Of a stretch of DNA of 64,000 nucleotides, positions 1 through 64,000 are shown piece by piece. The stretch comes from Candidatus Omnitrophota bacterium. Its GTDB lineage: Bacteria > Omnitrophota > Gorgyraeia > Zapsychrales > JANLHA01. The translations under genes were made by a program, and so were the position numbers. Location of the stretch: contig JAKLFA010000003.1 of the NCBI GenBank assembly GCA_022711395.1, positions 290,509-354,508 on the forward strand, read 5' to 3'. The notes below the pieces were generated by a model, which searched no databases, was not told where the DNA came from, and saw nothing but the letters and a program-made list of their open reading frames with translations. How positions within the stretch are numbered: position 1 is the first letter of the stretch; each line of letters opens with the position of its first letter.

Positions 1-44
1 TTATTCAGGCGCACGCGCACGACGTGAAGGAACTGGACGTTTAG
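1..44 (+). CDS. possible 3' end of an upstream gene (frame reads ...IQAHAHDVKELDV*), partial; a gyrB-like C-terminus is plausible
   Basis: Open frame from the window edge to TAG at 42-44, immediately upstream of gyrA. The gyrB-gyrA order is common, but the fragment is too short to verify. Confidence 0.25.
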   Translation, partial: IQAHAHDVKELDV

Positions 45-71
45 GTTTTTTAACGAAAGGCTTATAAGTAG

Positions 72-2516
72 ATGAACAGTTTAGCGATCAAAGAAAAAGT
101 GGTCCCTGTTTTTATAGAGGAGGAGATGAAGCGCTCATATATGGCGTATTCGATGAGCGTTATCGTCGGCCGGGCGCTGCCGGACGTGCGAGACGGGTTA
201 AAGCCGGTCCATCGCAGGATTCTGTTCGCGATGAACGACCTGAACTTGGACCACAACAAGGCGTATAAAAAAAGCGCCCGTATCGTTGGTGAGGTTTTGG
301 GTAAATATCATCCTCACGGGGACACGGCCGTGTATGACACTATGGTCCGCATGGTGCAGGAGTTTTCTCTTCGGTATCCTTTGGTTGATGGACAGGGAAA
401 CTTTGGTTCCATTGACGGGGACTCTGCCGCAGCGATGCGTTACACCGAAGCGAGGCTTTCTGCCGTCTCGTCGCAGATGTTGATGGACATTGAAAAAAAC
501 ACGGTGGATTTTCTTCCGAATTTCGATGCCACGCTGCAGGAGCCCCAGCTTCTTCCCGCGGTTCTTCCTAATTTGTTGGTTAACGGGTCCAGCGGGATCG
601 CCGTCGGAATGGCAACCAATATGGCGCCGCACAACCTTCATGAGATCTGCGACGGGATCGTGCATTTGTTGGGCAATCCGGAGGCAACCATCAAGGACTT
701 GATGAAGTTCGTGAAAGGGCCGGATTTTCCTACAGGCGGGATCATTTGCGGCCGGGACGGCATTAAGGACGCATATTCAACAGGTCGTGGAAAGGTCGTT
801 TTGAGGGCGAAGGCCGCGATCGAACGGCAAAAGGGCAATAAAGACACGATCGTGATAACAGAGATACCCTATCAGGTCAACAAGGCGAACCTGATCACCA
901 GCATCGCGGATCTTGTTCAGAACAAATCCGTGGACGGCATTACGGATATCCGGGATGAATCGGACAAAGACGGGATTCGGATCGTTATTGAGTTGAGGAG
1001 AGACGTCGAGCCGCAGATCGTTCTCAATTATCTTTATAAACACACGCAGCTTGAAACGACATTCGGGATCATTAACCTTGCCCTGGTCCACAATACTCCG
1101 CGCGTTCTTAATTTGCGCCAGCTCATGGCGGAATATATTGTTCATCGCCGGGAAGTGATCCGTAGGAGAACACAGTTTGATCTGGACCGGGCTTTGAAGA
1201 GGGCGCACATTTTAGAAGGTCTTCGGATCGCGATCGATGCGATCGACGAGATCATTCAGACGATCCGTAAATCAAAGACGACGCCCGAAGCCAAGCTGAG
1301 CTTGATGAAAAAATTCAAGCTTTCGGATCTGCAGGCCCAGGCGATTTTGGAAATGCAGCTGCAGCGCCTGACGGCCCTGGAGCGTTCCAAGATCGAAGAA
1401 GAATATAAAGCCCTTCAGGAGGATATTAAACATTATCGAGCGATCCTGGCTTCTGAAAAAATGGTCGATGACATCATTAAAGAAGAGTTGGCCATGCTCA
1501 AAGAGAAATACGGAGACGATCGCCGGACGGAGATCGCCGCGACGGCGGAGGAGATCGAGGTCGAGGACCTGATCGCCGAAGAGGACATGGCTATAACGAT
1601 CAGCAACACCGGATACATTAAGAGGATCGCTGTAAGCGCCTACCGCAAACAGAAGCGCGGCGGAAAAGGCGTGAATGCCATGAAAACAAAGGAAGAGGAC
1701 TTTGTAAAACATCTTTTTGTGGCCTCTTCCAAGGACTTTCTTTTGATCTTCACGAATTTGGGAAATGTCCATTGGCTCAAAGTCTATGAGATCCCCATCG
1801 CGTCCCGAACCTCTCGAGGGAAGGCCATCGTGAACCTGTTGAGCTTGAGCAAAGACGAGGGCATCACCTCGATCGTTTCTGTCAAGGAGTTCAGTGAAGA
1901 CCAGTTCGTGGTTATGGCGACGGCCCAGGGCACGGTCAAGAAGACCCAGCTTTCAGCGTTCAGCAATCCGCGCAAAGGCGGGATCATTGGGGTCACGCTT
2001 GAGAAGAACGACTTTTTGATCGGAACCGCCGTCAGCAACGGTAAAAATGAGATCCTTTTGGCCACGCGTCAGGGCAAGTCTTTGCGTTTTTCAGAAAAGA
2101 ATATCCGGGAAATGGGCCGGGCGGCGAAGGGCGTTCGCGGCATCAAGCTGGGAAAGGATGATGTGGTGGTCGGGATGCAGGTCTTTCCGGCTGATATTGA
2201 TAAGACCGGAAGCACCCTTTTAACGGTCACCAGCCAGGGCTTTTCCAAGAGGTCCGCATTTGATGATTACCGCATACAATCTCGCGGAGGGAAGGGCATT
2301 ATCAATCTTAAGGCGACCGAAAAGAATGGTGTGGTTGTCGGTATTTTGACGGTCATGGACGATGACGAGGTTATGGTCATCACCCAGGAAGGAATGGTTG
2401 TCCGCTGTCCGGTCAAAGACATTCGAAAGTCAGGCAGAAGCACACAGGGCGTTCGGTTGATTTCTTTGAATGGAAGCGATAAAGTGACCTCGGTTGCCAA
2501 TGCGGTTAGCAGCTGA
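72..2516 (+). CDS. gyrA: DNA gyrase subunit A
   Basis: 814-aa ORF. It has the canonical GyrA N-terminus ([27 protein letters not shown]), the active-site region ([10 protein letters not shown]) and a C-terminal beta-pinwheel repeat region. Confidence 0.95.
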
Positions 2517-2613
2517 TCCGGGGGCTTAAAAAAAACTTGACCTCTCGGGAAGGGTGTATATAATATCACAATCTTAAGACGCCGCTATCGTGCGGATCGG
2601 GAGAGCATATAAA

Positions 2614-2687
2614 GACCCCATCGTCTAGCCTGGTCAGGACACAAGCTTTTCAAGCTTGCAGCGCGGGTTCAAATCCCGCTGGGGTCG
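2614..2687 (+). tRNA. tRNA-Glu (anticodon TTC)
   Basis: Cloverleaf readable by eye. The 7-bp acceptor stem is gacccca/tggggtc. The anticodon stem is caagc/gcttg with loop ttTTCaa. The T-arm is gcggg-ttcaaat-cccgc. No CCA is encoded. Confidence 0.85.
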
Positions 2688-2696
2688 TTGATTTTT

Positions 2697-2728
2697 AAAA
2701 AAGCAGCCGAAAAGGCTGCTTTTTTGTT
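2697..2728 (+). terminator. rho-independent terminator after tRNA-Glu
   Basis: The hairpin is gcagcc-gaaaa-ggctgc, followed by TTTTTTGTT. Confidence 0.7.
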
Positions 2729-2836
2729 CCTTAAAACAGCGCATTTTCAGAAAATTTTTAAGAAAAAGGGACAAAACAGCAAAAAAGGTATATAATTTTA
2801 CACAGTTTATTCACTGGGTGTGGAAAAAGGCGAAAA

Positions 2837-3622
2837 ATGAAAACGGCCATTATACAAATGAATTCGGGGCTGGACAAGAAAAGCAATATTCGTAGGGCCA
2901 AGCAACTTGTCCTTAGGGCCTGCCGGAACGGAGCAGGCCTAATCGTTCTCCCTGAAGTTTTTACCTACCGGGGGCCGCTGGGGCTGAAAAACCAAAAAGA
3001 ACAAATTGCTGACACAATGAGCGGGCCTTTGATCAAAGAATTTTCCACTATCGCCAGAGAGAAGAGCGCGTGTATAGTTCCGGGCTCGTTTTATGAACCG
3101 GGCAGGGACAAGAAAAGATTTTATAATACGATGGTTGTGATATCGGCAACGGGAGAAATTGCCGCTGTTTACAGAAAAAAGCATTTATTCAAAGCTTGTT
3201 TAAGAACGTCAGCCGTGAATGAGGACCGTCATTTTATTGCAGGAAAAAAAGCGGCGACCGCAAAGCTCGGCCCTTTTCGATTGGGTTGTGCGATCTGCTA
3301 TGATCTTCGTTTTCCAGACATGTTCCAGGAGTATTATAAAAAAGGCTGCAATGTTTTGGTCGTTCCGTCGGCATTTACACATGAAACCGGGAAAGCGCAT
3401 TGGGAGACTTTGTTGCGCGCCCGCGCGATCGAAACGCGAAGTTATGTGTTGGCGCCAGATCAATATGGAAATGGCGGCAATGGTGTCATGGCGCATGGAA
3501 ACAGCATGATCATCGACCCGTGGGGGACGGTTTTGGCAAGAGCGAAGACGGCTGGAACGGAAATCTTGTATGCTGAGTTGGCACTTGAGGAAATACAAAA
3601 AGCGCGCCAAAGACTGCCGTAA
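2837..3622 (+). CDS. carbon-nitrogen hydrolase family protein (nitrilase/amidase superfamily)
   Basis: 261 aa. The E-K-C catalytic triad is in its expected context: [26 protein letters not shown]. Confidence 0.8.
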
Positions 3623-3639
3623 TTTTTAAGGAGAGGGTT

Positions 3640-4623
3640 ATGAGTGAAAAAATCAAAGTTGTTGTGACCGGAGCCGCCGGTCAGATCGGGTATTCGCTGA
3701 TCTTTCGGTTGGCATCAGGAGAAGTTTTTGGGCGTGAAACACGGGTTGACTTAAGCCTTTTGGAGGTGGAAGCGGCGATTCCTTCGGCCAAGGGCGTTGT
3801 CATGGAGCTTGAGGACTGCGCATTTTCCAGTTTAAATAAAGTTTCGTTGTCGGCCGATCCTTACGAAGCGTTTAAGGACGCGGATTGGGCGCTTTTGGTG
3901 GGGAGTTTTCCCCGCAAGGCCGGTATGGAACGGGGAGAACTTTTAACGATCAACGGAAAAATTTTTATTGAACAGGGAAAGGCTTTAGACGAGCAGGCCA
4001 AGGAGACCTGTAAGGTCTTGGTCGTCGGAAATCCTTGTAATACAAACGCTTATATTGCTAAAGAAACCTGTCGTCGCATTTCATCACGCAATTTTTTTGC
4101 CATGACCATGCTGGACCAATACAGGGCCCAATCCCAGTTGGCCTTAAAGGCCGGGGTTGCGGTCTCGGAAGTTAAGAATGTGGCGGTTTGGGGCAATCAT
4201 TCCGCGACACAGTTTCCTGATTTTTATCATGCCACGATTTCTGGACGGCCCGCTTGCGAAGTGATCAGGGACGAACAGTGGCTGAAAACCGAATTTTTGG
4301 AAACGGTCCAAAAAAGAGGCGCAGCCGTGATTCAGACCCGGGGGAAATCATCTGCCGCTTCAGCAGCCAACGCGGTCGTAGGGACGATTCAGGGCCTGAA
4401 TAACCCCACCCCCAAAGGAGAATGGTTTTCGGTCGCGGTAGAATCGGACGGGAGCTATGGAGTTGAACCCGGAATCATCTTCGGATTCCCGGTTGTTTAT
4501 GACGGACACAAATGGACGATCGTTCAGGGCATTGAACATGATGAATTTGCGCGCGAAAAATTAAAGAAGACGCTGCAGGAGCTTCGACAAGAGCGCGAAG
4601 AAGTGCGGAAGCTTTTAAAATAA
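3640..4623 (+). CDS. mdh: malate dehydrogenase (LDH/MDH family, cytoplasmic type)
   Basis: 327 aa. It has the N-terminal Rossmann motif [15 protein letters not shown], plus [11 protein letters not shown] and [12 protein letters not shown] good SD (aaggagagg) precedes the ATG. Confidence 0.85.
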
Positions 4624-4734
4624 AGACCATATTGAAAAACTTGTTTCGATTGAACGGAAAAAATTGATTTTTCCCTGTAATCATTCTTGCTTCTCATGTA
4701 TACTTAAATTTGTAAATTACATAAGGAGGAGAGA

Positions 4735-5715
4735 GTGCGCATCGATAGCAAGCGAATCGGCTTTTATGTTTTGTTTTTATGTGTTGTTTCTGTTCTAGGA
4801 TGTGATCAGGTCCAGAAATTCACCCAACGAATATCCCCCAAAAAAGAAAAGCAAGGCCAGCTTCAAATACAGCAGCAAGCAGCGACGGGCCCTGTTTCGA
4901 ACTCAGCAGTACAGCAGCCGCAGTCCATGGAAAACGTCGTGGTCCGCGTTGGAAATTGGGCGTTAACAAAAACCGACTATGATAAACGAGTGGCTGCGCT
5001 CCAAGAAATGATCCCCGATTTTGATCCGCAAAACAAACAGCAGGTCCGTTTTATTATTGAAGAACTCCTCCAACAGCAACTTTTTGTCCAGGACGCATTG
5101 CGAAGAGGGTTAGACAAAGATGAGGATATGGAGATTGCCGTGCAAGAGTTTCGGAATTCTTTGCTGGCACAAAAATTGGCGGCAGACCTTTTGAAAGACC
5201 TGGCGGTTTCCGAGGAGGAAATAAAGGCCGCGTATGAACAGTATAAAGAAAATTTTACGGTTCCGTTTCAATGGAAGGTGCGGGAGATCGTCGTGAAGAA
5301 TGAAGCGGAGGCGCAGGATATCGTTGTTCAGTTAAACCAGGGATCCGCTTTCGAGGATTTAGCGCAGAAAAGGTCCATTTCTTCTAGCGCATCGAAGGGC
5401 GGCGACCTGGGGATCATGATGGTCGAAAATTTTGAATTTGAAAAGATGGCTCAGACCGTTTTTATTTTGGAGCCCGGGCAGGTCAGCAACTATTTTAAAG
5501 GCCCCTTAGGGTATTATATCGTGAAAGTGGAATCCAGGACGGGCGGAGAAAGCCAGTCATATGATGATGTGAAGGCGATGATCGAACAGGAGCTTTTGAT
5601 GCAAAAGCAGCAGAACGCTGTTTTGGAGCATCTCGATAAGTTGCGGAGCGAGATCCCGAATCAGATCAACGAACAGCTTTTGGGGTTGAGCCCGGAAGTC
5701 AATACGCAGAAATAA
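4735..5715 (+). CDS. parvulin-type peptidyl-prolyl cis-trans isomerase lipoprotein (SurA/PrsA/PpiC-like)
   Basis: GTG start with SD aaggagga. Lipoprotein signal with lipobox VLGC. The PpiC domain reads ...FQWKVREIVV...GGDLGIM...GYYIVKV. Confidence 0.7.
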   Translation: MRIDSKRIGFYVLFLCVVSVLGCDQVQKFTQRISPKKEKQGQLQIQQQAATGPVSNSAVQQPQSMENVVVRVGNWALTKTDYDKRVAALQEMIPDFDPQNKQQVRFIIEELLQQQLFVQDALRRGLDKDEDMEIAVQEFRNSLLAQKLAADLLKDLAVSEEEIKAAYEQYKENFTVPFQWKVREIVVKNEAEAQDIVVQLNQGSAFEDLAQKRSISSSASKGGDLGIMMVENFEFEKMAQTVFILEPGQVSNYFKGPLGYYIVKVESRTGGESQSYDDVKAMIEQELLMQKQQNAVLEHLDKLRSEIPNQINEQLLGLSPEVNTQK

Positions 5716-5762
5716 AAAGCATGCAGGCGAAGACTTAAAATTTAATTTATAGGAGATCCGTT

Positions 5763-6605
5763 ATGAATTTAGAAAACAAAAAACAGATCGCTATTATTTT
5801 GTTGGCTGTTGGTCTGGGCCTGGTGGCGTCGGTCTTGACGGCGCAGTTCGTTGATACGAAGATCGCCGAGCAACGGAAAGCGTTGAGCGAAGAGATCACT
5901 CAGACAAAAGTGGGGCCGCTGGTCCGCCAGATCCAGGAGCTTGAAAAGCAAATGGTCGATATGGCGGAAGAGCAAAAAAGGCTCGCTGCTATACGGGTCG
6001 CACAACCGGCTCCGACGGCTGAAGGCGGGGCGCCTGTCGAAGGAGCCTTGATCGCGGAAAAGGCGGTCAGCAAATCCACATTGGCGCTGATGACGCCTTC
6101 CGGAAAGCGCGCGTTCACGGTCATGATCGACTCGTTATCAGCGGTCGGAGGCATGATCAGCCCGGGAGATTTTGTTGATATCATTGTTGATGTCAAAATG
6201 CCAGACCCGACTGAAGGCGGAACAAAGGATGTTTCGTCGATCATTTTTCAGAACATACAGGTTTTAGCGGTAGATACGAACCTCAAAGCGTCTGGTCAAT
6301 ACGAACAGCAATCAAAAGCAAGGTCTTTGAACTTGACCTTTGCGCTCACGCCGGAGGAGGCGGGGCTGATGTCCTTTTTGCAAAAACATGGACAGATGCA
6401 GCTTTTATTGAGAGCTCCGGCGGAAGACGAGATCGAGCTTGTTGAAGTTGCTTCATGGAGGTCCTTGGCGGACTATGTGGCCGAAAAGCAAGGGACAGAG
6501 CTCGTGATCCCAAGGACAAAAGCGATCATTGAGCCGATCTCGACAAAGACGACAGAGGAAGTGAAGCCGTTTATTGAGATTTTTGAAGGCGGCCGGGCAA
6601 AGTAA
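5763..6605 (+). CDS. cpaB: Flp pilus assembly protein CpaB/RcpC-like
   Basis: 280 aa. One N-terminal TM helix and an SAF/CpaB-like core (GKRAFTVMIDSLSAVGGMISPGDFVDIIVDV). The gene sits first in the tad cluster. Confidence 0.65.
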   Translation: MNLENKKQIAIILLAVGLGLVASVLTAQFVDTKIAEQRKALSEEITQTKVGPLVRQIQELEKQMVDMAEEQKRLAAIRVAQPAPTAEGGAPVEGALIAEKAVSKSTLALMTPSGKRAFTVMIDSLSAVGGMISPGDFVDIIVDVKMPDPTEGGTKDVSSIIFQNIQVLAVDTNLKASGQYEQQSKARSLNLTFALTPEEAGLMSFLQKHGQMQLLLRAPAEDEIELVEVASWRSLADYVAEKQGTELVIPRTKAIIEPISTKTTEEVKPFIEIFEGGRAK

Positions 6606-6636
6606 AATTTTATGAGCATCTCAACAGGAGAAATGT

Positions 6637-8352
6637 ATGAGCCATACTCAAGTCTTTAAAAAACTGAGCTGTGTCCTGTTAAGCGCATGGCTGGCGATCG
6701 TCTGGTCGCTTCCTCCTTGCCAGGCGCAGGGATCGATCAATGAGGACATTGTTGACACCCGTGAGACCGACGAGATGTTTTTGTATCTCGGAGACCTGGG
6801 GACGCTGCGGGTCTATAATCTTACAAGGCTTGCCGTAAGCAACCCGGGGATCGTTGAGATCGTTAACACGGATGTGAACCAGATCCTTCTTGTCGGAAAA
6901 CAGGCTGGCGAAACACAGTTTTTCCTTTGGGACGAGTATGGCAAGCGGACGGTCATTATCCGGGTCCTTGAAAGGGATCTGGAGCTTATAAGACGGCGGA
7001 TTACGAAGCTTTTGGAGGCGGCCGAGATCGACGGGGTGATTTTGGATTATAATCCGCTGGAAGGGAAGATCCTTGCCCGCGGAAAAATGAACAAAACGGA
7101 AAAAGAGGAATTTGACAAGGTCGTTGAATCTTTTGGCGATTATTTGATCAACATGGTCCAGGAACAAAGCGATCTGATACAGATTGATTCACAGATCACG
7201 GAACTTAATAAGACGCTCAACGAGATTTTAGGGGTGAGCTGGAGCCAGTCTTTTAATGTTGAAGAAACGCTTCCTGGCTTTGACGGAAAAATTTATGATA
7301 CGTTCAGGATCGGGGACTTCGCCAGAACAACCAAGATTTTGGCGACAGTTAACGCCTTACTCACAACTTCGCAAGCCCGGAACCTGTCCCGTCCCAGCGT
7401 CACAGTTGCCGATGGAGAAGAGGCCAGCATTTTGGTTGGTGGCGAGGTTCCAATTACGTCAACGGTCGTGGGGGACGGGGGACAAACGGAAAGCGTTCAA
7501 TACAAGAGCTACGGCGTGGAGATGTCCGTTACGCCCAAGATCCAAGATGATAACAAGATCGAGATCACGCTTAGTGTTTCGGTGCGGGATGTTGATAGCG
7601 GGACGGGAAACACAACATCGTTTGCAACAACAACAGCGGACACCAAGGTCCTTTTAGATGACGGCCAAACGATCGTGATCGCCGGCTTGATAAAACAAAA
7701 CGAGCTGTCCACTGAAAAGAAGGTCCCGTTTTTGCATAAAATACCGATCCTCGGGCTGTTTTTCAGGAATCGCGATTACAACAAAACCACGGACAAAGAA
7801 CTTGTGATCTCTTTAACTCCGCGTATTTTGAGACAGAAGAACAAGGAAAAATATGTTAAGTCGGAGAAACGGCCGGCTGAGGAGATCAAGGCTGCGGCTC
7901 CGTCTTCTGGTGAAGAGCAGCCCGCAGATGTTTTAAATGAAGAGACGGATGTGGCAGCGGGATCCGAGATGGAGTTTTCAAATGAAACGGTAGATCTGGA
8001 GGCCATGCCGCAGATCTTATCCGAGGATGTTGAAGAAGATGATGCCGACCTTGTAGCGGAATACGCCCGCAAGGTCCAGAACAAGATCGCCAGTAAGATC
8101 ACGTTTCCTTATGAGGCGATCGAACAGGGATGGGAAGGCACCGTGATCTTGTCGATCGTTGTTTTGAGCGACGGGACCCTGAATAAAGCAGATGTTCAAG
8201 AATCTTCGGGGCGCGCGATTTTCGACAAAGACGCCGTGAATACCGCAGAGATCGTTTCTCCATTTGATCCGTTTCCTGTGGATTTAGAGATGGAAGAAAT
8301 TGAGATTTCCATACCGGTGATCTACAGTCAACAGCTGACAAGTAAAGAATAA
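6637..8352 (+). CDS. cpaC: Tad secretin (CpaC/RcpA family) with C-terminal TonB-C-like domain
   Basis: 571 aa. Signal peptide. A pilus-secretin N-domain (LRVYNLTRLAVSNPGIVEIVN...) and a secretin core (VADGEEASILVGGEVPITS...VLLDDGQTIVIAGLIKQ...KVPFLHKIPILGLFF). The C-terminal ~90 aa resemble TonB C-terminus (YEAIEQGWEGTVILSIVVLSDGTLNKADVQESSG...). Confidence 0.75.
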   Translation: MSHTQVFKKLSCVLLSAWLAIVWSLPPCQAQGSINEDIVDTRETDEMFLYLGDLGTLRVYNLTRLAVSNPGIVEIVNTDVNQILLVGKQAGETQFFLWDEYGKRTVIIRVLERDLELIRRRITKLLEAAEIDGVILDYNPLEGKILARGKMNKTEKEEFDKVVESFGDYLINMVQEQSDLIQIDSQITELNKTLNEILGVSWSQSFNVEETLPGFDGKIYDTFRIGDFARTTKILATVNALLTTSQARNLSRPSVTVADGEEASILVGGEVPITSTVVGDGGQTESVQYKSYGVEMSVTPKIQDDNKIEITLSVSVRDVDSGTGNTTSFATTTADTKVLLDDGQTIVIAGLIKQNELSTEKKVPFLHKIPILGLFFRNRDYNKTTDKELVISLTPRILRQKNKEKYVKSEKRPAEEIKAAAPSSGEEQPADVLNEETDVAAGSEMEFSNETVDLEAMPQILSEDVEEDDADLVAEYARKVQNKIASKITFPYEAIEQGWEGTVILSIVVLSDGTLNKADVQESSGRAIFDKDAVNTAEIVSPFDPFPVDLEMEEIEISIPVIYSQQLTSKE

Positions 8353-8393
8353 AGCTTCTTGCGCTAATAAAAGCAACCATAAAAAGGTAGAGT

Positions 8394-10556
8394 ATGAGCG
8401 CGCGTATTATCACGATTTTCAGCAATAAGGGTGGGGTTGGAAAAACATTTACAACGGTCAACCTTGCGACGACGCTTGCCATGTCCGGAAAAAGGACCCT
8501 GTTGATGGACATGGATTTTCAGGCAGGGCATGATATGGCGCGCATGATGAACATGGTGCCGAAGTTTGCCTTGGTCAACCTGCTTTCTCAGATCGAGAGC
8601 GAAGAGAATTCTGAGATCATTAAGAAGTTCGTTATTTCGCATTCCAGCGGGCTGGATTTTTTGCCGGCCGTGATCCACGCAAAACAGATCGGACACATCT
8701 CGGCGGAGAATATCAAACCGTTCTTTAAACGCGCCGCGGAAATTTATGAGTATATTATTATCGATGCCGGAAAGGCGTTCAGCGAAACGATGCTGACCGT
8801 TCTGGACCATTCTAACCTTATTCTTTTGGTCGCCACGCCGGATGTTCTGGCTGTTTATCAATTGAAATGGTGCATCGATATGTTGCAAAGCCTGCATTTT
8901 CCTTTGAAGATGGTCAAGATTGTGCTCAATCGCGCGGAAAGCCATGGAGGGGTTGCGTGGCAAGAGGTTCGTGCGGCGTTGAATTGTGACATTTTCGGGC
9001 GCATTCCTTCTGATGGGCGGGCCGTGGGGATGGCCTTGAACCGGGGGGTGCCGTGTGTTATTGACAGCCCTAAGAGCAAGGTTGTGGAAGCTTTCAAACA
9101 GATGGCCAATGAGCTGAAGAACAGTAAGCTCTATATTGAAGCGGATACGCAGAAAAAAGTCCGGGAAAAGATGCAGTGGTCTTCTGGCCAGGATGATTTT
9201 TGGCAGAAGTTCGGGATCTCTCAGCAGCGCTCAAACATGTCGACGGCGTTTTCGAAGGAAGAGGACGAAGTCGTCGCGCTTAAGAAAAAGATCCACGAAA
9301 AGCTGGTTGCTCGTTTGAATGTTCAGGACCTGACCCCGGAAACGCTGAGCGATCCTAAAAGGGCGCTGGAGCTTAAAGAGACCGCAAGAAAAATCATCGG
9401 GGACCTGCTGATCGAAGAAAAGGGGGCCCTGATCGCGTCTCATGAAGAACGGGCCCGCATTGTCAAAGAGATCGTTGATGAAGCGCTTGGCCTGGGGCCG
9501 CTGGAAGAATTTTTAGCAGACCCGGACGTTACGGATATTATGGTCAACAGCCGGGATGAGGTGTATATTGAGAAACACGGGAAGCTTCTTTTGACAAACA
9601 GAAAGTTCATGTCGGAACAGCAGATGAGGGCGATCATTGACCGTATTGTTGCCCCGCTTGGCCGGCGTATTGATGAGTCCGTTCCTATGGTTGATGCCCG
9701 GCTTCCCGACGGGTCTCGTTTTAACGCGATCATTCCTCCGTTGTCTTTGAACGGCCCGATGATCACGATCCGTAAATTCGGGGTTGAGCGCCTTTCGCTG
9801 GAGGAGCTTCTCAAGAAATATGAAAGTTTCTCGAAGCCCATGCGCGATTTTTTGGAAGCCTGTGTTATTTCTCGGCGGAACATTATTGTCTCCGGAGGGA
9901 CGGGCGCCGGGAAGACCACCCTTTTGAACGTTATTTCTGAGTTCATTCCGGACACTGACCGCATTATTACGATCGAGGACGCCGCTGAGTTGAGATTAAA
10001 GCAACGGCACTGGGGGCGTCTGGAATCCCGCCCCAGCAACGTTGAAGGCAAGGGGGCTGTTACGATCCGGGACCTGTTTATCAATTCGCTTCGTATGCGG
10101 CCAGATCGGATCGTTATCGGGGAGTGCCGCGGGCCGGAAGTTTTGGATATGCTCCAGGCCATGAACACCGGCCATGATGGATCTATGACAACGCTTCACG
10201 CTAACTCGACGCGGGATGTGGTTGTCCGCATGAGCTCCATGATCCTTTTAAGCGGGATCGAACTGCCCGTGCGCGCGATCTATGAAATGATCTCTTCTGC
10301 GATCGACGTAATCGTCCACATCGCCCGTTTTTCAGACGGGTCTCGTAAGGTCACGGGTATATCGGAAGTGGCTGGGCTTGAAAAAGACTTTCAGCTTGAT
10401 CTGCGGGATATTTTTACTTTTGAGCAAAAGGGGATGACCTCGGAGGGAATTATCCAGGGAGAGTTCTCGCCGACGGGTTATGTGCCAAAATGTTATGAAG
10501 ACATGAAGCGTATGGGCATCCATTTGGATGAGAGCATCTTCGCTCGCAAAAAATAA
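8394..10556 (+). CDS. tadZ-tadA: fused TadZ/CpaE-like ParA ATPase + TadA/CpaF secretion ATPase
   Basis: 720-aa continuous ORF. The N-terminus carries a deviant Walker A of the MinD/ParA type (NKGGVGKTFTTVNLA). The C-terminal half is VirB11/CpaF-like, with Walker A GGTGAGKTTLLN and the motifs ECRGPEVLDMLQAMNTGHDGSMTTLHANS. Confidence 0.85.
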   Translation: MSARIITIFSNKGGVGKTFTTVNLATTLAMSGKRTLLMDMDFQAGHDMARMMNMVPKFALVNLLSQIESEENSEIIKKFVISHSSGLDFLPAVIHAKQIGHISAENIKPFFKRAAEIYEYIIIDAGKAFSETMLTVLDHSNLILLVATPDVLAVYQLKWCIDMLQSLHFPLKMVKIVLNRAESHGGVAWQEVRAALNCDIFGRIPSDGRAVGMALNRGVPCVIDSPKSKVVEAFKQMANELKNSKLYIEADTQKKVREKMQWSSGQDDFWQKFGISQQRSNMSTAFSKEEDEVVALKKKIHEKLVARLNVQDLTPETLSDPKRALELKETARKIIGDLLIEEKGALIASHEERARIVKEIVDEALGLGPLEEFLADPDVTDIMVNSRDEVYIEKHGKLLLTNRKFMSEQQMRAIIDRIVAPLGRRIDESVPMVDARLPDGSRFNAIIPPLSLNGPMITIRKFGVERLSLEELLKKYESFSKPMRDFLEACVISRRNIIVSGGTGAGKTTLLNVISEFIPDTDRIITIEDAAELRLKQRHWGRLESRPSNVEGKGAVTIRDLFINSLRMRPDRIVIGECRGPEVLDMLQAMNTGHDGSMTTLHANSTRDVVVRMSSMILLSGIELPVRAIYEMISSAIDVIVHIARFSDGSRKVTGISEVAGLEKDFQLDLRDIFTFEQKGMTSEGIIQGEFSPTGYVPKCYEDMKRMGIHLDESIFARKK

Positions 10557-10562
10557 TCTTTC

Positions 10563-10910
10563 GTGAAAATCTTAAATACCACCAAAAGCACGGTTCTTGT
10601 TTTAAAAGCGGAAAAAGCCGACACTCCATTTTCTCGCATCAGGGGGCTTCTTGGGCGGGCGTCTATCGCCCAGGACGAGGGGTTGATCATTACGGATTGC
10701 AGAAGTATCCACATGATGTTCATGAAGTTCGCCATTGATGTGGTATTCGTGGACCGCCATCACACGGTGATCGGGGTGGTCAAAAACATCAGACCATTTC
10801 GCATGAGCCCTTATTTTTTAAGGGCGTCTTATGTTGTGGAGATGGCGCCCGGCCGGATCACAGAAAGCCGGACAGAAATCGGTGATCAGCTTAGGATCGA
10901 AGGCTCCTGA
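10563..10910 (+). CDS. DUF192 family protein
   Basis: 115 aa. DUF192-like pattern (RIRGLLGR...IHMMFMKFAIDVVFVD...SYVVEMAPG). GTG start without SD, so the start is uncertain. Confidence 0.55.
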   Translation: MKILNTTKSTVLVLKAEKADTPFSRIRGLLGRASIAQDEGLIITDCRSIHMMFMKFAIDVVFVDRHHTVIGVVKNIRPFRMSPYFLRASYVVEMAPGRITESRTEIGDQLRIEGS

Positions 10911-11177
10911 TCAAAAACTATCCCAATCGATATTGTTGATCGTTTGATTAAGCTCATCAAGCCATTTGTGACAGAATTTGCAAATGTGCGCTTCTTGCAG
11001 GATTTTTTCACCGCAAAAAATGCAGGGTTTTTTGTCAATGCTGGGGTAAGGGACATCTAGAAGGTCATCAATGATGAATTGATTGCAGTGGTGGCAGCGG
11101 TTGGTGTGTTCGTCGAGATGTTCGTAACAGTAGGGACATTTGAGCATAACGGACTCCTGGAATGAGCGTATAATCAA
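10911..11177 (-). CDS. small double zinc-ribbon protein
   Basis: 88 aa with two CxxC...CxxC pairs (CPYC..CHHC; CIFC..CKFC). It is convergent with DUF192, and the two stop codons abut. Confidence 0.45.
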   Translation of the reverse strand: MIIRSFQESVMLKCPYCYEHLDEHTNRCHHCNQFIIDDLLDVPYPSIDKKPCIFCGEKILQEAHICKFCHKWLDELNQTINNIDWDSF

Positions 11178-11216
11178 AGTATATCACGGCAAATAATGCC
11201 ACAAAATGGAAATTTT

Positions 11217-11292
11217 CAAATGTTTTATTTTGGACATTTGTGTTTGTAAGTTCTTTTATGGCTATGATATAATTAAACGTTCAAATGTCCAA
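11217..11292. promoter_or_regulatory. promoter/operator region of the HTH-protein gene. Palindrome CAAATGT-N10-ACATTTG plus a direct CAAATGTCCA copy and an extended -10 (TGaTATAAT)
   Basis: caaatgt at 11217-23 and acatttg at 11234-40 are reverse complements. tggacatttg at 11231-40 and caaatgtcca at 11282-91 are reverse complements of each other. tgatataat at 11263-71. Confidence 0.4.
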
Positions 11293-11303
11293 AAAGGAAT
11301 CTT

Positions 11304-12986
11304 ATGGGAGTTGTTCACAAACTCACGCAGGAAATCATCGATTTTATTCTTTCGCAGAAGAAAGAAAGCCCTTCTCTGAGTTGCCGGTCCATGACTAGAC
11401 TGGTTTCTGAACGATTCGGAATGGACGTTTCTAAATCTTCTATTAATAACTTGTTGAAAGAAGAACGCTTAAGCAGCCCTGTTGGGCGCAGATCCGCATC
11501 CTTACGTACGAATAAAAAGCAGTTTAAAATTCCAGAAACAAAAAGAAGCCAGATCCAGCTTGATCTTGCGTCCAGCTTTGTTCAACAATCAGCCATTGAT
11601 GGGCCTGAAGAGAAAAACAAGGCAGAAAAGCAGGCGGATCTTTTAGATGGCGCCGGGGTTATTTTCTTAAGGGCTGCGGAGTGCGACTTGACCAGGGGGC
11701 CTGTTCTTGGGGAGATCCTCGATTGTGGCGATGAAGAGGAGAGGGCGTTTGTCAAGATTTTGAGCCTTCTTCATGGGTTTAATTTAGACTCTTTTGAAAA
11801 AATCCGTCAATATTCTGGAAAAGGGATGTGGAGTTTGGCGAATTTTCATCAAATGGGAGAAAGGTCCTTTGCGCAATGGCTTGAAAAAGGTAAAGACTGG
11901 AAACAGGCTTTGCTCAAATTTTCTGTAAAATCTCCAGCTTTTTTTACAAAAGTTTCATATTTTAAGCTTTATTTAGAAGATAAAAGCGTGTTATATTTGG
12001 ATGCGCAGGCTGGGGCTGTTTGGTCAGAAAATGTCCAATCTGGACTATATGCTTCACTAGCCCAATCAACAGAAGTTCTTGCCCGGCAAATATTAAGCAA
12101 TGTCCAATCTGTGGTTTTGTGTGGAATGTGTCCCAAAAAACAAGGACAAAAGACAACATCTGCTTTATATTTTCAAAATTTTATTGAATCTTTTGAAGGT
12201 ATACACGGAAAAAAAATCGTGGCGATCGGGTTAATTGATGAGCAAGGCCGAGAATTGGCCCAGTTCAAATCGGACTTGAATATCCGCAGAGAGTTTATTG
12301 CGGGGGTTTGGCCTTGGCAAATCGAATTTCAGGGGCTGATGGAGTCAAAGCGGGAAATCGCCACAGGAAAATTGGCGATGAGCGATTTAACATCGGAGAT
12401 CCATTTTAAAGAAATAAAAGCTTCAAATCTTTTTGGCGATGGGACCACGTTTAAAACGTTGCGCGGGTTTTTACTTTATGAGCCGTTTAATAATATTCCT
12501 TTTGCCGGGCTGCTTTCCAACCTTGATCCGCAGCAAGAAGCACAACGAGTCGTTGCGGCTTATGTAAGAAGGTGGCCGTATCTGACCCAGGGGGCTGTTT
12601 ATCAAAGAATATCGTCGGGAGAAGCAAAAACGTTGCTGGGATCGGACAAGGGGGGGGCGGATACGCTTTGGGAAGGGCTTACCGAAAAAGGAGAGGCCTT
12701 TTCGGCCTTTGATCTGACTCGCAGTGTGGGTGAAATGTTAAATCGATACGTCCAATGCCGGTTTTTTCCCGCACAGTATCATGAAGCGGATTTTTACACC
12801 ATGCACAATCGTTTTTACCGGTTATCGGGGTCTTTGGTGGAAAACAAGCAGGAATATTGTGTTGTTTTGGATGTCTCTTCGGAAAACTTGGCCTATAAAG
12901 AGGACCTTATTTTTGCTGTCCGGGCGGTTAACGAAGCATCGATACAGATGTCCCACCATAAGCCTATAAAGATATTATTAAAATAG
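11304..12986 (+). CDS. hypothetical protein with N-terminal helix-turn-helix; possible regulator
   Basis: 560 aa. The N-terminus (IIDFILSQKK...SMTRLVSERFGMDVSKSSINNLLKE) resembles HTH_23/28-type DNA-binding motifs. The rest is unrecognised. SD aaaaaggaa. Confidence 0.6.
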   Translation: MGVVHKLTQEIIDFILSQKKESPSLSCRSMTRLVSERFGMDVSKSSINNLLKEERLSSPVGRRSASLRTNKKQFKIPETKRSQIQLDLASSFVQQSAIDGPEEKNKAEKQADLLDGAGVIFLRAAECDLTRGPVLGEILDCGDEEERAFVKILSLLHGFNLDSFEKIRQYSGKGMWSLANFHQMGERSFAQWLEKGKDWKQALLKFSVKSPAFFTKVSYFKLYLEDKSVLYLDAQAGAVWSENVQSGLYASLAQSTEVLARQILSNVQSVVLCGMCPKKQGQKTTSALYFQNFIESFEGIHGKKIVAIGLIDEQGRELAQFKSDLNIRREFIAGVWPWQIEFQGLMESKREIATGKLAMSDLTSEIHFKEIKASNLFGDGTTFKTLRGFLLYEPFNNIPFAGLLSNLDPQQEAQRVVAAYVRRWPYLTQGAVYQRISSGEAKTLLGSDKGGADTLWEGLTEKGEAFSAFDLTRSVGEMLNRYVQCRFFPAQYHEADFYTMHNRFYRLSGSLVENKQEYCVVLDVSSENLAYKEDLIFAVRAVNEASIQMSHHKPIKILLK

Positions 12987-12998
12987 TAAGACTTCAGG

Positions 12999-13028
12999 TT
13001 GACATTAATTTTATATTCATGTTATACT
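12999..13028 (+). promoter_or_regulatory. sigma70-like promoter upstream of the pilin array (TTGACA-18-TATACT)
   Basis: ttgaca at 12999-13004 and tatact at 13023-28. The same hexamer pair and the same tgttatact context recur at 24482-24508. Confidence 0.45.
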
Positions 13029-13226
13029 CTGGATATCAACAATTGATCTTTGTCTAATTCTCTGCCTAAGGTAGAGATTTTTCCGCGTAATACTTTGAGA
13101 TACAAGTATTTGCGGAGGCCGTGAAGAGCGGCCATATATGCCCACTCGGTTTTCTGCTTTAAGTTGCAAAAAGCGGGCAACGGTTCACCTGTAACACATA
13201 AGAAACAGGCGCGGAGAGGCTTGAAC

Positions 13227-13367
13227 ATGGTTTCAAAAATGGGACAAAGTTTAGTTGAATATGCCATCGTCGTGTCCATTGTGGCGGCCGCCATGGTTGC
13301 CATGAGTACTTATGTGTTCCGTTCGGTGCAGGCAACGCAACAGGCGATCCATGAGGAATTCCGATAA
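13227..13367 (+). CDS. flp: Flp-family pilin 1
   Basis: Class-III prepilin signal KMG|QSLVEYAIVVSIVAAAMVAM, with Glu at +5 of the mature peptide. SD ggagagg lies 8 nt upstream. The longer 13164 start is less likely. Confidence 0.75.
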   Translation: MVSKMGQSLVEYAIVVSIVAAAMVAMSTYVFRSVQATQQAIHEEFR

Positions 13368-13401
13368 AACTAAAAGAAGCAAACTTTAAGGAGGATTTAG
13401 T

Positions 13402-13596
13402 ATGTTTAAAAATAAACTCTTGAAGCGCCGCGGGCAAAGCACATTGGAATATATCGTGTTGGTTACAGCGATCATTGTTGTTTTGCTCATCTTCTTGAAT
13501 CCGAGCACGGGTAGATTTTCTACCTATTTGAACAGGGCCCTGGATTCAGCAGGCCAAGGCATGAATTTAATGTCTTGCCGTGTTTTTGCCAAGTAA
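13402..13596 (+). CDS. flp: Flp-family pilin 2
   Basis: KRRG|QSTLEYIVLVTAIIVVLLIF. SD aaggagg. Confidence 0.75.
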   Translation: MFKNKLLKRRGQSTLEYIVLVTAIIVVLLIFLNPSTGRFSTYLNRALDSAGQGMNLMSCRVFAK

Positions 13597-13610
13597 ATTT
13601 GTTATGGCAC

Positions 13611-13633
13611 GGCACGCCTTGGGCGTGTTTTTG
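13611..13633 (+). terminator. putative intrinsic terminator after pilin 2
   Basis: cacgcc-ttg-ggcgtg hairpin followed by TTTTTGG. Short stem, moderate confidence. Confidence 0.35.
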
Positions 13634-13670
13634 GCTCATAATGAATCTAAACGTTTAAGGAGGAAAAAAC

Positions 13671-14048
13671 ATGTTACAAACAATTTTAAAAAATAAAAGA
13701 GCGCAGCAGACCGCAGAATATGCTCTTTTGATCTCTTTGGTCGTTGCTGCTGTGGTTGCGATGCAAACCTATGCACAGCGCGCTCTGCAGGGACGCATCC
13801 GTCAAGGTGCGATTTACATGAAAAATCAAACGGATACTAAGTTTGATCCCACCGGTGCAGCCAGCACAAAGCTACAGTATGCGCCGTATTATTTGACATC
13901 AGAGTACCAGGTTACGAAAGATGAAAATACGGATGACTTTTATTCTAAGTCAAAAGGGTTTGGGATCGATCAGATTTCAAACACGACCAGAGACGCTGGC
14001 GGGTTTAAGGAAGAAAACTTCAACACCGGCGATACGTCAAATTGGTAA
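13671..14048 (+). CDS. Flp-like pilin paralog 3 (extended, 125 aa)
   Basis: KRA|QQTAEYALLISLVVAAVVAM, then the family motif QRALQGRIRQGA. SD aaggagg. Confidence 0.65.
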   Translation: MLQTILKNKRAQQTAEYALLISLVVAAVVAMQTYAQRALQGRIRQGAIYMKNQTDTKFDPTGAASTKLQYAPYYLTSEYQVTKDENTDDFYSKSKGFGIDQISNTTRDAGGFKEENFNTGDTSNW

Positions 14049-14087
14049 TATTAACCAAAGAGCTGAATTTTTTAAGGAGGATAAATT

Positions 14088-14411
14088 ATGTTTAAACGAT
14101 TAAGAAAAAGACGCGCGCAAAGCACCTTGGAATACGCGGTGTTGATTGTTATCGTCATCGGCGCGCTTTTGACTATTCAAACATATGTCAAACGCGGTAT
14201 CCAAGGCCGTTTGCGGCAAGCATCTGACGATATCGGCGATCAGTTTGATGTTGATATCAATATGAGCCGCAAGACGAAATTCCATTCCAAGACCAACGAA
14301 ATTTACAATGTTGGGACTTTGAACAGCGTCTTGATCGACAAAGAAACAACAAACGTTGTTTATAACGTGATCTTTACTGGAAACATGGATTACACATATT
14401 GGGGCAAGTAA
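14088..14411 (+). CDS. Flp-like pilin paralog 4 (107 aa)
   Basis: KRRA|QSTLEYAVLIVIVIGALL, then KRGIQGRLRQASDDIGDQFD. SD aaggagg. Confidence 0.7.
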   Translation: MFKRLRKRRAQSTLEYAVLIVIVIGALLTIQTYVKRGIQGRLRQASDDIGDQFDVDINMSRKTKFHSKTNEIYNVGTLNSVLIDKETTNVVYNVIFTGNMDYTYWGK

Positions 14412-14438
14412 TCCCTATATGTTAATTTGCAGCAACAA

Positions 14439-14487
14439 CAGGCTTACTCGGTCAGCCCGAAATCGGGTCGGGTAAGCCTGTTTTTTT
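14439..14487 (+). terminator. strong intrinsic terminator inside the pilin array
   Basis: caggcttac ... gtaagcctg stem with a nested cccgaaatcggg hairpin, followed by TTTTTTT (14481-87). Confidence 0.7.
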
Positions 14488-14521
14488 CCACAGCATCCAA
14501 GGACGTCAGGGGGCTGGAGTC

Positions 14522-14911
14522 ATGTTCAGGCGCAGTAAAAAACAATATGCACAAGCCGGAGTCGACTACGTTCTCATCTTTTTTTTGGTGACAGCCGCCG
14601 TACTTGCCATGTCTACTTACGTTAACAGGGCCATCCATGGCCGCCATCTTATGGTTCGCGGGTTTATGTATGATCAGGTCAATGCTGTTTTTCGAGACAC
14701 CACATTAAATCTATACGGAAATTTTGTTCGGGGTTACGACCCGTATTATTTAAAAGTGGAAAATGAACGCCGGCAGGATTCTGTGATCGTGGACACGTTG
14801 CAGGCCGGGGTTTATGGTGGGACGGTCCCTATAGCGAAGAAAGAATATTTGAACTATGAAACAGGAGCGGACTCTTTTTCTAACCAGCTTCCGCCAAAGT
14901 TTGCCAATTAA
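14522..14911 (+). CDS. Flp-like pilin paralog 5 (129 aa)
   Basis: KQYA|QAGVDYVLIFFLVTAAVLAM, then NRAIHGRHL. Confidence 0.6.
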   Translation: MFRRSKKQYAQAGVDYVLIFFLVTAAVLAMSTYVNRAIHGRHLMVRGFMYDQVNAVFRDTTLNLYGNFVRGYDPYYLKVENERRQDSVIVDTLQAGVYGGTVPIAKKEYLNYETGADSFSNQLPPKFAN

Positions 14912-14915
14912 GCTT

Positions 14916-15263
14916 ATGGAATATAAAGAATTAAAATATAAAGAAAGACAGAAGGCGCAGACATTTCTGGAGTATGTTTTGTTGTTCAGCATAGTTGTCG
15001 GGATCGTAATAGCGCTTTCTCCTTTGATGAAACGAGGGATACAGGCGACGGTGAAATCTGTGGCGGACCAGATCGGGCTTCAACAGTGCGCTGAACAGAA
15101 GGGCGGAGAGGACGGGAAAATTGATTTGGTTGATACGCGGGCGGACGTCAGAAAGAAAAAAACACGCATCGAGAGAGTGGGGAATTTAATGTATCAATAT
15201 GATGACGCGACGATTGTGGCGTCGCAACAGCTCACAAATTCGGGGTTTACCAAAGAATATTGA
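14916..15263 (+). CDS. Flp-like pilin paralog 6
   Basis: Internal ATG after the previous stop. QKA|QTFLEYVLLFSIVVGIVIAL, then KRGIQATVKS. Confidence 0.6.
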   Translation: MEYKELKYKERQKAQTFLEYVLLFSIVVGIVIALSPLMKRGIQATVKSVADQIGLQQCAEQKGGEDGKIDLVDTRADVRKKKTRIERVGNLMYQYDDATIVASQQLTNSGFTKEY

Positions 15264-15274
15264 AGGAAAAGGCT

Positions 15275-15589
15275 ATGCTATCTCGAAAAGGACAGTCTGT
15301 GTTAGAGCAATCCATGATCTGGGTTATCATTATGGCGGCGATCCTGACCATCGGGGTTTATTTTAAGCGGGGCATACAAGGACGATGGAGGGCCGCTATC
15401 GACGATGTGGGCGATCAGTATGATCCGTATATGGCGGATACGAACCTTGTTTTTGGCGATCGCGCCAACGTGTTCACCAAGATCTTGACCATGGAAGACG
15501 GAAGCGGGTATTGGACGTTAAGGGAAGATTATACCAATTCTACAAGCACTAAAACGGGCTATGAATCTTTTGGTTCTTTTATACCGTAA
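15275..15589 (+). CDS. Flp-like pilin paralog 7
   Basis: RKG|QSVLEQSMIWVIIMAAILTIGV, then KRGIQGRWRAAIDDVGDQYD. SD aaggaaaagg. Confidence 0.6.
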   Translation: MLSRKGQSVLEQSMIWVIIMAAILTIGVYFKRGIQGRWRAAIDDVGDQYDPYMADTNLVFGDRANVFTKILTMEDGSGYWTLREDYTNSTSTKTGYESFGSFIP

Positions 15590-15594
15590 GGCGC

Positions 15595-17172
15595 ATGGCG
15601 AGCATTATGAAAAAAAGATCTTTTTTTAAAACCCGATGGTTATCCGCTCAATCAGCCGCGGAGTTGGCGGTCTTTGGGGCTGTTGTCATGTTCGTGATCG
15701 CCAGCCTTATTAAAGTGGGCCTGAGCATGTCCCAAAGAACGAATAATCAGCTGCGCGCGTTCCGTTTAGCACTCCTGGAATCTTATCGGACCTCGGAGGG
15801 GCGATACGGCGACATCATTGCAGCGCGTAATTCAGCCAGCATCATGATCCTGGAGGACCGGCTCACTGTTGAGCCTGGCAGCAAACAGGGCACGAGCAAT
15901 CGCTTGCCATTCTTGGCCCAGGGGTCAGGCACGTTCAGCAAGAACATGTTATACCCTAAGGACATGGGCGAAAAAAGCAATTTCCCTTTTTATGATGTAT
16001 TTATCAACGGCCAACGGTTCCCTCTTATTATGGCTGATTTTATTTATTTGAATATTTCCGTTGCCGGCCAGGTAAGGATCCAGCGGCGCAGGGAAGGCCA
16101 GGCCTTTGGGTCGTCAGATCTTAATCCGGTTGTTTTGCCGCCGTGCAATACGGTTACGCCGCGGGCATGCTGGAACACGGGCGGCGGATTTGCGGTCTTT
16201 ATGCGTAAAAATTATAATTATCCGGCAAATGAACATTGGTGTTCCGGGACAGGAGGAGGCTCTTGCCCGAATCTTCCAGCCAAATGGAGGTTCGACCTGG
16301 ACCTTGACGGGGATTTAACGGATGTTGGCAATGGATATGTTCCGGAAAATTATACGTTAGATGCAGCCAATTCCGTAGAATTAAGAGATGAATTCATGTG
16401 GCAGTGGATCGCTGTGGCGGCTTATCCGGTCCCGGAAGAAGGAACCCCCCCGACGGTTTCAGTAACGTTTAGAGATGAAGCGGGAAGTCCGTTCACGGTC
16501 AACGGCGTGCTCGCCCTTCAGGTTGGGGAACGGGCGGATGTGGATAGCGATTTTCAGGATGAGACCGTGCATACGTTATCTTATGCCGGGGCCGCGGCAG
16601 GCGTTTTGTTGCCGACATCTTTTTTGGTGATGGATTCTCAAGAAGGCGAGATCGATTTTTCCTGGGACAACAGAAGCGACGAGCAGCTTAAGGATTTGGT
16701 CGCCTGGTGGACGGCTCATTGCACGACCGTTCCTTTGCCGGCCGGTTGTTCCGCAACTCAGCCGGTCAAGCCGGAGGTCGGCCTGCAGAAAGACGTGCGG
16801 ATGTATTCTTTCACGAAAGACGGCACGTATTTGAGGTTAGAGGAAGGGAAGCTGGTCATCCCGTCAACGAATCAGGTTGTCCGCAGCACGACCAAAAGGG
16901 ACCATGTGGATATCATTGAAAGAATTTTTTTGTTAAGCAATGACACGGACCGTTTTTGCGATGAAAGCGGCAGCCGTCGCGTCTGGGGAGGATCGACCTG
17001 GGCTTATAATAATGGAGTTTTCGGGCTTCCCAATCCGGTCGAGGCCTGCAATAATTGTTTTTCGGCGGAGAACGTGCAGAATACCTGTTTTGATGAATCG
17101 AGCAAAATTTTATATATCCGCAGCCGCTTGGACGATGTGCGCGGCCGAAAGTGGCAGACGATCTACAAGTAG
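15595..17172 (+). CDS. large TadE/TadG-like pseudopilin (525 aa)
   Basis: N-terminus SA|QSAAELAVFGAVVMFVIASL (Glu at +5), followed by a long Cys-containing periplasmic domain. Confidence 0.6.
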   Translation: MASIMKKRSFFKTRWLSAQSAAELAVFGAVVMFVIASLIKVGLSMSQRTNNQLRAFRLALLESYRTSEGRYGDIIAARNSASIMILEDRLTVEPGSKQGTSNRLPFLAQGSGTFSKNMLYPKDMGEKSNFPFYDVFINGQRFPLIMADFIYLNISVAGQVRIQRRREGQAFGSSDLNPVVLPPCNTVTPRACWNTGGGFAVFMRKNYNYPANEHWCSGTGGGSCPNLPAKWRFDLDLDGDLTDVGNGYVPENYTLDAANSVELRDEFMWQWIAVAAYPVPEEGTPPTVSVTFRDEAGSPFTVNGVLALQVGERADVDSDFQDETVHTLSYAGAAAGVLLPTSFLVMDSQEGEIDFSWDNRSDEQLKDLVAWWTAHCTTVPLPAGCSATQPVKPEVGLQKDVRMYSFTKDGTYLRLEEGKLVIPSTNQVVRSTTKRDHVDIIERIFLLSNDTDRFCDESGSRRVWGGSTWAYNNGVFGLPNPVEACNNCFSAENVQNTCFDESSKILYIRSRLDDVRGRKWQTIYK

Positions 17173-17182
17173 GAAGACGGTT

Positions 17183-17440
17183 ATGAGATCAAAAAGAGCG
17201 CAGGTAACGCTTGAATTCACAATGGCGATGATGGCGACGATCTTGCTGTTTGCCGGAATGATACGGGTGTTTTTATGGATCGGAAAAAGCATGATCGAAC
17301 AACGCAAGGCCCACGAGAGGGTTTTGATGACCGATTATAGCTCGGCTGGCGTGGCGGGCCCGCTGTATCAGCTTAAAGAGGATTTTTATACGCCGGCAAC
17401 GTTTGATGCTGCGGTCAGCAGCGATCTGTTTAAACATTAA
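17183..17440 (+). CDS. TadE-like pseudopilin (86 aa)
   Basis: KRA|QVTLEFTMAMMATILLFAGM. SD aggaag. Confidence 0.6.
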   Translation: MRSKRAQVTLEFTMAMMATILLFAGMIRVFLWIGKSMIEQRKAHERVLMTDYSSAGVAGPLYQLKEDFYTPATFDAAVSSDLFKH

Positions 17441-17464
17441 AGGACCGACCATAAAGGAATAAGC

Positions 17465-20400
17465 GTGATTCGATTCTTGCGAGAAACAATGTTCCATTCC
17501 ATCCGGAAAGCGTCTTTCAGACAAGGAGCTTCATCACTCCGTTCACAGTCAGGGCAGATCGGGATCATCCTGATCCTGCTGGCCGCTTTTGGGTTGTTGT
17601 TCTATGCGATCACGTTGAATTTTAACCGGGCCTCTGACTTAAAGACCCGGACCCTGATGGCGGCCGAAGCGTCTTCCGCGCTCACGGCGTCTTATTTGGC
17701 CGGAACGGCGGAAAAATTATCCCAGGAACATTTAAAAGGAGAAGCGGGATATTGCGATTCGTCAAGCTGGTTGGAGGCGGTATTTAAGATCATCCTGCTG
17801 TCGATCGTCATTGTTATCGCCATCATCATTAATATTATTCCAGGAGTTGGTTCGCTTGTCAGCGCGCTTTTGTGGGCAGTCGTTGTCGGCGCTATTTTGG
17901 CCATTGTGTTTACGACGATTTCCATTATTTTGCAGATCACCGTGGTTCAGCCCGGGATCACGTCCATGTGGAACGAAATGATGGCCAAGACCTTTAAGGA
18001 GATCGAGGACCAGGTCATTGAGCAGGGCATCCAGATCGCTATTCAGAAACTGGTCGATGACCCGATCGAGCTTCCTGACACACTGGATTTTGACAATGAC
18101 GGTGTTTATGTTGTTGTGAATGGCGGTGAGATCCAGGATGATGAAATTGTGGATTCATACGCGCGGTTCGCGCATTACAATACCCGCCGGCTGCAGGGGG
18201 TCGTGGGAACCCCGTCTTATTATGTGGATGAATTTTTGGCCCGCCTGGAAGACCTTGTTTATTTAATTCCGGGAGGGCCTTCGCCTACGGCTCCGGATTT
18301 GTGGGGGTTTGTGGATGGGCAGACCTTTATACCACCGATCGGAACATGCACGAACGATGCGTCTGTCTGCAATCCGTGCTGTTTTCCCGTGGCCGCGGCT
18401 TGTTGCGGCAGCTGTTCTGGCGATACACGCTGCACGGCCGGACTGCCTCCAGCGGATGTCCCGCCCTGTTGCGCTGTTGCGGCCTGCACGACAGAGGCGG
18501 ATCAGGCGACATGCGCGACGTCAAGGCCATCGTATTGCGGGGCGGAATATCCAGCCAAATGTTATCAGCGGAGCTTTTTGTATGAAGATGGTGACGCGAA
18601 TGACACTACGATCGAGGCATCGCGGGGATTACCGTTCATTTTTGATCCGTTCTATGAAGGGGCTGTTAACAATACAATGCACGCTGCTGGAGGCGCTGTT
18701 CGGATGATCTCATTCAGGGAATGGGTCGGCAGGGATGATGTGTCTGATGCGTATTATGTTGATCCCGAACCCAACGATTCAGTCAGGTGGCATTCGCTGC
18801 ACGCGGCGGCGATCGCGGACAACCGTCAAAAGATCGAAGACGGAGTGGCGACGGCAGCGTTAGCGTTTACGAACAGATTCGTTCTTTCTTTGCAGGACCG
18901 CTTCCGGGCCCAGGACGCCAGTGGGTTTTATATTTCACGGGGTGACGATCAGGTCGGTGTTTTTCCGCTATTCTATCGAATGAGGGACCAATTGGAATTT
19001 CCGACTTCTTTTCCGGGTGCGCATCATTTAGGGTGTTTGTGGTGGAATATTGCGGACCAGGCGTGCAATTACCGCACACTGTTCCGTCCTGTGGACCAGT
19101 TCACTCTTCCGTATTTGATCACCGCGGTCATTCAATACGGCGGACAAACGCTCACGGACAGTCTGGGCACGCCGCTTCGTTACGCGGATTATGCGGGAGA
19201 GCACGCCTTCATCGATATGGGATTTTATAACGCGCCCGATCGGGTGCGAAAAGGAGCCATCAACAGGCTGTTTGCCGCTGATGCTGTCTGTGCTGAAGTT
19301 GCGGCCAGGCCGACAGTGACCATGGCTGCTGTATCAGCATCGCAGAACGCCCGGACAAATATTAATTTTCCCGGGATTAAACAAGGAGCGGATTTCTATT
19401 GTTCGGCCAATTATCCGTATGATGTTGGGTGTTTAAAGCACGGAACGGGTGGATGCACCAGAACGCTTTGGTTTGAACGGATCAACGATGCGACAGGGGC
19501 CAAGGAAATGTATAGCCAGGTGTTTCCGGTGGACTGCGCTTGCGGAGAAGCCGGGTCAGCGCCTGCCGATAAGTGGCCGGATGATTTTCTGGACGCGTTC
19601 CATAAAAAGATCACGGAACTTAAGCTTTTGACCGCGGAATTGAGCGGCCTGAAGATGCGCGGGCTTTTGGTCTCGACATTTTCTGATTGGTATTTAAAGA
19701 TTGCGGACTGGATCGAGCCGGCCTATAACAAGGCCGCCTGTACCGCTAACAGCGCAAGCGTCGCGTGCAAAGAAACGGTGACGCGTAAGGAGCGCTGGGG
19801 CTACCTGTGGTCATTTCGAGAGCATTTTAGAGAGATCGCGCTTATTTTAAATGACTGGTTGAATGACCGGGACGAAGCAGGCGCGACGATGTCTTATCAG
19901 GCAGCCAATTGTTTTGATGCGTGGTGTTTACCCAACCCGGGCTGCACGATGCTGAGCGCCGAAGAGCGGCTGGGATATGATAATAACGGCGACAATCTTT
20001 ATAATGCCAATGATAACGGGCTTACAGCTGTTATAAAATGTATGGATTGGGCGTCAACCGCTGTGACGAACGACCTTACGTATTCTGCAGCGGTCCCGCC
20101 TCCGCGAAACAACAATCCGCAGCTTTTAAAGGACGCCAGCGGCAATAATTATGTGGGGATCAAAGGGAAATACCAGGCGTGTCTCGAGAACTGCGGCACG
20201 CAATATTGCGATGATCTTCCGCGGCCGTTCGTTCCATCGTATGAGGTCGATAAATCGATCACTGCCGGAGCGGACTGGAGGATATTATCAACGCCAACGA
20301 TCCCCGCGGCGGCCGGGGACGCTGTTTATTTGGGCACGTATAAAAAGTGCCTGCGTTCATTGACGGTCGCTCAGTGCACGGCCAACACGGCCGCGATCGA

Positions 20401-21889
20401 CGAATGTCCGGACGCTCCCGGTTATATCGCGCCTGACGGGCAGTATACCGCGCTGATCCAGTCTTTGACGAATCTTTGCCCGACGGCGACCTTTGTTCCG
20501 ACAACCCAGACCTGCCATGATGGAAGCACGTTGCTGGTGGACTGCACGACCCCTCAGACCCAGATCGATTCCTGCATGAGGCATCTTTTAAACTCTTGCC
20601 AGTGGATCGTGCCGGGACAGACCTCGCCATTTTATAACAATTTGATCGCTACAACGGATTGCGCGCAAGCCATTGGCGCCAACCCGGAGACGCCCTACCG
20701 GCAATGGTTAAAGGCCAATATCATGGTCGCGGATCCTTTTGTGAATAAACTTACTATGCGGAAAAACAGCCTGTCTTTGCGGAGGCTGCAGATGATCGAG
20801 GCCAGAGATAAATTTAATGAGGCTTACAATCGGATCACGGAGTTCCTTGATAATGGGACGCCTTTTGACACCCCCGCGGCGGATATCGCCCCGACCAATT
20901 GTCAGGCTGATCTGGGGGCCGGTTATCAGTTGTCGCTGTCCCCGACCCCGGCCGGGTATGCGCGGTCAAATTCTTTGTATACCAGCACAGTGGCTCCCTG
21001 CGCGCCGAGGTTTCCGTATAACCCGACGCAGACCATAACATATCATGACGCAAGCTTCACGGGCACGAATCAGGATTCTCCATCTGAGATGCTGATCGAC
21101 GCGCAGGAAGCAGAGAAGACCTCTGACGCGCTTGCGGCCTTCGCGATCTATGTCTGGCGGGGAAATCCGGATGATGACCCTGATTGGTCCGATGGGGCGA
21201 ATGTTCAGAATGACGGCCTTCTGCATGCCGTCAAAGTCGAGGCTAGGATCCCCCGGCGATGCATGGGGCTGTGTGATTACGCCGGAACAGGGCCGATGGA
21301 TTGGCCCAAGATCGAAACATACACCACGGGGTTTTTGGGGAGCACGCGCTGTTATGAATTGCGGAATCATTTTGGGATGACCAAGGCGCGCGTCATACGG
21401 TTTGATCAATCACCGAACATCTCGAAATTCAAGCTGTTTAACAAGATCCCGTTTTCTCTGCCGAACTTCTCGCATCCGGCGGTGGTCCATGGGCAGAACA
21501 TAACAGGCGGCGATATTTTTGATAAATGCGCGATGCATATTGATCCGCTGATCGAGGATTTGATCGCCCGGAACAGTCCGCCAAAGGTGCCGGCTGTGCC
21601 CATTTATTTGAGGCAGGGCTTCATGATCAATTGGCAACCGAAGTATATATTGACAGATCCGCCGGCAGGACCGCAGTATGAGCAGGACAGAAAAGAAAAA
21701 GCCTGCTGGGAAGCTGTCCATGAGATCTTGCGATACGGCGTGCAGAGCGCCAGCTGCGCGAACTATTACTGGGGCGGCTCAGGCGGGGCCCTTTACGGGA
21801 ACCAGGGCATGCGGGTGAAGTTCACGTCGTGCAATCAAACGTTCATTGAGTCGGGAGACATGGTCGCCCCACACAATATTCCCGAATAA
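17465..21889 (+). CDS. 1474-aa cysteine-rich pilus-associated protein (TadG/tip-adhesin-like?)
   Basis: GTG start (an alternative ATG lies at 17489). N-terminal hydrophobic segment GQIGIILILLAAFGLLFYAITL. A poly-Cys patch (CNPCCFPVAAACCGSCSGDTRC...PPCCAVAAC) sits at about 18340-18560. The gene is embedded between pseudopilins and flp/tadBC. Confidence 0.7.
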   Translation: MIRFLRETMFHSIRKASFRQGASSLRSQSGQIGIILILLAAFGLLFYAITLNFNRASDLKTRTLMAAEASSALTASYLAGTAEKLSQEHLKGEAGYCDSSSWLEAVFKIILLSIVIVIAIIINIIPGVGSLVSALLWAVVVGAILAIVFTTISIILQITVVQPGITSMWNEMMAKTFKEIEDQVIEQGIQIAIQKLVDDPIELPDTLDFDNDGVYVVVNGGEIQDDEIVDSYARFAHYNTRRLQGVVGTPSYYVDEFLARLEDLVYLIPGGPSPTAPDLWGFVDGQTFIPPIGTCTNDASVCNPCCFPVAAACCGSCSGDTRCTAGLPPADVPPCCAVAACTTEADQATCATSRPSYCGAEYPAKCYQRSFLYEDGDANDTTIEASRGLPFIFDPFYEGAVNNTMHAAGGAVRMISFREWVGRDDVSDAYYVDPEPNDSVRWHSLHAAAIADNRQKIEDGVATAALAFTNRFVLSLQDRFRAQDASGFYISRGDDQVGVFPLFYRMRDQLEFPTSFPGAHHLGCLWWNIADQACNYRTLFRPVDQFTLPYLITAVIQYGGQTLTDSLGTPLRYADYAGEHAFIDMGFYNAPDRVRKGAINRLFAADAVCAEVAARPTVTMAAVSASQNARTNINFPGIKQGADFYCSANYPYDVGCLKHGTGGCTRTLWFERINDATGAKEMYSQVFPVDCACGEAGSAPADKWPDDFLDAFHKKITELKLLTAELSGLKMRGLLVSTFSDWYLKIADWIEPAYNKAACTANSASVACKETVTRKERWGYLWSFREHFREIALILNDWLNDRDEAGATMSYQAANCFDAWCLPNPGCTMLSAEERLGYDNNGDNLYNANDNGLTAVIKCMDWASTAVTNDLTYSAAVPPPRNNNPQLLKDASGNNYVGIKGKYQACLENCGTQYCDDLPRPFVPSYEVDKSITAGADWRILSTPTIPAAAGDAVYLGTYKKCLRSLTVAQCTANTAAIDECPDAPGYIAPDGQYTALIQSLTNLCPTATFVPTTQTCHDGSTLLVDCTTPQTQIDSCMRHLLNSCQWIVPGQTSPFYNNLIATTDCAQAIGANPETPYRQWLKANIMVADPFVNKLTMRKNSLSLRRLQMIEARDKFNEAYNRITEFLDNGTPFDTPAADIAPTNCQADLGAGYQLSLSPTPAGYARSNSLYTSTVAPCAPRFPYNPTQTITYHDASFTGTNQDSPSEMLIDAQEAEKTSDALAAFAIYVWRGNPDDDPDWSDGANVQNDGLLHAVKVEARIPRRCMGLCDYAGTGPMDWPKIETYTTGFLGSTRCYELRNHFGMTKARVIRFDQSPNISKFKLFNKIPFSLPNFSHPAVVHGQNITGGDIFDKCAMHIDPLIEDLIARNSPPKVPAVPIYLRQGFMINWQPKYILTDPPAGPQYEQDRKEKACWEAVHEILRYGVQSASCANYYWGGSGGALYGNQGMRVKFTSCNQTFIESGDMVAPHNIPE

Positions 21890-21930
21890 AAAATTAAAAG
21901 ACCGGCCTTGTCATTACAGGCGGAGTTGTT

Positions 21931-22308
21931 ATGATGATATGGAGAAAAAAAAGAAGTCGGCGCGGCACGACCGCCATTGAATACGCGGCTTTGGTCACGA
22001 TGCTGCTGTTCGCGTTTTGGATCGGGCTGCGGGGGTATATCCAGCGGGGCATGCAGGGCCGCTGGAAAGCCGCAGGCGACACTTTCGGACAGGGCAAGCA
22101 GTATGAGCCGTTGGGAACAAACGCCGTCGGCAGGACCAGTGAATGTTTTTATTCGGACCTGATCAATCCATCGACCGGGGTCCGCGTTCGTGAATGGGTC
22201 GACCTGACGTGTTTTGAAACAAACTGCAATTGCACGCTGGAAAGCGACGCCAGCACATATTCTACCGTCTGTATACAATGTTTGAGGAACTGTGACTGCG
22301 TGTTTTAA
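21931..22308 (+). CDS. Flp-like pilin paralog 8 with an 8-Cys C-terminal module
   Basis: RRG|TTAIEYAALVTMLLFAFWIGL, then QRGMQGRWKAAGDTFGQGKQYE, then C..C.NCNC...C.QC..NCDC. Confidence 0.6.
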   Translation: MMIWRKKRSRRGTTAIEYAALVTMLLFAFWIGLRGYIQRGMQGRWKAAGDTFGQGKQYEPLGTNAVGRTSECFYSDLINPSTGVRVREWVDLTCFETNCNCTLESDASTYSTVCIQCLRNCDCVF

Positions 22309-22341
22309 GGCAGGGTTCGACTTCAGGGGGAAAGTCAAGTC

Positions 22342-23199
22342 ATGTTCGTTCTCGCGTTATTTTTCTTTTTTACAACCTGCGTGATCGTTGGGTATTGGAT
22401 CCTGCCGTCAGCGTATCGTCAAACAGTCGCTTTAAATCAAAAAAGGGCCCATCAGCTTTCTTCTAAACTGGAGAGGGTCATTCCCCGGGCCCAGATCCGT
22501 CAAGTGGTCCAGATGTATCTGCTCGCCCCGCTTCTTCTGGGCGGGCTTTTCTTTGTTTTCTTTCCGCAAAAAATGCAGGTTTACGGTGCCGTGGCGGGGG
22601 TCGTGCTCGGTTTTATTTTTCCGTCGATCTACACGCGATTTTTGATCGCGTCCAATAAAAAGAAATTTTCTGATCAGCTGATCGATGTGCTGATGATCAT
22701 GTCCAGCTCGTTCCGCGGGGGGTTAAGCTTGATGCAGTCGATGGAGGCGGTCACGGAGGAGATGAGCGACCCCGCCAATCAGGAGTTCTCCACTGTCCTG
22801 GGGGAAAATAAAATGGGCGTTTCGTTGGAAGAATCGCTGGAACATTTATACAATCGTCAACCGTCGTCGTCGTTGCAGCAGATGATCACGGCGATCCTTC
22901 TGGCCAGAGAGACCGGCGGTAACCTGCCGGCCATTTTTCAGCGTATCGTTGAGGTCATCCGCCAGCGGAAGCGGATCCAGGGGCAGATCGACACTCTGAC
23001 CCTTCAGGGAAAGATCCAGGGCGTGGTCATGGCGGCGTTGCCGATCGTCTTTTTCGGGTGGGTTTCAGGGATCAATCCGGACCATTTTAAGATCATGTAT
23101 GACACGCCGGTTGGAAGGAACCTGCTGGTCGCCTCGTTTCTGCTCGAAGTGGTCGGGGCGTATATGATATGGCAGATCAGTTCATTGAAGGATTTTTAA
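22342..23199 (+). CDS. tadB: Flp pilus assembly inner-membrane protein TadB (T2SSF domain)
   Basis: 285 aa. TM helices and a GspF-like domain (LIDVLMIMSSSFRGGLSLMQSMEAV...LQQMITAILLARETGGNL). Confidence 0.8.
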   Translation: MFVLALFFFFTTCVIVGYWILPSAYRQTVALNQKRAHQLSSKLERVIPRAQIRQVVQMYLLAPLLLGGLFFVFFPQKMQVYGAVAGVVLGFIFPSIYTRFLIASNKKKFSDQLIDVLMIMSSSFRGGLSLMQSMEAVTEEMSDPANQEFSTVLGENKMGVSLEESLEHLYNRQPSSSLQQMITAILLARETGGNLPAIFQRIVEVIRQRKRIQGQIDTLTLQGKIQGVVMAALPIVFFGWVSGINPDHFKIMYDTPVGRNLLVASFLLEVVGAYMIWQISSLKDF

Positions 23200-23217
23200 G
23201 AATCAAAAAGGAGCGGT

Positions 23218-24099
23218 ATGTTTTTTATCGCGGTCTTATTATGGTTTTTGTGCGCCTTTAGTTTTGTCCTGGGGCTGTTCCCCTTGGAAATGGAGGCCCG
23301 TCCGACATTGCAGGCCTTCGGTTATGAACTGCGTCCGACGAAGAAAAGAAAAAATCCTCTGGCGATCGTCCGGTCGGTTGCGATGTTCAACAGACCCTTC
23401 GTCGGTTCCGGGCAGTTGCGCGAAAAGATCCTGCGCGAACTTTCGATGGCGCATGTCAATTTAACGCCTGAGGAATTCTGGCTGTTCAAAGAGATCTCGA
23501 TCGTCGCGATGCTTATCTTTACGTATCCTTTGGTCGAGCCTGATTATATGGTCATCTGGCTTCTTTTGTGCGTGTTTTTTGGATACATGCTTCCGGAATA
23601 CTGGCTGCGCGGAAAGATCAAAAAGGTCAAGGGGATCATCATGAAAGAACTTCCCGACGCTGTTGATCTTTTGGGGCTGTGCGTCAACGCGGGGCTGGAT
23701 TTTATGCTGGCGCTGAAGTGGGTCGTTGAAAAGTCTCCGCCTTCGGTCATGGTCAGCGAGCTTAATATTTTGCTTCAGGAGATCAACGTTGGGAAGACCC
23801 GACGAGATGCTTTAAAGGCCCTTTCAGCCAAATATGATCTTGCGGACCTTGCGACCTTTACGCGGACCCTGATCCAGGCCGACAAGATGGGGACATCGGT
23901 CTCAGAAGCCTTGACCATCCTTTCAGAAGACATGCGTCTTGCCCGGTATCGACGGGGTGAGCAGCTTGCCATGAAGGCGCCTATGAAGCTTCTGGTGCCT
24001 CTTTTGTTCTTTATTTTCCCGGTTGTTGGTATCCTGGTCGGCGGACCGATCTTTATTCAGTTCATGACAGAAAACCCCATGAGCCGCATGACAGGATAG
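23218..24099 (+). CDS. tadC: Flp pilus assembly inner-membrane protein TadC (T2SSF domain)
   Basis: 293 aa. GspF-like domain (LPDAVDLLGLCVNAGLDFMLALKWV...TLIQADKMGTSVSEAL). Confidence 0.8.
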   Translation: MFFIAVLLWFLCAFSFVLGLFPLEMEARPTLQAFGYELRPTKKRKNPLAIVRSVAMFNRPFVGSGQLREKILRELSMAHVNLTPEEFWLFKEISIVAMLIFTYPLVEPDYMVIWLLLCVFFGYMLPEYWLRGKIKKVKGIIMKELPDAVDLLGLCVNAGLDFMLALKWVVEKSPPSVMVSELNILLQEINVGKTRRDALKALSAKYDLADLATFTRTLIQADKMGTSVSEALTILSEDMRLARYRRGEQLAMKAPMKLLVPLLFFIFPVVGILVGGPIFIQFMTENPMSRMTG

Positions 24100-24278
24100 T
24101 CTTTGAAGGATTTTCGGTGTTTTTGTATAGGCTGTTTCTGTTCTCCAAAATGACCCCGCTCAAATCAATGGCAGATGTCTCTATTTTTTGCTTGGCGAAA
24201 AATGGACAGCCTTTTTCTACCTATTTTTTGCTTAAGAGATATCAAATTTATAGTAAATTGCATGGCGTTTTTTTGTTT

Positions 24279-24338
24279 AATGTCCAGGCAGATTTTTAAT
24301 GTCCAATCAGAAAAGTTAAAAAAATAAAATGTCCAGTC
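24279..24338. promoter_or_regulatory. three direct AATGTCCA repeats (at 24279, 24298, 24328) in the AT-rich region upstream of the giant gene
   Basis: ttaatgtccagg, ttaatgtccaat, aaaatgtccagt. Further copies lie in the opposite orientation at 24491-97, 24570-76, 24659-65 and 24695-701. Confidence 0.5.
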
Positions 24339-24481
24339 AAAAGCATAAAGTTTCCGACGGGAAAAGGCATTATTATATATAAGAAACAATTTATTTTCGT
24401 TCGAGAAAATAGTTTTCAAAAAACGCCTAACTTGTTCTAAATAAAGCATTTCATTGATAAAAAAATTTTTGAAAAAATTTG

Positions 24482-24508
24482 TTGACACTATGGACAGGTG
24501 TTATACTT
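24482..24508 (+). promoter_or_regulatory. sigma70-like promoter (TTGACA-15-TATACT) with an overlapping inverted repeat ggtgtt...aacacc
   Basis: ttgaca at 24482-87 and tatact at 24503-08. The palindrome ggtgtt-N8-aacacc spans the -10. A GGAGG motif follows at about 24522. Confidence 0.45.
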
Positions 24509-24593
24509 GAAACACCTAGCCCGGAGGAAAGTGAGTTAAATTTAAGAAACCGCTTTACCTGAAAACATTTTGGACAATTCTTTAATTCTTCAA

Positions 24594-24622
24594 TGACCGC
24601 CTTTCGGCGGTTTTCTTGTTTA
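24594..24622 (+). terminator. terminator/attenuator-like hairpin in the leader of the giant gene
   Basis: accgcc-tttc-ggcggt followed by TTTCTTGTTT. It lies about 90 nt downstream of the promoter and about 85 nt upstream of the likely start codon. Confidence 0.4.
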
Positions 24623-24705
24623 TACAGAACCTTCCGGCTAGCAAACTAACGTACAATCTGGACATAAAAAAGACCCTTTTTATGGACGACAGACTGGACA
24701 TAAAT

Positions 24706-27700
24706 ATGCAGGCCATTCGTGTCTCTGATGCTCAAAGCTCTGAGAACGAGGGAGTCTCTATATCTAATAATGTCCAGAATACATATGGCACGGAGCCTGA
24801 AAAAGCCTTCAAAAGCCGTTTTAAAGGCTGGCTTCGTTTAGTTGCCGCGATCGTTGTTTTTGTCTTTCTTCCGGAGCAGATCAGCTGGGCCATGAACTAC
24901 AATCCGGCGGTCCTCTGGAGCGCTCAGCCGATCTCCATGACCGGCATGCCGATCGCCTCGCAGGCACCGGCGCTGGAGCTTCAGCTGCCGCAGCGGGAAG
25001 CGGCAGAAATGCTGGCGACCAATGTCCAGAGCCTTTTAAGCCGCGCCGCTATGGAAGGCAACCGCAATCTGGATATCCAGATCGCCTCTCCGAACCAAAA
25101 AGAATTCCGTGACATTGACGGTTTGCGTATTTCGGCCAAAACGTCTTTAAGCCCCGAAAAGATCCAGGAAGTCGCTCAATGGCTTCGCAAGCCTGGCATC
25201 CATCCGTTGAACTGCGGCGTTTTCGCCCTTCATGATTTCTTGAAATTAAGCAAAATGCCGATCTCCCTGGAACAGGCGGCTCTTTCGACCCTGTCGGTCG
25301 ACCTTCTTACAGACATTGTCAAGCCCGGAGACCCGACGCTTAAAACGTCCCTTTACGCGATCGATAAGGTCATCTCGCTCTATCAGCTCGATCACGCGGT
25401 CATTAAACTGGAACCGCAAGATATCCTAAAATTGAATGTTCCGTTCATCGCCAATTTCGGACAAGAACACTTTGTGACCGTCACGGCGATCGATGACAAA
25501 GGTGTCCACGTTCAGGACACCGGCGTTGAGCGGATCATGTCTCAGGAAGACTTCTTAAAAGACCTGAGCGGATATGTCTTGATCTTAAAGAAGAATATCC
25601 CGATCTCTGTTTCTTACCAAAATGTTGATGATGTCGAAAAAGCTTTCGTCTGGGGCGACCGCTGGGTCGATCAGTCGGATGAATTGCCCGGTCTTTTGGG
25701 CGATGTCGGCGAAGCCTGGGCGCGCGCGGGGACGGACGTTGCTATCACGGTCGTTATATCGATCGTCACCTGGGGTTTCGGGACATGGTTAAACAGCCTT
25801 GCTGAGGCTGGAAAGATCGCCGGCATGCTGGCCAAGCTCGCCAGCGAGCTGGCCAAAATGGGCACGATCATTGCGGGCATCGCCGCGATCGGTATCGGTG
25901 AACTTGTTAATACCATTAATCAGATCGCGATCATGAACGGCTGGTGGGACGAGGATGTGGGCTTCGTCATGGGCATTGTCCTTTCTACGGCGCTGTCCGT
26001 CGGCTGCGGTATGCTGACGTCGGGCTTTGCCGGAGCTCTGGATTCTTCGGTCAAGGCCGGGACGAACGGGTTGACTGGCGCGGCGCTGGGCGGGGCTGCG
26101 TTCCGGGGATTGGGGACCGGGATCGGCAACGTGCCGGTGGTTTTTGCCCAACGAATGGCGCAGTCGCTGATCGTTGCTTTTCCAAAGGCTTATCTTGCTA
26201 GAGAATTAGATAAAATTATAGACATTGATGATCCTATTTTAAAACAGGCCGCGGTCGGCTTTCTTTCAAGCCTGGGAACACAGATCGGCCTGATGGGACT
26301 TTCGTTTAGTTTAGACCAGGTTGGTTTAGATTCTGTTAATTCATTCTTAGATCTAAAGGCTCCTGAATCTTTGGGAGAATTTTTAAAAGAAGCGGGTCTT
26401 TCGATTGGCCGAGGACTTGTTGGGAATGCGGCAAGCATCGGCTTGCGGTATTTATTTTTAGAAATCGATGATGAAACATTTGCGGCCGACACTCTTGTGT
26501 CCCAGGCTATTGGTCAGGTGGGACAAACCTTTGGAAACCTTTTATTTGATATTGTCAGTTCAGGATCCTTGCCGCAAATTTTAAGAGGGGATGTTAAGAA
26601 AGGAAATTTTGTAGGTGATGACGAGGTTGTTTCTGCCGGACTGTTTGCGCGAGATTCAAACGGCGATTTACAAGAAGCTTATAAGGATGATAAAAACAAT
26701 TATTACATTTTAGGAGAGAACGACCAGAAACAGCTTGTAGGAATAGATAAAATTGTTACCCGCGGGATCGGAGATTCGGGAGTTGTTGAAAGACCTGGAG
26801 ATCAGCTCGAAAGCTTCAGAGGCATAACAATAGATGGTTCTAATTATGCTATACGCAAGAGAGACGGACAGCTGGTCGATGCCAACGACCAAAGGAGCCG
26901 GTATTTTATATTAGATAAACAAGGCCGGCCGGCTTTTCTTAATGTTGACAGCGACGGAAAGGTCACGATCCCTACAGAAAGTTTTGCGCAACTTAAAGCA
27001 AAAGGATTAGATCCCGAAGGAAACTATTCTCTTAAGGAAGACGCTTTAGAAGGGGGATTGCCGCAGCTTCATTTGATGCAGAGGCAGGCCCTATCCTCCA
27101 GATTGCTGGCGGAAGCTGTGCAGGGATTGGTAGGCGTAGCGATCGCCTTTGGAATGGATCGGCTGGAAGATGCGGTGATTGATGAAGATGATGAAGGGCA
27201 AAAAGATAAATACCAGACCCTTGGTTTACGTTTGGTCGGATTTTTGGGAACATTGGTGCTGGCAGAAGGAGCTTCCGCGCTAGGCCGTTCCAGCGGCAGC
27301 GCAGACGGCGCCAGTTTGGAAGGCGGGAGCGTTTTGAGTGCTTTCGGGGACACTTTTTATAGAGGGGGAGCGACCTTTGCTTTACAGCTTGGCAATAATT
27401 TCTTAAGGGCAAACGGCACCATGCCGAGCGGATGGGAGTATGGAAAAGGAAGCTTTGATTCTATTGAACAAATGGTCCGTTTTTATGAGCAGGCCGGCGA
27501 GCGTGCGGGTTGGGGAATGGATTCTATTTCTAAAATCCGCGGTCTGCGTAAACAGCTTGATGAAAACGAAGATCTGACGGATGAACAAAAACATTATTAT
27601 TTCTTTATGGGAGTTTCGAACATAACCAAAAAGGCGAAAGATGAATGGGCCATTGATCAGGTCAATACCAACCTTGCCGGAGGTTTTGTCAACAATGACA

Positions 27701-30700
27701 TGTTCATTGAGGGAGGGATCGTTACAAATATTAAGTCAACATTGGGGATGTTGTTATCGAAATTCCAAAAGCCGGAGATCACAAAAGACCTGTTAGGGTT
27801 TACTTATTATCGATGGGCTCTGGAAAAGACCGGAGAGGTAGAGATTGATGGAAAGACAGCTAAGGCTTTAGAAAAACTTGAGGGTGAGGCTAAGCAGGCG
27901 GGCGAAGAGCAGAGCAAGAAAGTTGATCGTTATGCTTATTATTTATATAAAACATCCGATGTCAAAATTGATACAAATATTATAGCGGAAGAAACAGAGG
28001 TCAGCATTGCCGGGGTCGGCCCTGCCGGATGGGAGATCGCCAAGATCCAGCCTGGCTTTGGAAGGGTGTCGTTTGGGATGGTCCTTGACGATGGCCTTAT
28101 GAAGAAATTAGGAATATCAGAGGGGGATATTCGTGATGGATTGGTAAAGAACGAAAATGGAGATGTGGATCTTGCTAAGACCCGCGATTCTTTGAGCCCG
28201 GATACGGTTGTCGGTATTGAAAATTTATTAAGATTGTTCAAAGAAGACAAAGGCCTGGATCAGATCTTTAACACAACTGTTTATTTAGGAGAAGGAAAAA
28301 CAGATCCAAGAAGCGTTAAGATGGAATATTTTCGTAGCGCTGGCGAAGTAAGTCCTTGGACCGCCAAAATTTTTAAATATAACGCTCCGGAAACAAAACA
28401 ATCCGGAGGACAGGTCGTAGAGAAGAGCAAAACGGTTTATTCTCTGGGATTTCAGCCGGATTATTTGAACCCCAAGGGCGCAGAGGAAGCTAATCCCACA
28501 TGGCTGATTGGACGTTTTAACGCGTCGGCTGCGGTTTATGGATATGACCGCACTCCAGGCGTGAAGGATGAGAAAGAACATATTTTAGAATTTGAAAGCG
28601 CAGCTGGTTTTAGATGGGCTTCGAAGCTTCCCGGGTCGATTGAACAGGGGCTTCCTCTTGGAGAAATGGGAATCGCTCCTGCGGTCAAGTTCGGAAAAAT
28701 GAACGCCAATCCCCGGGTGTTGGCTGTTTATGGGGACAAAACATATTACGCCCGTCAGGGAAGTCAGGGCGGGGCGTTTCAAGCGATCAATGATCTTGTC
28801 GGTTCTTTTATATCAGAGAGAAGTTTTCGTTATGATTCGATAGTCGGCGCTTTAGATGAAGGATATGTTATCTCGACATTTGAAAAATGGGGAGAAGAAC
28901 CCGGGGTCGATAAGACGGGACTTGTGCGTCTCGCCGGCGGAGGACAGCAGCCCAGTACGCTTATGATCTTCAGCGTCAATAAGGACCGTAAGATCGAGAT
29001 GGATCCTCAGACGCTTGAGATCAAAGAAAAAGAAGGTGTCAATGCTTTAAATGGACTGGGAGTGCTTGATCTTTTTACAGCAGGGATCTCGCCTTTGGAG
29101 ATCTTGCGCGGAAATATAGCGACGGGAAGTTTCTCTCCTGAACAAATGGCCGCCTATGAAGCGTCCTGGAAAAAGCTCGACGATAAAGCCCGGCAACTGG
29201 TCATGAAATTGGGCACTGATAAAAAAGTGCTGAAAGAGCTTTTAGATATCGTTAACAGCTATATCGCGCAGAACGGAGCGGCTTCTGCAACGCCGGAAGG
29301 GCTGGAAGCGTTCGTTAATTCAAAGGAAGAAGCGAAAAGCGCGGTCGGCAATCATATGGGGGAAGTGAAGGATCTTTTAGGCTTGCAACAGGCGCTTGAG
29401 GAGGTCAAGAAGCTGAATCCTTTAGATGCGGGGCAGACCCGTTTTGCCCGGGCCCGCATGTTTTTGCCAGCGGAAGATGGCACACATCCTTCTGCGACCA
29501 CCGCATCGTTTTTCCAACAGGGAGTTATTGATGAATTAACCGTAGAGGCGCTTCATCAATATTATGTTAAGGAAAGCGATAACCCGACGCCGCCAGAAGT
29601 GAAATTCGTCAAGCCCGGCACATCAACGGTCGCGGACGCTGAGACGCTGGACTCGCCGTTTGGAGTGCTGCCGAAATACGCGTCTCTTTCTGAAAGCATT
29701 GCAGGCGGTGATATTTTTTATAAAGACGGGCAGCTTGCTGATTATACAGCGATCGGCACAAGCGGAACGATTTTTAATCTGGACGTATCAAGCGGCCGGG
29801 CTATGGCGTATACGGTCGATGCAGCTAGAAAGATAAATGTTCCGGAGGCCTTTGATAAGCGATTTAAAACAGAATATGCCGGCGATTATAAGATGCAGAT
29901 CTTTTCTAACCGCAGCGGTGTTATGGCCGGAGAGGGGTCCATTCTTAATTATGGTAATAATTTCGGCTGGACCATCGGAGGCTTAAATGATTCTGAGATC
30001 AAGAACGCCATCGCTGTTCATGACGGATTGAATGTCCGCTATTTCGGAACGGAAGGGAAGGAAGGGTCAGAAGTAACATTTTTGCAAACACGCACATTTA
30101 GAGAATATAAGCCGACCGCGGATATAGAAAGGAATGCAACATTAACAGAAATCAAAGATGGCAAAACCGAAGTGGTTGGCTTAATTCATAAGATGGATAC
30201 TAAGGTTTTTGAGCTTTCTTCTTTTGAAATTGGCGGCGGATTCAGATTTTCGCTGGAAGGCAAAGGATCGGATTTTAAAGACACCTCGATCGCTCCATTA
30301 TATCGTTTTGCCACAAGCGATGGAGCTACCATAACCGTTAAGCTTCCCGATGAGCCGGATGCGCGTGTTTTGAAAGCTGACGTGTCTTTAGATTTTTCTG
30401 AAAAAGATGATGGGACTTTCCTGCGCCTGTCAAATTTAAGAGGCGATTATGACGTCAAAGCAGAGGCGGCGGGAAATAATTCAGTGGAATTTAGAAAAGG
30501 ACAGAATCTGGTCATTCCTATTATAAGCGCCCTTGGCCGAGCGACGATAAGAGAGCAAGAAAAAACAGTCGATCCGGCTCTTATAGGAGAGATTGCGAAA
30601 AAGGCCTCAACCGAACAGCAGCCTATAGACGCGAGTCAAGTGGTCGCTTCGCATTTTGTTTCTGCCGAGTTTATGGATAAAACGGCGGCGCCAGGGGCAT

Positions 30701-33700
30701 CTGCCGTGTTGGTCGAAGCGAAAGCGGGAAACGACGGCAAAAAGCAATTCGTTCTTTATGTTCTTGAAGCCGAAAACGAAGCGGAGCCAAAGGATCTTGG
30801 CCCTGTTCAGGTCATGGTTTCTCTTGATGAATTTTTACAAAGAGGGAAGATCGCTTTGGGCGAGGGCGAGAAGCAGCAGCCAGTTGTTTTTTCGACAGCT
30901 TCTATTAAAGACGCGAACGGAAATGTTATTACCGGGCTTACAGCGGAAACAGCACGAACGGCCCTAGAAAGCGCGGCAAAGAAAGATCCGTCCAGAGCCG
31001 TTTTTGTTGAACAGGTCCTTGTCCTTTCCAGTGAAGATGAGGAAAGTAAAAAAATGGTGTTAGCACAATTCCCGGAAGGAACCCAAGCAGGAATTCTCGG
31101 GAAAACACTGTTTCTTACGCCGGAAGCCCTGCAGGATCTGGCGAACGTCTCTTTTTCTCAACCGTTGAATCCCTCGCAAATTGTTGAGGTTTCTGCTGCG
31201 GATGGGTCCTCGCGCAAAGTGCTTTCCGATCCAAGCCTTTCGGCGGAAGACGCGATCTTCGCGGCAGGCGTTATACAGCAACAGCTGGTTTCTACTGCTA
31301 AAGTCGAGGACGCGGGATTTTTCTCAAAATTCACACATATTGGAATTGTTGAAGATGACCAAATTATGGGTGGTCAAATAGCCATAAGTTTTGAAGGGGA
31401 TGTTGCCCTTATTACTAAGAGCGGTCTAGCAAAGATCAAGGAGGCTCAAGAAACAGGAGAGTCTTTCTTGGGGCTGCTTGATAGAGGCAGGATCAATTCA
31501 GAGGATCAAAATTTTCAAAATTTAGGTTTTGTCGGAACCCTTGCTAAAGCAGACCCCTTGGCTGAGATCACCTTTGAGAATGGCGGCAAAGCAAATGTTA
31601 TAGCTGTTGATTTTCAAAAAGGAAAAATTCCTGAGGTTCTTGAAGCCAGGGATGAAAATGGAACGCTTATAGGGCAAGCTCTTGTTGAGAAAGCTGAACC
31701 GCGTCTTTCCTATTTATACAATCCTTTGCAGCAGGGGTATCAGGAGGATATTATTGCTGGGTTTGATATGAGCGGACGGCTTTTTGTTCCCTCCACAATG
31801 CCGGTCAGCATTTTTAAAGAAGTTCAAGAAACAGCTTTGCCTGCGGGGGCTCCGGAAGCCATTTTAAAAGAAAAAGGTCTTTTGCCGATGACCAGCCGTT
31901 CATTGAGCGGATTTTCCGGGATCATTGATTTTAATCAAGACGGGCAATTTAGGATCCACGCCGGATCAAGAGGGATCAATGAGGCCATTCAGATCATGCT
32001 CACGAAAGGCACGCCTGAAAGCAAAACAGACTGGCTTGTTACAACCTTGAAGCAGACAAGCGTTGATTATTTCAATGATTCCGGCATTAAATCCTTGAGC
32101 GAGTCTTTTGAGCAAAAGCTGAGCCAGGCTTTTTCCAGCAATAATTGGGTGGCTGTTGATAATGAGGCAAAAATTACAACATTTTTGGAGGGAACAGCCA
32201 AAGGACGAGGCCTTTTGCGTTGGCATGGTGAAGATCTTAATTTGAATGGATCTTCGGGAACGATGTTCGCCAAAGTTTCCGTAATAGATGCCAATGGGCA
32301 GACAAAAGAGCTGAAATCCAAAGAGGTTTCTTATGATCACGCCCTTGCTATGGAGAAAGGGCGAACGAATCAGGGAGACGCGTGGGTTCCAGTCAGCGGA
32401 CGTGTTGCGGAAGCGTACGTGAAAGCGAATGATGTGAGCGATCTCCCGATCGATCTTAAGAATATTCAGATCTATAAGAGACCGATGAGCCAGGAGACGC
32501 TTGATGCGTTAGTTAAATTACGGAAAGCTGTGCAGCGCTATCAAGCTGATAAGATGTTTGGTGACGGGGTATCAGCTCCTCAGGCGGAGATGGACAAGAT
32601 CATCGAGCAGGCCGAACGGCTTTATGGACGGGTAACACCGGATACGATTGTAAAAACCATGCTTTTTGGTGGTGCAGGAATTAACAGCAGCATGGTGGAT
32701 GTTATTTTAAACGAACACAACGCTTCTGTTTTCAGAGATGCCGCTGAAAAGGATGGATTAGCCGTTCAAATTCAAACGGATGTGCATTTGTCTGTATTGT
32801 CCCGAGGGCTAGAAGGTATTAATGCTTATAGCAATGTTTTATTAAGTGGCCTTGATTTGACTTCAGACGCGGGAAAGGCTGAATTCCAAAAAAGGATCAA
32901 GGATCTTAGAGAAACGTTGGCAAATAATCCAAGAGCGTCGGCCATGATCCATCTTTTAAGACGGGAGGATCAGGCGGAGGCCGGTTTGTTAAATCGTGCA
33001 ATTCAGTTTGTAAAGGTGGGTCCGGGAGGGACCGGAGGTCTGGGCTCTAATATCGAAGATCCTGCCAAATTTGCCGCGTTGGTTCTAGTGGCTATTTATA
33101 AATTGACCGAAGGCAAAAAAGATATGATGAATAAGCTGGATCCAGCACAAAATCCAGCGGTGGCGGTTATAAACGCCTTATATAACAGCCCTAAGTTCGA
33201 TCTTGCTGCCGTAGGAAGCCTTTTTGATGAAAAATTGAACGGTTCTGATCTGGGGCTTACAGAGGAGCAAAAGGCAAGTGCTATTAAGTTTTTGACCGAT
33301 GTCGGGAACTCAATGCGGGCGGAAGATGATGCGGAGACCGCTTTTCAATTTATTGTGCGTAATCAGGATCGTCAAAAGATCTTAGGAAGCGTCGAAGTTT
33401 TATTAGGAGAAAAGGTTTCAGAAGAATTAAAACAAAAGATCGGGATCGTTACCAATTTTGAGGGGGCTTTAGATAACGGAAAGGTCAGGAGGGTCGTATT
33501 TGGGGCATTTTCGGATGATACTTACAAAGCCCTTGCAGATTTTGGCAAGCAATTAAGAGCTGTTGTCAATTTGAGCGAAACGTTCAATGACGCCGGATTG
33601 ACCTTGTCCGAAAGTAAAACGTTAGTGGCCCAGGTCAGCGCCCTTCAAGAGGGAGGAAAGGCAGTAAGCCCGGCGGATGTTGTTGTTCAACTGTTTGAAA

Positions 33701-36700
33701 ACAGCGCGTATAAAAATCAAATGATCAAGATTTTTGGAGCCCTGGGAATTAAAGACGAAGAATTCTTAAATGCTGCGGTAACGACTTATCATGCGACGCA
33801 ACGGGAGGCCAAAGAAAACGAATTTCTAAAAATGGCTAATTTTATGGCCTCGGCTGGGCCGGCTAATATTGCACGCATTTTTGCGGACCCGAACAGTGCT
33901 ACTCAAGCGACATTAAAGGCGGATGGCGAAGGAGAGGCTTTATGGATCGCGTTTGGGAAGCCCCAACAGAGCCGATTGGAAGTTTTTATGTTCGCTTTAG
34001 CCAGCGGAAACACTAGTGCGATCGGGCAAATTTTAGGTGAGGCCAAAGTTTCTCCGGAAGAGATCACAAATATACAGATCGCCGCTCTCCAGTTCAGCAA
34101 AGAAGCCGCGGCCAATGATTTTAAACCTGAGATCGTTCAGAAAGCTTTTAAAGAAAAGTTTTTACCGTCTTTATCGGATAAGGCCCTTCAGGCTCTAACG
34201 AATCGCGATACCATTGATCAGATCGCCCGCTTTGTTAATCCGGAATACGACCAAAAACAACTGGAAGTCAATTTCAATCCCTTCCTGGAAGGCTCGGTAT
34301 TCAGCAAAGGGGAACCGGCCGGAACGGACGGTATCACGGTCGCGCGGGATGATTTCGCCGGAGTGAGCTCTGTTCTTAACAGCGGCGCGGTAACGATCAA
34401 GAACGGCACGTTCTTTGTGCAGGAAGCCGGGCTTAAAACGACATCTCCGATCTACGCTCCCGGCGTGATCGGGACGCTGGAGAATGTGATCAACTATAAA
34501 GAAGGCTTACCTGTAAGCGCCTCTTCGATCAATGTTAAGTATTCTGACATGATGACGGCGAAAGGAACAGATTGGAATGTTAGTTATGGCTTGTTCGCTT
34601 TGAAGGCCGGCCAGATGGAAGAAGGTCTTTATGGGCCGCCAGTGCCTGTCGCGGCAACTTTCGGACTGGAAGGGATTGATAAATATCAGCAGGATTATCT
34701 GTTTGTTCCGCAGGATTTTTCGATCGCTGAAGGGGTTGCGGTTAAGCTTGCTAAAGAAAGCGGCTGGTCCCAGACACGGTTTGCTGATGGAAAAACTTTG
34801 AACGGACAGTTTACAAAAGTTGTTTTGAAAGACGGCTTTTTAAGCAGTGCGGCGTTATATGGCGAGGGATCTTTCTGGGAACGGGTAAAGAAGGAGAAGG
34901 CAGGATATAGTCCACGGCAGGCTACTGATATGGATTTTGCGACGTTTGCTATGGTTGAAGGAGAAACGGTCAAGAACGATCAGGGGGTTGAGGAAAAATA
35001 TACACGATATGCAACACCGGCTAACGTCGATAAGACCCTTGGTTATATAAATGAGAAAAGCATACCGAAGGACATGGGCCCTGATGGAAAGAGGTCTTTA
35101 GAGGTCATGAAGGCCGAAGGCGGACGATTGGTTTTTGCTCTTGGAGCGACAGGAGCAGATGGTAAAGGATATTTCACCGGGATTCTTCGGCCGGATTTTA
35201 GAAGGTCTGGGAGCTTGCATTTGTTCTCCAAAGACGCGCGCATTAAGCCGGTTTATGATAAGGATGGAAAGGTTATTAAAGGTTCTTTTGACCTGAGCAA
35301 AGCTGTTACACAATTCGTTGAAGGAACCGGCGATTTTAATACAAAAGGGTTGCCAAAATTTTTAAACGCTCTTTATGATCAATTTTATGCAGCGGAAGGG
35401 GTTCAGCGTAGTGTTGCTGTTAAAGATGGACTATATGCTTATGGGCGCATTGCTCACGTTGTCCCCCAAGGAAAACAAGCACAGGAAAACTATAGCAATA
35501 TATCAGATGCCCCGGAAGATGTTTTAGTTGGGCAGGTTTTTACAGAAGATGGAGTAAAATATTTTGGAGCAGGGGATCTGGGAAGATTTACCGACAATGC
35601 TTTTGTTGGGTTGGCCAAAACAGGGTCGTTTAAGGTAGATCCTTCGCAAAAAACAATTCCGAGTTGGCTTCTTTTTGAAGAAAAAGGTCTTCAAGTCCTG
35701 GGAGAAGGCGGGCAGTGGTTGGGTGTGAGCAAAGATACTTATAATATTAATATCTATCAGATGGCCCTTGGTCAGCGTGAGGATGGGTCGTATGCTCCAC
35801 TGTTGACCCGGGAACAGAAGGTTGACCGCAAAACGACATGGCGAGAAGTGAGGGTCCAGGGAGATGATAAAGAGTTTGAAAAAGCAAATCAGGAACTGCT
35901 GGACGCAAAGCGTCTACAGTTGGTCTTCTTGAAGGAGAAGTTGTCTGGAATGGGAGACGTCGTTCTGGAGCGTCGCCAATGGGAATTTTCGACAATGCGA
36001 AAAATGAACAGCACGATGGCCTGTCACGGGGGAGGGGTTTCGTGTGAGCGCCCTGCCGCGATCAAAGAATTAGACCGGCTGGAGGCGCAAGTTAGAGATT
36101 TGGAGAATCAAGTGGGTCTGCTTTCTGCAGAGTTCCGGCCGATCATTTCTTACGGCTCCAATTGGGGCTATTTGACGGATGATAATGGTAATGCGACGCG
36201 TATGGAGTATTTTTTGGAAAATGGTGAACTTGTCGGACAGTTTGGAGCGGGGGAATCCGGAAGGGCCGTCGGCATGCCGATCATTTCATATCAAAAGTTG
36301 ATCAGCGATCCTTTTAATGAAATAGCCAAGGAGGGCGCGGAGAATACGCTTCTTGGTAAGCTGGCGTCTGGTGATATAAAGACGGGAGATGCGGTCAAGC
36401 TTCCGAATTCGATCGATCTTCATGCGGGCGATATTACACATGTGGTGAAATTAAAAGGAAGGCTGACCAGAGACCAGGTTGGGAGGGACAATACCGCACT
36501 TTATGATTTAAGCGGTGATTTTAGTGTGGGGATCGTGATCGATGGTGTTGATACTTATAAAGGGGAGATCAGGGCCCGGACAACAATGGATATTCCTGGC
36601 ACGCAGATCCTTTTACCGGACCCAGACTCGGTCCTGATCGATAAGCGCGCTAGTATCTATAATCCGCTGAGCGATACTAAAAAATTTGATATTGTAAAAG

Positions 36701-39700
36701 GGGCGGATAAAAAATCATTTAACAGCTTTTTGTATGCAGCCTCAGAAAAAGAATATCAGAAAAAATTAAAAGAAATGACCGTGGGATTGACCGCGAAGGC
36801 TTTTAGTGACGCGAAATACGCGTCTCAATTATTAGGCAAGCCCCTTCAGGAAGATTGGGTTGGATATCCCAAGCTGACCTATCAAGAAGGAAAAGATTTG
36901 CATGCAGCAATTAAGAAAGAAGCGGAAGCAAAAACAAATCAGGAGTGGGTTCAGGATGCAAATCGAGCGGGTTATCGTCTTGAATTCGGAATGATGGATC
37001 TTGATGACCAGATAGCATATATGCGAGAGGATAAAAATAAGGGCGGCCTTGGAATGCTGTTGTTTAGTTATGACTATGAAGGGGGGGCCGCATTTTTAAA
37101 TTTTATGAACAACCCGGATCCGCTTGTGCATGCGGAAACCAATGAAGAGCGCACAGCTATCCGGATGGCAGAGATTGTTTATGGGGCTAATTTCGATCTA
37201 GATGAAAAGATGGATGATTTCCGGGTTAGCAGAGAATACGAAAAAGCTTTAAGAAAAGAAGAGAGAAACGACCGTTATGAATTTGCTGCGGGACATTATG
37301 AGCCCTGGCAGCTTTTGAATGATGATAATAATTATCAGCAACTTTCAGCGATTCGCACGCCGAATTCTGTGACGCTGAAAACAGGGCAGAAGGGTGGGCT
37401 TTTAGGATGGTTAGGCAATCGATTTAAAGATGACGAGACATTTACTGCGGCGGAATTAGAGGCCAATCGCGAGCAGAGGATCAAAGAAATCCATGAGAAC
37501 AGCCTTAAGTATAAGGGTCAGGGATGGGGCCCTGATGATGATGACACAAGTTTTAGTTTTATGTCCGGGGGCCGCAACTTCGAATTTTCTTTGGATGATG
37601 AATACGCCAAGCCGGCTTTTTATGATCTAGCCTATCATGGGTATGATGAGTTGGGTGTTCATGCGCAAACAATTGGAACTTTAGGGAACATGGTCGCGGT
37701 AACGACGACCATTGATGTTGCAAGTTATGCCTGGTTGGCAGTGGACGTTATCGTGACGGTTGGCACGTTGGGGGCGGCTACTCCCGCGACAGCTGCTTCG
37801 GAGGCCGGTAGAATAGCGGCAACTCAAGCGGCAAAGAAAGGCTTGATGTTCGCTGCCAAAAAAGCTATTTATACTCAATTGCGTAACGCAGGTTTTAGGG
37901 CAGCCACGTCTCATGCTATGGCCAAGGTCATTGTTCAGGCAGGGACAAGGGCCCTTATATATGCGGGCATAAATGTCGGATTTACGGCGCTGATAAGTGG
38001 AGGAAAAGCAGACGCTGGTGATTATGCCAAAGCTGCCGCTTGGGGTGTTTTGTTCTCCCGTCCGTGGGCAGGATTGGGGCGGATGTCTGCCGCCGGTCTT
38101 GTGAAATCCGGCATGAACAAAATAACTTTAGCAGCGCTTAAGAATGTTCGAACGGGATCAACTGCCGCCGTCCAGGCAGTTGGACAACAGATAGCAGCAT
38201 CAGGAGCCCAGATCGCCGCAACAGGAGGGACGACCGCAGGGGTTTGGGGACAACGAGTAGTCAGTCTCGGCCAATTTGTTAATCGACATGATAAAGCGAT
38301 TGCATACACAGGCCTTGCGGCTATTTTGGGAACGGGAACATATTTTGGAGTTAAGTCTCAGAAAGAAAAGCTCGGAGAATTCGTAAAGACACACATAAAT
38401 ATAAGTTCTATCGGCGGTGGTTTGGTCGTTGGCGGGATTGCTGCAGGAGCGCTTTGGGGCAGGGACAAGGTTATGTTTGCAATGAAAGAAGGGATCAAAA
38501 AATTTAAGGATGCTTTTTTGTATAATATCGTCAAATTTGACGATATTATACAAAAAAGCATCCTTTCAAATTCAGTAGGAAAAGTCGCTTTGGGTTCTAT
38601 TATTGGCACCGGCGTGGCGGCGGCAGGCGGATATGGAATTAATTCAATATTTAATAATGACAGCTTAGACTCCCGTGGATATGTGGCAAGCGTTGGAACT
38701 CTCGCTTTGGCAGGGTTGGCGCTTTATGGCGCTAAGAAAATTCCCGCGCCTGTTTTGCAGAATATAAAAACACGGGCCGTAAATGTAACTAAGCCGTTAG
38801 TTGCTATTGCTAAAGAAAATCCCAAGGCGGCCCGTTATGTTGCAGTAGGCGCAGGGGCGGCGGGATTGTCAGCGTATGCCGAGTACCAATCCTATAATCA
38901 GTATATGGCGAAACAGAAAAGTTTAAAACCCGGTGAATCAACGTCCTATACGGGCTATGGGCGTCCCACTCTTGCGATTGCCAGCGCGTTTGCTGCTGTT
39001 CTTGGCGGCAGAAAAATGTCGCGATTCTTGGCAGCGAATCCAGAGGCATTATTGATCAGCATTTATCAAACAGGAGTAGATGCTCGGTATGATCAGAATC
39101 CAGCGGAAAGCAGCCTTTTAACGAATGTTTTTAGAAGCATTGTTTTATCGCCTGGTCGTGCCATTGTAGGAAGCATGGCGGGAGAGGGCGGACGTAAATT
39201 CTTGGCGCGGAGGACATATTTAGAACAAGAGGCGATATTTGAATCTGCTCAGAATAATCTTGGAAGTCTTGGCGCTGCGGGGCTTTCTTTCGCTACGGCA
39301 TATACTCGCGCCCTTTTTACGTGGGGAACGGGAGCTTATCAGGCTTCGGCAGTATTATCGCCACTCGATACGATCAAAGAATTTGCGGATATGTCCCGTA
39401 AGCCCAAGAACATTCCGCAGAACACCCAAGAAGAGTTTAAGCTTGCTCATTTGGCCTGGATGGCTGGAAGCATTATGGGTGTAAAACCGGGTGTGAAAGC
39501 GGCTAACGTTAATTTGAAAGGGCTTCTTCCTCCCGGCGGATTACGGCAAGTTCTTAGAAGAACAAACGCCGCTATGCCAAGCTGGGTTTTTGTTAATTCC
39601 GCCATTAATATTTTTGCTCCTAGTATTTTTGGAGAAGGAACAGATGAGATGCCGGATCGTATTAAATCAACGGCTTATCAATCTGATAATGTTGCCCGCG

Positions 39701-42700
39701 GGGCGTTCGGGGCGGCATTGCTTTATAATGCGGTTCTTTCTCCAATTGTTAAAGGAGTTTCCGCTCGATATACTCGCGCCACACAGAATTGGAGCACGAC
39801 CACTCAGACCATGGTGGGCGGCGGCCTTACAGTCAGCGGTGTGGCCATGCACGTGTTGGGCACTCAATGGAAAGCCAGATTGGAATCAGAATATGAACTT
39901 CTTAAAGCGGAAGAAGTCGCTTTAGCAAAAATAAAGAATAGGGCCCCGGATTTTAGTAAGATCCCCAAAAAGGGAGTTTTTGCAAATATTCTGGCTAACA
40001 GCGGATTGCTTGTTCAAAGCGTCGGAACATCGATTCTATTGAAACGCCTTCATCCAAATACTTGGACAAAAGATTTTAAATCATACACAAATCGGCAAGG
40101 GACGTTTTTTGTTGGCGGAGAGACATCATTGACAGCAAGAGTAACAGACCGGCTTTTTGTTCGGCCAGGAGCGTTTTTAACCGGCACATCACTCGGGGTT
40201 CTTTCCGCTGCAAGCGCGGTCTACGGAAGCAAGAAGCTGGTGGTGGATCACGTGATAAGCGCTTTTCAGGCTCGTCAGAATAATGAAGCAGAGGGAGGGT
40301 TTTTGAGTCATTTTGCCGCAAACTATCTTGAGAAAAGCACGCCATATCTTTTAAGAGGAAGAGAGTATTCAATAAATAAAGCAGTAGATTTAGTGGCCAT
40401 GGCAAAAGCTTTGAAAGTTCTTGATAAGGATGCTACGTTCGATGAAAAACAAACGATCAAAGATAAAACATATTCAAAGATGACGAACGAAGCCCTTAAG
40501 GAAGAGGCAAAGGCATTAGGCATGTCTGAAACAGAAGTAGATAAAAAATTGCAAGCCAATGATCGGGATGCGATTGTATGGGCTGTCATTAAGGGTAAAG
40601 TGGACCGGGCGATGGAATCGTATAAGGTTGCAGGAAAAGATAATGAATACAGCTTTAACGGGGAACTTTTCAGCAAAAATCGAGATGAAAATTATGAGCG
40701 CAGGGTCGGCGGATACGGGACAGATTTACCAATTTATTTGCTTGAAGGGTTGATGGTCGCGGCGACGGTCAAAGGCATAAAGGAATATCGAAGTAAATTT
40801 GCTGAGTTAAAGAGAAATAATGATTCAGTTAAGGGTGTTTCCAAAGGGCTCGATGACTATTTTGCGGAATCAGGAAAACTCAGACAGGCGACTGATAAGT
40901 TTGGTCAAGAACACGCTTTTGGGACTGCGGCGGCATGGGCTGGCGCTGGCGGCGTTCTTTGGGGAGGCGGCGAATTGTTGGAGAGGGCAGGGCAGGGACA
41001 AAAGAATCAGACTATGCAGGAATGGGGGAGGGCGATTCAGGTTCTGGGAAAGACCGGAGTTGCTATTGGAGGTGCGGTTGCTTTGGGCGGTTTTGGGGAT
41101 AGGATTTTACAATCGTCCAAATTAAGCTTTGCTGGAAAAATGAACAGCGGGGCCATAATGGTTGGAAAGATGACAGCAGAAACGGCGAGCAATTTAGCTT
41201 TTGTTATGGCGCCTCTTTCAGGTGTTTTGGAAGGAGTTTCCTGGGCGGCCAACAAGGCGGTTCCTTTGGCTGGATCTGATATGGAAAAGAACTTCTTGAA
41301 ATATACGGTTGCCGGATTCTGGGATGACACGCAGGTCTTGGCTAAGGACGGAAAAACCTGGATCGACAGAGGTGCAGTGAAATATCAGGGAGCCACATCG
41401 ATTTTTGGTGTTATGGGCCGTGCGTATTCATCGGGCCTGTTCGGATATGATGTGGCGACGGGAGAACTGAAAGTCGCGTCTTTGAGCGATATTCCGACCA
41501 CACCGCAAAAATTGCTTCCGCTTCCTGAGAGCATGGGCGGATCCCCCACGGAAGAATATAAAGGCCTTCAAGGACAAATGATCGGATTTTCTGCCGGATT
41601 GACAGCATTGCGATGGATGACACCGGTATTAAATAATATCAAATATGCTGATTTTGGACGCAGATTCCAAGCCATGAATCACTCGTTTGATAAAACGTTT
41701 GATATTGATCTGTTTAAGTCAAATTCAAAAGTAGGAAAGATGTTTGAAAGGTTCCCGCTTCATCCGTCACGCATGATCAGCGGCAGCATCGAGGAAATCG
41801 GCGAGCAGTTCGCCCAGATCGGCCTTCAGATGACGCCGGTGGGCTATGTGGGGCCGATCTTAAGGCAGTTCGGGGTTTCTCCGACGGCAGCAAGAAGCTT
41901 TTCAGAACAGTTCAATGAGATCGTTCAGGAGATCGTTTTAAGCGGAAGCAAGATCGGTGTTAAGAATTCACGGTATGCTAATCAGCAGGTCCTGCAGTTT
42001 TTATCGAACAATGCCGGACGGTTCTCCGGAAGCCAGGGCCTTGAGAACCTTAAGGCGGGCCTGCGGGACGCGGCCAGCGCCGACCAGCTGGGAGATATCC
42101 GGGCCGATGAAGTGGACTATGTGATCGAGAATTATGAAGAGATCGGGTTCGTGGATTCTTACGGCGTCACCATGCCGGCGAGAATGGTCCTTGCCGCCAC
42201 TAACGGGATCGGCGCGGATGCCAGAGGATATGGCGCGGAACAGGCCAGGCAGGCGCTTGCGAACTTCAAGGCTTTGATCACGCAGGATATTGAACTTCAG
42301 ATCGACGAGCAGAATCGATCCGTTGAGCAGGTGGCAAATGTGTTGGAGGCGCAGGCGCAGCAGAAAGGGCAGTCCTTTAACCGTCAAGAATTTTTAGCGT
42401 CTGCCAGATCGAGCGGACGGCTTATAACATCTGAGAAAAGGGCAAAGATCCTGGAAAGCTACACAAAGTCGCTGGAGGCTTTAGAAAAGAAAGATGATTT
42501 GACTGTTTTGGATGTGGCCCAGAAAATGGATGAGCTGAAGGGTTCATCCGCAAATCTTCAGCAATTCTTTACTTTAGCGGCGGACCGGGGAGGGTTTGAC
42601 GCGTCCTCGCTTCAAGGCGTGACGTATGGCGAAGTTGCGGCGTTTTTGCATGAGGGCGGATTTAGAGGAACGCAGTTCGCGGGGGTGACCCAGAGCGATA

Positions 42701-45700
42701 TGCGACAGCAGCTGTTTGGCCAGGCAGGAGATGTGACAGGTGCGACGATCTTCCGCCATGGCGATCTGGGCGCGGGCGGCCAGCAGCAATTATACGCCAT
42801 GCTCAGAGGCGGCACGGGCATGGTTGCGGCCCATGATGTGGAAATGGGAGACGAGATCATCATTGAATCCATGGCGCATCAGCCGGTTTCAGCGGACGCT
42901 TTTGGAGGGACACAGCCTCAGGCGCCTCCTTCAGCCACGCCAGCGGCCAGCGCGTCTTCTGCTTCACCGACTTTAAATACGACAACACCGTCTTCATCAC
43001 CAACACCGCTTGATCCTTCTGCACCGACACCGGGCACAAACGCATCCGTAACGCCTTCTACACCGACAACTCCTTCTGTTTCACCGGCTCCTGCCACAGC
43101 GCAGGCTCCGGCTCCGACTTCCGCAAGCGCGGCAGCAGAGGCCGTGGCTAAACTTGTAGAGCGCAAGCCTGGAGATATTGCCCGTGAAAAAACTTTGAGC
43201 AGCCTTTCCATGGGACGCGCTGTTCAGAGGGTCATGAAAAAGGCCAAAGATGGCAAAGTCGAATTGATAGGGTTTTTGAACGCCACGGCGCAGGCGGTTG
43301 AGATCGACGTTGGCTCCGGAGAAAAAGTTCAGCTGAAGAGCGGAGAATTTTTAAGAGCGAAAGACGCGGCGGTCTTTGGCTATGACGCTTCACGGCTGGC
43401 CGGCCAGACCGATAAAGCGCGCGTGAAGAGCTTCGGCTTTGATGAGGCTAAACCGGTCGCCTTGTTTGAGCAGGAAGTGGAGACTCCGGGTGTTACACAG
43501 ATCAATCCGATGACCGGTAAACAGGAAGTCGTCAGCCGGGATAAACTCCGCACAGTCCGCCGAGAGGTCATGACCGATGCCGCGACCGGCAAGAGATTTA
43601 TTGAACGCAAGATCGCTGATGTTGAAATGACGGTCGGTGTCGAGCAGGCGCCTTTAGCGAATGTTCCGCAGATCGAAGTCAGGTCCACGCAGGAAGTGAC
43701 CGTGGAAGGCGATAAGGTCGTTGTTTCTCCCCGGAAGATGACCAATACGATCCATATTGTGCAGCCTGCCGCCAGCGAAGAAGGAGTTGCTCCGGCAGCG
43801 ATCGATCCGCAGGTCCAGGCGTTAGATGGCGCGCGGGTCGAGGGCAACGTGGTGTATTCCGCTTCCAATAATACACCGGTCGCGCTGATCCATGACGGTT
43901 ACAGGTCCATGCAGTTCGTTGATGCCACGGACGCGGGTTACCGTATCAAGGGCGGCGATCTGTTCGCTGAAGCGGTGGTGCAGCGTTTAGGGCTGTCCCG
44001 GCATTTACCGTCTCAGGACGCCGAAGATGCCCCTGACATCATTATTCCAAAAGCTGAATTTGAGAACGCCCTTGGGCGCAACCGCGAGCTTTCTCAGGCT
44101 GACACACGGATTTTAGGAAACGTTGTTTATCGTAATGAAGCCGGAGAGATCCATACGGATTTTGTCGACCCGACAGGACGAAAATTTGTTGTTTTGAGAG
44201 GGAGCGATGGCGCTTCCTATATTATTGAGCGTGATGAAAGTGTCGGTGCGTATCGCGTGGCCGCCAACAATACGGAAGCCAGGATCCTTTTGCGCCGTTC
44301 CGGGATCAAGACCCGTTCAGAGGCGGGACAGGATATCCTGATCTCTGACGCGCAGATGGACCAGGCGCTGTTAGGTAACGGCAAGTTCCATATGGCGGCG
44401 GAGATCAACAGCCGTTTACGAAACAAACAATCTCAGGACCCGGCGGCTGATGCTCAGAAGCTGGCGCAGTTGACCACGGAATTGATCTCATATTATCATC
44501 CTAACGCGACCGTTACGCCAAGCGTGGAAAAGGGAACGTTAGTTCATACGTATAGCGTTCCTGATGGATCAGGCGGGCATAAGACATTCAGGTTCCTGCC
44601 GACGCTGGAAGCGGAAAAAGGAAAATCGTCCGAGCACTATCGCGAATCAGAGCGCGTGGACACAGGGTTCCAGGCGCTGGTGGCGGAGTTGACGCCGTTT
44701 AAGCCGACGGAAGGCGTTGGCGTTGTGGGCCATGAAGGCAGGCACGTTTTTGATTTCCGCATGAGAGTGCAAGGCGGCAGGCGATTGGGCGGCAGCGCGA
44801 TGATCACCGGAGCCGTGGCCCTTCCGATCCGCAAAGGCTTTGTCAGCAGCGGAAAACGCAATGATCTTTCCGATGTTCAGCACACAAACATTTATTTATC
44901 CTCAGTCCAGGGCGCGCAGAAAGCGACCGAGTTGGGCGAAGTCCGGGCCTACCGTTCACAGCTTTTAGCCCAGGTCGGCCAGTTCCTGGAGAGCGCCGAT
45001 ATTGAGGATCATGAGCTGGCCCAGGAGCAGGCTAAAGATATGCTGTATTTTATGAAGCTTGCCCGAAACATTTCTTATAAAGCGGAATTTGGTTATCGGC
45101 AGGCGTTGGGCATTATTCGAGGAGGCCAGTTAGGACAGGATTTTGCCATTACAGCAGACCCCTTGAACGCGCAGGGTTCCATTGTTGTTGTAACATACAA
45201 AGATGCCAGCGGCCAGGTCAGAAAGATCCAGCAGCCGATCGATCCCCGGGCAAGGGACCGGATCAGCGCGAAATATGCCGCTCAAGGCATTACAAAGACA
45301 GACGATGAGGTCACAAAAGAAGCGGTCATTGAGATCTTTGAGAGCACGGTCCAGGAAGAGCAGGCCCAATCGGCCCGTATCGAGCAGGCGATCGTATTGT
45401 TGGATCAGGTGGGAAGAGACGCCTCTCAGTTCAATCCGTTAGCGTTCCGGGTGGCCTTTAAGGGTTACAGCGCGACATCGAGAGGCGGGAACACGCGAGA
45501 GCATTTAGCCCGCGTTTTTGACCAGGCGGTCGATAGAGAAAGAAATTTTGCCGGGATCGGCAATGAAGGGATTGCTTCAGATATTCAGGCCCGCCGTGTG
45601 TTGGCGGAGATCACGTCGGATTCTGTTCGCGTTGACGGAGGAAGCTCGGAGTTCACGAGATTGACAGGAAGAGCGGCGGATTCGAATATGATCTTGGAAT

Positions 45701-48700
45701 ACAACGCGCAGACCGGCCGAGGCGTGATCTACGAAAAAGAAGGGCAGAAGGTCATTGCTGACGCTCCGGTCTTAGGGAAAGACGCCAGCGGAAAAACGAT
45801 CGTGGTCGAGCGGAAAGATCAGGTCAAGAAAACGGGCGGTAAGATTTTTGCTTTTGTTTCCGTCGGCTCCAGCGGCTCGCCGAAACAGATCCAGGACGTT
45901 CGCGCCAAGATCGATTTTGACAGCACGGCCAAGATCGAGGTCGTGAAGGCCCAGCAGCCGGCAACACCGGCCGCACCGGCAGGAACCAGCCCGGCGATCC
46001 TGGTGAGCGCTCCGGCTGCTTCCGCGTCGACCCCGGTTCCGGCTGTGTTGACAGCGCAGGCGGCCCTGTCACAGAACACAGAATCTTATAGCGCTGATAT
46101 GGCGAGAGCCACGCCTGTTGAATTTGCAAAATATACATTGGGCCGTCAGGCCAGCAAAGGCAGCACAACAGCGCAGAAAATTTTGGCGGGCGAGATCCCG
46201 CTTCAATTAAGCGGAACAAGCGCGATCGTTCCGGCTGGATCAGATGCGGCAGAGACTCAGCCGACACCGCGCGCGGCGATCAATGCCGCATTCAGAGACA
46301 GCAAGCCGGTGAACGCCGAACTTTTGGCCGCCTATAACGCAAAGTCTGAGCGTCCGATCAGCGTTCCTCAAAATTATGTCCAGCAGGGTGAATTTTTGGT
46401 TCCGTCCTCTGGCGCCGTTTCTTCATCGACCAGCGCGGCAGTCCTTTCAACACCGGCGACTGAGGCCGCACTTCCGGCATTGGCCACGCCGCCGGATGTC
46501 GGCACGGCCGCACCGGTCGGCACATTGCCTGTTGCGCCTGTTCTGACGCCGGTGGCCGTTACAGGGATGCCGTTGGCGGCGGACCTTGACGCGATGAAGA
46601 CAGCGGATAAATTAGCGCGCGCGCATATTGACAATATTATTGCCGACAAACCGGGCTCGGTTGAGCCGGCCGGCACATCTGCAGTCGATAGACAACCACA
46701 ACCACGCGTGTCCCAGGGTTCGAGATATTCCTCCGGGCAAGGGGAAGTAACCGGGGCACGCACTGTCGATCAAGCGAAGGTCCTGGACGCGGCGATGAGC
46801 GCGGTCAAGCCTGATTCCAATCAGGTGATCGCGACCCGACGCGCGGATGGGACGATCGTTTCCATTATAAATCCGAACACGAAAACAGTTGAGATCGCCG
46901 GCGTTGCCTTGCAGCCCGGCCAGGAAGCGGTCATGGCCCAGGAACCGCAGACGCAAGAATACAAGGCCATCAAGGTAGAACGAAGGCAGAGCGAAGGACA
47001 GACACAGACGGTCGTGAGCGAACCGGTCACGATCGGGGCCATTCAATTAGAGCGCGGCGATATCGTTGAATACGCCAAGACCGGGGAGGTCCGGATCCTG
47101 GACAAGGCCAAGCCTCAGATGGTGAAGGCGGAAGTCGCAGGCCAGGTCCGCAGTGATATTGAACCGGACGCGGTCAAGCAGGTTGAGGTTCAGAAGACCT
47201 TCGGTGATCTGAAAGTGGTCAAGGCTGATGTTGCGGTCGCGACGGGAGAATCTAAAACTTTGTATGTGCAGCCGACTGAAACCGTTCAAAAAGTTTTCCC
47301 GGACCGTAAAGCGGACGAAAGCGGAAATGTCCGTTTGAGCGAGCAGGAAATAAAAACAGTCTTCAGCCTGGAAAATACAGGTGTCACTAATATAGAGAAG
47401 ACCCGCCGTGATCTGAATCAGGCGGTTGTGGCGAAAGCGGAAGGACGCGGAGAGGTTAAGACGCTTACCGCAGCGCCGAAAGTTTATCAGCAGGCTGTTG
47501 AGGCGGCCCGTCAGGACCTGCAGGGCCAGTTGATGATCGCTCAGGCTAAGGCCCAGGACAGTAAAGGGGAGGACGAGAGGGCCCGGTTTGAAACGCAGGC
47601 CCGCCAGATCCAGAGCGAACTGGATCTTTTACGTGACGAGAATGTGGTTGTCCTCGATACTCCGCAGACACAAGTCCAGACATACAGAACAGAAGCTCAA
47701 GCTGAACAATTAAAACCTGAACAGGCTGTTGCCGTTGAGCGCGTCTTGAATGAGCGCGTGGAAGGCGGTTTTGTTGATAACACAGGCCGCGTCGTTGTAT
47801 TTGCTGATACAGCGGAACGCAATTTCGATTATGCTGTCAAAACAGAGCAGGCGAATTTGATTCAGGACAGCGTGAAGGCGCGCGTGGCCGAAACAGTTAA
47901 ACATGAAGTCGCGGCCGCGGCGAATCAATACAGCACGGATGCGGCCAATATCGAAGCCGCACGGACACGCATCGCGGATTTAGGTCTTCCGACGCAGGCA
48001 AGCTTGACCGGACGTGAGGGGGACAAGACGGAGGTCATGGATGCCTCCAGCGTAACGGCGATGTTAAGCGGCCAGAAACATGAAGTTCGTCCGTTTGACC
48101 GTCGACGGGAGGTCGCGCCGCGGAATTGGGAGGTCGTCTTCCCCGAAACAGTTTTTAAGGCCCAAAACATCAGCTTCCAGGAAGAAAAACTGATAAGCGC
48201 TTCCCGCGCCCGTGAAAGTTTCGTTCATGGATTTTTATTAAATCAGCCCCAGCTGGAAGTTGAGAGCGCGATCAGCAGAGTTCTTAAGAAACCGGTCAAT
48301 CTTGACGATGTTAGCGATAGGATCACGTTAAGTTATTTTGATGAAGGAACGAATAAAGACGTCTTTAAGGTCACCATGACCGCTCAAAACGGAGAGCAAT
48401 TTACATTTAAGCTCGCGCATAAGCAGCCGAAAAAGGGTGGCGATATCTCGCCGAGAGAAACGGTCAATCTTTCTGCCGTTTCAGATGTTTCCGGAGCGGT
48501 TCCCGGTTTTGGCGGGCGCTATGAATACAATGGCCGGGCATTTTATATTGAGGAATTCATTGAAGGAAAGACCGTTCGCCAGATCAACCAGCAGGGCGGT
48601 CTTACTCACGCGATCCGTGAAAAGTCGGTCAAAACGATCCTGGAAGTTTCTAAAACGCTCCATGATCTGGGAGAGGCCGAAGATATGCCGAAGGATATCC

Positions 48701-51700
48701 ATACCGGCAACGTCATGATCCGGGATCGGGACGGCTCCGCTGTAATGGTGGATATCGGTAATAATTATGTTCCGGTTGGACAGGGGGTCCAGAACCTGGT
48801 CCGGTTCTACGGTTATTTCGGTGAGAACAAGGACAAGGGAAGCAATGAATTCATTTATCAGGCCCTTTTGGATGCCTATGGCCGGGAAGATGGTTTGAGA
48901 TATTTGCAGAGCAATGTTGATCACATCAAGGCGGCCATGGCCTATGATCAAAAGACCGGCCGTGAAGCGGGCGTAACGTCACCCAAGAAAAAGCAGATCA
49001 GAGAGCAAAGGGATGAGCCGGCTCTCAGGACGGAAGATTCTCTGCAGGTCGTTCAGGAAATGGAAGATTTTATCAGACGCGTGTCCAGCAGCCCGTCATC
49101 GGATCTCGTAAGGGGCACGAACGCCGCGGTCATTGCTCCGGCCGTCACATATAAAGTTTCGCCGCCGCAGATGGATAGGCCTGTTCTGGAAAAGACCTTT
49201 GTCAGCCCGCAATTCGTCCATGACCTGAAGGTCCTGGGAGTCCGTGATGAAAATATTTCAAAGGTCGAGATCGGGCAAGGCGTAGGCGGACGGGAAAAGA
49301 CATTTTATCCGGTCACAGCGGGAGATCAAAAGGTCGCCGTTGTCGTGATCGGCGGTGGTCAGGAGAATGTGGACCGCAGTTATGAATTCCAGAAATTGGT
49401 CAGTCAAAAATTGCTTGGTGTGACGCAGACTCCCGTGAGCCTTCAGAAATATCCGGGCGGCGTCGGGGTGAAGGTTGAAGAGTTGATTCCCGGGCCCAGC
49501 CTTGAAATTATTTCCCGCAGGCTTTATGAGCGCGCCGCAAAGCCGGAAGTGGATGAGGCGACACGCGGAAAGATGATCGCCACGGCGCAAGCCCTGACGC
49601 GAAAGAGCGTGATGCGCTATGTCAGGCTTTGGGACCAGTTCGGCATGACGGTCGACACAGATCCAAGTAATGTGAAGTTCAAGGCATCAAGCGAGAAGAG
49701 ATTCGGGATGCCGGTGATCGTTGATCTGGACGCTCCGCAGGAATTTGATCCCAGCATGCCGGAAGAATTCACGAGATCTTCAAAAACAGCGTCGGAACTT
49801 ATCGAATCTATAGGCGATCCCTTCGGTAACGGCACAGTGAGCTATGACGCCGTCATGGATGAATATGTGGCAAAAGCCGTCAGACAGGGCAAAACGGTCG
49901 AGGCAGGAAAGCAGGAAGGCGTCCGGGTATTAAGAGAAGCGCTGGCGGAGTTCAAAGCGAAGGCCGCTCCTACCGTTGGAATGAATTTCACGCAGATCTA
50001 CACGGACCAGCTGACATCATATATTGATGGAGATGGCCTCAAGAATTATGAATATGTCGATCATCGCATTGAGAGGATGAATTTACCGGTCATGTCCGAG
50101 ACGGAAGCGGTCAGGACCGCCGCCCGTGATCAGCTGGAGATGATCAAGACCAGACAGACGCTTGCCAGCGCCGGCACGAATTCCGCGGTTCTTTCCGAAG
50201 CACCACGGTCTGCGTTAGCCGCTGCGGTGGATCTTAAGACCGTTCTGCCGGTGAACGCGGAGACCCGCCGGCCGGAACTGAAGGTCGTTTCTTCAGATAA
50301 GAATTATGTGATCGTTGCTTCTGAGCCCAAAGAATCGGTCGTTCCGGGCAGGATGCAGAGCCATTTCAATGTTTATGCGACGGACGCTCAGGGCAAAGTC
50401 GAGATGTCCAATGGTGAGCCGCGCGTGATCGGTGATTTTAAACTTTCTTCTTCGATGCAGAACGGCCGTCCAGTCGTTGAGATCAATGAGGTGGCGATCC
50501 CCAGAGCGCAGGACAGAGGCCAGGGGATCTACGGCGCGTTTGTTGACCAGCTCAAGACAACAGTCCCTGCTGGCGCTGAGATCAAGATCACGGATGTCCG
50601 TCATGCCCAGACGTTGGCGGATTTTGCCGGCGCGGTTTCCACAGAACTTAAAGCCCGCGGAGACGTGGCCGGTTTGAAGGCTGTTAAATTCATGGCCCTC
50701 CGTTCAGAGCTGCAGCAGATCAATGATGACTTTGAACAGGGCAAGATAAGTCTTTTGGAATACACCATGGCGGTTGAAGCCCCGCGGAAAGCGCTCGTTC
50801 CGCTTTTGCATCAGTATGATCAGATCAGCGAATTGGATCAAAGCCTTCCGTCGCTGACTGTCATGGCCAGGAAGACAGATTTCGGCAAACGCCATCAGGG
50901 TCTTTTTGATGTGGAGACGGTTTCCTTCACGATGCCACGCAATGATGGAGATATTCTTCTTCATATTTCGGGCGCGGCGAAGGGAACGGCTTCTCTCGCT
51001 CAAACCGGTACTAACGCTGCGGTGCTTTCTTCGGGATTAGGCAGGACACTCGCCAAGGCCGTTCTTCCGGTTTCCCTCCTTTTTGCGGGAGCTTCGTTCG
51101 ATACGGCGGAAGCGGTGACAGATAGAACAGCGGCCGCTTATGCCGGAAATAACGCGAGATTCGGCGTCGGTTCTTCTGAGATCGTCAAGGCCAGGGCTGA
51201 AATGGACCGTGGGCTTGATGAGATCTTGAATATTGTTCAGAAACGCAATGGCGGAAACCTTATTCCCGGTGGAGTGAACGCTCCGGTCTTATCTGAGATC
51301 TTATCGAAGGCCGTTAAGCCGGGAGAGGCTCCGCGGTTCGAGACGGTTTCTTCCGCGATCAGAAATGAATTGACCTCCCGTTATCAGAAGTTCGATTCCG
51401 GAAAGATGTCTCCTGCGGAGGTCGCCGAACTCGAGCAGCTCGAACAGGATGTGGCTGTCTTTACAACGCGCCTTGTGACCGAAAGCTCTCAATATGACGC
51501 GACGGGCAGGGGCGAGGAATATATGGCCTTGCGTAACATTGTTTATGGATGGCCAACTGTTGATGGAAATATAGCGCGCCGATATGTCTGTGAAGGTTGC
51601 GCGGCAATGAACACGCTGATCGGAGAGAATGAGTTCGGGCTGAGAGAATTCCGCAAACTGAATGTCCAGATGGATGCCAAAGGAATAGTCTTCGGCATTG

Positions 51701-54700
51701 ATGGGGAGGCCGGCCACTCTAATAATTATTTGCGCACGGCCAGCGGAAAGACGGTCCTGCCTGTTGATCAGGGCGTGTTCGGAAAAGATGCGGATCATCT
51801 AAAAGTAGATGTTTGGAATGACCAGGGCGAACACCGTGTCGTTCAGATCTCAGATCTTTCCAAGCCCGAACTTAAAGGGTTCCGTGGCGAAAGCGCCAAT
51901 GAAATTAAAGCCAGGGACGAGGCTGAATTACGGTTAAAGACGTTGACCGATCAGAACAATCTTTCAGCGCGGCTTTCGAACGGACGATCGATGGAGCAGT
52001 TGAGCCAGGTCCGTAGAGAAGTCCAGATGATCGAATCTTCTCCCGAGCTTATGAAGGCTATTGCCCGCCATCCTCATCTTCAGAAAAATTTTGACGGATT
52101 AAAGAAGGGCGTGACGGGCAATATTAAGATTACGACTTACAATGAGGCTGTGGAGCAGTTCAATGGATTGAGCCGTCAGCTCAACGGAGTCGGAACGCTT
52201 TTTGAAAATAAGGATTATAAAGCAGCGGCAGGCCAATATGAAAAGACTGCCACGGATATCAAGAAGGCCATTGAAACGCTCAAAGCGAACGGATTTGAGC
52301 AGTTACAACAGGCGTCTTCTGACGGCCAGATCGTTCGTGGAGGATCGCTGATCTCCGGCCTTGAAAAAATGCTCAAGGTCGCGGAGGACAACGCCGCCGC
52401 GGCCCGCCACAATGCCGGAATCGGGACTGGCCTCACATCAAGAACGCCGTCATCCGTCGTTGCGACCGGCAGCCGCACGGAAGCGCTAAAGGTCAACGGG
52501 CTTATTTCACGGTTCAATGAGGCCAGCCAAGCCAAGAATATTTCTGAGCTCAAGCAGCTCTTGTCCGAGGTTGAAACGCTTTCTGGCACAGTGAACGACA
52601 AAGCAATGTCAGAGGCGCTGGGTGACATTAAGACAAAGGCCGGTCAGAACATTACCGTTCTTCAGTTCAATGACCTTGCGGCGCGTTTTAATGTTTACGC
52701 TAATCAAAGAGGCCAGGGGGCTGTCAAAGAATTAGAGAAGATCCAGGCCGACGCAGAAGAGGCTTTAAAGACCGCTCCGCAAACAAGCCCCGTAAGGACC
52801 AAGCTGGACGATATGATCCGTCAGACACGCCAGATCATTGAAAGAAGGAGATCCGGCGCTTCTGTTGATCCGCAGCAAGCCTCTCCGTTGAAGGAAGCGG
52901 AAGGGCAATTGGCTTCTGTGAACACCGTGACGCCTTTGATCGAGGCGACTGCGGAACTTTCGCCTTTGCCCTATGAAACGGTCACAACATACAGCGTCGA
53001 CCACGGGGTTGTGGTCGCGCGGGGAACGCCATGGATGGACACGCTGGCAGGACAGGCATCAGATGCTGATCGTGCCGGCCGCAATTATGAGAACGGCTCT
53101 GCCCAGGCATTGGGCCGCCCGGCGCCTCAAACCAACGCCGCGGTCCTCGCCCAGGAAACCATAAAGATCAATTACCGTTATCCCAAGTCAATATCGGCAG
53201 GCTTGGGCAGGGCTTCGAATTTTGAAGGAAAAGCGGAGATCTCTCGCAAAGCGCATCAGGCCAACAGCGGCAAGGGGGATTTCAGGCAAGTTCATGTTAT
53301 TGCTTCCGATGACGCGGATCCCGCGGCCCAGGCCGAGAAGATGGTTTATGAAAGACAGGCGCGGAAGGATCAAACGCCGGTTTATATTTTTGATGCTCAA
53401 GACTCTCAGTCTCCGCTGAAGGCAGTGGAGATCACGGATAAGGGACAGATCAGCTACCGCAAAGTTCAGCCAAGTGAGATCGAGACGGGTACGGTTGTTG
53501 TCGCCAATCCTCGCTTGAATACCGCCGCGGCTTTCAGCCCGGCTTCCGAGACGGCGCGCAACTTGGTCAAAAAAGGGAACGTTATCGTTGATCCGGACGT
53601 CTTTTCAGTGGAACATCTGGATGGCCAGGCAGCGCCGGAAACTTCTGTGATCGGACTATCGGCAGCTCAGACCACTAAAGTCCATGCGGCAAGCATTCCT
53701 GCGGTTCAGGCCAAGGCCATGAAAAGCGTGCGGATTGTTCTTGGCGTTCAGGACGGGGTCGTTCTGTCTCGCGAAGCTTTTGTTGATCCGCGCATCAGGC
53801 AATATTCTCCCAAAGAACAGCAGAACTTGAATGACGCGATCTTTGTTTTTGCTCAGCAAGGAACGTTTGATTACGTGCAGATCGATGATACGGATCCGAG
53901 CAGTATGCGGACAGAGATCATCCGCACGGCGGACGGCATGAACATTTTAGTGATCGGCGCAGGATATTCTAGAACAGAGATGCGCACGTTGGTCGAAAAT
54001 ATTGGTGATGAAGCAGCTCAAGATAGCGGCTGGGCGGCGTTGGCTGTCAAGACGGCGTCGAACTGGTTGACAAAGATCAGACCATCTGTGGTCTTAAGTG
54101 ACAAGACCGCGGGAGATATTATGGTTGGCCGTAAGAATTTGACTCCTGGTCAGGCTCCGATCATCTCGGCTCAAGCGTCCGCGGCGCTCGTCGGGCCCAA
54201 GAGCGGAAAGATCCCGAGCTGGAGCGAGGCTGTGTCGAGCTTAGCAGCGGAGCAGAAAGCCGGTGTTCAGGGAATCAATGTGGCGTCGGGATTAAAGGCT
54301 TCAACCTCTTCAACACAGGTTAATAATGCCGTTCTTTCATCCGGAAATAGCGGCAACGAAGACGGCATGGATGCTGATCAGTGGGTCGCTTTGATGCAGG
54401 CGCAGTCAGGGATATCGGATACCGAGATCGGGGACGTGTCTGTTGTGGAAGGATTTATTCCCAGCATGCATGATGGCGAAGGTTCTCTGGAAGAAAATTC
54501 CCGAGAAGGCGAATATTACCGGATGACCAGAACAGGCGCTGGATTTAAGGTTTCAGAGATCAGACCGGCGAATGATTTTAAGGCAGTGGATGAGGCCAGC
54601 GATATTGTTTTGTTCGTCCGCAAGGACCGGCCGGAGGTCATCGCGAAATATCATTTAAGGACCGCGTCGGGAAAAGAAAAGCCTGAAGCAGAGATCTCAA

Positions 54701-57700
54701 GGGCGGTCAAGACCGTGTTCGAAAGTGAGCAGTGGAAGAACCGCCAGCCTCAAAGCGTCAGGCAGGCGCCCGCTTCTGAGAACAGAGGGGCCAATGCTGC
54801 TGTCGTGAAGGAGCCTTCAGATATTTTCTTGGGTGGAGTTCCGACGAGAGGGGAAACTGTTCTGGGATTGATCGGCACGGTCTCTTCTGAAACCCAGCCT
54901 GTCGCAGGAGCGGAGGACAGCGCTCCCGTTCAGAAACATGTGATCAATTTCTTCTCTTCCAACGAAGGAAAAGATAGTTCGGCAGGCGCCGCACGGAACT
55001 ATCCTTTGGAAACTCCGATCACAGACACGCTGCAGAGCGAGATCCGGGACCTTGAACATGAATTTGATCAGGCGCAGGTTTCCGCTCAACCAGCCGAAGT
55101 TCAGGAAACGGCTTATCGTAAGCTTGTGGCCGCCAAGGCACTGCTTTTACGTGAATATGAAACGCGCCTGTTGAACCAGGTCGCAAAGGCGCGTAATGAT
55201 GATGCTCTGCAGAATGCCACAAATCCGCTTGAGCATGATATTCGTATTAATGGAAAGACAGTCCTAACACTTAAAAATTCAGAAGGGATTCTCAGAGGCG
55301 GCAGTTGGTATGACCAGCTGGCAAAACAGGCCCAGGATCCCGAGGTTTTGGATGTCTTGGATGTGGCTAAGAATTTGGATCGGCAGGCGGATCATTTATC
55401 GCATTTTGACGGGCAAGGAATGTCAGTATCAGCTATTAGAGGAGAGATCTCTTCTCTGGCCGGACAATTGAATTGGCTGAAAGTCAGGCTTTCTGCATCC
55501 GATCGTTCAGACAGGGCTGTTGCTCGCGCTCAGCGTAGTGTGCGCCAGCAGACACCGCGAACAACAACTCAGGCCGTTTCGGCATTACAGCGGCCGTCCA
55601 AGGTCGGTTCGGTGATCGTTGGAATCGCGACCAGCACCAAGAACCCGATGGATACGGAAGCATGGCGTCCGTTCTTGGAAGGAAAGATCAAGGCCGGAGA
55701 CCAGGCCGCGATCGCTGAATATGTGGCGCTCTTCCTGTCGGGCGACGCGAACTGGGTTGAGTTTAGAAGGCTTTTGGAGGCGGGAGCGATCGAAACCGGC
55801 GAAATTTGGGCCCCGGTCTTAGAACTGGTCTACGCGAAAGAAGCGGAGCTGGCCGCTCAAGGAGCTGTTAATGAAACAGAAGATGCGAATGCCGCTGTTC
55901 TTGGAGGATCATTCTGGGTTCGCGGAGCGCAGTCGCTGTTAGTGGCCGGAATGCTCGCTCAGGGCATTTCAGGATTTAATGCCGGAGCGGCAGAGGCTAT
56001 TGCTGATTCAGTGAAGCAGGAGATGGCCGCGGACGCCCGCTTAAGAGACGAATTGCATCGAGCGATGGCTGAATTTGACAGGATCGAGAAAAAATACACG
56101 CTTAAGCGCGAATTCAAGCCTGGCTTGCACATGATCGGAGATTTTGATGACATCCGTCCGACGGTGATCTTGATCCATGGCGGGTTCTCCAGGCCGGACG
56201 CTTTTGAGCGCTTCGCGCCGTATTTCAGAGAGAAATTCAATATCGTTATCTTTGCGCATGATTCCGCGGAGCGCTTGACTCGCACAGGCGAGCTTTTCAG
56301 GGCGGATTATGAACGGTTGTTGAAGGGGACATCTTCCAAGAAGATCGTTGTGACCCATTCATTCGGCAGCACGGCGTTCATGAGGGCGATGCTTGACGCG
56401 AGTCCGGAATTTAAGGCGGAACTCAAGACCGCCAAGGTCTTTATGCTGTCACCGGCGTTCTTCGGTTCGGCGCGCGTTGGCATGGGCGGCAGCTGGTTCG
56501 TCCAGGGCCAACTGTGGCTGGGATCATTGGGCGGCGCGTTCGATTTTCTTGAAGCAACTCGACGACAAGGACAATATCATGATCCAGATGGCAAAACGAC
56601 CGCGGAATTATATAAGCGGTACCAGGAATTTAAAGCCCTGTTCAATGATGAGGTTGAAGTTATTGCTTTGACCAATGATTCTCATGCGCCGAAACGGCAA
56701 GAGAGTGTTTTAGGGCAGCGTTATCAGCAGATCGTTGTTGAGGGCGGCGCGCTTTTGCCGGCTGAAACGGATGTCGGGCATTCTGAGATCTTGCGCCGCA
56801 GAGATGTTGTTGAAACGATCATTAATAAAGTTTCAGGAGGCGCTTCAACGGAGACAAACCCGGCCGTGCTTTCACGTGATTTTGAATGGCCGGCCCTTCC
56901 GCAGAATGAAAGCCAGTTGCGCTCACAACTTAAGGAATCTTTTGCTAGAAGCTGGAATCCTGTCAGAGGAACGCCTAGAGATGCGTTAAGGATCTATCGT
57001 GTGAACGGACGATTCTTTGTGAAGGCGCCTTTGGCCGCGCATTTGATCTTAGGAAAAGAGCTGGCATTGAACGCCTTTGGTCGCCATTTTATACCGACGA
57101 CGGCGTTGGTCGCCTCTGTTGATTCCTTAAAGTATGGAGTGGTGGATCAATACGCGGCGAACGATCCGGGAGCGCCCGTGGTTTATGTTCAACCGGTCGT
57201 TCAGCCGTTCGTGGATGTTGTGCAGGATGAATTTGGGTTCCAGCACGCGGTCGCCGGCCAGGGTATTTTGAATGCTGAACCTGCCCAATCGATTGCGCGC
57301 ATTGATTTTTATTTCGAGATCCTGGAAGACATGCTTAAAGTCGGATTGTCGAACGCGGACGCGACTATTGCCCAGGTTGGCGTTGCTGAAAACAATAGAA
57401 CGTATTTCTTTGATATTGAGCGGTTCCGCGAGGTTAAACCGCAACTGGGTGATGCGCAGGATGTGCAGGTCAACACGTTGTTGGCCATTGATGCACGGAA
57501 TAGAGAATTGTTGGCGGAAGCGGGTGTTGGTAAAGAGATTTTGAGCCACTATGACCTCAGGTCAAAGGCATTCTTCAAGCAAGACACGCTTGATAAGCTG
57601 TGGCAAGCTGAGATGAACTTACGCCAGCCGGTAAGCAGCTTGTTTGATTATGCGAAAGATGTGGCATCACGGTTCACGCCGTCATTAACAAAAGAAGAGT

Positions 57701-60700
57701 TTAAGCAAAACGTGGCCTTGCCTGAATTAGGGGAAGCAGTAAACGCATCCGCCATGCGCGGAAAAGCTGCGCCTGTGGCAGGGGATTCAGCGTTGACGAA
57801 TTCAGCCGTTCTGCCGGGAGCAGATGACAGTGCGCTGCCGGAGCTTCCTCAACCGGATATTAATCCAGCGGTCCTTCCGGATACGTCAACACCGTTGCCG
57901 ATCCAGCTTAATCCCGGCATGTTGCCGGTCTATATATTAGGGAAGGCGGATACAAATGTTCCTGATCCGATAGGACAAGGTTCTGAACGAGATTCTAAAC
58001 AGTCTCCGGTTGTTCCTGTCAGTGGAAGTCAATTACCGCTTCCTCTTATACCGGCTGATGGCGGAACTCCTGGACCCGGCACAGGCACAGGATCAAAGGC
58101 AAATTCTACCGCATTTGTGGTGTTAGCCCGTTCAATCTTGCCTGCGTCTAAGCAAGAAGTGCGAGCAGCGCCTAATAATTTGGATCAAACTCAAGGAGAT
58201 TTTGAGATCACAGATATCCGAATGGCCAGTCGCAAGAACTGGACTGGTACGGGCTTGAGTCCAACGGCATGGGTCTCTGCCGACCACTCCACAGTGGTTC
58301 AGGCAGAGGGAGCAGTAGAGTGGATAGGACTTGGAGTAGGAACAGTTGTAGAAGGTGTGGTATTTGACAATGTGGCTAACTTGTTGAGCAACACAGGCTT
58401 GAGTAGAGTGGCGCTTAACGAGGGAGAAGCAGATGCGTGGTCTGTGCGCCTTGGCGCGAACTTCACGCAAGAAGTAGCAGGATCAGTTGTAGAGGTAGAA
58501 GCAGCAGTAGAAGGTGTGACTGATGGATCGAACTCGGCTGTCTTAGGTGGCGTAACGACTGATAAGGGAGAAACAGAAGCACGGTCTGTGCGCTACGGCG
58601 CAGAAAACGTGCAACGTACTGGAATAGTAATAAGCAGCAGAAGTAGCCGTAGAGGTAATCGTTCTTTGAAGGGTCATGATACTGAAGCGCGCGGCATTCT
58701 GGTTGCCGCTATTCAGCCTTGGGCTCTGCTTGAGGCCGGAGAAGGCATTCTGGATGTGGTAAGCGGCTTAGGTACCAAGATCCTGGCTAGTGTAGTTGCA
58801 GTAGGAAGTAAACCTGTTGTAACGGGTGTCAAACAGGGTTCTCAGAGTGCGGGTTCTAGAGATAGAACTGAGCATTCGAGTCCGCTGGCGATGCCTGAGG
58901 TTCTTGGGGTGCGTATTGACAGCTCATATAGTGTCAGCCGTAGATCCAGGAATCAAAATGCCGGACGTTCGAACAGCAAAGCCTTTGGCCGCGCTGTGAA
59001 TCGTTTGGCCAGAACCATTAGAGGTATTATTGGAACAGTTGTAAGAAGTAGACGTAATCGCTCTGTGGAACACAACAGTCGTGGGTCGGATAGTTCTGCT
59101 GAAGGTGAATCCGCTGATTCTGATGCGGATGCTGATGCAGAAGATTCACGAAGTGTAAGAACAATCAGTGGAAGTTATGATGTAGAAGGAAGTCGTTCTG
59201 TCATCAGTTCAGTAAGTGCGGATCAATCCGAAAGATTGGTCCAAAATGCAGTTCAGGGAGTGCGAGAACTGCAGAATGTAAGCGCCGGATCCAATGCGGC
59301 TGTAGTCGCGGAAGGTCAGGTGAATTCTGCTGATGCTGATGATCAAGGTGTGAGAAGTGTTGGAACTAAGGATGTAGAAGGAAATCGTTCTGTCATCAGT
59401 TCAGTAAGTGCGGATCAATCCGAAAGATTGGTCCAAAATGCAGTTCAGGGAGTGCGAGAACTGCAGAATATGACCGCAGGATCTGATCGTGCGGTTTCTG
59501 CTATTACTGATGATCATGGAGTTGAAGGTAATCGCTTGCTGAATGCAGGCGCTGTATATAGTGTAGGAACCTCACAGCTCGAAAGAGCTGATTCTGATAG
59601 TCCTGAGTTGCGCGAAGAAGAAAGAGCGGCTCAGGCTCAAGACGTTTCTACCACAAGTATTCCGGCTGCGACAACAACCGGAACAGGCTTCGATGGAAAT
59701 GCGAAGAGAAGCCAGTTCTGGGCATCTGTTCGTATGGCCGGGTTCAAGACAGAAGCACGCATCATCCTGACCAGGATGACAGGTGCTTTGAGTACGTTTA
59801 TCCTCGCAATACTCAAAGGCGCTCAATCCATCCGTGCGCCGAACTTCGTTAATTTAACAGCGTCTATTAACTTTATGAAGAGCCTGATCAAGGGCGGTCT
59901 TTCTATTGTCCGGACCGCGTATGATCAGGCTTCTTCATTTATCAAAGGAGGGTCATCATGGTACTCGTTAACACACAACCAGATGTCGAATTCAAGTATT
60001 TCCTTGAAGTCCCTAAGTCACGCTGCACGTTCTGCTCAGGGAGAGACAGAACAACCGGTAAGACCAAGCTTTACCTTGTCTTCCATGAACACCAACGCGT
60101 CTACACTCGCAACGGGCTCAGAGGAACCTGGGAAGAGCTCGAATCAGGAACAAGCAGACAGCTTAGAAACATCCTCAACGATGCCTACACAGACATCAGC
60201 ATCCCGCGCTACAGCTCGAACAAGTACCAGTCGCTTATCAATTAGAGATCATGTGTATTCAACCGGGCTATGGCTGCTGTTGGGGATTGTTCTTTCTGCC
60301 TATATGTCCGGGATGCATATTTTAGTCATTGTAGCGATCGCGTCTGTTTGGTTAGGAATCTCAGCCAGGATCTATCAAGGAACATCCTTAAGCCAGAACA
60401 AAGGCAAAGGGCTCTTAACTCGTATTGTTGAGAATACGGTTTTAAAGAACACCATTTTGTGGTTCATGATCTTCTTCTATGGATTTGCCGGAAACGCCAT
60501 GGGCGCTTCCATGAAAGCCGAAGATCGTGATGCTGGATACAAAGCTCCAAACGTGGTCAATGTGGAGAATTGGACCGGTCACCAGAGCGGCATGTCGTTG
60601 TCTGGCACCACATTATGGATGGGCGATCGCGCGAATGATCAAGGAATTTTAAGGTTAGCGCATGCGATGGCTCAACAGAACCGCGGGCCGGCCAAGGTTG

Positions 60701-63700
60701 TGGCGGCTGCTGACATGACCGGTGACGGCAATAACAATCCGCCAGCCCAGCCTGATGCAGAAGACACCAAACCGGCCAAGGCCCAAGATCCGGCTCCGGC
60801 TAAAGACACTAAGAAGCCGGTTGAGCCCAGCAAAGCTCCCGTGGCGCCGATTGCCACGATCGATGATGAGACGTTAGGAAAGGCCCTCACCAGCGGTATG
60901 CCGCTGCGCTCGGAAGAAATTTTTGCCAACTTCGAGCATCCGTATAATGTCCGGCTTTTCGCCGCGGCTTTAGCCCAGGCTGAAAGCAAAATGCAACATC
61001 AGATGGCCACCGATGACGGCAGCGGCTTGTTCGGCATGAGCGAAGAAGAGTGGTCTCAGGCCGTTCAATATATGCTCAACCATAAGTTGTTGGAACAGCC
61101 GTTGTCTTACGCGCATGTCTTAGACCCGAACGTGGCCGCTGAGGTCGCGATGGCTAAGTTGAACTATCAGTTCGAGCTTCTGAAGAGCAACCATATGGCT
61201 GACGGCAAGTCTCAGGAAGAGGTCCAGAGACTGGCCCTGGCTGCTTACAGGATGGGCATGGATGAAGTTGTCAAAGCCGGTAAAGTCCCAGCCGCGGCCA
61301 AGGCCTTTGTTGACCAGGTGATGGCTGATTATAAGCGTTCTGATGAGATGACACGCAAAGCCTACAACCTGGAAGTTGTTTACAACCTGCCTAAGACCAT
61401 GTCCGCCGCGCCGGTCTTTACGCCGTATACCAATGGCTTGGGCATTGTTGATGCTCTGGAAGGAAAACATGAAGAACATAAAGTCGGTCCGAAAACAGAA
61501 GTGTTGGAAGCCGTAAAGCAGAGCGCTGAAGATGCGGTGACCAGGTCTGTTCCGCAGAACGCGAAAGCGGAAGAAGACAGAACTGATGCAGCTCTTGCGC
61601 AAGAGAAGAAGTCTTCTGAAGATCCGCTTCTGCCGGCCCTTCCAGAAGGAGACGTTTCGCTCGACCCGACCAGCATGGTCCTGCCGCCCAAAGACGCGTT
61701 AGGGACAGAGTTGCCCACGCTTTCGATCGGGGAACCTGTTGAGGGGACAGGGATGTTCCGTCGCGTGCAGGTCAGCATTAAAGCGAAGGGCCTGGAAGAT
61801 GTTCAGGCTACAAAATATGGATATCAATCAGACGAGCATATTGACAGCAATTCTTTGAACGGGATCGGTCATAGCAATAACCGTCTGGTCAAAGATGTGA
61901 GCGTGGCCCTTATGGCGGAAACAGCCAATGCCTTGGGAGTGTCTTCAGGTGATTTGATTGTTATCCGTTTGAAGAATGGGCAAACGCTCCTGGGAAGATA
62001 TGATGACACCATTCCGTCATTGTATAAAGGGCACAGGGTTGACTTCTATACGCCATCGGGAGAGTTGTCTTTTGATGGGCAGAAGGTCGAGTTGTTTAGC
62101 TATAAACAGATCATGAGCGGCCTTTCTGCTGAAGATCAGACAACGATCAAGGCGGAAGCCGGCCTGCTTGCTTCGAAGACGAATGACACACAAGAAGCGG
62201 CCGTGGCCGGCCAGAGCAAGATATTGAGGAACATGAGCACGCAGGTCGAGCTGACGGCCGATCTGAGGGTCGAAACGATCGACGGCAAAAAGACCCTGGT
62301 CCTTGACCGCAGCTATTATGAATTGGGCGAGAACGAGTTGGCGAAAGTGTATCTGCCGCTGATGGAGAAATTGGGCGTTGACCGCATCGTGATCAAGGGC
62401 AAACAGCCGGTCGCTTATTTCATGGAAGACGGCAAACTGAACACCAAGCGCTTTATGCAGACAGCGGCTCACGGCCAGACCTACCGCGAAAGCGGATATT
62501 ACGGCACGGCGGTCGATACCAAGAGCTGGATCGTGACGGTTCAGGTTCCGTTCGCCTCGCCGGTCCGCACGCCGGTTGCCGGTAACGTGGCCGCGGTCGC
62601 CTTGACAGCGGACGGCTGGAAAGTCACGGTCCAGGCCGAGAACAAGATTGAGACGATCTTCACGCACCTGGGCGAAACAGCGGTCAAGGCGGGCGAAACA
62701 TTGGCAGCGGGCGATCTGATCGGTCTGGCGGGCGAATTCAAGAGCAAGGATGCGAAAGAATATCATTTCCGTATCCAGGTCAAAGAAGACGGCAAGGAGG
62801 TCAACCTTTTGAAGAAAAATGACGGCGCCTCAACGATCGAAGGCGTTCGTCAGGCCTTTGTGAAGAATTTCAACCTCGATCAGGCGGAAGTCGATTTCTA
62901 TACCGGCAAGCTCGAAACGCATGAAGAGCGTAAGACAGAAGCGGACAGCGCCATCGCCGATAACAATGCCCATGTTGAAAAAGGCAAGCTCGAGATCGAG
63001 AAGCAAAAAATCGCTGTTGAGCAGGCCAACGATCCGGAACAGATCCGCCGCAGAGAACAGAGCGCGATCGGCTTCTACTTGTTCGGCAAGCGCGATTGGG
63101 ATGTGGCGAATCCTTATGGCAACGCGAACGCCAGCCGCAGCATGACCGACGCCTTATACGGCACGCCGGCCAATGAGGGCGGTTTCTGGTTCGGGGTCGG
63201 GTTCAATTCGATCTATTCAACGGGCGTCGGCGGTCCGGTCCTCACCCTGGGCGACAACAGCTTCTCACTCGATATTTCCGGCGGCGTGAACAATCAATTC
63301 TTAGGCACATGGGGACAGCTGGCTGGCGATGTGTTTGGGGCTGAAGATGTTCTTTCTAAGGGTCCGGCTGCTACAGCGTTGTTTGGCATTTCATTAACCG
63401 ATAATCTTATTAAGTTGCGCAATACATATGAGGATATTTCACACCGCGCCAATCAGTATGGCTATACTGAATTTTTTGATCAGGGCTGGATCTTCAACAA
63501 ACCTTGGAAGTTGGCGCTGGATACATCCAGGGTTGTTCCCAATCCGCGCCCGATCAACGGTGAATGGGTCAGCGATCCGTATCATCACGCGGACTTTACG
63601 CCCGCGCGCATATTAGAGTATCCCGGCAAGCTGGTCAAAGGCCTGCTGACACTGGATGCCTTTACATCTGATTTCTGGAGCAATAATCCGCTTTATAAGC

Positions 63701-64000
63701 CGTATGAGTCGATCTGGCATGAAGGCTGGATGCAGCGTGAGTGGAGCAAGCGCGCCTTTGAGGCAACGGATGTGAGCGAGTTCTCGATCTTCAGCCGTCT
63801 GTCCGGCGAACCGGAAGCCCTGACTTACGGAAAGGTCAGCCGTTTGGCCGACGGAACATTGTCCTACACGGAAAACATGAAAGAACTTCCGTTCTTAGGA
63901 TATGATGCCGCGACCGGTGATTATGCCAACCGCGAATTCTTTGATGTTTCCAGGAACTGGAGACGCAATGTTGATGCCGGAACGCTGAACATCGTTCCGT
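24706..64000 (+). CDS. giant multidomain protein, 5' complete and 3' truncated by the window edge (>=13,098 codons)
   Basis: Hand translation in frame 1 finds no stop from the upstream TGA at 24559-61 to nt 64000. The frame was verified at 27541, 30001, 36001, 42001, 48001, 54001, 60001 and 63961. All - strand ORFs in this span are short. Candidate starts are 24592 (inside the hairpin), 24682 and 24706. N-terminal TM anchor; domains listed separately. Confidence 0.85.
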   Translation, partial: MQAIRVSDAQSSENEGVSISNNVQNTYGTEPEKAFKSRFKGWLRLVAAIVVFVFLPEQISWAMNYNPAVLWSAQPISMTGMPIASQAPALELQLPQREAAEMLATNVQSLLSRAAMEGNRNLDIQIASPNQKEFRDIDGLRISAKTSLSPEKIQEVAQWLRKPGIHPLNCGVFALHDFLKLSKMPISLEQAALSTLSVDLLTDIVKPGDPTLKTSLYAIDKVISLYQLDHAVIKLEPQDILKLNVPFIANFGQEHFVTVTAIDDKGVHVQDTGVERIMSQEDFLKDLSGYVLILKKNIPISVSYQNVDDVEKAFVWGDRWVDQSDELPGLLGDVGEAWARAGTDVAITVVISIVTWGFGTWLNSLAEAGKIAGMLAKLASELAKMGTIIAGIAAIGIGELVNTINQIAIMNGWWDEDVGFVMGIVLSTALSVGCGMLTSGFAGALDSSVKAGTNGLTGAALGGAAFRGLGTGIGNVPVVFAQRMAQSLIVAFPKAYLARELDKIIDIDDPILKQAAVGFLSSLGTQIGLMGLSFSLDQVGLDSVNSFLDLKAPESLGEFLKEAGLSIGRGLVGNAASIGLRYLFLEIDDETFAADTLVSQAIGQVGQTFGNLLFDIVSSGSLPQILRGDVKKGNFVGDDEVVSAGLFARDSNGDLQEAYKDDKNNYYILGENDQKQLVGIDKIVTRGIGDSGVVERPGDQLESFRGITIDGSNYAIRKRDGQLVDANDQRSRYFILDKQGRPAFLNVDSDGKVTIPTESFAQLKAKGLDPEGNYSLKEDALEGGLPQLHLMQRQALSSRLLAEAVQGLVGVAIAFGMDRLEDAVIDEDDEGQKDKYQTLGLRLVGFLGTLVLAEGASALGRSSGSADGASLEGGSVLSAFGDTFYRGGATFALQLGNNFLRANGTMPSGWEYGKGSFDSIEQMVRFYEQAGERAGWGMDSISKIRGLRKQLDENEDLTDEQKHYYFFMGVSNITKKAKDEWAIDQVNTNLAGGFVNNDMFIEGGIVTNIKSTLGMLLSKFQKPEITKDLLGFTYYRWALEKTGEVEIDGKTAKALEKLEGEAKQAGEEQSKKVDRYAYYLYKTSDVKIDTNIIAEETEVSIAGVGPAGWEIAKIQPGFGRVSFGMVLDDGLMKKLGISEGDIRDGLVKNENGDVDLAKTRDSLSPDTVVGIENLLRLFKEDKGLDQIFNTTVYLGEGKTDPRSVKMEYFRSAGEVSPWTAKIFKYNAPETKQSGGQVVEKSKTVYSLGFQPDYLNPKGAEEANPTWLIGRFNASAAVYGYDRTPGVKDEKEHILEFESAAGFRWASKLPGSIEQGLPLGEMGIAPAVKFGKMNANPRVLAVYGDKTYYARQGSQGGAFQAINDLVGSFISERSFRYDSIVGALDEGYVISTFEKWGEEPGVDKTGLVRLAGGGQQPSTLMIFSVNKDRKIEMDPQTLEIKEKEGVNALNGLGVLDLFTAGISPLEILRGNIATGSFSPEQMAAYEASWKKLDDKARQLVMKLGTDKKVLKELLDIVNSYIAQNGAASATPEGLEAFVNSKEEAKSAVGNHMGEVKDLLGLQQALEEVKKLNPLDAGQTRFARARMFLPAEDGTHPSATTASFFQQGVIDELTVEALHQYYVKESDNPTPPEVKFVKPGTSTVADAETLDSPFGVLPKYASLSESIAGGDIFYKDGQLADYTAIGTSGTIFNLDVSSGRAMAYTVDAARKINVPEAFDKRFKTEYAGDYKMQIFSNRSGVMAGEGSILNYGNNFGWTIGGLNDSEIKNAIAVHDGLNVRYFGTEGKEGSEVTFLQTRTFREYKPTADIERNATLTEIKDGKTEVVGLIHKMDTKVFELSSFEIGGGFRFSLEGKGSDFKDTSIAPLYRFATSDGATITVKLPDEPDARVLKADVSLDFSEKDDGTFLRLSNLRGDYDVKAEAAGNNSVEFRKGQNLVIPIISALGRATIREQEKTVDPALIGEIAKKASTEQQPIDASQVVASHFVSAEFMDKTAAPGASAVLVEAKAGNDGKKQFVLYVLEAENEAEPKDLGPVQVMVSLDEFLQRGKIALGEGEKQQPVVFSTASIKDANGNVITGLTAETARTALESAAKKDPSRAVFVEQVLVLSSEDEESKKMVLAQFPEGTQAGILGKTLFLTPEALQDLANVSFSQPLNPSQIVEVSAADGSSRKVLSDPSLSAEDAIFAAGVIQQQLVSTAKVEDAGFFSKFTHIGIVEDDQIMGGQIAISFEGDVALITKSGLAKIKEAQETGESFLGLLDRGRINSEDQNFQNLGFVGTLAKADPLAEITFENGGKANVIAVDFQKGKIPEVLEARDENGTLIGQALVEKAEPRLSYLYNPLQQGYQEDIIAGFDMSGRLFVPSTMPVSIFKEVQETALPAGAPEAILKEKGLLPMTSRSLSGFSGIIDFNQDGQFRIHAGSRGINEAIQIMLTKGTPESKTDWLVTTLKQTSVDYFNDSGIKSLSESFEQKLSQAFSSNNWVAVDNEAKITTFLEGTAKGRGLLRWHGEDLNLNGSSGTMFAKVSVIDANGQTKELKSKEVSYDHALAMEKGRTNQGDAWVPVSGRVAEAYVKANDVSDLPIDLKNIQIYKRPMSQETLDALVKLRKAVQRYQADKMFGDGVSAPQAEMDKIIEQAERLYGRVTPDTIVKTMLFGGAGINSSMVDVILNEHNASVFRDAAEKDGLAVQIQTDVHLSVLSRGLEGINAYSNVLLSGLDLTSDAGKAEFQKRIKDLRETLANNPRASAMIHLLRREDQAEAGLLNRAIQFVKVGPGGTGGLGSNIEDPAKFAALVLVAIYKLTEGKKDMMNKLDPAQNPAVAVINALYNSPKFDLAAVGSLFDEKLNGSDLGLTEEQKASAIKFLTDVGNSMRAEDDAETAFQFIVRNQDRQKILGSVEVLLGEKVSEELKQKIGIVTNFEGALDNGKVRRVVFGAFSDDTYKALADFGKQLRAVVNLSETFNDAGLTLSESKTLVAQVSALQEGGKAVSPADVVVQLFENSAYKNQMIKIFGALGIKDEEFLNAAVTTYHATQREAKENEFLKMANFMASAGPANIARIFADPNSATQATLKADGEGEALWIAFGKPQQSRLEVFMFALASGNTSAIGQILGEAKVSPEEITNIQIAALQFSKEAAANDFKPEIVQKAFKEKFLPSLSDKALQALTNRDTIDQIARFVNPEYDQKQLEVNFNPFLEGSVFSKGEPAGTDGITVARDDFAGVSSVLNSGAVTIKNGTFFVQEAGLKTTSPIYAPGVIGTLENVINYKEGLPVSASSINVKYSDMMTAKGTDWNVSYGLFALKAGQMEEGLYGPPVPVAATFGLEGIDKYQQDYLFVPQDFSIAEGVAVKLAKESGWSQTRFADGKTLNGQFTKVVLKDGFLSSAALYGEGSFWERVKKEKAGYSPRQATDMDFATFAMVEGETVKNDQGVEEKYTRYATPANVDKTLGYINEKSIPKDMGPDGKRSLEVMKAEGGRLVFALGATGADGKGYFTGILRPDFRRSGSLHLFSKDARIKPVYDKDGKVIKGSFDLSKAVTQFVEGTGDFNTKGLPKFLNALYDQFYAAEGVQRSVAVKDGLYAYGRIAHVVPQGKQAQENYSNISDAPEDVLVGQVFTEDGVKYFGAGDLGRFTDNAFVGLAKTGSFKVDPSQKTIPSWLLFEEKGLQVLGEGGQWLGVSKDTYNINIYQMALGQREDGSYAPLLTREQKVDRKTTWREVRVQGDDKEFEKANQELLDAKRLQLVFLKEKLSGMGDVVLERRQWEFSTMRKMNSTMACHGGGVSCERPAAIKELDRLEAQVRDLENQVGLLSAEFRPIISYGSNWGYLTDDNGNATRMEYFLENGELVGQFGAGESGRAVGMPIISYQKLISDPFNEIAKEGAENTLLGKLASGDIKTGDAVKLPNSIDLHAGDITHVVKLKGRLTRDQVGRDNTALYDLSGDFSVGIVIDGVDTYKGEIRARTTMDIPGTQILLPDPDSVLIDKRASIYNPLSDTKKFDIVKGADKKSFNSFLYAASEKEYQKKLKEMTVGLTAKAFSDAKYASQLLGKPLQEDWVGYPKLTYQEGKDLHAAIKKEAEAKTNQEWVQDANRAGYRLEFGMMDLDDQIAYMREDKNKGGLGMLLFSYDYEGGAAFLNFMNNPDPLVHAETNEERTAIRMAEIVYGANFDLDEKMDDFRVSREYEKALRKEERNDRYEFAAGHYEPWQLLNDDNNYQQLSAIRTPNSVTLKTGQKGGLLGWLGNRFKDDETFTAAELEANREQRIKEIHENSLKYKGQGWGPDDDDTSFSFMSGGRNFEFSLDDEYAKPAFYDLAYHGYDELGVHAQTIGTLGNMVAVTTTIDVASYAWLAVDVIVTVGTLGAATPATAASEAGRIAATQAAKKGLMFAAKKAIYTQLRNAGFRAATSHAMAKVIVQAGTRALIYAGINVGFTALISGGKADAGDYAKAAAWGVLFSRPWAGLGRMSAAGLVKSGMNKITLAALKNVRTGSTAAVQAVGQQIAASGAQIAATGGTTAGVWGQRVVSLGQFVNRHDKAIAYTGLAAILGTGTYFGVKSQKEKLGEFVKTHINISSIGGGLVVGGIAAGALWGRDKVMFAMKEGIKKFKDAFLYNIVKFDDIIQKSILSNSVGKVALGSIIGTGVAAAGGYGINSIFNNDSLDSRGYVASVGTLALAGLALYGAKKIPAPVLQNIKTRAVNVTKPLVAIAKENPKAARYVAVGAGAAGLSAYAEYQSYNQYMAKQKSLKPGESTSYTGYGRPTLAIASAFAAVLGGRKMSRFLAANPEALLISIYQTGVDARYDQNPAESSLLTNVFRSIVLSPGRAIVGSMAGEGGRKFLARRTYLEQEAIFESAQNNLGSLGAAGLSFATAYTRALFTWGTGAYQASAVLSPLDTIKEFADMSRKPKNIPQNTQEEFKLAHLAWMAGSIMGVKPGVKAANVNLKGLLPPGGLRQVLRRTNAAMPSWVFVNSAINIFAPSIFGEGTDEMPDRIKSTAYQSDNVARGAFGAALLYNAVLSPIVKGVSARYTRATQNWSTTTQTMVGGGLTVSGVAMHVLGTQWKARLESEYELLKAEEVALAKIKNRAPDFSKIPKKGVFANILANSGLLVQSVGTSILLKRLHPNTWTKDFKSYTNRQGTFFVGGETSLTARVTDRLFVRPGAFLTGTSLGVLSAASAVYGSKKLVVDHVISAFQARQNNEAEGGFLSHFAANYLEKSTPYLLRGREYSINKAVDLVAMAKALKVLDKDATFDEKQTIKDKTYSKMTNEALKEEAKALGMSETEVDKKLQANDRDAIVWAVIKGKVDRAMESYKVAGKDNEYSFNGELFSKNRDENYERRVGGYGTDLPIYLLEGLMVAATVKGIKEYRSKFAELKRNNDSVKGVSKGLDDYFAESGKLRQATDKFGQEHAFGTAAAWAGAGGVLWGGGELLERAGQGQKNQTMQEWGRAIQVLGKTGVAIGGAVALGGFGDRILQSSKLSFAGKMNSGAIMVGKMTAETASNLAFVMAPLSGVLEGVSWAANKAVPLAGSDMEKNFLKYTVAGFWDDTQVLAKDGKTWIDRGAVKYQGATSIFGVMGRAYSSGLFGYDVATGELKVASLSDIPTTPQKLLPLPESMGGSPTEEYKGLQGQMIGFSAGLTALRWMTPVLNNIKYADFGRRFQAMNHSFDKTFDIDLFKSNSKVGKMFERFPLHPSRMISGSIEEIGEQFAQIGLQMTPVGYVGPILRQFGVSPTAARSFSEQFNEIVQEIVLSGSKIGVKNSRYANQQVLQFLSNNAGRFSGSQGLENLKAGLRDAASADQLGDIRADEVDYVIENYEEIGFVDSYGVTMPARMVLAATNGIGADARGYGAEQARQALANFKALITQDIELQIDEQNRSVEQVANVLEAQAQQKGQSFNRQEFLASARSSGRLITSEKRAKILESYTKSLEALEKKDDLTVLDVAQKMDELKGSSANLQQFFTLAADRGGFDASSLQGVTYGEVAAFLHEGGFRGTQFAGVTQSDMRQQLFGQAGDVTGATIFRHGDLGAGGQQQLYAMLRGGTGMVAAHDVEMGDEIIIESMAHQPVSADAFGGTQPQAPPSATPAASASSASPTLNTTTPSSSPTPLDPSAPTPGTNASVTPSTPTTPSVSPAPATAQAPAPTSASAAAEAVAKLVERKPGDIAREKTLSSLSMGRAVQRVMKKAKDGKVELIGFLNATAQAVEIDVGSGEKVQLKSGEFLRAKDAAVFGYDASRLAGQTDKARVKSFGFDEAKPVALFEQEVETPGVTQINPMTGKQEVVSRDKLRTVRREVMTDAATGKRFIERKIADVEMTVGVEQAPLANVPQIEVRSTQEVTVEGDKVVVSPRKMTNTIHIVQPAASEEGVAPAAIDPQVQALDGARVEGNVVYSASNNTPVALIHDGYRSMQFVDATDAGYRIKGGDLFAEAVVQRLGLSRHLPSQDAEDAPDIIIPKAEFENALGRNRELSQADTRILGNVVYRNEAGEIHTDFVDPTGRKFVVLRGSDGASYIIERDESVGAYRVAANNTEARILLRRSGIKTRSEAGQDILISDAQMDQALLGNGKFHMAAEINSRLRNKQSQDPAADAQKLAQLTTELISYYHPNATVTPSVEKGTLVHTYSVPDGSGGHKTFRFLPTLEAEKGKSSEHYRESERVDTGFQALVAELTPFKPTEGVGVVGHEGRHVFDFRMRVQGGRRLGGSAMITGAVALPIRKGFVSSGKRNDLSDVQHTNIYLSSVQGAQKATELGEVRAYRSQLLAQVGQFLESADIEDHELAQEQAKDMLYFMKLARNISYKAEFGYRQALGIIRGGQLGQDFAITADPLNAQGSIVVVTYKDASGQVRKIQQPIDPRARDRISAKYAAQGITKTDDEVTKEAVIEIFESTVQEEQAQSARIEQAIVLLDQVGRDASQFNPLAFRVAFKGYSATSRGGNTREHLARVFDQAVDRERNFAGIGNEGIASDIQARRVLAEITSDSVRVDGGSSEFTRLTGRAADSNMILEYNAQTGRGVIYEKEGQKVIADAPVLGKDASGKTIVVERKDQVKKTGGKIFAFVSVGSSGSPKQIQDVRAKIDFDSTAKIEVVKAQQPATPAAPAGTSPAILVSAPAASASTPVPAVLTAQAALSQNTESYSADMARATPVEFAKYTLGRQASKGSTTAQKILAGEIPLQLSGTSAIVPAGSDAAETQPTPRAAINAAFRDSKPVNAELLAAYNAKSERPISVPQNYVQQGEFLVPSSGAVSSSTSAAVLSTPATEAALPALATPPDVGTAAPVGTLPVAPVLTPVAVTGMPLAADLDAMKTADKLARAHIDNIIADKPGSVEPAGTSAVDRQPQPRVSQGSRYSSGQGEVTGARTVDQAKVLDAAMSAVKPDSNQVIATRRADGTIVSIINPNTKTVEIAGVALQPGQEAVMAQEPQTQEYKAIKVERRQSEGQTQTVVSEPVTIGAIQLERGDIVEYAKTGEVRILDKAKPQMVKAEVAGQVRSDIEPDAVKQVEVQKTFGDLKVVKADVAVATGESKTLYVQPTETVQKVFPDRKADESGNVRLSEQEIKTVFSLENTGVTNIEKTRRDLNQAVVAKAEGRGEVKTLTAAPKVYQQAVEAARQDLQGQLMIAQAKAQDSKGEDERARFETQARQIQSELDLLRDENVVVLDTPQTQVQTYRTEAQAEQLKPEQAVAVERVLNERVEGGFVDNTGRVVVFADTAERNFDYAVKTEQANLIQDSVKARVAETVKHEVAAAANQYSTDAANIEAARTRIADLGLPTQASLTGREGDKTEVMDASSVTAMLSGQKHEVRPFDRRREVAPRNWEVVFPETVFKAQNISFQEEKLISASRARESFVHGFLLNQPQLEVESAISRVLKKPVNLDDVSDRITLSYFDEGTNKDVFKVTMTAQNGEQFTFKLAHKQPKKGGDISPRETVNLSAVSDVSGAVPGFGGRYEYNGRAFYIEEFIEGKTVRQINQQGGLTHAIREKSVKTILEVSKTLHDLGEAEDMPKDIHTGNVMIRDRDGSAVMVDIGNNYVPVGQGVQNLVRFYGYFGENKDKGSNEFIYQALLDAYGREDGLRYLQSNVDHIKAAMAYDQKTGREAGVTSPKKKQIREQRDEPALRTEDSLQVVQEMEDFIRRVSSSPSSDLVRGTNAAVIAPAVTYKVSPPQMDRPVLEKTFVSPQFVHDLKVLGVRDENISKVEIGQGVGGREKTFYPVTAGDQKVAVVVIGGGQENVDRSYEFQKLVSQKLLGVTQTPVSLQKYPGGVGVKVEELIPGPSLEIISRRLYERAAKPEVDEATRGKMIATAQALTRKSVMRYVRLWDQFGMTVDTDPSNVKFKASSEKRFGMPVIVDLDAPQEFDPSMPEEFTRSSKTASELIESIGDPFGNGTVSYDAVMDEYVAKAVRQGKTVEAGKQEGVRVLREALAEFKAKAAPTVGMNFTQIYTDQLTSYIDGDGLKNYEYVDHRIERMNLPVMSETEAVRTAARDQLEMIKTRQTLASAGTNSAVLSEAPRSALAAAVDLKTVLPVNAETRRPELKVVSSDKNYVIVASEPKESVVPGRMQSHFNVYATDAQGKVEMSNGEPRVIGDFKLSSSMQNGRPVVEINEVAIPRAQDRGQGIYGAFVDQLKTTVPAGAEIKITDVRHAQTLADFAGAVSTELKARGDVAGLKAVKFMALRSELQQINDDFEQGKISLLEYTMAVEAPRKALVPLLHQYDQISELDQSLPSLTVMARKTDFGKRHQGLFDVETVSFTMPRNDGDILLHISGAAKGTASLAQTGTNAAVLSSGLGRTLAKAVLPVSLLFAGASFDTAEAVTDRTAAAYAGNNARFGVGSSEIVKARAEMDRGLDEILNIVQKRNGGNLIPGGVNAPVLSEILSKAVKPGEAPRFETVSSAIRNELTSRYQKFDSGKMSPAEVAELEQLEQDVAVFTTRLVTESSQYDATGRGEEYMALRNIVYGWPTVDGNIARRYVCEGCAAMNTLIGENEFGLREFRKLNVQMDAKGIVFGIDGEAGHSNNYLRTASGKTVLPVDQGVFGKDADHLKVDVWNDQGEHRVVQISDLSKPELKGFRGESANEIKARDEAELRLKTLTDQNNLSARLSNGRSMEQLSQVRREVQMIESSPELMKAIARHPHLQKNFDGLKKGVTGNIKITTYNEAVEQFNGLSRQLNGVGTLFENKDYKAAAGQYEKTATDIKKAIETLKANGFEQLQQASSDGQIVRGGSLISGLEKMLKVAEDNAAAARHNAGIGTGLTSRTPSSVVATGSRTEALKVNGLISRFNEASQAKNISELKQLLSEVETLSGTVNDKAMSEALGDIKTKAGQNITVLQFNDLAARFNVYANQRGQGAVKELEKIQADAEEALKTAPQTSPVRTKLDDMIRQTRQIIERRRSGASVDPQQASPLKEAEGQLASVNTVTPLIEATAELSPLPYETVTTYSVDHGVVVARGTPWMDTLAGQASDADRAGRNYENGSAQALGRPAPQTNAAVLAQETIKINYRYPKSISAGLGRASNFEGKAEISRKAHQANSGKGDFRQVHVIASDDADPAAQAEKMVYERQARKDQTPVYIFDAQDSQSPLKAVEITDKGQISYRKVQPSEIETGTVVVANPRLNTAAAFSPASETARNLVKKGNVIVDPDVFSVEHLDGQAAPETSVIGLSAAQTTKVHAASIPAVQAKAMKSVRIVLGVQDGVVLSREAFVDPRIRQYSPKEQQNLNDAIFVFAQQGTFDYVQIDDTDPSSMRTEIIRTADGMNILVIGAGYSRTEMRTLVENIGDEAAQDSGWAALAVKTASNWLTKIRPSVVLSDKTAGDIMVGRKNLTPGQAPIISAQASAALVGPKSGKIPSWSEAVSSLAAEQKAGVQGINVASGLKASTSSTQVNNAVLSSGNSGNEDGMDADQWVALMQAQSGISDTEIGDVSVVEGFIPSMHDGEGSLEENSREGEYYRMTRTGAGFKVSEIRPANDFKAVDEASDIVLFVRKDRPEVIAKYHLRTASGKEKPEAEISRAVKTVFESEQWKNRQPQSVRQAPASENRGANAAVVKEPSDIFLGGVPTRGETVLGLIGTVSSETQPVAGAEDSAPVQKHVINFFSSNEGKDSSAGAARNYPLETPITDTLQSEIRDLEHEFDQAQVSAQPAEVQETAYRKLVAAKALLLREYETRLLNQVAKARNDDALQNATNPLEHDIRINGKTVLTLKNSEGILRGGSWYDQLAKQAQDPEVLDVLDVAKNLDRQADHLSHFDGQGMSVSAIRGEISSLAGQLNWLKVRLSASDRSDRAVARAQRSVRQQTPRTTTQAVSALQRPSKVGSVIVGIATSTKNPMDTEAWRPFLEGKIKAGDQAAIAEYVALFLSGDANWVEFRRLLEAGAIETGEIWAPVLELVYAKEAELAAQGAVNETEDANAAVLGGSFWVRGAQSLLVAGMLAQGISGFNAGAAEAIADSVKQEMAADARLRDELHRAMAEFDRIEKKYTLKREFKPGLHMIGDFDDIRPTVILIHGGFSRPDAFERFAPYFREKFNIVIFAHDSAERLTRTGELFRADYERLLKGTSSKKIVVTHSFGSTAFMRAMLDASPEFKAELKTAKVFMLSPAFFGSARVGMGGSWFVQGQLWLGSLGGAFDFLEATRRQGQYHDPDGKTTAELYKRYQEFKALFNDEVEVIALTNDSHAPKRQESVLGQRYQQIVVEGGALLPAETDVGHSEILRRRDVVETIINKVSGGASTETNPAVLSRDFEWPALPQNESQLRSQLKESFARSWNPVRGTPRDALRIYRVNGRFFVKAPLAAHLILGKELALNAFGRHFIPTTALVASVDSLKYGVVDQYAANDPGAPVVYVQPVVQPFVDVVQDEFGFQHAVAGQGILNAEPAQSIARIDFYFEILEDMLKVGLSNADATIAQVGVAENNRTYFFDIERFREVKPQLGDAQDVQVNTLLAIDARNRELLAEAGVGKEILSHYDLRSKAFFKQDTLDKLWQAEMNLRQPVSSLFDYAKDVASRFTPSLTKEEFKQNVALPELGEAVNASAMRGKAAPVAGDSALTNSAVLPGADDSALPELPQPDINPAVLPDTSTPLPIQLNPGMLPVYILGKADTNVPDPIGQGSERDSKQSPVVPVSGSQLPLPLIPADGGTPGPGTGTGSKANSTAFVVLARSILPASKQEVRAAPNNLDQTQGDFEITDIRMASRKNWTGTGLSPTAWVSADHSTVVQAEGAVEWIGLGVGTVVEGVVFDNVANLLSNTGLSRVALNEGEADAWSVRLGANFTQEVAGSVVEVEAAVEGVTDGSNSAVLGGVTTDKGETEARSVRYGAENVQRTGIVISSRSSRRGNRSLKGHDTEARGILVAAIQPWALLEAGEGILDVVSGLGTKILASVVAVGSKPVVTGVKQGSQSAGSRDRTEHSSPLAMPEVLGVRIDSSYSVSRRSRNQNAGRSNSKAFGRAVNRLARTIRGIIGTVVRSRRNRSVEHNSRGSDSSAEGESADSDADADAEDSRSVRTISGSYDVEGSRSVISSVSADQSERLVQNAVQGVRELQNVSAGSNAAVVAEGQVNSADADDQGVRSVGTKDVEGNRSVISSVSADQSERLVQNAVQGVRELQNMTAGSDRAVSAITDDHGVEGNRLLNAGAVYSVGTSQLERADSDSPELREEERAAQAQDVSTTSIPAATTTGTGFDGNAKRSQFWASVRMAGFKTEARIILTRMTGALSTFILAILKGAQSIRAPNFVNLTASINFMKSLIKGGLSIVRTAYDQASSFIKGGSSWYSLTHNQMSNSSISLKSLSHAARSAQGETEQPVRPSFTLSSMNTNASTLATGSEEPGKSSNQEQADSLETSSTMPTQTSASRATARTSTSRLSIRDHVYSTGLWLLLGIVLSAYMSGMHILVIVAIASVWLGISARIYQGTSLSQNKGKGLLTRIVENTVLKNTILWFMIFFYGFAGNAMGASMKAEDRDAGYKAPNVVNVENWTGHQSGMSLSGTTLWMGDRANDQGILRLAHAMAQQNRGPAKVVAAADMTGDGNNNPPAQPDAEDTKPAKAQDPAPAKDTKKPVEPSKAPVAPIATIDDETLGKALTSGMPLRSEEIFANFEHPYNVRLFAAALAQAESKMQHQMATDDGSGLFGMSEEEWSQAVQYMLNHKLLEQPLSYAHVLDPNVAAEVAMAKLNYQFELLKSNHMADGKSQEEVQRLALAAYRMGMDEVVKAGKVPAAAKAFVDQVMADYKRSDEMTRKAYNLEVVYNLPKTMSAAPVFTPYTNGLGIVDALEGKHEEHKVGPKTEVLEAVKQSAEDAVTRSVPQNAKAEEDRTDAALAQEKKSSEDPLLPALPEGDVSLDPTSMVLPPKDALGTELPTLSIGEPVEGTGMFRRVQVSIKAKGLEDVQATKYGYQSDEHIDSNSLNGIGHSNNRLVKDVSVALMAETANALGVSSGDLIVIRLKNGQTLLGRYDDTIPSLYKGHRVDFYTPSGELSFDGQKVELFSYKQIMSGLSAEDQTTIKAEAGLLASKTNDTQEAAVAGQSKILRNMSTQVELTADLRVETIDGKKTLVLDRSYYELGENELAKVYLPLMEKLGVDRIVIKGKQPVAYFMEDGKLNTKRFMQTAAHGQTYRESGYYGTAVDTKSWIVTVQVPFASPVRTPVAGNVAAVALTADGWKVTVQAENKIETIFTHLGETAVKAGETLAAGDLIGLAGEFKSKDAKEYHFRIQVKEDGKEVNLLKKNDGASTIEGVRQAFVKNFNLDQAEVDFYTGKLETHEERKTEADSAIADNNAHVEKGKLEIEKQKIAVEQANDPEQIRRREQSAIGFYLFGKRDWDVANPYGNANASRSMTDALYGTPANEGGFWFGVGFNSIYSTGVGGPVLTLGDNSFSLDISGGVNNQFLGTWGQLAGDVFGAEDVLSKGPAATALFGISLTDNLIKLRNTYEDISHRANQYGYTEFFDQGWIFNKPWKLALDTSRVVPNPRPINGEWVSDPYHHADFTPARILEYPGKLVKGLLTLDAFTSDFWSNNPLYKPYESIWHEGWMQREWSKRAFEATDVSEFSIFSRLSGEPEALTYGKVSRLADGTLSYTENMKELPFLGYDAATGDYANREFFDVSRNWRRNVDAGTLNIVP
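25180..25600 (+). other. domain: C39-like papain-fold cysteine peptidase in giant protein
   Basis: HPLNCGVFALHDFL (Cys) ... 85 aa ... EHFVTVTAIDDKGVHVQDTG (His, then Asp). The spacing and motif context match the bacteriocin-processing peptidase fold. Confidence 0.55.
48270..48960 (+). other. domain: protein-kinase-like fold 1 in giant protein
   Basis: FKVTMTAQNGEQFTFKL (Lys), catalytic-loop-like DIHTGNVMI, and DFG-like VMVDIGNN. Confidence 0.4.
49290..49790 (+). other. domain: protein-kinase-like fold 2 in giant protein
   Basis: Glycine-rich VVVIGGGQENV, then DTDPSNVKF (HGD-like loop), then VIVDLD. Confidence 0.35.
56100..56840 (+). other. domain: alpha/beta-hydrolase (lipase/esterase-like) in giant protein
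   Basis: Oxyanion motif VILIHGG, nucleophile elbow VTHSFGS, and downstream Asp (TNDSHAP) and His (TDVGHSEIL). Confidence 0.6.
59180..59480 (+). repeat. tandem direct duplication (~201-nt period, 2 copies, core ~85 nt essentially identical) inside the giant ORF
   Basis: cgttctgtcatcagttcagtaagtgcggatcaatccgaaagattggtccaaaatgcagttcagggagtgcgagaactgcagaat occurs at about 59194 and about 59395. It encodes RSVISSVSADQSERLVQNAVQGVRELQN twice. Confidence 0.85.
60265..60510 (+). other. two internal transmembrane helices about 11.85 k residues into the giant protein
   Basis: GLWLLLGIVLSAYMSGMHILVIVAIASVWLGI and ILWFMIFFYGFAGNAMGA. Confidence 0.5.
60950..61340 (+). other. domain: lytic transglycosylase (SLT, lysozyme-like) in giant protein
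   Basis: AQAESKMQHQMATDDGSGLFGMSEEEW (ES...GLMQ-like), LDPNVAAEVAMAKLNY, and ALAAYRMGMDEV (AYNAG-like). Confidence 0.65.
62470..62790 (+). other. domain: degenerate M23/LytM-like beta-barrel in giant protein
   Basis: YGTAVDTKSWIVTVQVPFASPVRTPVAGNVAAV...FTHLGETAVKAGETLAAGDLIGLAGEF...EYHFRIQV. The topology is M23-like, but the HxxxD and HxH metal ligands are replaced (Y...D, YHF). Confidence 0.35.

Follow-up and report, generated by a model that had tools for sequence, protein, structure and literature searches.

Results

The gene analyzed here occupies 17465..21889 of a 64,000-nucleotide stretch of Omnitrophota DNA (the window) and, according to the ORF listing, encodes a cysteine-rich protein of 1474 aa, a TadG-like member of an Omnitrophota-specific family; it lies on the + strand, as do all features described below. 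The open reading frame is real, starts with GTG and has an AAGGA-type ribosome-binding site upstream. Its position inside a pilus cluster, which the original prediction had claimed, is confirmed by Pfam matches to RcpC, secretin, TadZ-TadA, TadB and TadC. Upstream, Pfam identifies RcpC/CpaB, a secretin-TonB_C fusion and an ATPase in which TadZ and TadA are joined (5763..10556). Seven Flp/class III signal pilin genes follow in tandem (13164..15589), all of them with a [GA]|Q...[ED] site, and after these come two genes for proteins carrying a Glu at position 5 (Glu5). The first (15595..17172) encodes a 525-aa minor-pilin-like protein with 10 Cys and the sequence A|QSAAEL, proposed as a TadF/CpaJ-like partner, and the second (17183..17440) an 85-aa TadE-like minor pilin, A|QVTLEF; a 166-aa ORF from 16940 was rejected as an over-extension of this TadE-like gene. 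The motif [GA]Qxx.EL was present in nearly all of 36 recovered orthologous ORFs of the 525-aa protein, and [GA]Q...EF in nearly all of 37 for the 85-aa protein. Downstream are a 125-aa Flp-like pilin (G|TTAIEY, 21931..22308) with a C-terminal 8-Cys knob, possibly an adapter pilin, the T2SSF platform proteins TadB and TadC (22342..24099, Pfam), and a giant gene (24586..64000) that leaves the window and encodes an N-terminal TM segment and a Peptidase_C39 domain. The [GA]|Q site recurs in 9 of the 10 other pilin-like genes of the locus, the exception being the G|T of the 125-aa pilin. The absence of a prepilin peptidase gene from the window counts against reading the 1474-aa protein as a pilin.

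A giant-gene-associated T2SS/Tad-like locus with GspD/E/F homologues, RcpC, a Rotamase_2 PPIase and class III signal peptide genes has been described in Omnitrophota, where it lies immediately before a giant gene (West-Roberts et al. 2023). The window fits this description: it encodes a PPIase, RcpC, a secretin, the ATPase, TadB/C and Flp pilins, and next comes an open frame exceeding 13,138 aa. Homologs of the 1474-aa protein numbered 7 by word-index search and 611 cluster representatives by exhaustive profile search; family members are 1100-1700 aa long with 30-100 Cys each, and all genome matches were to Candidatus Omnitrophota. In 33 Omnitrophota loci the gene keeps the same position, after secretin-TonB_C, TadZ-TadA fusion, DUF192, a 560-aa protein, 7 Flp pilins and the 525-aa and 85-aa genes, and before the 125-aa pilin, TadB, TadC and the giant gene; these loci share the order of the 525-aa gene (Glu5), the 85-aa gene (Glu5) and the gene studied here (no Glu5). 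The giant gene is always downstream of the Tad cluster in syntenic loci, and products of 32,545, 10,568 and 12,177 aa were found in homologous loci. The 1474-aa gene is a real, conserved and previously unannotated part of the Omnitrophota Tad-type cluster that precedes giant genes. No homology of its family to any non-pilus family was detected in Pfam, NCBIfam, PDB sequences or by Foldseek, and the pilus-associated interpretation, for which such homology had been named as the refuting result, survives.

The protein begins with a basic leader peptide (aa 1-30, 17465..17554) that ends in G30/Q31, a prepilin-peptidase-type site. Among 128 family members the leader has a median length of 25 aa and a median net charge of +5; 124 have G and the other 4 have A at residue -1, and 125 have Q at residue +1; both G and Q are invariant columns in family alignments A1 and A4. 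A TadG-type N-terminal module spans aa 23-71 (17531..17677) and includes alpha1N/TM1 at aa 31-54, with the sequence G30|QIGII, so the hydrophobic, pilin-like N-terminus without Glu+5 was correctly recognized at the outset. All 128 members carry I, V, L, M or A at position +5, and none has E or D there; the two reference TadG proteins with PF13400 similarly lack Glu5 and have the same Gly -1 pattern, while TadE proteins carry Glu5. Profile comparison with the PF13400 TadG domain by hhalign aligned 49 columns in register, G on G, with a P of 2.1e-5 and a probability of 77%, which falls below the 90–95% usually taken as proof. The real pair scored 32.5–33.7, against at most 16.3 for 100 column shuffles, 13.5 for the reversed profile and 9.7 and 12.8 for TM-hairpin controls. 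None of 8 + 36 natural members matched PF13400 at the Pfam gathering score of 22.3 bits, which is an observation against a tip pilin; the family consensus reached 12.6 bits in register (E 0.18), and positive controls scored 44.4 and 42.7 bits. The originally suggested comparison with TadG and vWA proteins held for the TadG-like N-terminus but not for the vWA domain: no member matched any VWA family in Pfam, in which a Skermanella TadG control gave weak VWA matches, and no vWA structure was among the Foldseek matches. CpaL and many, though not all, TadG proteins have a C-terminal vWA/MIDAS domain, and its absence here also speaks against the tip pilin.

These N-terminal data bear on the idea that the gene product has no relation to pilins and is a secreted effector, toxin or adhesin whose gene just happens to travel with the cluster. 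About 1300 residues have no fold or family match and the host lineage is predatory, both of which would suit such a protein, but we regard it as very unlikely given the TadG-like N-terminus, a prepilin-type site in place of a Sec or Tat signal peptide, and a position between the TadE/F-like genes and TadB/TadC that is fixed in 33 loci.

Beyond the N-terminal module, hydropathy identified a conserved, bilobed hydrophobic hairpin at aa 104-160 (17774..17944) with a PGVGS turn and a Kyte-Doolittle peak of 3.0, and this is the feature of the protein least like a pilin. It is followed directly by the motif QPGITSMWN (17948..17974), in which about 7–8 of 9 residues are invariant in alignment A1 (Q162, P163, G164, I165, T166, S167, W169, N170); the pattern [VTI]QPGITS[MA]W was one of two conserved peptide patterns used for the genome scan. 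Of 55 members tested, all have two or more hydrophobic blocks ahead of the QPG motif and 54 have none after it, and apart from its three N-terminal hydrophobic segments the 1474-aa protein is non-hydrophobic. An acidic loop, PDxxDxDxDG (D205, D208, D210, D212, G213; 18077..18103), has its four Asp residues invariant in A1 and at least 90% conserved in the 112 sequences of A4, and from its DxDxDG motif it is a candidate Ca2+-binding site.

Structure prediction with AF2 for aa 1071-1474 placed a long helix at model residues 5-59, corresponding to an alpha-helix of about 55 residues at aa 1075-1129 (20687..20851) that leads into the C-terminal domain. Model and alignment together define this domain as beta-rich (aa 1190-1474, 21032..21886); its last strand, GMRVKF..C, and 7 of its Cys are conserved, and a median of 6 residues follows the last conserved Cys. 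The model of P0047, a family member of 1106 aa (pLDDT 80, pTM 0.77), contains a 62-residue N-terminal helix with a strand directly after it, a well-defined irregular middle, an equivalent 70-residue helix spanning 836-905, and a C-terminal beta domain that finishes with the conserved strand. In the type IV pilin fold an alpha1 helix packs on a beta sheet that a C-terminal strand completes, and the N-terminal helix, following strand and C-terminal beta domain of the model might be elements of such a fold. Foldseek returned no match in PDB or BFVD for the AlphaFold models (pLDDT 80 and 71) and in particular no pilin- or GspK-like match, a result that weighs against the tip pilin. As modelled, the fold of the family is unlike any solved structure.

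The hairpin could mean that the protein is a permanent inner-membrane component with three TM segments, and not a fibre subunit, with a disulfide-rich periplasmic domain acting as scaffold or anchor. Such an anchor might hold the base of the pilus in place, link the platform with secretin-TonB_C, or serve as a chaperone or docking site for the giant protein in export. Three strongly hydrophobic segments are conserved family-wide, the reference TadG proteins examined lack the hairpin, linkage of the gene to the giant gene is strict, and a periplasmic domain of about 140 kDa may be too bulky for the secretin channel; moreover, TadG was reportedly described as an inner-membrane protein in earlier work on Aggregatibacter. 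However, it is difficult to see why a simple anchor should have a basic leader and a near-invariant G|Q site of prepilin type, the lack of Glu5 beside two Glu5 partners is the signature of a capping pilin, recent work puts TadG/CpaL/KilN at pilus tips, and low AF2 confidence at the hairpin (pLDDT 39–52 in P0047) makes its membrane role putative. We consider this explanation possible but doubtful.

The protein contains 50 Cys (3.4%), in agreement with the claim of many Cys throughout, compared with 0.05–2.3% in 11 other long proteins of the window, giant gene included; the sole Cys-richer protein checked was the adjoining 125-aa pilin (6.4%). The densest patch (aa 292-366, 18338..18562) has 14 Cys, not the approximately 25 in 75 residues first reported, and is built around C295, C302-x2-C305-C306, C335/336 and C366. 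Besides the true count, the original prediction had overlooked the second and third hydrophobic segments (aa 104-160) and the giant gene directly downstream. When 50 Cys were placed at random 20,000 times, the richest 75-residue window held 6.9 on average and no more than 13 in any trial, and the patch is non-random for that reason. CC and CxxC pairs do occur as described but are few, with 3 CC and 2 CxxC across the entire protein. Conservation across the family extends to only about half of the patch Cys (C295, C302, C305, C306, C335/336 and C366), and the other seven are lineage-specific (313, 314, 317, 323, 341, 350 and 358). A disulfide-knotted structure, as originally proposed, is a well-supported prediction because all 50 Cys are placed outside the cytoplasm by hydropathy topology, 29 are at least 80% conserved in the family, and 101 of 135 members (75%) have an even number of Cys (binomial P 3e-9).

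Clustered CC and CxxC in the patch might instead point to a metal- or cofactor-binding (redox) module, with the Cys ligating metals or Fe-S or serving extracellular electron transfer, and Omnitrophota are often anaerobes, in which disulfide formation is less assured. Against this, half of the patch Cys are unconserved, the Cys are scattered over 1200 residues and not arranged in cluster-binding motifs, the strong even-number bias fits disulfide pairing, and 36 members gave no match to metal-binding, cytochrome or ferredoxin families; CxxCH is absent from the 1474-aa protein. The metal-binding module proposed earlier gains no support from these data, and we judge a metal or redox role extremely unlikely.

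Discussion

Of the three roles originally proposed, that of a tip protein is best supported because the protein has a TadG-like N-terminus without Glu5, two Glu5 minor-pilin partners and conserved synteny. Most likely it represents a greatly enlarged TadG/CpaL tip pilin rich in disulfides, and we think it probable, if by no means assured, that it is a Glu5-less subunit of the TadG/CpaL/GspK class that primes and caps the Tad (type IVc) pilus and exposes a disulfide-stabilized head of about 1300 residues. Judging from hydropathy, the protein would insert so that its basic leader stays on the cytoplasmic side of the inner membrane, where prepilin peptidase may cleave, or at least recognize, the near-invariant G30|Q31. 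By analogy with CpaJ/K/L, KilL/M/N and GspI/J/K, the subunit without Glu5 would be the first, capping one, and it would form a priming complex on the TadB/TadC platform with the TadF/TadE-like 525-aa and 85-aa minor pilins, after which the TadZ-TadA ATPase would polymerize Flp pilins through the secretin. The extracytoplasmic part could then be exposed at the distal end to contact prey, substrate or the neighboring giant protein, with an irregular core, some 25 putative disulfides, the DxDxDG loop, the long helix and the C-terminal beta domain. The dense patch may build on a conserved CxxCC...CC...C core with additions that are in part lineage-specific, and it is probably structural and not metal-binding.

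The very hydrophobic, conserved hairpin tells against a tip pilin, as it is difficult to envisage how three hydrophobic helices could be drawn out of the membrane into a fibre, and we know of no pilin with two extra membrane segments. Secreted translocators and Inc proteins have bilobed hydrophobic hairpins with which they enter target membranes. It is conceivable, but in our view unlikely, that the protein works as a harpoon in which a TadG-derived cap carries the hairpin into the prey envelope and the disulfide-armored head docks or guides the giant protein; if true, a Tad pilus would be physically coupled to delivery of a protein of 10,000–30,000 aa.

The preferred interpretation, a capping tip pilin, may be set against known systems. 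TadG/CpaL is an analogue of PilK/GspK whose extreme C-terminal strand is required for assembly (PMC13533445), and CpaL has been modelled at the Tad pilus tip (PMC12607857). As with the 1474-aa protein, the gene for TadG/CpaL lies in a tad locus next to those of two TadE/F-like minor pilins, and its product lacks Glu5 and is the largest of the three; the N-terminal G-hydrophobic helix of the Omnitrophota family aligns in register with PF13400 (hhalign 77%, short of the usual proof), and its conserved extreme C-terminal strand recalls the CpaL assembly strand (PMC13533445). In contrast to TadG/CpaL (about 420–630 aa), the Omnitrophota family is 2–3 times larger at 1100–1700 aa, has 30–100 Cys and no vWA/MIDAS, falls below the Pfam threshold and is found in Omnitrophota only; and where TadG is characterized by a single N-terminal hydrophobic segment, the extra hairpin at aa 104-160 is present here. 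Bdellovibrio requires TadG and has the same TadZA fusion, and expression of the Omnitrophota Tad locus has been recorded in the predator V. archaeovorus (PMC10066038).

In Myxococcus the large tip pilin KilN resembles TadG, and the Kil tip complexes, which serve in predation, are predicted to contain numerous intramolecular disulfides (PMC12075869). Likened here by description only, KilN is similarly a large pilin of a predatory bacterium (M. xanthus), with two long helices, a beta scaffold, loops and no PDB homologue (PMC12075869), and its partners, short and extended minor pilins and Flp-like adapter pilins, may be compared with the 85-aa, 525-aa and 125-aa genes. A single alpha1N helix is described for KilN, without the extra hairpin of the Omnitrophota protein, and Kil has a T3SS*-like apparatus where the Omnitrophota locus has a giant gene. 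GspK/PilK/PilX share with the 1474-aa protein the status of only Glu5-less minor pilin of the set, largest size, a non-pilin insert and a proposed role as cap or primer, but GspK has about 330 aa, a single hydrophobic segment and no detectable sequence or fold similarity to it. PilY1/PilC lack a pilin N-terminus, have a beta-propeller and showed no similarity to the 1474-aa protein. They nevertheless share a large, tip-associated non-pilin head and possibly a Ca2+-binding acidic loop (DxDxDG here), the Ca2+ site of PilY1 being EF-hand-like.

Results

The large cysteine-rich protein of the original prediction was borne out as an open reading frame of 1474 aa at 17465..21889 (+), with a GTG start, an AAGGA-type ribosome-binding site upstream, and a starting MxxFL shared with homologs. 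It contains 50 Cys (3.4%), compared with 0.05–2.3% in 11 other long window proteins checked and just 6 Cys in 13,138 residues of the giant ORF downstream; among the window proteins checked only the adjacent 125-aa pilin was richer, at 6.4%. A dense Cys patch does exist and is non-random, but it holds 14 Cys rather than the approximately 25 first counted (aa 292–366, nt 18338–18562); when 50 Cys were placed randomly, the richest 75-residue window averaged 6.9 and stayed at or below 13 in 20,000 trials. The core of the patch (C295, C302-x2-C305-C306, C335/336, and C366) is kept in the family and its other seven Cys are lineage-specific. Family-wide, 29 Cys in total are at least 80% conserved, and the Cys count is even in 101 of 135 members (binomial P 3e-9, indicative only as the sequences are related), a bias that fits structural disulfides. 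The earlier idea of a disulfide-stabilized protein is thus supported both by the even counts and by the conserved Cys. Alternatively, the protein could bind metal or be a cytochrome, but these readings are extremely unlikely and were rejected because it has neither CxxCH nor any metal-cluster motif. That this is not a real gene was ruled out by conservation over hundreds of clusters and by purifying conservation of the 29 Cys.

A word-indexed homolog search returned 7 relatives with 26–93% identity, and still 7 when a profile was used. The family became visible only through an exhaustive profile search (query aa 1–1200), which yielded 611 cluster representatives at E <= 1e-3 and 271 at E <= 1e-30, so that the word-indexed search had missed most members; among the 150 matches listed, most were 1000–1700 aa long. 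A scan using one genome per species placed the family in 33 loci, all from Candidatus Omnitrophota metagenome-assembled genomes, some of which carry the depositor label “uncultured Planctomycetales”. By tblastn synteny analysis, gene order was the same in essentially every locus, and wherever downstream sequence sufficed, a huge open frame extended past the end of the locus. Searches of Pfam, NCBIfam (8 + 36 members), and PDB sequence profiles gave no family match and only weak, spurious hits, namely EI24, the Chlamydia Inc family, and SseC, all on a hydrophobic hairpin, and an antibody chain in the PDB search (E 0.22). Homology to a non-pilus family, which the original prediction had named as evidence against a pilus role, was therefore not found in Pfam, NCBIfam, or PDB sequences.

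The surrounding genes form a Tad/Flp (type IVc pilus) cluster which, from 5′ to 3′, encodes a PPIase (Rotamase_2), RcpC/CpaB, a secretin-TonB_C fusion, a TadZ-TadA fusion ATPase, a DUF192 protein, a conserved 560-aa protein, seven small Flp/class III signal pilins, a 525-aa protein (15595..17172, +), an 85-aa protein (17183..17440, +), the 1474-aa protein, a 125-aa Flp-like pilin, TadB, and TadC. The RcpA/CpaC-type secretin (6637–8352, +) ends in a TonB_C domain (E 8e-15), a fusion that is preserved in homologous loci and is an unusual architecture among Tad secretins. A single 720-aa protein (8394–10556, +) combines TadZ (ParA/MinD-like) with the TadA/CpaF ATPase, and the identical atypical fusion has been reported in the predator Bdellovibrio bacteriovorus (Bdellovibrio preprint). 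The seven tandem Flp-like paralogs (64–135 aa; 13164–15589, +) all have a [GA]↓Q...[ED] site (arrow, putative cleavage point) and, with the eighth, 125-aa pilin (21931–22308, +), which has 8 Cys in its C-terminal part, make up a pilin repertoire unusually large for a single Tad locus. The 560-aa protein (11304–12986, +) is present in every homologous locus and matched no family; its N-terminus gave just weak HTH-like hits (E about 0.003). The 85-aa protein begins at 17183 and is a TadE-like pilin (MRSKRA↓QVTLEF); a competing gene model, a 166-aa ORF at 16940–17440 (+) overlapping the end of the 525-aa gene, was rejected because orthologs and the AQVTLEF site favour the shorter protein. GC skew is positive over the entire window and the identified genes are on the plus strand, apart from the sole minus-strand gene identified within the cluster (10911–11177), encoding a small double-zinc-ribbon protein that has four CxxC pairs and falls just under the Pfam cut-off for DZR_2 (E 5e-6); a 78-aa counterpart was called in locus L001. 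No prepilin peptidase (Peptidase_A24/TadV) gene was found in or near the cluster (window 1–24100) despite the 11 putative substrates encoded there, and tad loci likewise without one are described in the Bdellovibrio preprint.

Directly after TadC is the giant gene (24586–64000, +), a single frame, free of stops for over 13,138 codons, that continues past the window end. It has a Peptidase_C39 domain (E 3.7e-10) and, at the N-terminus, a TM segment, and its first ~1000 aa are homologous across Omnitrophota loci, in three of which the called giant genes were 32,545, 10,568, and 12,177 aa. Its G+C is about 0.46–0.48 to ~42 kb and 0.49–0.57 after that (window 24000–64000), which suggests modules differing in origin or repeat content. 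A Tad-like locus on Moraxella bovis plasmid NZ_CP087831.1 (3838–18851), with CpaB, a secretin-like protein, an ATPase, two TadB/C proteins, DUF192, and TadE, has a 1516-aa RHS-repeat toxin gene directly after it, a further example of genetic coupling between a Tad-type machine and a very large effector-like protein.

A prepilin-type site, [GA]↓[QT], is present in all pilin-like genes of the locus. At +5 the Flp genes carry an acidic residue, as do the 525-aa (A↓QSAAEL) and 85-aa (A↓QVTLEF) proteins and nearly all of the 36–37 ortholog ORFs recovered for the last two. In the Cys-rich family (n = 128) a basic leader (median 25 aa, shortest 5) precedes G at −1 in 124 members and Q at +1 in 125, and all 128 have I, V, L, M, or A at +5; only there does the family depart from the other pilin-like genes of the locus. 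The lack of Glu at +5 (Glu5) had been noted as a departure from a pilin, and it is indeed absent, but this is the signature expected of a capping subunit rather than an anomaly: two bona fide TadG proteins from plasmid tad loci, both with PF13400 (the Pfam TadG N-terminal “Tad” domain), also have no Glu5, whereas the adjoining TadE proteins do. The PF13400 model did not detect the family, the consensus scoring 12.6 bits, below the 22.3 cut-off, with the match in register from the Gly. When an HMM of the family N-terminus was run against 943 local ORFs, Paraburkholderia TadG was the top non-self match, at only 11.9 bits, and Skermanella TadG was tenth. Following this suggestive ranking, a profile of 30 PF13400 N-termini was compared with the family N-terminus in hhalign, giving a probability of 77% (P 2.1e-5) over 49 columns, in which G aligned with G, N52 with a conserved D, and K60 with K. 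The real pair scored 32.5–33.7 and the controls far lower (100 column shuffles, mean 10.3 and at most 16.3; the profile reversed, 13.5; the TM hairpin of the family, 9.7 and 12.8). On this alignment the N-terminal module is probably a remote homolog of TadG, with no formal Pfam membership. Of the TadG and vWA features proposed for comparison, then, the TadG N-terminus shows a probable remote match and the protein has no vWA domain.

Hydropathy of the 1474-aa protein shows a basic leader (aa 1–30), a hydrophobic helix (aa 31–54), a loop of ~50 residues with conserved C97, and a strongly hydrophobic bilobed hairpin (aa 104–160) with a PGVGS turn, with no hydrophobic segment beyond. Placing the basic leader in the cytoplasm would make aa 165–1474 and all 50 Cys extracytoplasmic. 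The hairpin is a family-wide feature, at least two hydrophobic blocks preceding the conserved QPGITSxWN motif in 55 of 55 members tested and none following it in 54 of 55. A conserved acidic loop, PDxxDxDxDG (D205–G213), is by its motif a candidate Ca2+ site. No counterpart of the hairpin was present in the TadG proteins examined, and we know of no pilin with such an extra hydrophobic hairpin. Extraction of so hydrophobic an element into a fibre is hard to picture, which supports an alternative in which the protein remains permanently in the membrane as a periplasmic scaffold or anchor, possibly for export of the giant protein; we regard this main alternative as rather unlikely. A more exotic reading, in which the hairpin travels to the tip and there enters the envelope of the prey, is improbable.

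AlphaFold2 was applied to P0047, a 1106-aa family member 31% identical to the 1474-aa protein (46-sequence alignment; pLDDT 80.1, pTM 0.77). The model has an N-terminal helix of 62 residues, a short strand, a hairpin of low confidence, a helical region surrounding the QPG and acidic motifs, a long Cys-rich middle that is mostly irregular yet confidently placed, a 70-residue helix, and a C-terminal beta domain whose final strand is conserved. The C-terminal 404 residues of the 1474-aa protein (pLDDT 70.8) were predicted with the same helix-plus-beta-domain layout. Foldseek found no match for the full P0047 model (best E 0.35 against PDB and 0.25 against BFVD) or, against PDB, for the model of the C-terminal domain (best E 0.06, TM-scores around 0.1). 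As modelled, the family appears structurally without precedent.

Discussion

The cluster is the “type II secretion-like locus upstream of giant genes” reported in Omnitrophota by West-Roberts et al. (bioRxiv 10.1101/2023.11.21.568195), described again in a 2026 preprint and named a Tad complex by Seymour et al. (PMC10066038). From the same three sources, the longest known bacterial genes are those of Omnitrophota, a Tad-like cluster is almost always ahead of them, and these widespread, ultra-small bacteria are, in some cases at least, predatory or parasitic. A term search of these sources found no mention of a large Cys-rich protein, nor the word “cysteine”. The locus has been described before; the family to which the protein belongs is unannotated, large, and found in a single phylum only. 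Among the conserved components of the cluster, the previously unannotated 1474-aa protein is the largest and most distinctive, and the family adds a fold predicted with high confidence and without a PDB counterpart.

The family is best placed as a variant of the TadG/CpaL class, the range of which is extended to subunits of 1100–1700 residues without a vWA domain. We consider it reasonably probable that the 1474-aa protein is a minor pilin that caps and primes the pilus, with a disulfide-armoured head of ~1300 residues that would be the distal contact surface, because the triad in which it occurs mirrors known sets and because of published work on CpaL, KilN, and Bdellovibrio TadG. The pilus-tip role first proposed is thereby supported, by the triad, the TadG-like N-terminus, and the tip work on this class. 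That the protein is instead an unrelated effector finds little support and is very unlikely. If it is a tip or priming subunit, it offers a handle on whether this machine builds a pilus, for adhesion or killing, or instead secretes the giant protein.

CpaL/TadG is an analogue of PilK/GspK with an extreme C-terminal strand needed in assembly (PMC13533445), and CpaL has been modelled at the Tad pilus tip (PMC12607857). In Bdellovibrio, TadG is needed for prey invasion (Bdellovibrio preprint). Predatory Myxococcus has interchangeable tips headed by large KilN proteins, with folds without known match, and its Kil tip complexes have many predicted disulfides and are needed to kill prey (PMC12075869). 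The 125-aa Flp with its Cys knob may act as an adapter, like KilK and KilO. The triad of one large and one short protein with Glu5 and a very large one without it resembles TadF/TadE/TadG, CpaJ/CpaK/CpaL, KilL/KilM/KilN, and GspJ/GspI/GspK.

Follow-up and report, generated by a model that had tools for sequence, protein, structure and literature searches.

[quoted passage not shown] As published, these genes encode an N-terminal C39 domain and follow a secretion locus whose more than 10 genes include gspD/E/F, rcpC, one for a Rotamase_2 PPIase, and small genes with class-III signals, and the C39-only architecture forms the largest cluster in a 916-protein catalogue (Nielsen and Lui 2026, 10.64898/2026.06.07.730766). 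West-Roberts 2023 use the term 'giant' for proteins of at least 30,000 aa; their description allows S8 as well as C39 for the N-terminal peptidase and includes numerous transmembrane regions, with genes for PilZ proteins and for solute-binding proteins or glycosidases downstream. Whether the products act as one chain or as many cut products is a question of the field. West-Roberts 2023 (bioRxiv 10.1101/2023.11.21.568195) favour cleavage and describe the cleavage points as unknown, and cleavage or junction motifs are not mentioned by Nielsen and Lui 2026 (bioRxiv 10.64898/2026.06.07.730766).

The window analysed here, a stretch of 64,000 nt of Omnitrophota DNA, contains the beginning of such a gene (Table 1), and its arrangement is the published one (West-Roberts 2023, Seymour 2023, Nielsen and Lui 2026). 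Like other giant genes of the same phylum, such as the 39,678-aa ORF of Velamenicoccus archaeovorus LiM (10.1101/2023.11.21.568195; PMC10066038), it encodes a poorly conserved protein with few annotated domains, an N-terminal C39 peptidase beside an N-terminal hydrophobic segment, and hydrophobic clusters along its length, and it lies directly after a Tad/T2SS-like locus near the replication origin. The shared content of this locus comprises rcpC, a secretin, an ATPase, two GspF/TadBC proteins, class-III-signal pilins, and a Rotamase_2 PPIase. There are also differences. The gene begins ~30 kb after dnaA and the replication origin, with dnaA, dnaN, gyrB, and gyrA just upstream, compared with ~100 kb from dnaA in three curated published genomes. 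The divergent SecA_DEAD domain reported in 'most' giant proteins (West-Roberts 2023) was not detected here in 13,106 aa by Pfam, with an E limit of 0.01 for the whole length and of 1 for aa 5,800-13,106; such a domain could be located past the window end or have diverged beyond detection. In addition, the cell-wall-related domain here is a degenerate LytM domain only.

The protein fits neither the 'Archaeovorin' type, with its glycosyltransferases, methyltransferases, glycoside hydrolases, NUDIX domains, and HEAT repeats, nor the 'Dockerin' type, with its dockerin, TSP3, or EF-hand arrays, because none of these domains was detected in the 13,106 aa available, where Pfam returned no glycosidase, HEAT, glycosyltransferase, or dockerin domain; furthermore, the protein is non-repetitive. 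Compared by description, it resembles the PF03412-only cluster of 24 proteins (Nielsen and Lui 2026) in its length of at least 10,000 aa, its main Pfam domain (C39), its Tad/T2SS flanks, and its sequence-unique body, and differs in having additional Abhydrolase_6 and M23 matches.

Taken together, the results are best explained, with a probability of roughly 85%, by a single giant, Tad-linked Omnitrophota gene, whose product has a conserved C39 head and a fast-evolving body and would act at the cell surface. Such an ORF is ordinary for the phylum; the locus adds a well-supported, origin-proximal, Tad-linked example from four concordant assemblies. What is new is a recurrent junction peptide, which bears on the question of one chain versus many cut products.

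Table 1. Features of the giant gene and its upstream region (nt, window positions; aa, residues of the giant ORF)
Feature	aa	nt	Strand	Evidence
Tad/Flp pilus-like operon		4735..24099	+	Pfam matches; Flp-type N-termini; conserved order
Conserved 5' leader of giant gene		24470..24681	+	Identity to relative L001; fold score
Giant ORF		24682..64000	+	13,106 codons in window; runs off window end
Predicted membrane anchor	53-71	24838..24894	+	Kyte-Doolittle peak 1.89; K/R-rich stretch precedes
Invariant motif F..PEQISWA.NYNP.VLW	62-79	24865..24918	+	15-sequence alignment
Peptidase C39 domain	~150-330	25129..25671	+	Pfam PF03412, 42.2 bits (cut-off 22)
Long, partly hydrophobic helices after C39	342-620	25705..26541	+	Hydropathy peaks; AF2, low pLDDT
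~18 weakly hydrophobic Gly/Ala-rich segments	4,346-5,519	37717..41238	+	Kyte-Doolittle scan, threshold 1.15
Protein-kinase-like module (tentative)	~7,925-8,054	48454..48843	+	Three weak concordant matches; D-I-H-T-G-N and V-D-I-G motifs
Array of 12 junction motifs N-[ASPN]-A-V-[LIV]		49120..59307	+	Enrichment test
Alpha/beta-hydrolase module	~10,440-10,725	55999..56856	+	Pfam Abhydrolase_6, 26.9 bits (cut-off 26.3)
Sole internal duplication	~11,460-11,607	59169..59483	+	123 nt twice, 93% identical
Strongly hydrophobic segments	11,869-11,943	60286..60510	+	Kyte-Doolittle peak 2.15
Degenerate M23/LytM domain	~12,620-12,708	62539..62805	+	Pfam PF01551, 42.6 bits

A 39-kb open frame is the start of a single gene

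A scan for stop codons found none in frame 1 (codon starts at 1 mod 3) from 24,586 to 64,000, a span of 39,415 nt or 13,138 sense codons; the second-longest open stretch within the window is 4,446 nt. The chance probability of a frame free of stops over this distance is ~1e-293, assuming ~5% stops per codon. In all 1.5-kb intervals, the other five frames contain 15-46 stops per 500 codons versus none in frame 1. The coding signal is likewise continuous: the proportion of purines at codon position 1 is 0.60-0.70 throughout, matching the upstream genes, and GC1 exceeds GC2 along the whole length, as it does in those genes. Together with the concordance of four assemblies and the conservation of both the N-terminal head and the operon position, these findings uphold the claim of a preliminary description that this region is occupied by one real + strand gene, at least 13,000 codons long, which is still open at 64,000 and continues past the window. 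Thus, the 39-kb open frame is the genuine start of a single giant gene.

Several details of that description required correction. The in-frame stop preceding the gene is a TAA at 24,583-24,585, rather than a TGA located 24 nt away at 24,559, where the codon is CTG, and the gene starts at the ATG at 24,682, 24 nt from the proposed 24,706. This ATG is also the called start in the three other assemblies and is backed by an N-terminus, MD[DEN]R[LM]D, common to 14 homologues; amino acids are numbered from it here. The resulting 13,106 stop-free codons, a lower bound given that the gene end is beyond the window, exceed the 10,000 aa at which West-Roberts 2023 count a protein as 'large'. Off-frame and antisense ORFs within the gene had been given as 165 aa or less, which is correct for all but one, an antisense ORF of 249 aa at 62,017-62,766. 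The giant ORF is missing from the original ORF track, probably not through a length filter, as had been supposed, but because it runs off the window end, since the ORF lister used here omits ORFs that run off the ends of their source and does not report this one. Finally, the view that genes of this size are extremely rare holds for bacteria generally but not for the Omnitrophota, given the frequency in complete genomes cited above.

The window belongs to the 538-kb JGI contig Ga0116241_10000028, with the giant-gene part at record positions ~315,190-354,508. Three other assemblies (JGI 3300009771, ENA ERZ795055, and NCBI GCA_035452745.1) are base-identical to it over 13,218-34,099, so that four assemblies from different samples show 0 mismatches across 20.9 kb, 9.4 kb of which is giant gene, and in the other three, the gene is called open for 12,923-12,960 aa, to the contig ends. 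Such agreement argues strongly against the long frame being an assembly artefact, that is, an in-frame chimera of genes from several organisms or a collapsed or mis-joined region. Two observations would be compatible with an artefact: GC3 shifts in blocks along the gene (0.65, then 0.39-0.48, 0.54-0.64, 0.39-0.44, and 0.59-0.67), and all three 64-kb assemblies end inside the gene within 110 nt of one another, at window ~63,451-63,560. However, the upstream genes on the same contig are similarly heterogeneous in GC3 (0.42-0.68), and there are no long repeats that could cause mis-joins. Furthermore, a relative in an Omnitrophota MAG (JBBRHV010000001.1; L001 in Table 1) runs colinear with 4,422 aa of the window (43-48% identity overall, 56% in the best segment), and in 50 other loci a giant ORF starts at the same operon position. 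An artefact is therefore scarcely credible; the GC3 mosaic and the shared assembly break could instead reflect local strain variation or an unresolved region.

The Tad locus and the conserved head

The operon upstream encodes, in order, a Rotamase_2 PPIase and RcpC, then a secretin that carries a TonB_C domain at its C-terminus, a fusion of a TadZ-like ParA with the TadA (T2SSE) ATPase, a DUF192 protein, and three unknown proteins (560, 525, and 1,466 aa). Seven Flp-like pilins with N-termini of the type [GA]-Q-[ST]-T-x-E-Y and two T2SSF proteins (TadB and TadC) follow, and the giant gene is the terminal gene. RcpC, the RcpA secretin, TadZ, TadA, TadB, TadC, and Flp pilins are thus all present in the window. 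For the prepilin peptidase TadV, no A24 or TadV-like match was obtained among the window ORFs scanned, and its gene may be elsewhere in the genome. The order u525, u1474, u125, TadB, TadC, and giant gene is kept on one strand in ~30 related loci. A search with the pattern SWA[FMI]NY[ND]P revealed 60 metagenome loci that carry the head; wherever DNA upstream of the head is available, it carries TadB and TadC directly before the ORF, on the same strand, and in 50 of 51 head-bearing loci, the ORF meets no stop before the DNA runs out, at up to 3,994 aa. Fragments of the giant gene are named Candidatus Omnitrophota proteins by NCBI.

Between the operon and the gene lies a leader that is 87% identical (core 92%) to that of the L001 relative, compared with 79-80% for TadB/TadC, 72% for the first 900 nt of the giant gene, and 55% for the remaining intergenic DNA, and its fold z-score is -3.5. 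A riboswitch was considered and rejected: the leader has no Rfam match, even at E <= 1, and a covariance model gave no significant match in 60 distant loci. Within the leader, 70 nt before the giant-gene start, the stretch 24,595-24,612 is a terminator-like hairpin, with a T run after it. A terminator at this position might suggest that the open frame does not yield one functional protein, being either a decaying or unexpressed relic or a source of several products from internal starts. However, stops would accumulate in a relic at ~5% per codon, and none is found in 13,138 codons, over which the codon-position bias is held throughout; in addition, the synonymous codon variation of the recurrent motif discussed below shows selection at the peptide level. 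It should also be noted that peptides of the V. archaeovorus giant ORF have been detected and are more abundant upon attachment to larger cells. Consequently, a relic or a set of separately initiated products is quite improbable.

Conservation within the giant protein is confined to its N-terminal head: in BLAST of 51 homologues, it stops at about aa 350-650, and the helix cluster is the end of the head. The head has a short, presumably cytoplasmic tail and a predicted membrane anchor, followed by the SWAxNYNPxVLW motif, the C39 domain, and the helices. The anchor is a helix in AF2, with low confidence, and F62, P64, Q66, S68, W69, A70, N72, Y73, P75, and W79 of the adjoining motif are invariant in 15 sequences. 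The C39 domain is modelled by AF2 with a pLDDT of 75-91, and by the positive-inside rule it is probably on the outer side of the anchor. Its catalytic C178, H263, and D279 are intact and invariant in 15 homologues, which argues for an active protease. In Foldseek searches, its best match is the double-glycine protease LahT150 (6mpz; E 1e-5, TM 0.70), followed by the peptidase domain of PCAT1 (4ry2). Thus, the papain-like fold and the Cys/His/Asp residues are shared with the C39 domains of the PCAT/AMS family, whereas the present domain is not fused to an ABC transporter; Pfam detected no ABC transporter domain in either the giant protein or the window. HlyB and 3zua are also among the Foldseek matches.

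By analogy with V. archaeovorus, and given the obligate synteny with Tad genes, the product may be a membrane-anchored surface or contact apparatus that works with the Tad machine. Such an apparatus would attach to, and act on, host or prey cells.

Modules of the body

Beyond the head, the body contains more hydrophobic clusters, an alpha/beta hydrolase, modules that resemble kinases, and a LytM domain in degenerate form. It is non-repetitive, fast-evolving, and almost devoid of detectable relatives. Pfam searches of module-sized pieces at E <= 1 returned nothing beyond C39, Abhydrolase_6, and M23, and searches of the whole protein against PDB sequences gave weak M23 matches only. For aa 8,097-9,173, no homologue besides its own fragment was found, and aa 10,000-11,199 yielded only 21 matches among 1.84 billion representatives (HMMER). 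The last 1,500 aa had no homologous protein at E <= 1e-10 in an index from which proteins this long seem to be absent, and the last 500 aa had no match in a scan of metagenome contigs, a collection that lacks the source contig. A repeat-scaffold adhesin was rejected, given that the protein is non-repetitive, with one small internal duplication only.

A hydropathy scan, used without a dedicated transmembrane predictor, identified five segments that pass a strict threshold and ~35 that pass a lenient one. On this basis, the Gly/Ala-rich segments may, tentatively, be membrane-embedded, and those at aa 11,869-11,943 are likely transmembrane helices ahead of the C-terminal part. The kinase-like assignment is tentative; the matches are to a PHROG Ser/Thr kinase (E 0.007), the LanKC kinase region (E 0.006), and the MAD6 kinase (E 0.017). 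The alpha/beta hydrolase looks active from its sequence, as the oxyanion HGG, the nucleophile HSFG, the Asp of NDSH, and the His of GHSE are kept across 13 aligned homologues.

The M23 domain is also matched in PHROG and NCBIfam, with SpoIIQ as the best match, and its PDB matches include SpoIIQ and DipM. Although the fold match is significant, the zinc and catalytic residues are replaced: when aligned to 5kqb and ShyA, the domain has Ser and Thr in place of the His and Asp of HxxxD, and Glu in place of the first His of HxH. The domain is therefore classed as a degenerate LytM rather than an active M23 domain. It shares the M23 fold with lost zinc ligands with the degenerate LytM factors SpoIIQ, EnvC, NlpD, and DipM, but here it is one module inside a giant protein. 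Since the sole peptidoglycan-related domain found lacks three zinc or catalytic residues, the case for cell-wall degradation is weaker than in the published model, and the C39-headed class need not carry an active cell-wall hydrolase in its first 13,000 aa. Motifs nearby had also suggested two domains that were then dropped: aa ~12,110-12,240 resembled an SLT-like lytic transglycosylase and aa ~12,400-12,520 an RlpA/DPBB-like domain, but Pfam, PHROGs, NCBIfam, and PDB confirmed neither. A single-sequence AF2 model of aa 12,051-13,106 has a mean pLDDT of 35.9.

A recurrent junction peptide

The peptide N-x-A-V-[LIV] occurs 13 times in the giant ORF, compared with ~0.2 expected, and its 4-mers and 5-mers rank top in an unbiased enrichment test of the ORF. 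The first copy falls inside the invariant head motif; the other 12 form an array starting at nt 49,120, 50,179, 51,013, 53,134, 54,322, 54,793, 55,888, 56,857, 57,799, 57,862, 58,531, and 59,293. These copies bound modules that are mostly 160-700 aa, although one pair is just 21 aa apart; the hydrolase, for example, lies between copies at aa 10,403 and 10,726. Codons of the motif differ synonymously between copies, which indicates selection at the peptide level and rules out a DNA-level recombination site. The motif is absent from 14 other proteins of the window, so a general sorting signal of the organism is not supported either. A literature search with the motif string gave no match, and the feature was not found in the papers searched.

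Given these findings, the N-x-A-V-[LIV] peptides may be candidate processing sites at module junctions. The body would then be a polyprotein, which the C39 domain would cut at the motif copies to release about a dozen enzymes or effectors, a proposal that is possible, if on balance unlikely. There is a parallel in the MARTX toxins of Vibrio, polyproteins with several effectors in which an internal cysteine protease domain cuts after Leu between the modules. The likeness is one of working principle: a very large secreted or surface protein with unrelated enzyme modules in series, a single cysteine protease, and a short recurring junction peptide that ends in Leu, usually with a small residue next. 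The protease is a C80 CPD in MARTX and a C39 domain here, RTX-type repeats are absent here, there is no homology, and cleavage here is putative.

Alternatively, the gene is real, but its product would remain uncut and serve as a surface 'coat' or adhesin anchored in the membrane. The motifs would then be structural linkers, docking strands, or recognition tags, and the C39 domain would either process another substrate or be a non-cleaving, chaperone-like C39-like domain, as in HlyB. V. archaeovorus has been proposed to wear its 39,678-aa protein as an extracellular coat, and C39-like domains can be non-proteolytic, as the structural matches to HlyB and 3zua recall. In addition, the motif contains no Gly-Gly and hence is not a double-glycine site of the kind used by PCAT/AMS C39 domains, and AF2 of the head placed the NYNPAVLW peptide with low confidence and not docked on the C39 domain or in its protease groove. 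Against an intact protein stand the invariance of the catalytic Cys, His, and Asp in 15 homologues, which argues for an active protease, the position of the motif at boundaries of domain-sized modules with unrelated folds, and its recurrence at junctions of other ORFs; West-Roberts 2023 likewise favour cleavage, albeit without identified sites. We give this alternative slightly less than an even chance.

If true, the polyprotein reading would supply the 'cleavage points' missing in West-Roberts 2023 and make the question of one chain versus many directly testable. The motif, which is statistically unambiguous and echoes the invariant peptide beside the protease, offers concrete candidate sites and also a way to divide giant proteins into modules before their structures are predicted. 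In an extended form, which is doubtful, the polyprotein would be cut by the invariant N-terminal C39 domain at N-x-A-V-[LIV] here and at D-x-A-x-L in other lineages; its products would include kinase-like, alpha/beta-hydrolase, LytM-like, and other proteins, some with Sec- or Tat-like signal peptides, and the invariant NYNPxVLW peptide of the protease would sit between the membrane anchor and the catalytic domain. Against processing, the motif shows no enrichment in 51 homologues over their first ~3,700 aa and, by sequence reading, is absent from P0037, another large Omnitrophota protein. In the Omnitrophota giant-ORF fragments P0031 and P0033, it does recur at junctions, and the variant D-x-A-x-L is present in P0017 in 17 copies, versus 1.6 expected.

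The open frame and its start

Frame 1 runs without a stop codon from 24,586 to the window end (39,415 nt, 13,138 codons), while the second-longest open stretch within the window is 4,446 nt. Counted in 1.5-kb slices, stops are absent from frame 1 and number 15-46 in the other five frames; if about 5% of codons are assumed to be stops, the probability that such a frame would be open by chance is ~1e-293. Furthermore, throughout the giant gene, purines make up 0.60-0.70 of the bases at codon position 1, and GC1 is higher than GC2, as is also observed in the upstream housekeeping genes. The giant gene is real.

In a preliminary description, it had been stated that no in-frame stop occurs from 24706 to 64000, and this has been borne out. 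However, both of the 5' landmarks given there require correction. Position 24,559, where an upstream TGA had been placed, reads CTG, and an in-frame TAA is found at 24,583-24,585. The start is not at 24706 but at the ATG at 24,682, which is also the called start in three other assemblies and gives an N-terminus, MD[DEN]R[LM]D, common to 14 homologues. From this ATG, the gene has at least 13,106 codons inside the window, as the frame is still open at the window end. It had also been proposed that all minus-strand and off-frame ORFs across the gene are 165 aa or shorter, which is correct in general but fails for one antisense ORF of 249 aa (62,017-62,766, minus strand), which lies within a high-GC3 part of the gene. 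This ORF and an AT-rich ORF of 107 aa in the TadC-giant gene intergenic region (24,165-24,488, minus strand), which is gene-called by some pipelines, have no Pfam match and are probably spurious. Finally, the absence of the giant gene from the ORF track is probably not due to a length filter, as had been supposed, but to the fact that the ORF lister omits ORFs running off the source.

It is very unlikely that the open frame is an artefact of assembly. There are 0 mismatches between the window and three other assemblies (JGI 3300009771, ENA ERZ795055, and NCBI GCA_035452745.1) over 13,218-34,099, the gene calls on these assemblies keep the gene open for 12,923-12,960 aa to the contig ends, and its sole repeat comprises two 123-nt copies, at 59,169 and 59,361. 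Against these observations stand two mild flags: the GC3 along the gene is mosaic, and the three independent 64-kb contigs all stop inside the gene at window positions ~63,451-63,560, a spread of ~110 nt. This latter region is crossed by the 538-kb contig Ga0116241_10000028 (JGI 3300010429; 538,084 bp), on which exact-protein matching placed the window, with window position 1 at about record position 290,509. The shared ends suggest variation among strains or a difficult stretch immediately downstream. As to the mosaic, GC3 is 0.65 for aa 1-500, 0.39-0.48 for aa 500-5,500, 0.54-0.64 for aa 5,500-11,000, 0.39-0.44 for aa 11,000-12,000, and 0.59-0.67 for aa 12,000-13,106, with boundaries at window positions ~26.2, 41.2, 57.7, and 60.7 kb; this pattern could arise from recombination or from modules that differ in origin.

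At another locus (L015, 10,001-22,907, on the 348-kb ENA contig 'contig_38025', which may be a long-read assembly), the giant-gene homologue consists of consecutive same-strand ORFs of 968, 1,943, 738, and at least 2,265 aa. Fragmentation of giant genes by indels has been described by West-Roberts et al. (10.1101/2023.11.21.568195), and the split homologue fits such a process.

A conserved head behind a Tad-like locus

Immediately upstream of the window lie dnaA, dnaN, gyrB, and gyrA and, past dnaA on the opposite strand, parAB and yidC, as seen at the L008 locus. Except for small, probably spurious ORFs, all window genes are on the plus strand, and the GC skew is positive throughout; given these features and the nearby dnaA, the giant gene is on the leading strand, ~30 kb from the origin. 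This is the replication origin with strand-biased genes, an arrangement that has been reported for curated Omnitrophota genomes.

Features of the Tad/Flp pilus-like operon, the leader, and the giant gene
Feature	Position	Strand	Remarks
Rotamase_2 PPIase, RcpC		+	first genes of the Tad/Flp pilus-like operon, upstream of the giant gene
Secretin with C-terminal TonB_C domain	6,637-8,352	+	unusual fusion in a Tad locus
TadZ-like ParA ATPase fused to TadA (T2SSE) ATPase	8,394-10,556	+	single 720-aa ORF; unusual fusion
DUF192 protein		+	after the TadZ-TadA fusion
Uncharacterised proteins of 560, 525, and 1,466 aa	11,304-12,986; 15,595-17,172; 17,489-21,889	+	no Pfam match
Seven small ORFs, 64-129 aa	13,402-15,589 and 21,931-22,308	+	Flp/class-III-signal N-termini
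TadB, TadC		+	end of the operon, just 5' of the giant gene
Leader (212 nt)	24,470-24,681		
Terminator-like hairpin in leader	24,595-24,612		
Motif N-[ASPN]-A-V-[LIV], copies 1-7	24,901; 49,120; 50,179; 51,013; 53,134; 54,322; 54,793	+	15 nt each
Motif N-[ASPN]-A-V-[LIV], copies 8-13	55,888; 56,857; 57,799; 57,862; 58,531; 59,293	+	15 nt each
M23 domain	62,539-62,805	+	

The positions of the 525-aa and 1,466-aa proteins are conserved in about 30 related loci, and the order u525, u1474, u125, TadB, TadC, giant gene, all on one strand, is kept wherever upstream DNA exists. The seven small ORFs share an N-terminal plan (a K/R-rich stretch, [GA]-Q-[ST]-T-x-E-Y, and a hydrophobic helix), and their predicted products make up a sizeable group of paralogous pilins or pseudopilins. 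No prepilin peptidase was recognised among the window ORFs scanned.

The leader of the giant gene is 87% identical (core, 92%) to that of L001, a relative in the Candidatus Omnitrophota MAG JBBRHV010000001.1; the corresponding values are 79-80% for TadB/TadC, 72% for the 5' end of the giant gene, and 55% for the remaining intergenic region. Its predicted fold is more stable than those of shuffled sequences (z-score, -3.5). The leader has no Rfam match, a covariance model of it gave no significant match at distant loci, and no covariation was found in the two sequences available. It may function as a regulatory 5' UTR or an attenuator.

Aligning the N-terminal 620 aa with 14 homologues reveals a conserved K/R-rich stretch followed by a transmembrane helix, and an invariant peptide, F..PEQISWA.NYNP.VLW. 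The C39 protease of the head is intact, with the catalytic residues C178, H263, and D279 conserved in this alignment; when modeled by AF2 with the same homologues, the domain has a pLDDT of 75-91, and Foldseek matches the model to the double-glycine protease LahT150 and the PCAT1 peptidase domain. A metagenome scan with the head alignment yielded 60 loci, and in 50 of 51 loci, the ORF begun by the head, up to 3,994 aa, runs on without a stop to where the available DNA ends. BLAST similarity among the family proteins vanishes past about aa 350-650. Thus, the family consists of a conserved head and a hypervariable giant body. The relative L001 is colinear with the giant protein over 4,422 aa (56% identity in the best segment, 43-48% overall), and fragments of the giant gene carry Omnitrophota protein names in NCBI.

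The giant gene belongs to an already known kind of Omnitrophota giant gene. In the published plan, an N-terminal C39 domain is preceded by a locus of >10 genes that includes gspD/E/F, rcpC, a Rotamase_2 PPIase, and genes with class-III signals, and the arrangement in the window matches this plan point by point. Proteins of >=10,000 aa are present in 94% of complete Omnitrophota genomes, and among 916 long Omnitrophota proteins, 'C39-only' is the largest architecture cluster (Nielsen and Lui 2026, 10.64898/2026.06.07.730766). The giant protein of the window can be assigned neither to the Archaeovorin type nor to the Dockerin type.

Modules of the body

The only Pfam matches of the giant protein are C39, Abhydrolase_6, and M23, and sequence searches of the PDB gave weak M23 matches only. 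When aa 10,000-11,199 were compared with 1.84 billion representatives by HMMER, 21 proteins were found, mostly alpha/beta hydrolases; for aa 8,097-9,173, there was no match beyond its own fragment. By these searches, the body is almost entirely without detectable relatives. A single-sequence AF2 model of the last 1,056 aa carried no usable information (pLDDT 36).

The alpha/beta-hydrolase module looks active, as judged from its residues: the oxyanion HG, the Ser nucleophile, the Asp, and the His are all kept across 13 homologues. In the M23 domain, whose top NCBIfam match is SpoIIQ, comparison with 5kqb and ShyA shows that three zinc or catalytic residues are lost: the His and Asp of HxxxD are replaced by Ser and Thr, respectively, and the first His of HxH by Glu. 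The domain appears to be a degenerate LytM that does not look active, and it probably serves in binding or as an activator, without catalysis, rather than as a cell-wall hydrolase. A further segment, aa ~7,925-8,054, is tentatively kinase-like, with three weak concordant kinase matches and the motifs D-I-H-T-G-N and V-D-I-G. A hydropathy scan points tentatively to hydrophobic clusters at aa 53-71, 352-542, 808-867, 4,346-5,519, and 11,694-11,943. SLT-like and DPBB-like domains were also considered in the body and were dropped after Pfam, PHROGs, NCBIfam, and the PDB gave no confirmation.

Junction peptides and a possible polyprotein

The motif N-[ASPN]-A-V-[LIV], exemplified by LAQTGTNAAVLSSGL and WAMNYNPAVLWSAQ, occurs 13 times in the giant protein vs about 0.2 expected. 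One copy (aa 74) is within the invariant head peptide. The remaining 12 are spread over aa 8,147-11,542, where they separate modules of mostly 160-700 aa (one pair is 21 aa apart); two copies bound the alpha/beta-hydrolase module exactly, and two precede stretches resembling Sec signal peptides. An unbiased k-mer test ranked NAAV first among 4-mers by enrichment, with NPAVL, NSAVL, TNAAV, and NAAVL as the four leading 5-mers. The codons of the motif differ synonymously, so it is the peptide that is under selection. No copy is found in the 14 other window proteins (6,668 aa in total) or, by reading of the sequence, in P0037, an unrelated Omnitrophota protein of 7,238 aa. Likewise, 51 homologues show no enrichment over their first ~3,700 aa, which matches the lack of the motif at aa 79-8,146 of the giant protein. 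Among other Omnitrophota ORF fragments, P0031 and P0033 (the latter the C-terminal end of an ORF open to the contig start) have ..QTNAAVL.. or ..GGTNAAVI.. where modules meet. In P0017, a fragment of 5,274 aa (≈ 15,822 nt) that spans almost the whole of its 15,824-bp contig, an analogous motif, D-x-A-x-L, is present in 17 copies vs 1.6 expected.

The synteny with a Tad-like machine is obligate, and the body is modular, with junction peptides under selection. From this anatomy, it can be postulated that the C39 domain cuts the junction peptides, and the body would then be a polyprotein. We consider this tentative, with a probability of little more than one in four. The MARTX toxins offer a functional likeness for a cut polyprotein, although no homology is claimed. 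In V. archaeovorus attached to Methanosaeta, the Tad complex and the giant ORF are expressed (Seymour 2023, PMC10066038); by analogy, the product of the giant gene would be a contact apparatus, anchored in the membrane, that acts on host or prey cells together with the Tad system. Support for the published 'cell-wall degradation' model is weak in this member, since the searches detected no active lytic domain.

West-Roberts et al. (10.1101/2023.11.21.568195) state that the cleavage points of giant proteins are unknown. The junction motif is unmentioned in both giant-gene papers, and a full-text search for motif strings was empty; of the features reported here, only this motif and the conserved leader could not be traced to a published description.

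Signal peptides of the Tat or lipoprotein type are also seen deep in the chain of other large proteins: in P0030, at aa 812-850, directly after D-A-A-M-I, and in P0022 and P0027, just before alpha/beta-hydrolase modules. Such predicted internal export signals may be general among these multi-module proteins.

Follow-up and report, generated by a model that had tools for sequence, protein, structure and literature searches.

The window, meaning here the whole 64,000-nucleotide stretch of Candidatus Omnitrophota DNA under analysis, carries a secretion-like locus followed by the 5' part of a giant gene. The giant open reading frame (ORF) starts with an ATG at position 24682 of the forward strand and reads through 13,106 stop-free codons to base 64000, where the window ends (24682..64000). 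The choice of this start is backed by an MDxRLD N-terminus that is conserved across homologues. Neither an Rfam match nor a sigma-70 consensus promoter was found in the intergenic region upstream of the gene. Across the 13,106 residues, Pfam recognizes only a C39 domain, a Peptidase_M23 domain (a peptidoglycan peptidase) near residue 12,650, and a sub-threshold Abhydrolase_6 match. Pfam detected no SecA-like domain in this portion of the protein, the ORF being cut by the window end. Cysteine is scarce, with 6 residues in 13,106 (0.046%) compared with 1.48% in the neighbouring proteins.

The upstream locus begins with a Tad/type II secretion-like core on the forward strand (4735..10556), which encodes Rotamase_2, RcpC/CpaB, a secretin with TonB_C, and a ParA-like/T2SSE fusion ATPase. 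Next on the same strand come seven small pilin genes (13164..15589) whose products carry class III signal peptides of the Flp/archaeal type; an eighth is found at 21931-22308. In these signal peptides, P2 is Arg, Lys, Tyr or Met and P1 is Gly or Ala, with the cleavage point followed by Q...E-Y. Two T2SSF platform genes resembling TadB and TadC (PF00482; 22342..24099, forward strand) stand immediately upstream of the giant gene. The window, including the 24.6 kb before the giant gene, yielded no A24 prepilin peptidase gene.

Of 45 related genome loci, most are labelled Omnitrophota or Omnitrophica, and about 20 are TPA MAGs titled 'uncultured Planctomycetales'. The gene order p525, p1474, pilin, TadB, TadC, giant gene is conserved, the upstream members being found in 25, 31, 34, 38 and 41 loci, respectively, and TadB and TadC lie on the same strand as the giant gene. 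In 40 of 44 genome loci, the giant ORF likewise stays open to the end of the retrieved DNA.

Identity of the C39 domain and its predicted catalytic residues

According to the original prediction, residues ~150-300 of the giant protein contain a C39-like cysteine peptidase domain, an assignment borne out by profile and fold comparisons. Residues ~150-310 (25129..25611, forward strand) make up a genuine C39 family peptidase domain of clan CA with a papain fold. With Pfam PF03412 (Peptidase_C39), the score is 41.6 bits (E = 1.4e-10), above the gathering score of 22, and this model gives the sole Pfam match at E <= 1 within residues 1-500. Precomputed matches to the same model exist in 17/17 close homologues. 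A family profile (A3) searched against the PDB retrieved LahT150 (E = 1.4e-9), PCAT1 (5.5e-7) and ComA (4e-5), with the Cys, His and Asp lined up with the catalytic residues of these known C39 enzymes. The AlphaFold model has pLDDT values of 84-96 over blocks 151-320. Its best Foldseek matches are 6mpz (E 3.9e-6, TM 0.70), 7n87 (TM 0.67) and 5xe9 (TM 0.71), where TM is normalised to the target and 134-143 columns are aligned. The C39-like domain of HlyB (3zua) is among both the fold and the profile matches, and a further Foldseek match is the toxin 9l5u, a papain-like cysteine protease (chain B, E 1.5e-4; chain A, E 4.7e-4). Family profiles were needed for the PDB comparison: a phmmer search of the PDB with the single sequence of residues 131-330 gave noise only. 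A representative library yielded 1,050 related proteins at E <= 1e-3.

The proposed catalytic arrangement, a Cys in NCGVFAL and a His in EHFVTV 85 residues apart with a DTG after them, was confirmed at Cys178, His263 and Asp279. NCGVFAL spans residues 177-183 (nt 25210-25230), EHFVTV residues 262-267 (nt 25465-25482), and DTG residues 279-281 (nt 25516-25524), which leaves 16 residues from His263 to Asp279. The Pfam alignment covers residues 222-305 only (profile positions 45-131 of 133), leaving the Cys-bearing third unaligned, so the Cys is placed by the fold match together with local alignments that are weak. Cys178 (25213..25215, forward strand), the predicted nucleophile, opens helix 178-189 and aligns, weakly (4.2 bits), with the Cys of LahT150 'QMEALECG'; it is retained in 154/161 ungapped copies. 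The predicted general base, His263 (25468..25470, forward strand), starts strand 263-270, aligns with the His of LahT150 'NHFVV' and PCAT1 'AHFVV', and is His in 162/168 copies. At the end of strand 275-279, Asp279 (25516..25518, forward strand) completes the triad. It corresponds to the Asp of 'INDP' in LahT150 and 'VADP' in PCAT1, and is Asp or Glu in 149/164 copies. All three residues are invariant among the 17 closest homologues, and the triad is kept in ~95% of 170 related domain copies. In two family members, P0045 (5,716 aa) and P0150 (2,414 aa), the equivalent of Cys178 is the sole cysteine of the protein.

Other positions depart from the canonical pattern. Canonical C39 enzymes carry an oxyanion-hole Gln six residues before the Cys. 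No conserved Gln was found upstream of Cys178: the window has Gly at position 172, where the family varies among G, E, D, S, N and K. Since this Gln is absent, catalytic competence is not guaranteed. The residue just before the Cys is Asn177 (107/161) or Pro. The substrate-loop motif of PCAT/AMS peptidases, G-T-S-like, is present here as K-T-S, and the stretch from the Cys to K-T-S is presumably some 10 residues longer than in canonical C39 domains (PCAT1 numbering). This stretch holds Asp207 (25300..25302, forward strand), the most conserved residue of the subfamily, which is Asp in 166/167 ungapped copies.

Just past the domain, a K-A-F-V-W-G motif (residues 320-325; 25639..25656, forward strand) lies in a conserved block (318-331) and packs against the domain with pLDDT 81-95. 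The pattern [FYA]-hydrophobic-W-G was found in 103/104 matches. The motif may be a self-cleavage site or else a structural element. A second 'W-G' site before the domain was considered and discarded: its Trp is common, and Gly comes next in only 51/119 cases.

A conserved head with a predicted periplasmic domain

The N-terminal position of the domain is a family trait. It begins within the first 450 residues in 146/157 family proteins, and the nearest relative among species-representative genomes is 80% identical over the C39 domain. When the first 3,700 residues of 25 orthologues were aligned, only residues 42-81 and 167-331 were conserved; no conserved site appeared past residue 331, and elsewhere the giant protein can hardly be aligned among relatives. 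The C39 domain serves as the conserved head of a large family of Omnitrophota proteins. The automatic protein names assigned by NCBI already record a C39 domain on such proteins.

The head appears to consist of three parts: first, a signal-peptide-like N-terminal region, long and basic, that includes a short hydrophobic core and the sequence PEQxSWA; second, the C39 domain; and third, three membrane segments. The first part includes residues 42-70 (24805..24891, forward strand), in which a basic flank (AFKSRFKGWLR) precedes an 11-residue hydrophobic core (L53-L63) and P-E-Q-I-S-W-A follows it, positions -3 and -1 being occupied by small residues. Of 157 family proteins, 104 contain the motif P[ED]Q.[SAT].[AGS]. 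With its short core, basic flank and P-E-Q-I-S-W-A sequence, the segment resembles an extended, cleavable signal peptide more closely than it does a stable anchor. The original prediction had the domain at the N-terminus of the giant protein, as it is, and right after a membrane anchor. This second part does not hold: the domain core, preceded by a helical extension from ~104, begins 80-100 residues past the hydrophobic segment, itself more signal-peptide-like.

Topology was deduced from hydropathy and charge rules alone. Five Lys/Arg residues stand just before the hydrophobic core, against none in the 40 residues after it. Family means point the same way, with 3.4 Lys+Arg in the 18-residue flank before the core versus 1.6 in the 30 residues from PEQ on. 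The C39 domain is thus predicted to face the periplasm; canonical C39 domains act in the cytoplasm. A hydropathy scan further identified three hydrophobic segments (residues 352-370, 391-409 and 426-444; 25735..26013, forward strand), whose flanking charges are consistent with an out-in-out-in path and which would tether the domain to the inner membrane.

A proposed role in processing or release, and the competing explanations

Our main reading, to which we assign a probability of about 60%, is that a true and likely active C39 peptidase sits in the conserved head and processes or releases the giant protein or a partner. Most likely, it serves to process or release either the giant protein or a partner exported with it, and self-maturation of the giant protein by this putative protease, as first proposed, is plausible. 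Starting from the identity of the domain, the conservation of its triad, its N-terminal position and the synteny of the locus, we infer a topology, a catalytic activity and a substrate as follows. The signal segment would carry the chain across the inner membrane, and the C39 domain would then fold on the periplasmic face, held there by the subsequent membrane segments. From this position, it could cut the giant protein itself or a partner of the co-encoded Tad/type II secretion-like machine. Such a cut may result in maturation or in release from the membrane, and the C39 domain would then act as a cis-encoded 'releasing peptidase'.

Canonical C39 enzymes cut after a Gly-Gly (or Gly-Ala/Ser) leader motif. 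GG-type leader-like motifs, which the original prediction had suggested looking for downstream, are not enriched in the 13,106 residues: regular expressions gave 0 strict motifs, and 5 medium ones against 5.6 expected from shuffles. Nor is any such motif conserved across the first 3,700 residues of the 25 orthologues.

Both the N-terminal C39 domain on these giants and this interpretation of it are already known from a preprint. West-Roberts et al. 2023 (bioRxiv 10.1101/2023.11.21.568195) described N-terminal C39 domains on Omnitrophota giant proteins ('Archaeovorins') and proposed that they cleave the giant protein or other substrates. The same study reported an upstream locus with Rotamase_2, rcpC, homologues of gspD/E/F, and genes for class III signal peptide proteins, and noted that the giant proteins carry, beyond the C39 domain, a divergent SecA DEAD-like domain and numerous enzyme domains. 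The protein studied here comes from the same phylum, has its C39 domain near the N-terminus beside a predicted signal peptide, and follows the same upstream locus. We see no essential difference, and the window represents one more instance.

Among characterized enzymes, the closest are the PCAT/AMS exporters (LahT150, 6mpz; PCAT1, 7n87/4ry2; ComA, 3k8u/5xe9), which share the Pfam family, the fold, the order of the triad and the His-to-Asp spacing of 16. Unlike them, the giant ORF has no ABC_membrane or ABC_tran match in its 13,106 residues, lacks the Gln six residues before the Cys, shows no Gly-Gly leader substrate, and carries a domain predicted to be periplasmic. A bacteriocin ABC transporter was therefore rejected as an identity for the protein. 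The full-length PCAT models of NCBIfam score only 17 and 12 bits where the cut-offs are 853 and 500, and with matches so far below threshold the protein is not a transporter.

Functional parallels may be found in other thiol proteases that cut a giant exported protein for its release or maturation. LapG is a periplasmic, transglutaminase-like cysteine protease of family C93, a separate protein that releases LapA, a giant adhesin, by detaching it from its N-terminal retention module. MARTX toxins carry an internal cysteine protease domain (C80), which autoprocesses the giant toxin once activated by inositol hexakisphosphate in the host. The likeness to both is one of functional analogy, and no Pfam match to either family was obtained here.

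Two alternatives, both improbable, rank equally. In one of them, the domain would be an effector protease directed at prey or competitor proteins, of the toxin-type C39/papain-like kind and delivered with the giant protein alongside M23. This is consistent with the Foldseek match to the toxin 9l5u, with the Peptidase_M23 domain within the same ORF, and with the proposal that giant Omnitrophota proteins are predation factors. Polymorphic toxins also offer a precedent, since Zhang et al. 2012 (PMC3482391) described in them both 'releasing peptidases' and C39-like toxin domains (Tox-PL-C39). They resemble the present protein in placing a papain- or C39-like domain in a very long secreted protein with a conserved trafficking part and a variable payload. 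However, Tox-PL-C39 is a C-terminal toxin domain, whereas the C39 domain here belongs to an invariant N-terminal head by membrane segments in 146/157 proteins. It is this location that favours a trafficking or processing role over that of a delivered payload.

The other alternative regards the domain as a non-catalytic, HlyB-like C39-like domain that binds or tethers an unfolded substrate, either the giant chain or a partner, during export and cuts nothing. HlyB (3zua) resembles the present protein in fold and in the N-terminal place of the domain on a membrane protein that exports a very large unfolded protein. HlyB-type domains reportedly (Lecher et al. 2012) lack the nucleophile, with Tyr replacing Cys, and are said not to be proteases. 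The missing oxyanion Gln and the lack of Gly-Gly substrates would fit such a role. Here, in contrast to HlyB, the triad is intact and under strong selection, with the full Cys/His/Asp set kept in ~95% of copies. Proteins that have lost every other cysteine retain this one. Such conservation is hard to explain without thiol chemistry. Judged on these residues, the domain is most likely a working endopeptidase and not a degenerate C39-like binding domain. The tethering possibility was itself raised by West-Roberts et al. (bioRxiv 10.1101/2023.11.21.568195).

The pilins named in the original prediction are unlikely substrates of the C39 domain. A distinctly remote variant of that idea has the domain stand in for the missing prepilin peptidase, removing the class III signal peptides of the eight pilins and of two large pseudopilin-like proteins encoded by the Tad-like locus. 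The giant gene does follow TadB and TadC, no A24 gene occurs in the 24.6 kb upstream, and the Gly or Ala at P1 of the pilins is accepted by C39 enzymes. Nevertheless, their class III signal peptides have Arg, Lys, Tyr or Met instead of Gly at P2, prepilin cleavage occurs on the cytoplasmic face whereas the C39 domain is predicted to be periplasmic, and other parts of the genome may encode an A24 peptidase. Finally, a chance Cys...His...Asp arrangement without any domain, to which the failed single-sequence search might appeal, is rejected by the Pfam score above threshold, the profile and fold matches, and the 1,050 relatives.

Within the processing and release reading, a more specific version may be entertained, although we consider it rather doubtful. 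The signal peptide, C39 domain and membrane segments would form an ABC-independent, periplasm-facing head that couples a hypervariable giant to the Tad/type II-like machine. The protease, cutting in cis at a non-canonical position, would let the payload leave through the secretin. The invariant F-V-W-G just past the domain would then be the obvious candidate cut site.

Omnitrophota giant proteins are among the largest known. For the question of how they are exported and matured, the C39-led head is the most tractable entry point, as it is the only part conserved between orthologues and a site where cysteine is tolerated. If the ABC-independent version proved true, it would mean that the largest bacterial proteins known are secreted and matured by a new route, and it would add a new specificity class to family C39.

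The C39 domain of the giant protein

The reading frame opened by the ATG at 24682 runs for 13,106 codons without a stop and is still open at the last base of the window. Its start codon is supported by the homologues, which have the same MDxRLD-type N-terminus. The original prediction placed a C39-like cysteine peptidase in this protein, with a cysteine in NCGVFAL, a histidine in EHFVTV 85 residues further on and a DTG behind them. The translated frame agrees: N-C-G-V-F-A-L occupies residues 177-183 (nt 25210-25230), E-H-F-V-T-V residues 262-267 (nt 25465-25482) and D-T-G residues 279-281 (nt 25516-25524). Cys178 and His263 are thus 85 residues apart, and Asp279 lies 16 residues beyond His263.

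Pfam detected Peptidase_C39 (PF03412) at residues 222-305 with 41.6 bits and E = 1.4e-10, against a gathering score of 22. The match spans profile positions 45-131 of 133 and leaves the Cys-bearing third unaligned; no other Pfam family reached E <= 1 in residues 1-500. A single-sequence search of the PDB with the domain returned no match. A profile built from 15 close homologues recovered two double-glycine proteases, LahT150 (6mpz) and the peptidase domain of PCAT1 (7n87), pairing His263 with the His of their N-H-F-V-V and A-H-F-V-V segments and Asp279 with the I-N-D-P and V-A-D-P aspartates. Widening the profile to 21 diverse family members brought up LahT150 (E = 1.4e-9), PCAT1 (5.5e-7), ComA (4e-5) and the C39-like domain of HlyB (1.4e-3), and put the family N-C-G on the Cys of LahT150 Q-M-E-A-L-E-C-G, where the local alignment is weak (4.2 bits). 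An AlphaFold model computed from 18 sequences has pLDDT values of 84-96 across 10-residue blocks for residues 151-320. In it, Cys178 starts helix 178-189, His263 starts strand 263-270 and Asp279 ends strand 275-279, so that the modeled placement is a papain-fold arrangement. In a Foldseek search of the PDB, double-glycine proteases ranked first (6mpz, E 3.9e-6, TM 0.70 normalised to the target), followed by 7n87, PCAT1 cryo-EM chains and ComA (5xe9); C39-like domains (HlyB and Vibrio) and the papain-like toxin 9l5u came lower in the list. One homologue is named 'cysteine peptidase family C39 domain-containing protein' by NCBI. Since both profile and structural similarity to C39 were found, the predicted identification stands, and by profile, fold and triad we regard membership of peptidase family C39 as close to certain.

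Catalytic activity is also likely, judging from residue conservation. None of the 17 closest homologues deviates at Asn177, Cys178, His263 or Asp279. When 1.84 billion representative proteins were searched exhaustively with a profile, 1,050 relatives scored E <= 1e-3, of which 333 reached <= 1e-10 and 76 <= 1e-30. Among 170 domain copies taken from the best 157 of these proteins, the Cys is retained in 154 of 161 ungapped copies and the His in 162 of 168; the third triad position is Asp or Glu in 149 of 164. The giant frame is almost free of cysteine, with six in 13,106 residues (positions 178, 442, 3781, 3788, 8970 and 8973; 0.046% versus 1.48% in twelve neighboring ORFs). Mean content is 0.144% in the 42 family members above 1,500 residues, and in the relatives P0045 (5,716 residues) and P0150 (2,414 residues) the sole cysteine aligns with Cys178. 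Retention of just this cysteine in a polypeptide purged of all others argues for chemistry at the thiol. One caveat applies to catalysis: in canonical C39 peptidases the oxyanion-hole Gln sits six residues before the Cys; this Gln is absent here, and the position is variable across the 170 copies. Asp207 (nt 25300-25302) is retained in 166 of 167 copies, above the catalytic triad itself, and Trp167 and Ser223 are also conserved in the subfamily. The stretch from the Cys helix to the K-T-S loop is presumably about 10 residues longer than in PCAT1.

Conserved head and divergent body

Upstream of the domain, the family shares the basic sequence F-K-S-R-F-K-x-W-I-R, a hydrophobic core just 11-13 residues long and, in 104 of 157 proteins, a P-E/D-Q-x-S/A-W/Q-A motif. 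Residues 42-80 (24805-24921) are strongly conserved, reading P-E-Q-x-S-W-A-F-N-Y-N-P-x-V-L-W past the core. The core is short, a helix-breaking Pro follows and the residues at -3 and -1 are small, all marks of a cleavable Sec signal peptide; we infer that the segment is probably one, with an unusually long N-region. These features fit poorly with the membrane anchor of the original prediction, if a stable anchor is meant. A plain signal peptide is not usually as conserved as residues 42-80 are here, which may point to a dedicated step of sorting or processing. Five Lys or Arg residues precede the core and none occurs within the next 40, which by the positive-inside rule predicts an extracytoplasmic C39 domain. 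Behind it, hydropathy indicates three hydrophobic segments (residues 352-370, 391-409 and 426-444), with loop charges compatible with an out-in-out-in path. The C39 domains of canonical ABC exporters, in contrast, act in the cytoplasm, a real difference if the prediction holds.

In 146 of 157 family proteins the domain starts no later than residue 450, and many of these proteins extend for thousands of residues, up to the contig end. When the N-terminal 3,700 residues of the window protein were aligned with 24 orthologues, conservation was confined to two blocks, the signal region (42-81) and residues 167-331, where the C39 domain and an A-F-V-W-G-x-x-W motif lie. The majority residue accounted for a mean fraction of 0.44-0.64 over residues 1-300 and of 0.13-0.29 from 600 onward. 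Past residue ~331 (~25675-35780) the 25 orthologues are barely alignable, with a majority fraction of about 0.2. By this alignment, the body diverges very fast though head and synteny are conserved. A similar logic, in which an N-terminal trafficking and processing head is conserved and the body diverges fast, is displayed by polymorphic toxins and their 'releasing peptidases' (PMC3482391).

Besides C39, the sole above-threshold Pfam domain in the 13,106 residues is Peptidase_M23, a lysostaphin-type peptidoglycan endopeptidase (62539-62805, plus strand, residues ~12,620-12,708; 38 bits, cut-off 28.7); an alpha/beta hydrolase match (Abhydrolase_6, residues ~10,495-10,670) is sub-threshold. Eight relatives (P0028, P0069, P0070, P0074, P0075, P0077, P0079 and P0080) carry two to three internal copies of the subfamily domain at ~600 to ~1,800. 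The hydrophobic segment at their N-terminus is plain, the PEQ motif is missing, and the architecture is a different one. In locus L001 (8566-19660 of an ENA contig), the counterpart of the giant gene is predicted as abutting or overlapping ORFs of 364, 525, 190, 86, 624 and further residues, which looks like a giant ORF split by assembly frameshift errors.

The upstream secretion-like locus

A Tad/type II secretion-like locus fills the 20 kb before the giant gene (4735-24099). It encodes a Rotamase_2 protein, RcpC/CpaB, a secretin with a C-terminal TonB_C domain (6637-8352), a 720-residue traffic ATPase fusing ParA/MinD-like (CpaE-type) and T2SSE (CpaF-type) domains (8394-10556), DUF192 and two T2SSF proteins. 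Eight pilin-like genes (13164-15589 and 21931-22308) have class III signal peptides (G/A↓Q-x-x-x-E-Y), the predicted cleavage residue being Gly in four and Ala in four (RRG↓QSTLEY, KRA↓QQTAEY and RRA↓QSTLEY, among others). Pseudopilin-like class III starts also open p525 (525 residues, 15595-17172; S-A↓Q-S-A-A-E-L) and p1474 (1,474 residues, 17465-21889; S-G↓Q-I-G-I-I-L). In sharp contrast to the giant protein, the latter is Cys-rich (50 Cys, 3.4%, with CC and CxxC runs). The window contains no gene for an A24 prepilin peptidase. A 560-residue ORF (11304-12986, plus strand), whose N-terminus gives weak HTH/transposase-like matches, interrupts the locus, and an 88-residue Cys-rich zinc-ribbon-like ORF (10911-11177) lies on the opposite strand.

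Scanning the species-representative genomes yielded 45 related loci, the closest of them 80% identical over the domain. Most are titled Omnitrophota or Omnitrophica; some 20 TPA MAGs are titled 'uncultured Planctomycetales' (L003-L007, L011, L012, L014 and others), probably a placeholder or mis-assignment. In 40 of 44 loci the domain ORF runs off the retrieved DNA without a stop; where 10 kb had been retrieved, this means at least 3,650 residues. Gene order is conserved as p525, p1474, pilin, TadB, TadC, giant gene (25, 31, 34, 38 and 41 loci, respectively, for the genes before the giant gene). The 582-nt gap before the giant gene (24100-24681) has 33% GC versus ~50% in flanking genes, is likewise AT-rich in 12 related loci examined (23-38% GC) and has no Rfam match. 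A terminator-like hairpin with a T-run (24595-24612) lies ~70 nt 5' of the ATG; it is preserved in L002 and L003 with compensatory changes and is followed by a TACAAT-like element.

Candidate substrates and competing explanations

At a probability of roughly 60%, the preferred reading is that an active C39-family endopeptidase would sit on the periplasmic face, where this cis-encoded protease would process or release the giant protein or a partner of the co-encoded secretion machine. Somewhat below even odds, the substrate would be the giant protein itself or an operon partner. The downstream search for GG-type leader-like motifs showed no enrichment in the giant ORF (strict patterns, 0; medium, 5 versus 5.6 expected), and the 25-sequence alignment of the first 3,700 residues contains no conserved site beyond residue 331. 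If a conserved self-cleavage place exists, the only candidates would be two sites that flank the domain, the S-W-A junction and the F-V-W-G motif. For the S-W-A junction, a signal peptidase I site is the simpler explanation. The A-F-V-W-G motif (25639-25656, residues 320-325) recurs as (F/Y/A)-hydrophobic-W-G in 103 of 104 matches, and its F-V-W-G segment is confidently packed against the C39 domain in the AlphaFold model. An upstream hydrophobic-W-x element was rejected as its counterpart, with Gly next in just 51 of 119 cases.

An effector protease aimed at prey is unlikely, given the invariant N-terminal, membrane-proximal position of the domain. HlyB-type C39-like domains have lost the nucleophile, and a comparable non-catalytic tether here is equally improbable because triad and Cys are retained; the domain is not of this type. 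Nor is the giant protein a PCAT exporter, since its 13,106 residues in the window contain no ABC domains. Pilin cleavage had also been proposed. Prepilins are cleaved at the cytoplasmic face, and this, together with P2 residues of Arg, Lys, Tyr or Met, makes the pilins poor candidates; the same residues and the predicted topology leave very little room for a domain standing in for the prepilin peptidase. A chance Cys/His/Asp pattern is refuted by the domain identification.

The N-terminal C39 finding is correct and already known. West-Roberts et al. (10.1101/2023.11.21.568195) report C39 domains near the N-terminus of Omnitrophota giant proteins, propose that they cleave the giant protein or other substrates and describe the same upstream locus, and a 2026 preprint (10.64898/2026.06.07.730766) reports a PF03412 architecture cluster of 24 proteins among Omnitrophota long proteins. 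As far as these texts show, the present analysis adds the family-wide triad conservation, the persistence of the nucleophile in proteins purged of cysteine, the two motifs PEQxSWA and FVWG, Asp207, and the finding that conservation within the first 3,700 residues is confined to the head. Tentatively, and with the odds clearly against it, the head may represent an ABC-independent, periplasmic, cis-acting C39 maturation step at a non-canonical site, serving a Tad-like secretion route for giant proteins.

Follow-up and report, generated by a model that had tools for sequence, protein, structure and literature searches.

In the window, that is, the whole 64,000-nt stretch of DNA that was analysed, a single stop-free frame (frame 1) runs from nt 24586 to 63999 (13,138 codons), with ATG 24682 as the likely start, and encodes a C39-type giant protein of Candidatus Omnitrophota. 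The gene lies just 3' of a Tad-pilus locus (secretin/ATPase/platform), here as well as in relatives, and its GC3 profile is a mosaic. Fragments with 100% identity to it carry the annotation of a Candidatus Omnitrophota MAG. A set of 65 orthologous N-termini was found on GTDB Omnitrophota contigs, most of which extend over 3,700 aa or more. Among the genes of the window, none for a T1SS or for LapD/LapG was seen. The features that frame the motif-bearing array are as follows, the M23 domain lying 3' of that array.

24682-63999 (+): giant ORF, more than 13,100 aa, still open at the window end
24826-24891 (+): N-terminal hydrophobic helix, signal anchor or signal peptide (hydropathy peak; AF2 helix 49-70)
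24895-24918 (+): N-terminal core copy NYNPAVLW, in the family-invariant block FNY(N/D)P(A/S/L)(V/I)(L/I)(W/Y)G
24994-25671 (+): C39-type papain-like cysteine peptidase fold (Pfam PF03412, E=2e-9; AF2 pLDDT >90)
62539-62805 (+): peptidase M23 domain (Pfam PF01551, E=2e-9; weak PDB match to ShyA)

The end of the N-terminal helix, ...PEQISWA, is invariant, with F62, P64, Q66, S68, W69 and A70 unchanging, and its S-W-A end would be compatible with the AxA rule of signal peptidase I. NYNPAVLW adjoins both this helix and the peptidase fold, and the block that contains it is present at 65 of 65 loci. The preliminary description had seen no copy of the motif in the first 24 kb of the gene, a statement that this core match makes slightly wrong; by the 8-mer PSSM it falls below threshold, and its conservation may stem from a signal-peptidase site instead. 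In the C39 fold, Cys178 and His263 (numbering from ATG 24682) are invariant and align with the catalytic residues of LahT150, which together with PCAT1 gave the best Foldseek matches. Modelling of the motif with the peptidase domain, which had been proposed as a check, did not bring the two together, as AF2 left the N-terminal copy (pLDDT ~54) neither docked on the C39 domain nor in its cleft, a placement of low confidence.

The peptide motif in the C-terminal third

All 13 peptides of the preliminary description are present in frame 1 of the one open frame, each at most 9 nt from where it had been placed, and their consensus is (G)(T/S)-N-(A/S/P)-A-V-(L/V/I)-(S/A/G/P).

49114-49137 (+): copy 1, GTNAAVIA (aa 8177-8184)
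50173-50196 (+): copy 2, GTNSAVLS
51007-51030 (+): copy 3, GTNAAVLS
51271-51294 (+): copy 4, GVNAPVLS
53128-53151 (+): copy 5, QTNAAVLA
54316-54339 (+): copy 6, QVNNAVLS
54787-54810 (+): copy 7, GANAAVVK
55882-55905 (+): copy 8, DANAAVLG (AF2 pLDDT ~31)
56851-56874 (+): copy 9, ETNPAVLS, 9 residues past the last helix of the hydrolase fold
57793-57816 (+): copy 10, LTNSAVLP
57856-57879 (+): copy 11, DINPAVLP
57904-57927 (+): weak third tandem copy, QLNPGMLP (LNPGMLP at nt 57910)
58525-58548 (+): copy 12, GSNSAVLG
59287-59310 (+): copy 13, GSNAAVVA, within copy 1 of a 66-aa tandem repeat

The count of about 13 copies thus stood, while the quasi-periodic spacing of roughly 1 kb did not: the copies are 21-619 aa apart (mean ~283 aa), a domain-sized and not a periodic distance, with tandem double or triple copies at aa 11072, 11093 and 11108. 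There is a Pro after the Leu of 2 copies, and after the Asn of 2 of the 13 internal ones.

The frequency of the motif is far above what composition predicts. The pattern N[ASP][AP]V[LVI] occurs 13 times in the giant protein compared to 0.32 in shuffles (maximum 3); 12 of these matches lie at aa 8179-11570, and for the region aa 8001-11700 the comparison is 12 observed to 0.08. Among 120 permutations of the same residue classes the order found in the motif ranked first; exchanging its positions 2 and 3 gave the runner-up (10 matches), and the other orders did not exceed 3 (median 0). When the 4-mers of the whole protein were counted without bias, NAAV and AVLS were the two commonest. The first position is specific for Asn: the relaxed pattern x[ASP]A[VI][LVI] has 17 matches, 12 of which begin with Asn (0.4 expected), and other residue classes at this position are at chance level. 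With a leave-one-out PSSM the copies scored 12-22 bits and the remainder of the protein stayed at shuffle level.

The copies differ in their codons, and BLAST detected a single internal repeat, the 66-aa tandem at aa 11492-11666, in whose second copy the motif has decayed to GSDRAVSA. Since codons vary and there is no other internal repeat, the motif cannot be explained as a DNA repeat or as a piece of a repeated domain, and the earlier view that the flanking modules are unrelated was borne out. Variable codons, unrelated flanks and the enrichment of Asn alone at position 1 indicate that conservation acts on the peptide, not on the DNA.

The motif lies in linkers at module boundaries and recurs in related giant ORFs

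The 10 residues on either side of the motif are rich in G/S/T/P and poor in hydrophobic residues; their G/S/T/P fraction was reached in 0 of 2000 draws of random positions. Three modules were delimited around copies 8 to 10.

55450-55884 (+): conserved module 'A' (aa 10289-10433), ending at copy 8 (aa 10435)
56110-56832 (+): alpha/beta-hydrolase fold (aa 10509-10749), between copies 8 and 9
56956-57711 (+): atypical-kinase-like module (aa 10791-11042), between copies 9 (10758) and 10 (11072)

Module 'A' is homologous to the C-terminal module of two giant-ORF fragments, P0050 and P0052, and to aa 5132-5211 of a third Omnitrophota fragment, P0036. The hydrolase fold gave a weak Pfam match to Abhydrolase_6 and Foldseek matches to alpha/beta hydrolases, and its homology to about 15 hydrolases covers aa 10472-10760, with motif copies at 10435 and 10758. 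The kinase-like module is homologous to three modules of P0036, one of which matches Pfam AceK_kinase/ABC1. In AF2 the hydrolase fold itself is confident, and both copies that border it have pLDDT <50, as do model residues 333-353 around copy 9; short low-confidence helices begin at the motif. Low pLDDT at the motifs may partly be an effect of missing alignment depth. Together, these data place the motif in linkers, at the borders of modules and of homology.

Absence from orthologous giants had been named as evidence against the motif; instead, the same pattern, fixed beforehand, gave 4 exact copies in the 2,308 aa of P0050 and P0052 (~0.02 expected), one of them 27 aa after a SPASM domain. 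These two fragments are also the pair whose DNA homology begins at the motif: loci L068 and L069, from two related genomes, share 79% DNA identity that starts 6 nt before the Asn codon and continues on through the downstream genes, and upstream of this breakpoint they are unalignable. P0036 carries an Asp variant, D-x-A-(M/N/I)-L, for which [DN]xA[VMILN]L[SGANT] matched 13 times (0.32 expected) and D.AML was the top unbiased pattern; these copies bunch where kinase-like modules meet. The MAG whose internal motif is of the Asp type still has NYNPMVLW in its N-terminal block, with Asn kept and thus no co-variation. P0041, P0046 and P0056, further Omnitrophota giants that also contain a homologous hydrolase module, lack any such motif, as do all neighbouring gene products.

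Candidate roles of the motif

Our preferred reading, which we hold tentatively, is that proteolysis at the module-junction motif processes the giant, which would be a polyprotein-like array of effectors. The motif would be a junction signal in exposed linkers, delimiting independently evolving modules in the C-terminal third of the C39-type giant, among them an alpha/beta hydrolase and an atypical-kinase-like unit along with several of unknown fold, and each copy would be read and cut by a sequence-specific endopeptidase, whereby modules would be released or made mobile. As candidate protease we consider in the first place the invariant Cys/His C39-type domain of the protein itself, and otherwise a partner enzyme that would read Asn/Asp. 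We infer the cleavage, the enzyme and the bond alike; the cut may follow Leu, with a small residue at P1' as MARTX toxins have it, or fall at the Asn, and Pro after Leu or after Asn is awkward for either. Although sequence alone cannot tell processing, sorting and docking apart, processing is the most economical of these, because an invariant Cys/His C39 fold sits in the same protein, because the core pentapeptide recurs in the invariant block adjoining that fold, and because MARTX toxins give a precedent. The presence of such a fold in cis speaks for the earlier suggestion that the C39 domain is the cutter; the lack of a double-glycine site, of AF2 docking and of co-variation speaks against it. 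A canonical C39 site, with cleavage after Gly-Gly, Gly-Ala or Gly-Ser, was rejected here, as only 7 of the 13 copies have Gly at -2, and T, V, A, S or I occupies -1. It was previously proposed that C39/S8 domains cleave Omnitrophota giants, whose cleavage points were not known (West-Roberts et al., 10.1101/2023.11.21.568195); the motif is the first concrete candidate for where these proteins might be cut or docked.

A serious rival, though on balance an unlikely one, is that the motif is an uncleaved short linear docking motif, all linker copies binding one putative partner (a chaperone, a secretion or Tad-pilus component, a surface anchor or a prey-surface receptor), so that the module array would be held, exported or displayed as a single chain. 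Exposed linkers, peptide-level conservation and the strictly conserved Asn fit docking, the tandem copies and the clusters in P0036 suit avidity over cleavage, the gene lies directly 3' of the Tad locus, and C39-like domains are able to bind without cutting, as in HlyB (Foldseek matches 7sgr and 3zua). However, the invariant Cys/His pair argues for catalysis, the neighbouring gene products lack the motif, and the motif differs by lineage (Asn/Val versus Asp/Met); a docking partner would therefore have to co-evolve.

Less probable still is a passive role as a junction signature, in which the motif would be a favoured linker or helix N-cap that lets neighbouring modules fold independently; it would have no specific reader protein and would persist since only recombinants joined at such linkers survive. 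The homology breakpoint exactly at the motif, the mosaic GC3 profile and the short helices that start there would agree with this. A consensus of 5-6 residues with an invariant Asn, maintained across 13 codon-diverse copies, is not, however, a feature of generic linkers, many module boundaries in the first 8,000 aa and in other giants lack the motif, and its decay in the younger tandem copy indicates that it is dispensable for folding of that repeat.

Protease-independent self-cleavage appears improbable to a greater degree. In this reading the backbone carbonyl of Asn (of Asp in P0036) would be attacked by the residue itself, and a succinimide or anhydride would form as the chain breaks at Asx-X, in the manner of FlhB/YscU NPTH or of intein C-termini; the strict requirement for Asn, the Asn-to-Asp swap between lineages and Asn-Pro, an invariant of the N-terminal block that 2 internal copies share, are in its favour, but known Asn-cyclisation sites need a folded catalytic environment, whereas the motif sits in low-complexity, low-confidence linkers, and the conserved A-V-L-small sequence that follows Asn suggests that a binding cleft reads it. 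That the motif arises by chance or from composition, or belongs to a hidden repeated domain or a DNA repeat, is conceivable for an Ala-, Val- and Leu-rich protein and a pattern defined after being seen, but is refuted by the shuffles and permutations, the unbiased 4-mer signal, the BLAST self-comparison with variable codons, and replication of the fixed pattern in independent proteins.

Comparison with known systems

The processing reading is closest to MARTX toxins, which like the giant are very large multi-module secreted proteins with unrelated enzymatic effectors split by unstructured linkers, each linker bearing a short determinant, Leu then a small residue. Between their effectors, unstructured segments contain the Leu residues at which MARTX toxins are processed, and a cysteine protease domain of the same polypeptide (CPD, peptidase C80) carries out this autoprocessing (PMC2900308). 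The MARTX protease belongs to clan CD, whereas that of the giant is C39 (clan CA), N-terminal and about 8,000 aa away from the array; the determinant in the giant is longer and requires Asn, and its cleavage is inferred. Pfam found no RTX repeats and no C80 domain in the giant protein, which does not belong to the MARTX family. Activation by InsP6 is not expected, because the producer is a presumed bacterial or archaeal epibiont or predator.

PCAT1 and LahT of the PCAT/AMS transporters share with the giant a C39 fold with catalytic Cys and His kept and the recognition of a short linear peptide, but the giant has no fused ABC transporter, and its candidate sites are internal, multi-copy and not Gly-Gly, with the consensus N-x-A-V-L in place of the double-glycine leader LSxxELxxIxGG of PCAT/AMS substrates. 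In LapA/LapG, a giant adhesin is freed by a periplasmic cysteine protease at (T/P)AAG near its N-terminal anchor; a giant surface protein, a short Ala-Ala-containing site by a membrane-proximal N-terminus and a papain-superfamily protease are the common features, although LapG is a separate C93 (BTLCP) protein that cuts LapA once and the giant has 13 internal copies of a different consensus.

The junction motifs of polymorphic toxins (VENN of CdiA, PxxxxDPxGL of Rhs) resemble the motif in that a short conserved peptide is the exact end of homology, with a different module beyond, and is tied to cassette exchange. The giant differs in having many serial junctions per ORF instead of one before a C-terminal toxin, and in L068/L069 the conserved side is downstream; Pfam gave no PT-VENN, Rhs or immunity-gene signature, and a simple recombination-homology role is disfavoured because the codons are variable. 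Viral polyproteins, which are cut at 3C-like or papain-like protease sites, have no homology to the giant, which is cellular and has its sites in one third of the protein only; like it, they consist of a single long ORF with a cysteine protease in cis, and a short consensus recurs at every module junction.

A conserved Asn-containing peptide in the giant protein

The giant protein encoded in frame 1 of the window carries 13 internal copies of the motif (G)(T/S)-N-(A/S/P)-A-V-(L/V/I)-(S/A/G/P) between nt 49114 and 59310, and all 13 peptides listed in the preliminary description were present, none more than 9 nt from where it had been placed. In a test of motif frequency against composition that had been set beforehand, the core pattern N[ASP][AP]V[LVI] was found 13 times in the whole giant protein, far above the 0.32 of shuffled sequences, and within aa 8001-11700 it was found 12 times (0.08 expected). 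When the residue classes were permuted in all 120 orders, the motif order ranked first, followed by the order with positions 2 and 3 swapped (10 matches), and the rest gave 3 matches or fewer. An unbiased count returned NAAV and AVLS as the two commonest 4-mers of the giant protein. Asn stood first in 12 of the 17 matches to x[ASP]A[VI][LVI], other residue classes at position one gave no enrichment, and the Asp version D.A[VMI][LVI] was seen once in the giant protein, against 2.55 expected. In 11 of the 13 copies Leu was followed by S, A, G or P, and a weak third tandem copy, NPGMLP, was present at nt 57910. With a leave-one-out PSSM the copies scored 12-22 bits, and nothing elsewhere in the giant protein scored above chance.

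Since the motif is enriched, is encoded by varied codons and lacks internal homology in its flanks, it is, judged by sequence, a short linear motif conserved at the peptide level between unrelated sequences. The use of different codons in every copy rules out a DNA repeat or recombination site. Self-BLAST in chunks returned a single 66-aa tandem as the sole internal homology, which rules out a hidden repeated domain and bears out the claim that unrelated modules flank the motif. The quasi-periodic spacing of about 1 kb did not hold up, as the copies lie 21-619 aa apart, a domain-sized range that rules out true periodicity. An N-glycosylation sequon (N-x-S/T) was also rejected, because Ala occupies +2 in 12 of the 13 copies. 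Type IV and Flp prepilin-peptidase substrates have a cleavage site at G and then a hydrophobic TM segment (Flp G/xxxxEY), whereas the motif has neither the hydrophobic segment nor the EY, and a prepilin/Flp peptidase site was rejected; the whole giant protein has only 5 hydropathy peaks, none adjoining the motif.

The motif is intact in copy 1 of the 66-aa tandem (window 59059-59583; GSNAAVVA) and decayed in copy 2 (GSDRAVSA). A low-complexity stretch rich in Ala, Ser, Thr and Pro at aa 7135-7320 (window 45990-46560) holds Asn-less look-alikes (GTSPAILV, VPAVLT, GTSAIVP, TSAAVLS and VAPVLT) in numbers near chance (3 vs 1.2), which may be decayed copies or an effect of composition.

Module boundaries and related giant proteins

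The ten residues on each side of the motif were enriched in G, S, T and P and depleted in hydrophobics. Three homologous modules were located by an exhaustive HMMER search for which aa 9900-11099 served as the query, and their limits coincide with motif copies.

Modules located by HMMER homology and the motif copies at their limits
Module A, ending at aa 10433; motif copy at aa 10435
Alpha/beta hydrolase module, aa 10472-10760; motif copies at aa 10435 and 10758
Kinase-like module, aa 10791-11042; motif copies at aa 10758 and 11072

AF2 modelling of aa 10420-10800 gave a confident alpha/beta-hydrolase fold (aa 10509-10749), and both motifs beside it had a pLDDT below 50, the second lying nine residues past the last helix of the fold. 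This low confidence, obtained with poor alignment depth outside the fold, would support a linker position. We consider it established that the motif marks junctions and lies in exposed linkers of the module array.

The motif recurs in other giant proteins, both exactly and as an Asp variant. P0050 and P0052, which are the C-terminal ends of giant ORFs truncated by their contigs in two metagenomes, together have four exact copies (QTNAAVLGG, QTNAAVLSS, GTNAAVIAE and QTNAAVLAS; ~0.02 expected), one of which lies 27 residues beyond a SPASM domain. Their loci, L068 and L069, are syntenic, with 79% DNA identity that starts 6 nt ahead of the last copy's Asn codon and extends over the C-terminal module and the genes behind it (HMGL-like and aldolase); nothing upstream of this starting point can be aligned. 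Because the homology begins at the motif, we take the motif, on this alignment, to be the exact junction of module exchange in these loci. In P0036 (L071 3-15824), an Omnitrophota fragment of 5,274 aa whose MAG also contains L012, a locus with the C39 N-terminus, the Asp variant [DN]xA[VMILN]L[SGANT] was found 13 times against 0.32 expected. D.AML was the top unbiased gapped pattern there, with Asp first in 12 of 14 matches, and the copies cluster at junctions around AceK/ABC1-like kinase modules that are homologous to the kinase-like module of the window. Further junction motifs of P0036 were GGAV (4 vs 0.08 expected) and T-x-A-V-S (4 vs 0.09 expected), and in two other proteins, P0049 and P0054, D-x-A-M with GGIDL after it lies near the C-terminus.

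For the N-terminus of the giant protein 65 orthologous loci were found, which extend only ~3,700 aa into each orthologue; internal copies were absent from these first ~3,700 aa, as they are from the first 8,000 aa of the giant protein itself. A generalised pattern applied to the same N-terminal 3,700 aa gave an unconvincing 27 matches against 17 expected. The N-terminus of L003 (contig JBBRHV010000001.1) is 73% identical. No such motif occurred in three further Omnitrophota giants that have a homologous hydrolase module, a k-mer search with aa 8100-9600 matched only the source organism's own sequence, and two metagenome scans for orthologue C-terminal regions added nothing.

The N-terminal block, the C39 domain and the giant gene

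The giant gene adjoins a Tad-type locus, in the following order.

Features in order along the window
gyrA and housekeeping genes
Tad-type pilus locus (nt 5763-24099): RcpC/CpaB, a secretin with a C-terminal TonB_C, a CpaE-CpaF fusion ATPase and several unannotated genes
Giant ORF, frame 1, stop-free over nt 24586-63999 (13,138 codons), likely start ATG 24682

Two unusual fusions lie in the Tad locus (window 6637-8352 and 8394-10556), namely a TonB_C domain at the secretin C-terminus and a CpaE-like ParA/MinD ATPase joined to a CpaF-like T2SSE ATPase in a single ORF. In the related loci L001 (10001-22907) and L002 (349-3945), the C39 N-terminal unit has an ORF of its own (968-1,198 aa) adjoining Tad genes and followed by more large ORFs of 1,943, 738 and 2,265 aa; lineages may differ in how the giant gene is split or fused, or the pattern may come from assembly or frameshifts. 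The GC3 profile of the giant gene is a mosaic (~0.43 over aa 500-5500, ~0.57 over 5500-11000, ~0.41 over 11000-12000 and ~0.6 beyond), which suggests blocks differing in origin or age.

Across the 13,138 aa scanned, Pfam matched only Peptidase_C39 (N-terminal), a weak alpha/beta-hydrolase and Peptidase_M23, with no match to ABC_membrane or ABC_tran. The C39 fold was confidently predicted by AF2, the catalytic residues of LahT150 and PCAT1 have their aligned counterparts in its invariant Cys and His, and Foldseek gave a TM-score of ~0.70 (normalised to the target) against 6mpz. Cys178 and His263 were invariant in 32 sequences; both residues, like the C39 domain span of aa 105-330, are numbered from ATG 24682. 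The Pfam family (PF03412), AF2, Foldseek and the 65 orthologous loci identify the protein as a C39-type giant of Omnitrophota, a group recognised by an N-terminal Peptidase_C39 domain close to a signal or anchor helix in a protein longer than 10,000 aa, and protein fragments 100% identical to parts of it are annotated as Candidatus Omnitrophota. C39-bearing giant ORFs of this phylum have already been described (10.64898/2026.06.07.730766, with 176 complete genomes; 10.1101/2023.11.21.568195).

The giant protein has 6 Cys in 13,138 aa, one being the C39 catalytic Cys, and the motif-bearing module array is almost Cys-free; so few Cys suggest that the protein is exported unfolded or lives outside the cell. 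A neighbouring 1,474-aa protein (17465-21889) has 50 Cys (3.4%), and P0050 and P0052, by contrast, carry Cys-rich radical-SAM/SPASM modules.

The preliminary description had seen no motif in the first 24 kb of the gene, which held apart from one core match, NYNPAVLW, at nt 24895-24918. This match lies in the block F-x-P-(E/D)-Q-x-S-W-A-F-N-Y-(N/D)-P-(A/S/L)-(V/I)-(L/I)-(W/Y)-G, which is essentially invariant in the 65 loci and stands directly after a hydrophobic helix, with the C39 fold next. The chance that a random core match would land in this 20-residue block is small. The S-W-A end of the helix block, we infer, fits the AxA rule of signal peptidase. Equating NYNPAVLW with the internal copies calls for caution on three points. 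The N-terminal copy scored poorly with the 8-mer PSSM. AF2 did not dock it onto the C39 peptidase, with an uninformative pLDDT of ~54. Covariation of the block with the internal motif type was not seen: L012 retains NYNPMVLW and P0036 of the same MAG uses Asp internally. In P0046, a giant without a C39 domain, the N-terminal hydrophobic helix is followed by AQDIAWANPDL, which resembles the PEQISWAFNYNP block; Q-x-I-x-W-A / N-P after an anchor helix may, from its sequence, mark export or signal-peptidase processing more widely in Omnitrophota.

Candidate functions and comparison with known systems

The most economical function for the motif would be that of a processing site in a polyprotein-like module array, for which MARTX toxins would be the functional analogue; we hold protease-dependent processing tentatively, at somewhat less than an even chance. 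A non-cleaved docking motif would account for the same sequence evidence and is in keeping with the tandem copies; we consider it rather unlikely. That the motif is a passive signature of junctions or linkers is distinctly improbable, given that the Asn is invariant and other module boundaries lack the motif. The invariant Asn, swapped to Asp in another lineage, would be compatible with an Asx-directed protease or with Asx-driven self-cleavage, the latter being very unlikely in our estimate, and an artefact is next to inconceivable. The likelihoods that we give to these five readings fall a little short of certainty, the remainder being left for roles outside the list.

As to the enzyme that would carry out the candidate processing, C39 peptidases of ABC transporters share the papain-like Cys/His fold with the giant protein, which differs in lacking the ABC fusion. 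Their substrates are cut at Gly-Gly (or Gly-Ala/Gly-Ser) after an amphipathic leader, and the motif does not conform: Gly occupies -2 in 7 of the 13 copies, -1 is T (6), V, A or S (2 each) or I (1) and never G, and LGG follows the motif in 2 copies only. A canonical C39 double-glycine site was therefore rejected for residues -2/-1, which counts against processing by the C39 domain; LAQTGTNAAVLSSGLG and GASTETNPAVLSRDFE are motif peptides that serve as candidate substrates for it. M23 enzymes target peptidoglycan cross-bridges, and the M23 domain was for that reason considered unlikely as the processing enzyme.

Omnitrophota are characterised by giant ORFs of 10,000 to >100,000 aa, and the question at stake is whether each yields a single chain or many cut products. 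West-Roberts et al. considered cleavage of these giants, with cleavage points not known, and regarded the lack of such points as blocking structure prediction and functional interpretation (10.1101/2023.11.21.568195). Neither in that study nor in 10.64898/2026.06.07.730766 was a motif of this kind or a point of cleavage found, and no relevant mention of a motif was found in a third paper on Omnitrophota giant proteins, Seymour et al. Because the motif is conserved, over-represented and located in linkers, at module boundaries and at a homology breakpoint, it makes cleavage testable through exact metaproteome peptides, C39 assay substrates and cut points for structure prediction; its interest is that it turns the cleaved-or-not question into a direct test. 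A wider proposal, possible but on the unlikely side, is that lineage-specific Asx-x-Ala-hydrophobic-Leu-small junction motifs (N-x-A-V-L in the window, D-x-A-M/N-L in another MAG) would be the missing cleavage points, the giant ORFs being bacterial polyproteins from which dozens of separate enzymes would be released by a protease, either built-in or a partner, with evolutionary module swaps precisely at the motif sites. Cleavage, if confirmed, would amount to a cellular polyprotein strategy like those of MARTX and viral polyproteins, with a different protease fold; if docking is true, the motif would still show how the effector array is handled.

MARTX toxins are functionally closest to the giant protein, but their defining features (C80, RTX repeats and T1SS) are absent here. 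Peptidase C80 had no Pfam match in the window part of the giant protein, the glycine-rich RTX-type repeats that MARTX toxins have at both the N- and the C-terminus were found neither among the Pfam families nor by BLAST, where the 66-aa tandem was the sole repeat, and MARTX export is by T1SS, whereas the locus adjoining the giant gene is Tad-type. The in-cis cysteine protease of MARTX cleaves behind Leu residues located in unstructured stretches between the effectors (PMC2900308). Unstructured linkers between MARTX effectors carry the processing residue; in the giant protein a linker position of the motif is supported and module boundaries coincide with it, and processing at the motif would be putative. 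In polymorphic toxins (CdiA/Rhs) a pre-toxin junction domain precedes a single variable C-terminal toxin and an immunity gene. With them the giant protein shares the logic of junction motifs but not the domains: PT-VENN and Rhs core DPxGL domains had no Pfam match in the giant protein or in P0050/P0052, and an immunity gene was not among the genes downstream in L068/L069. In polymorphic toxins the homology breakpoint falls at the junction peptide, and the same is seen between L068 and L069, where it lies 6 nt before the Asn codon.
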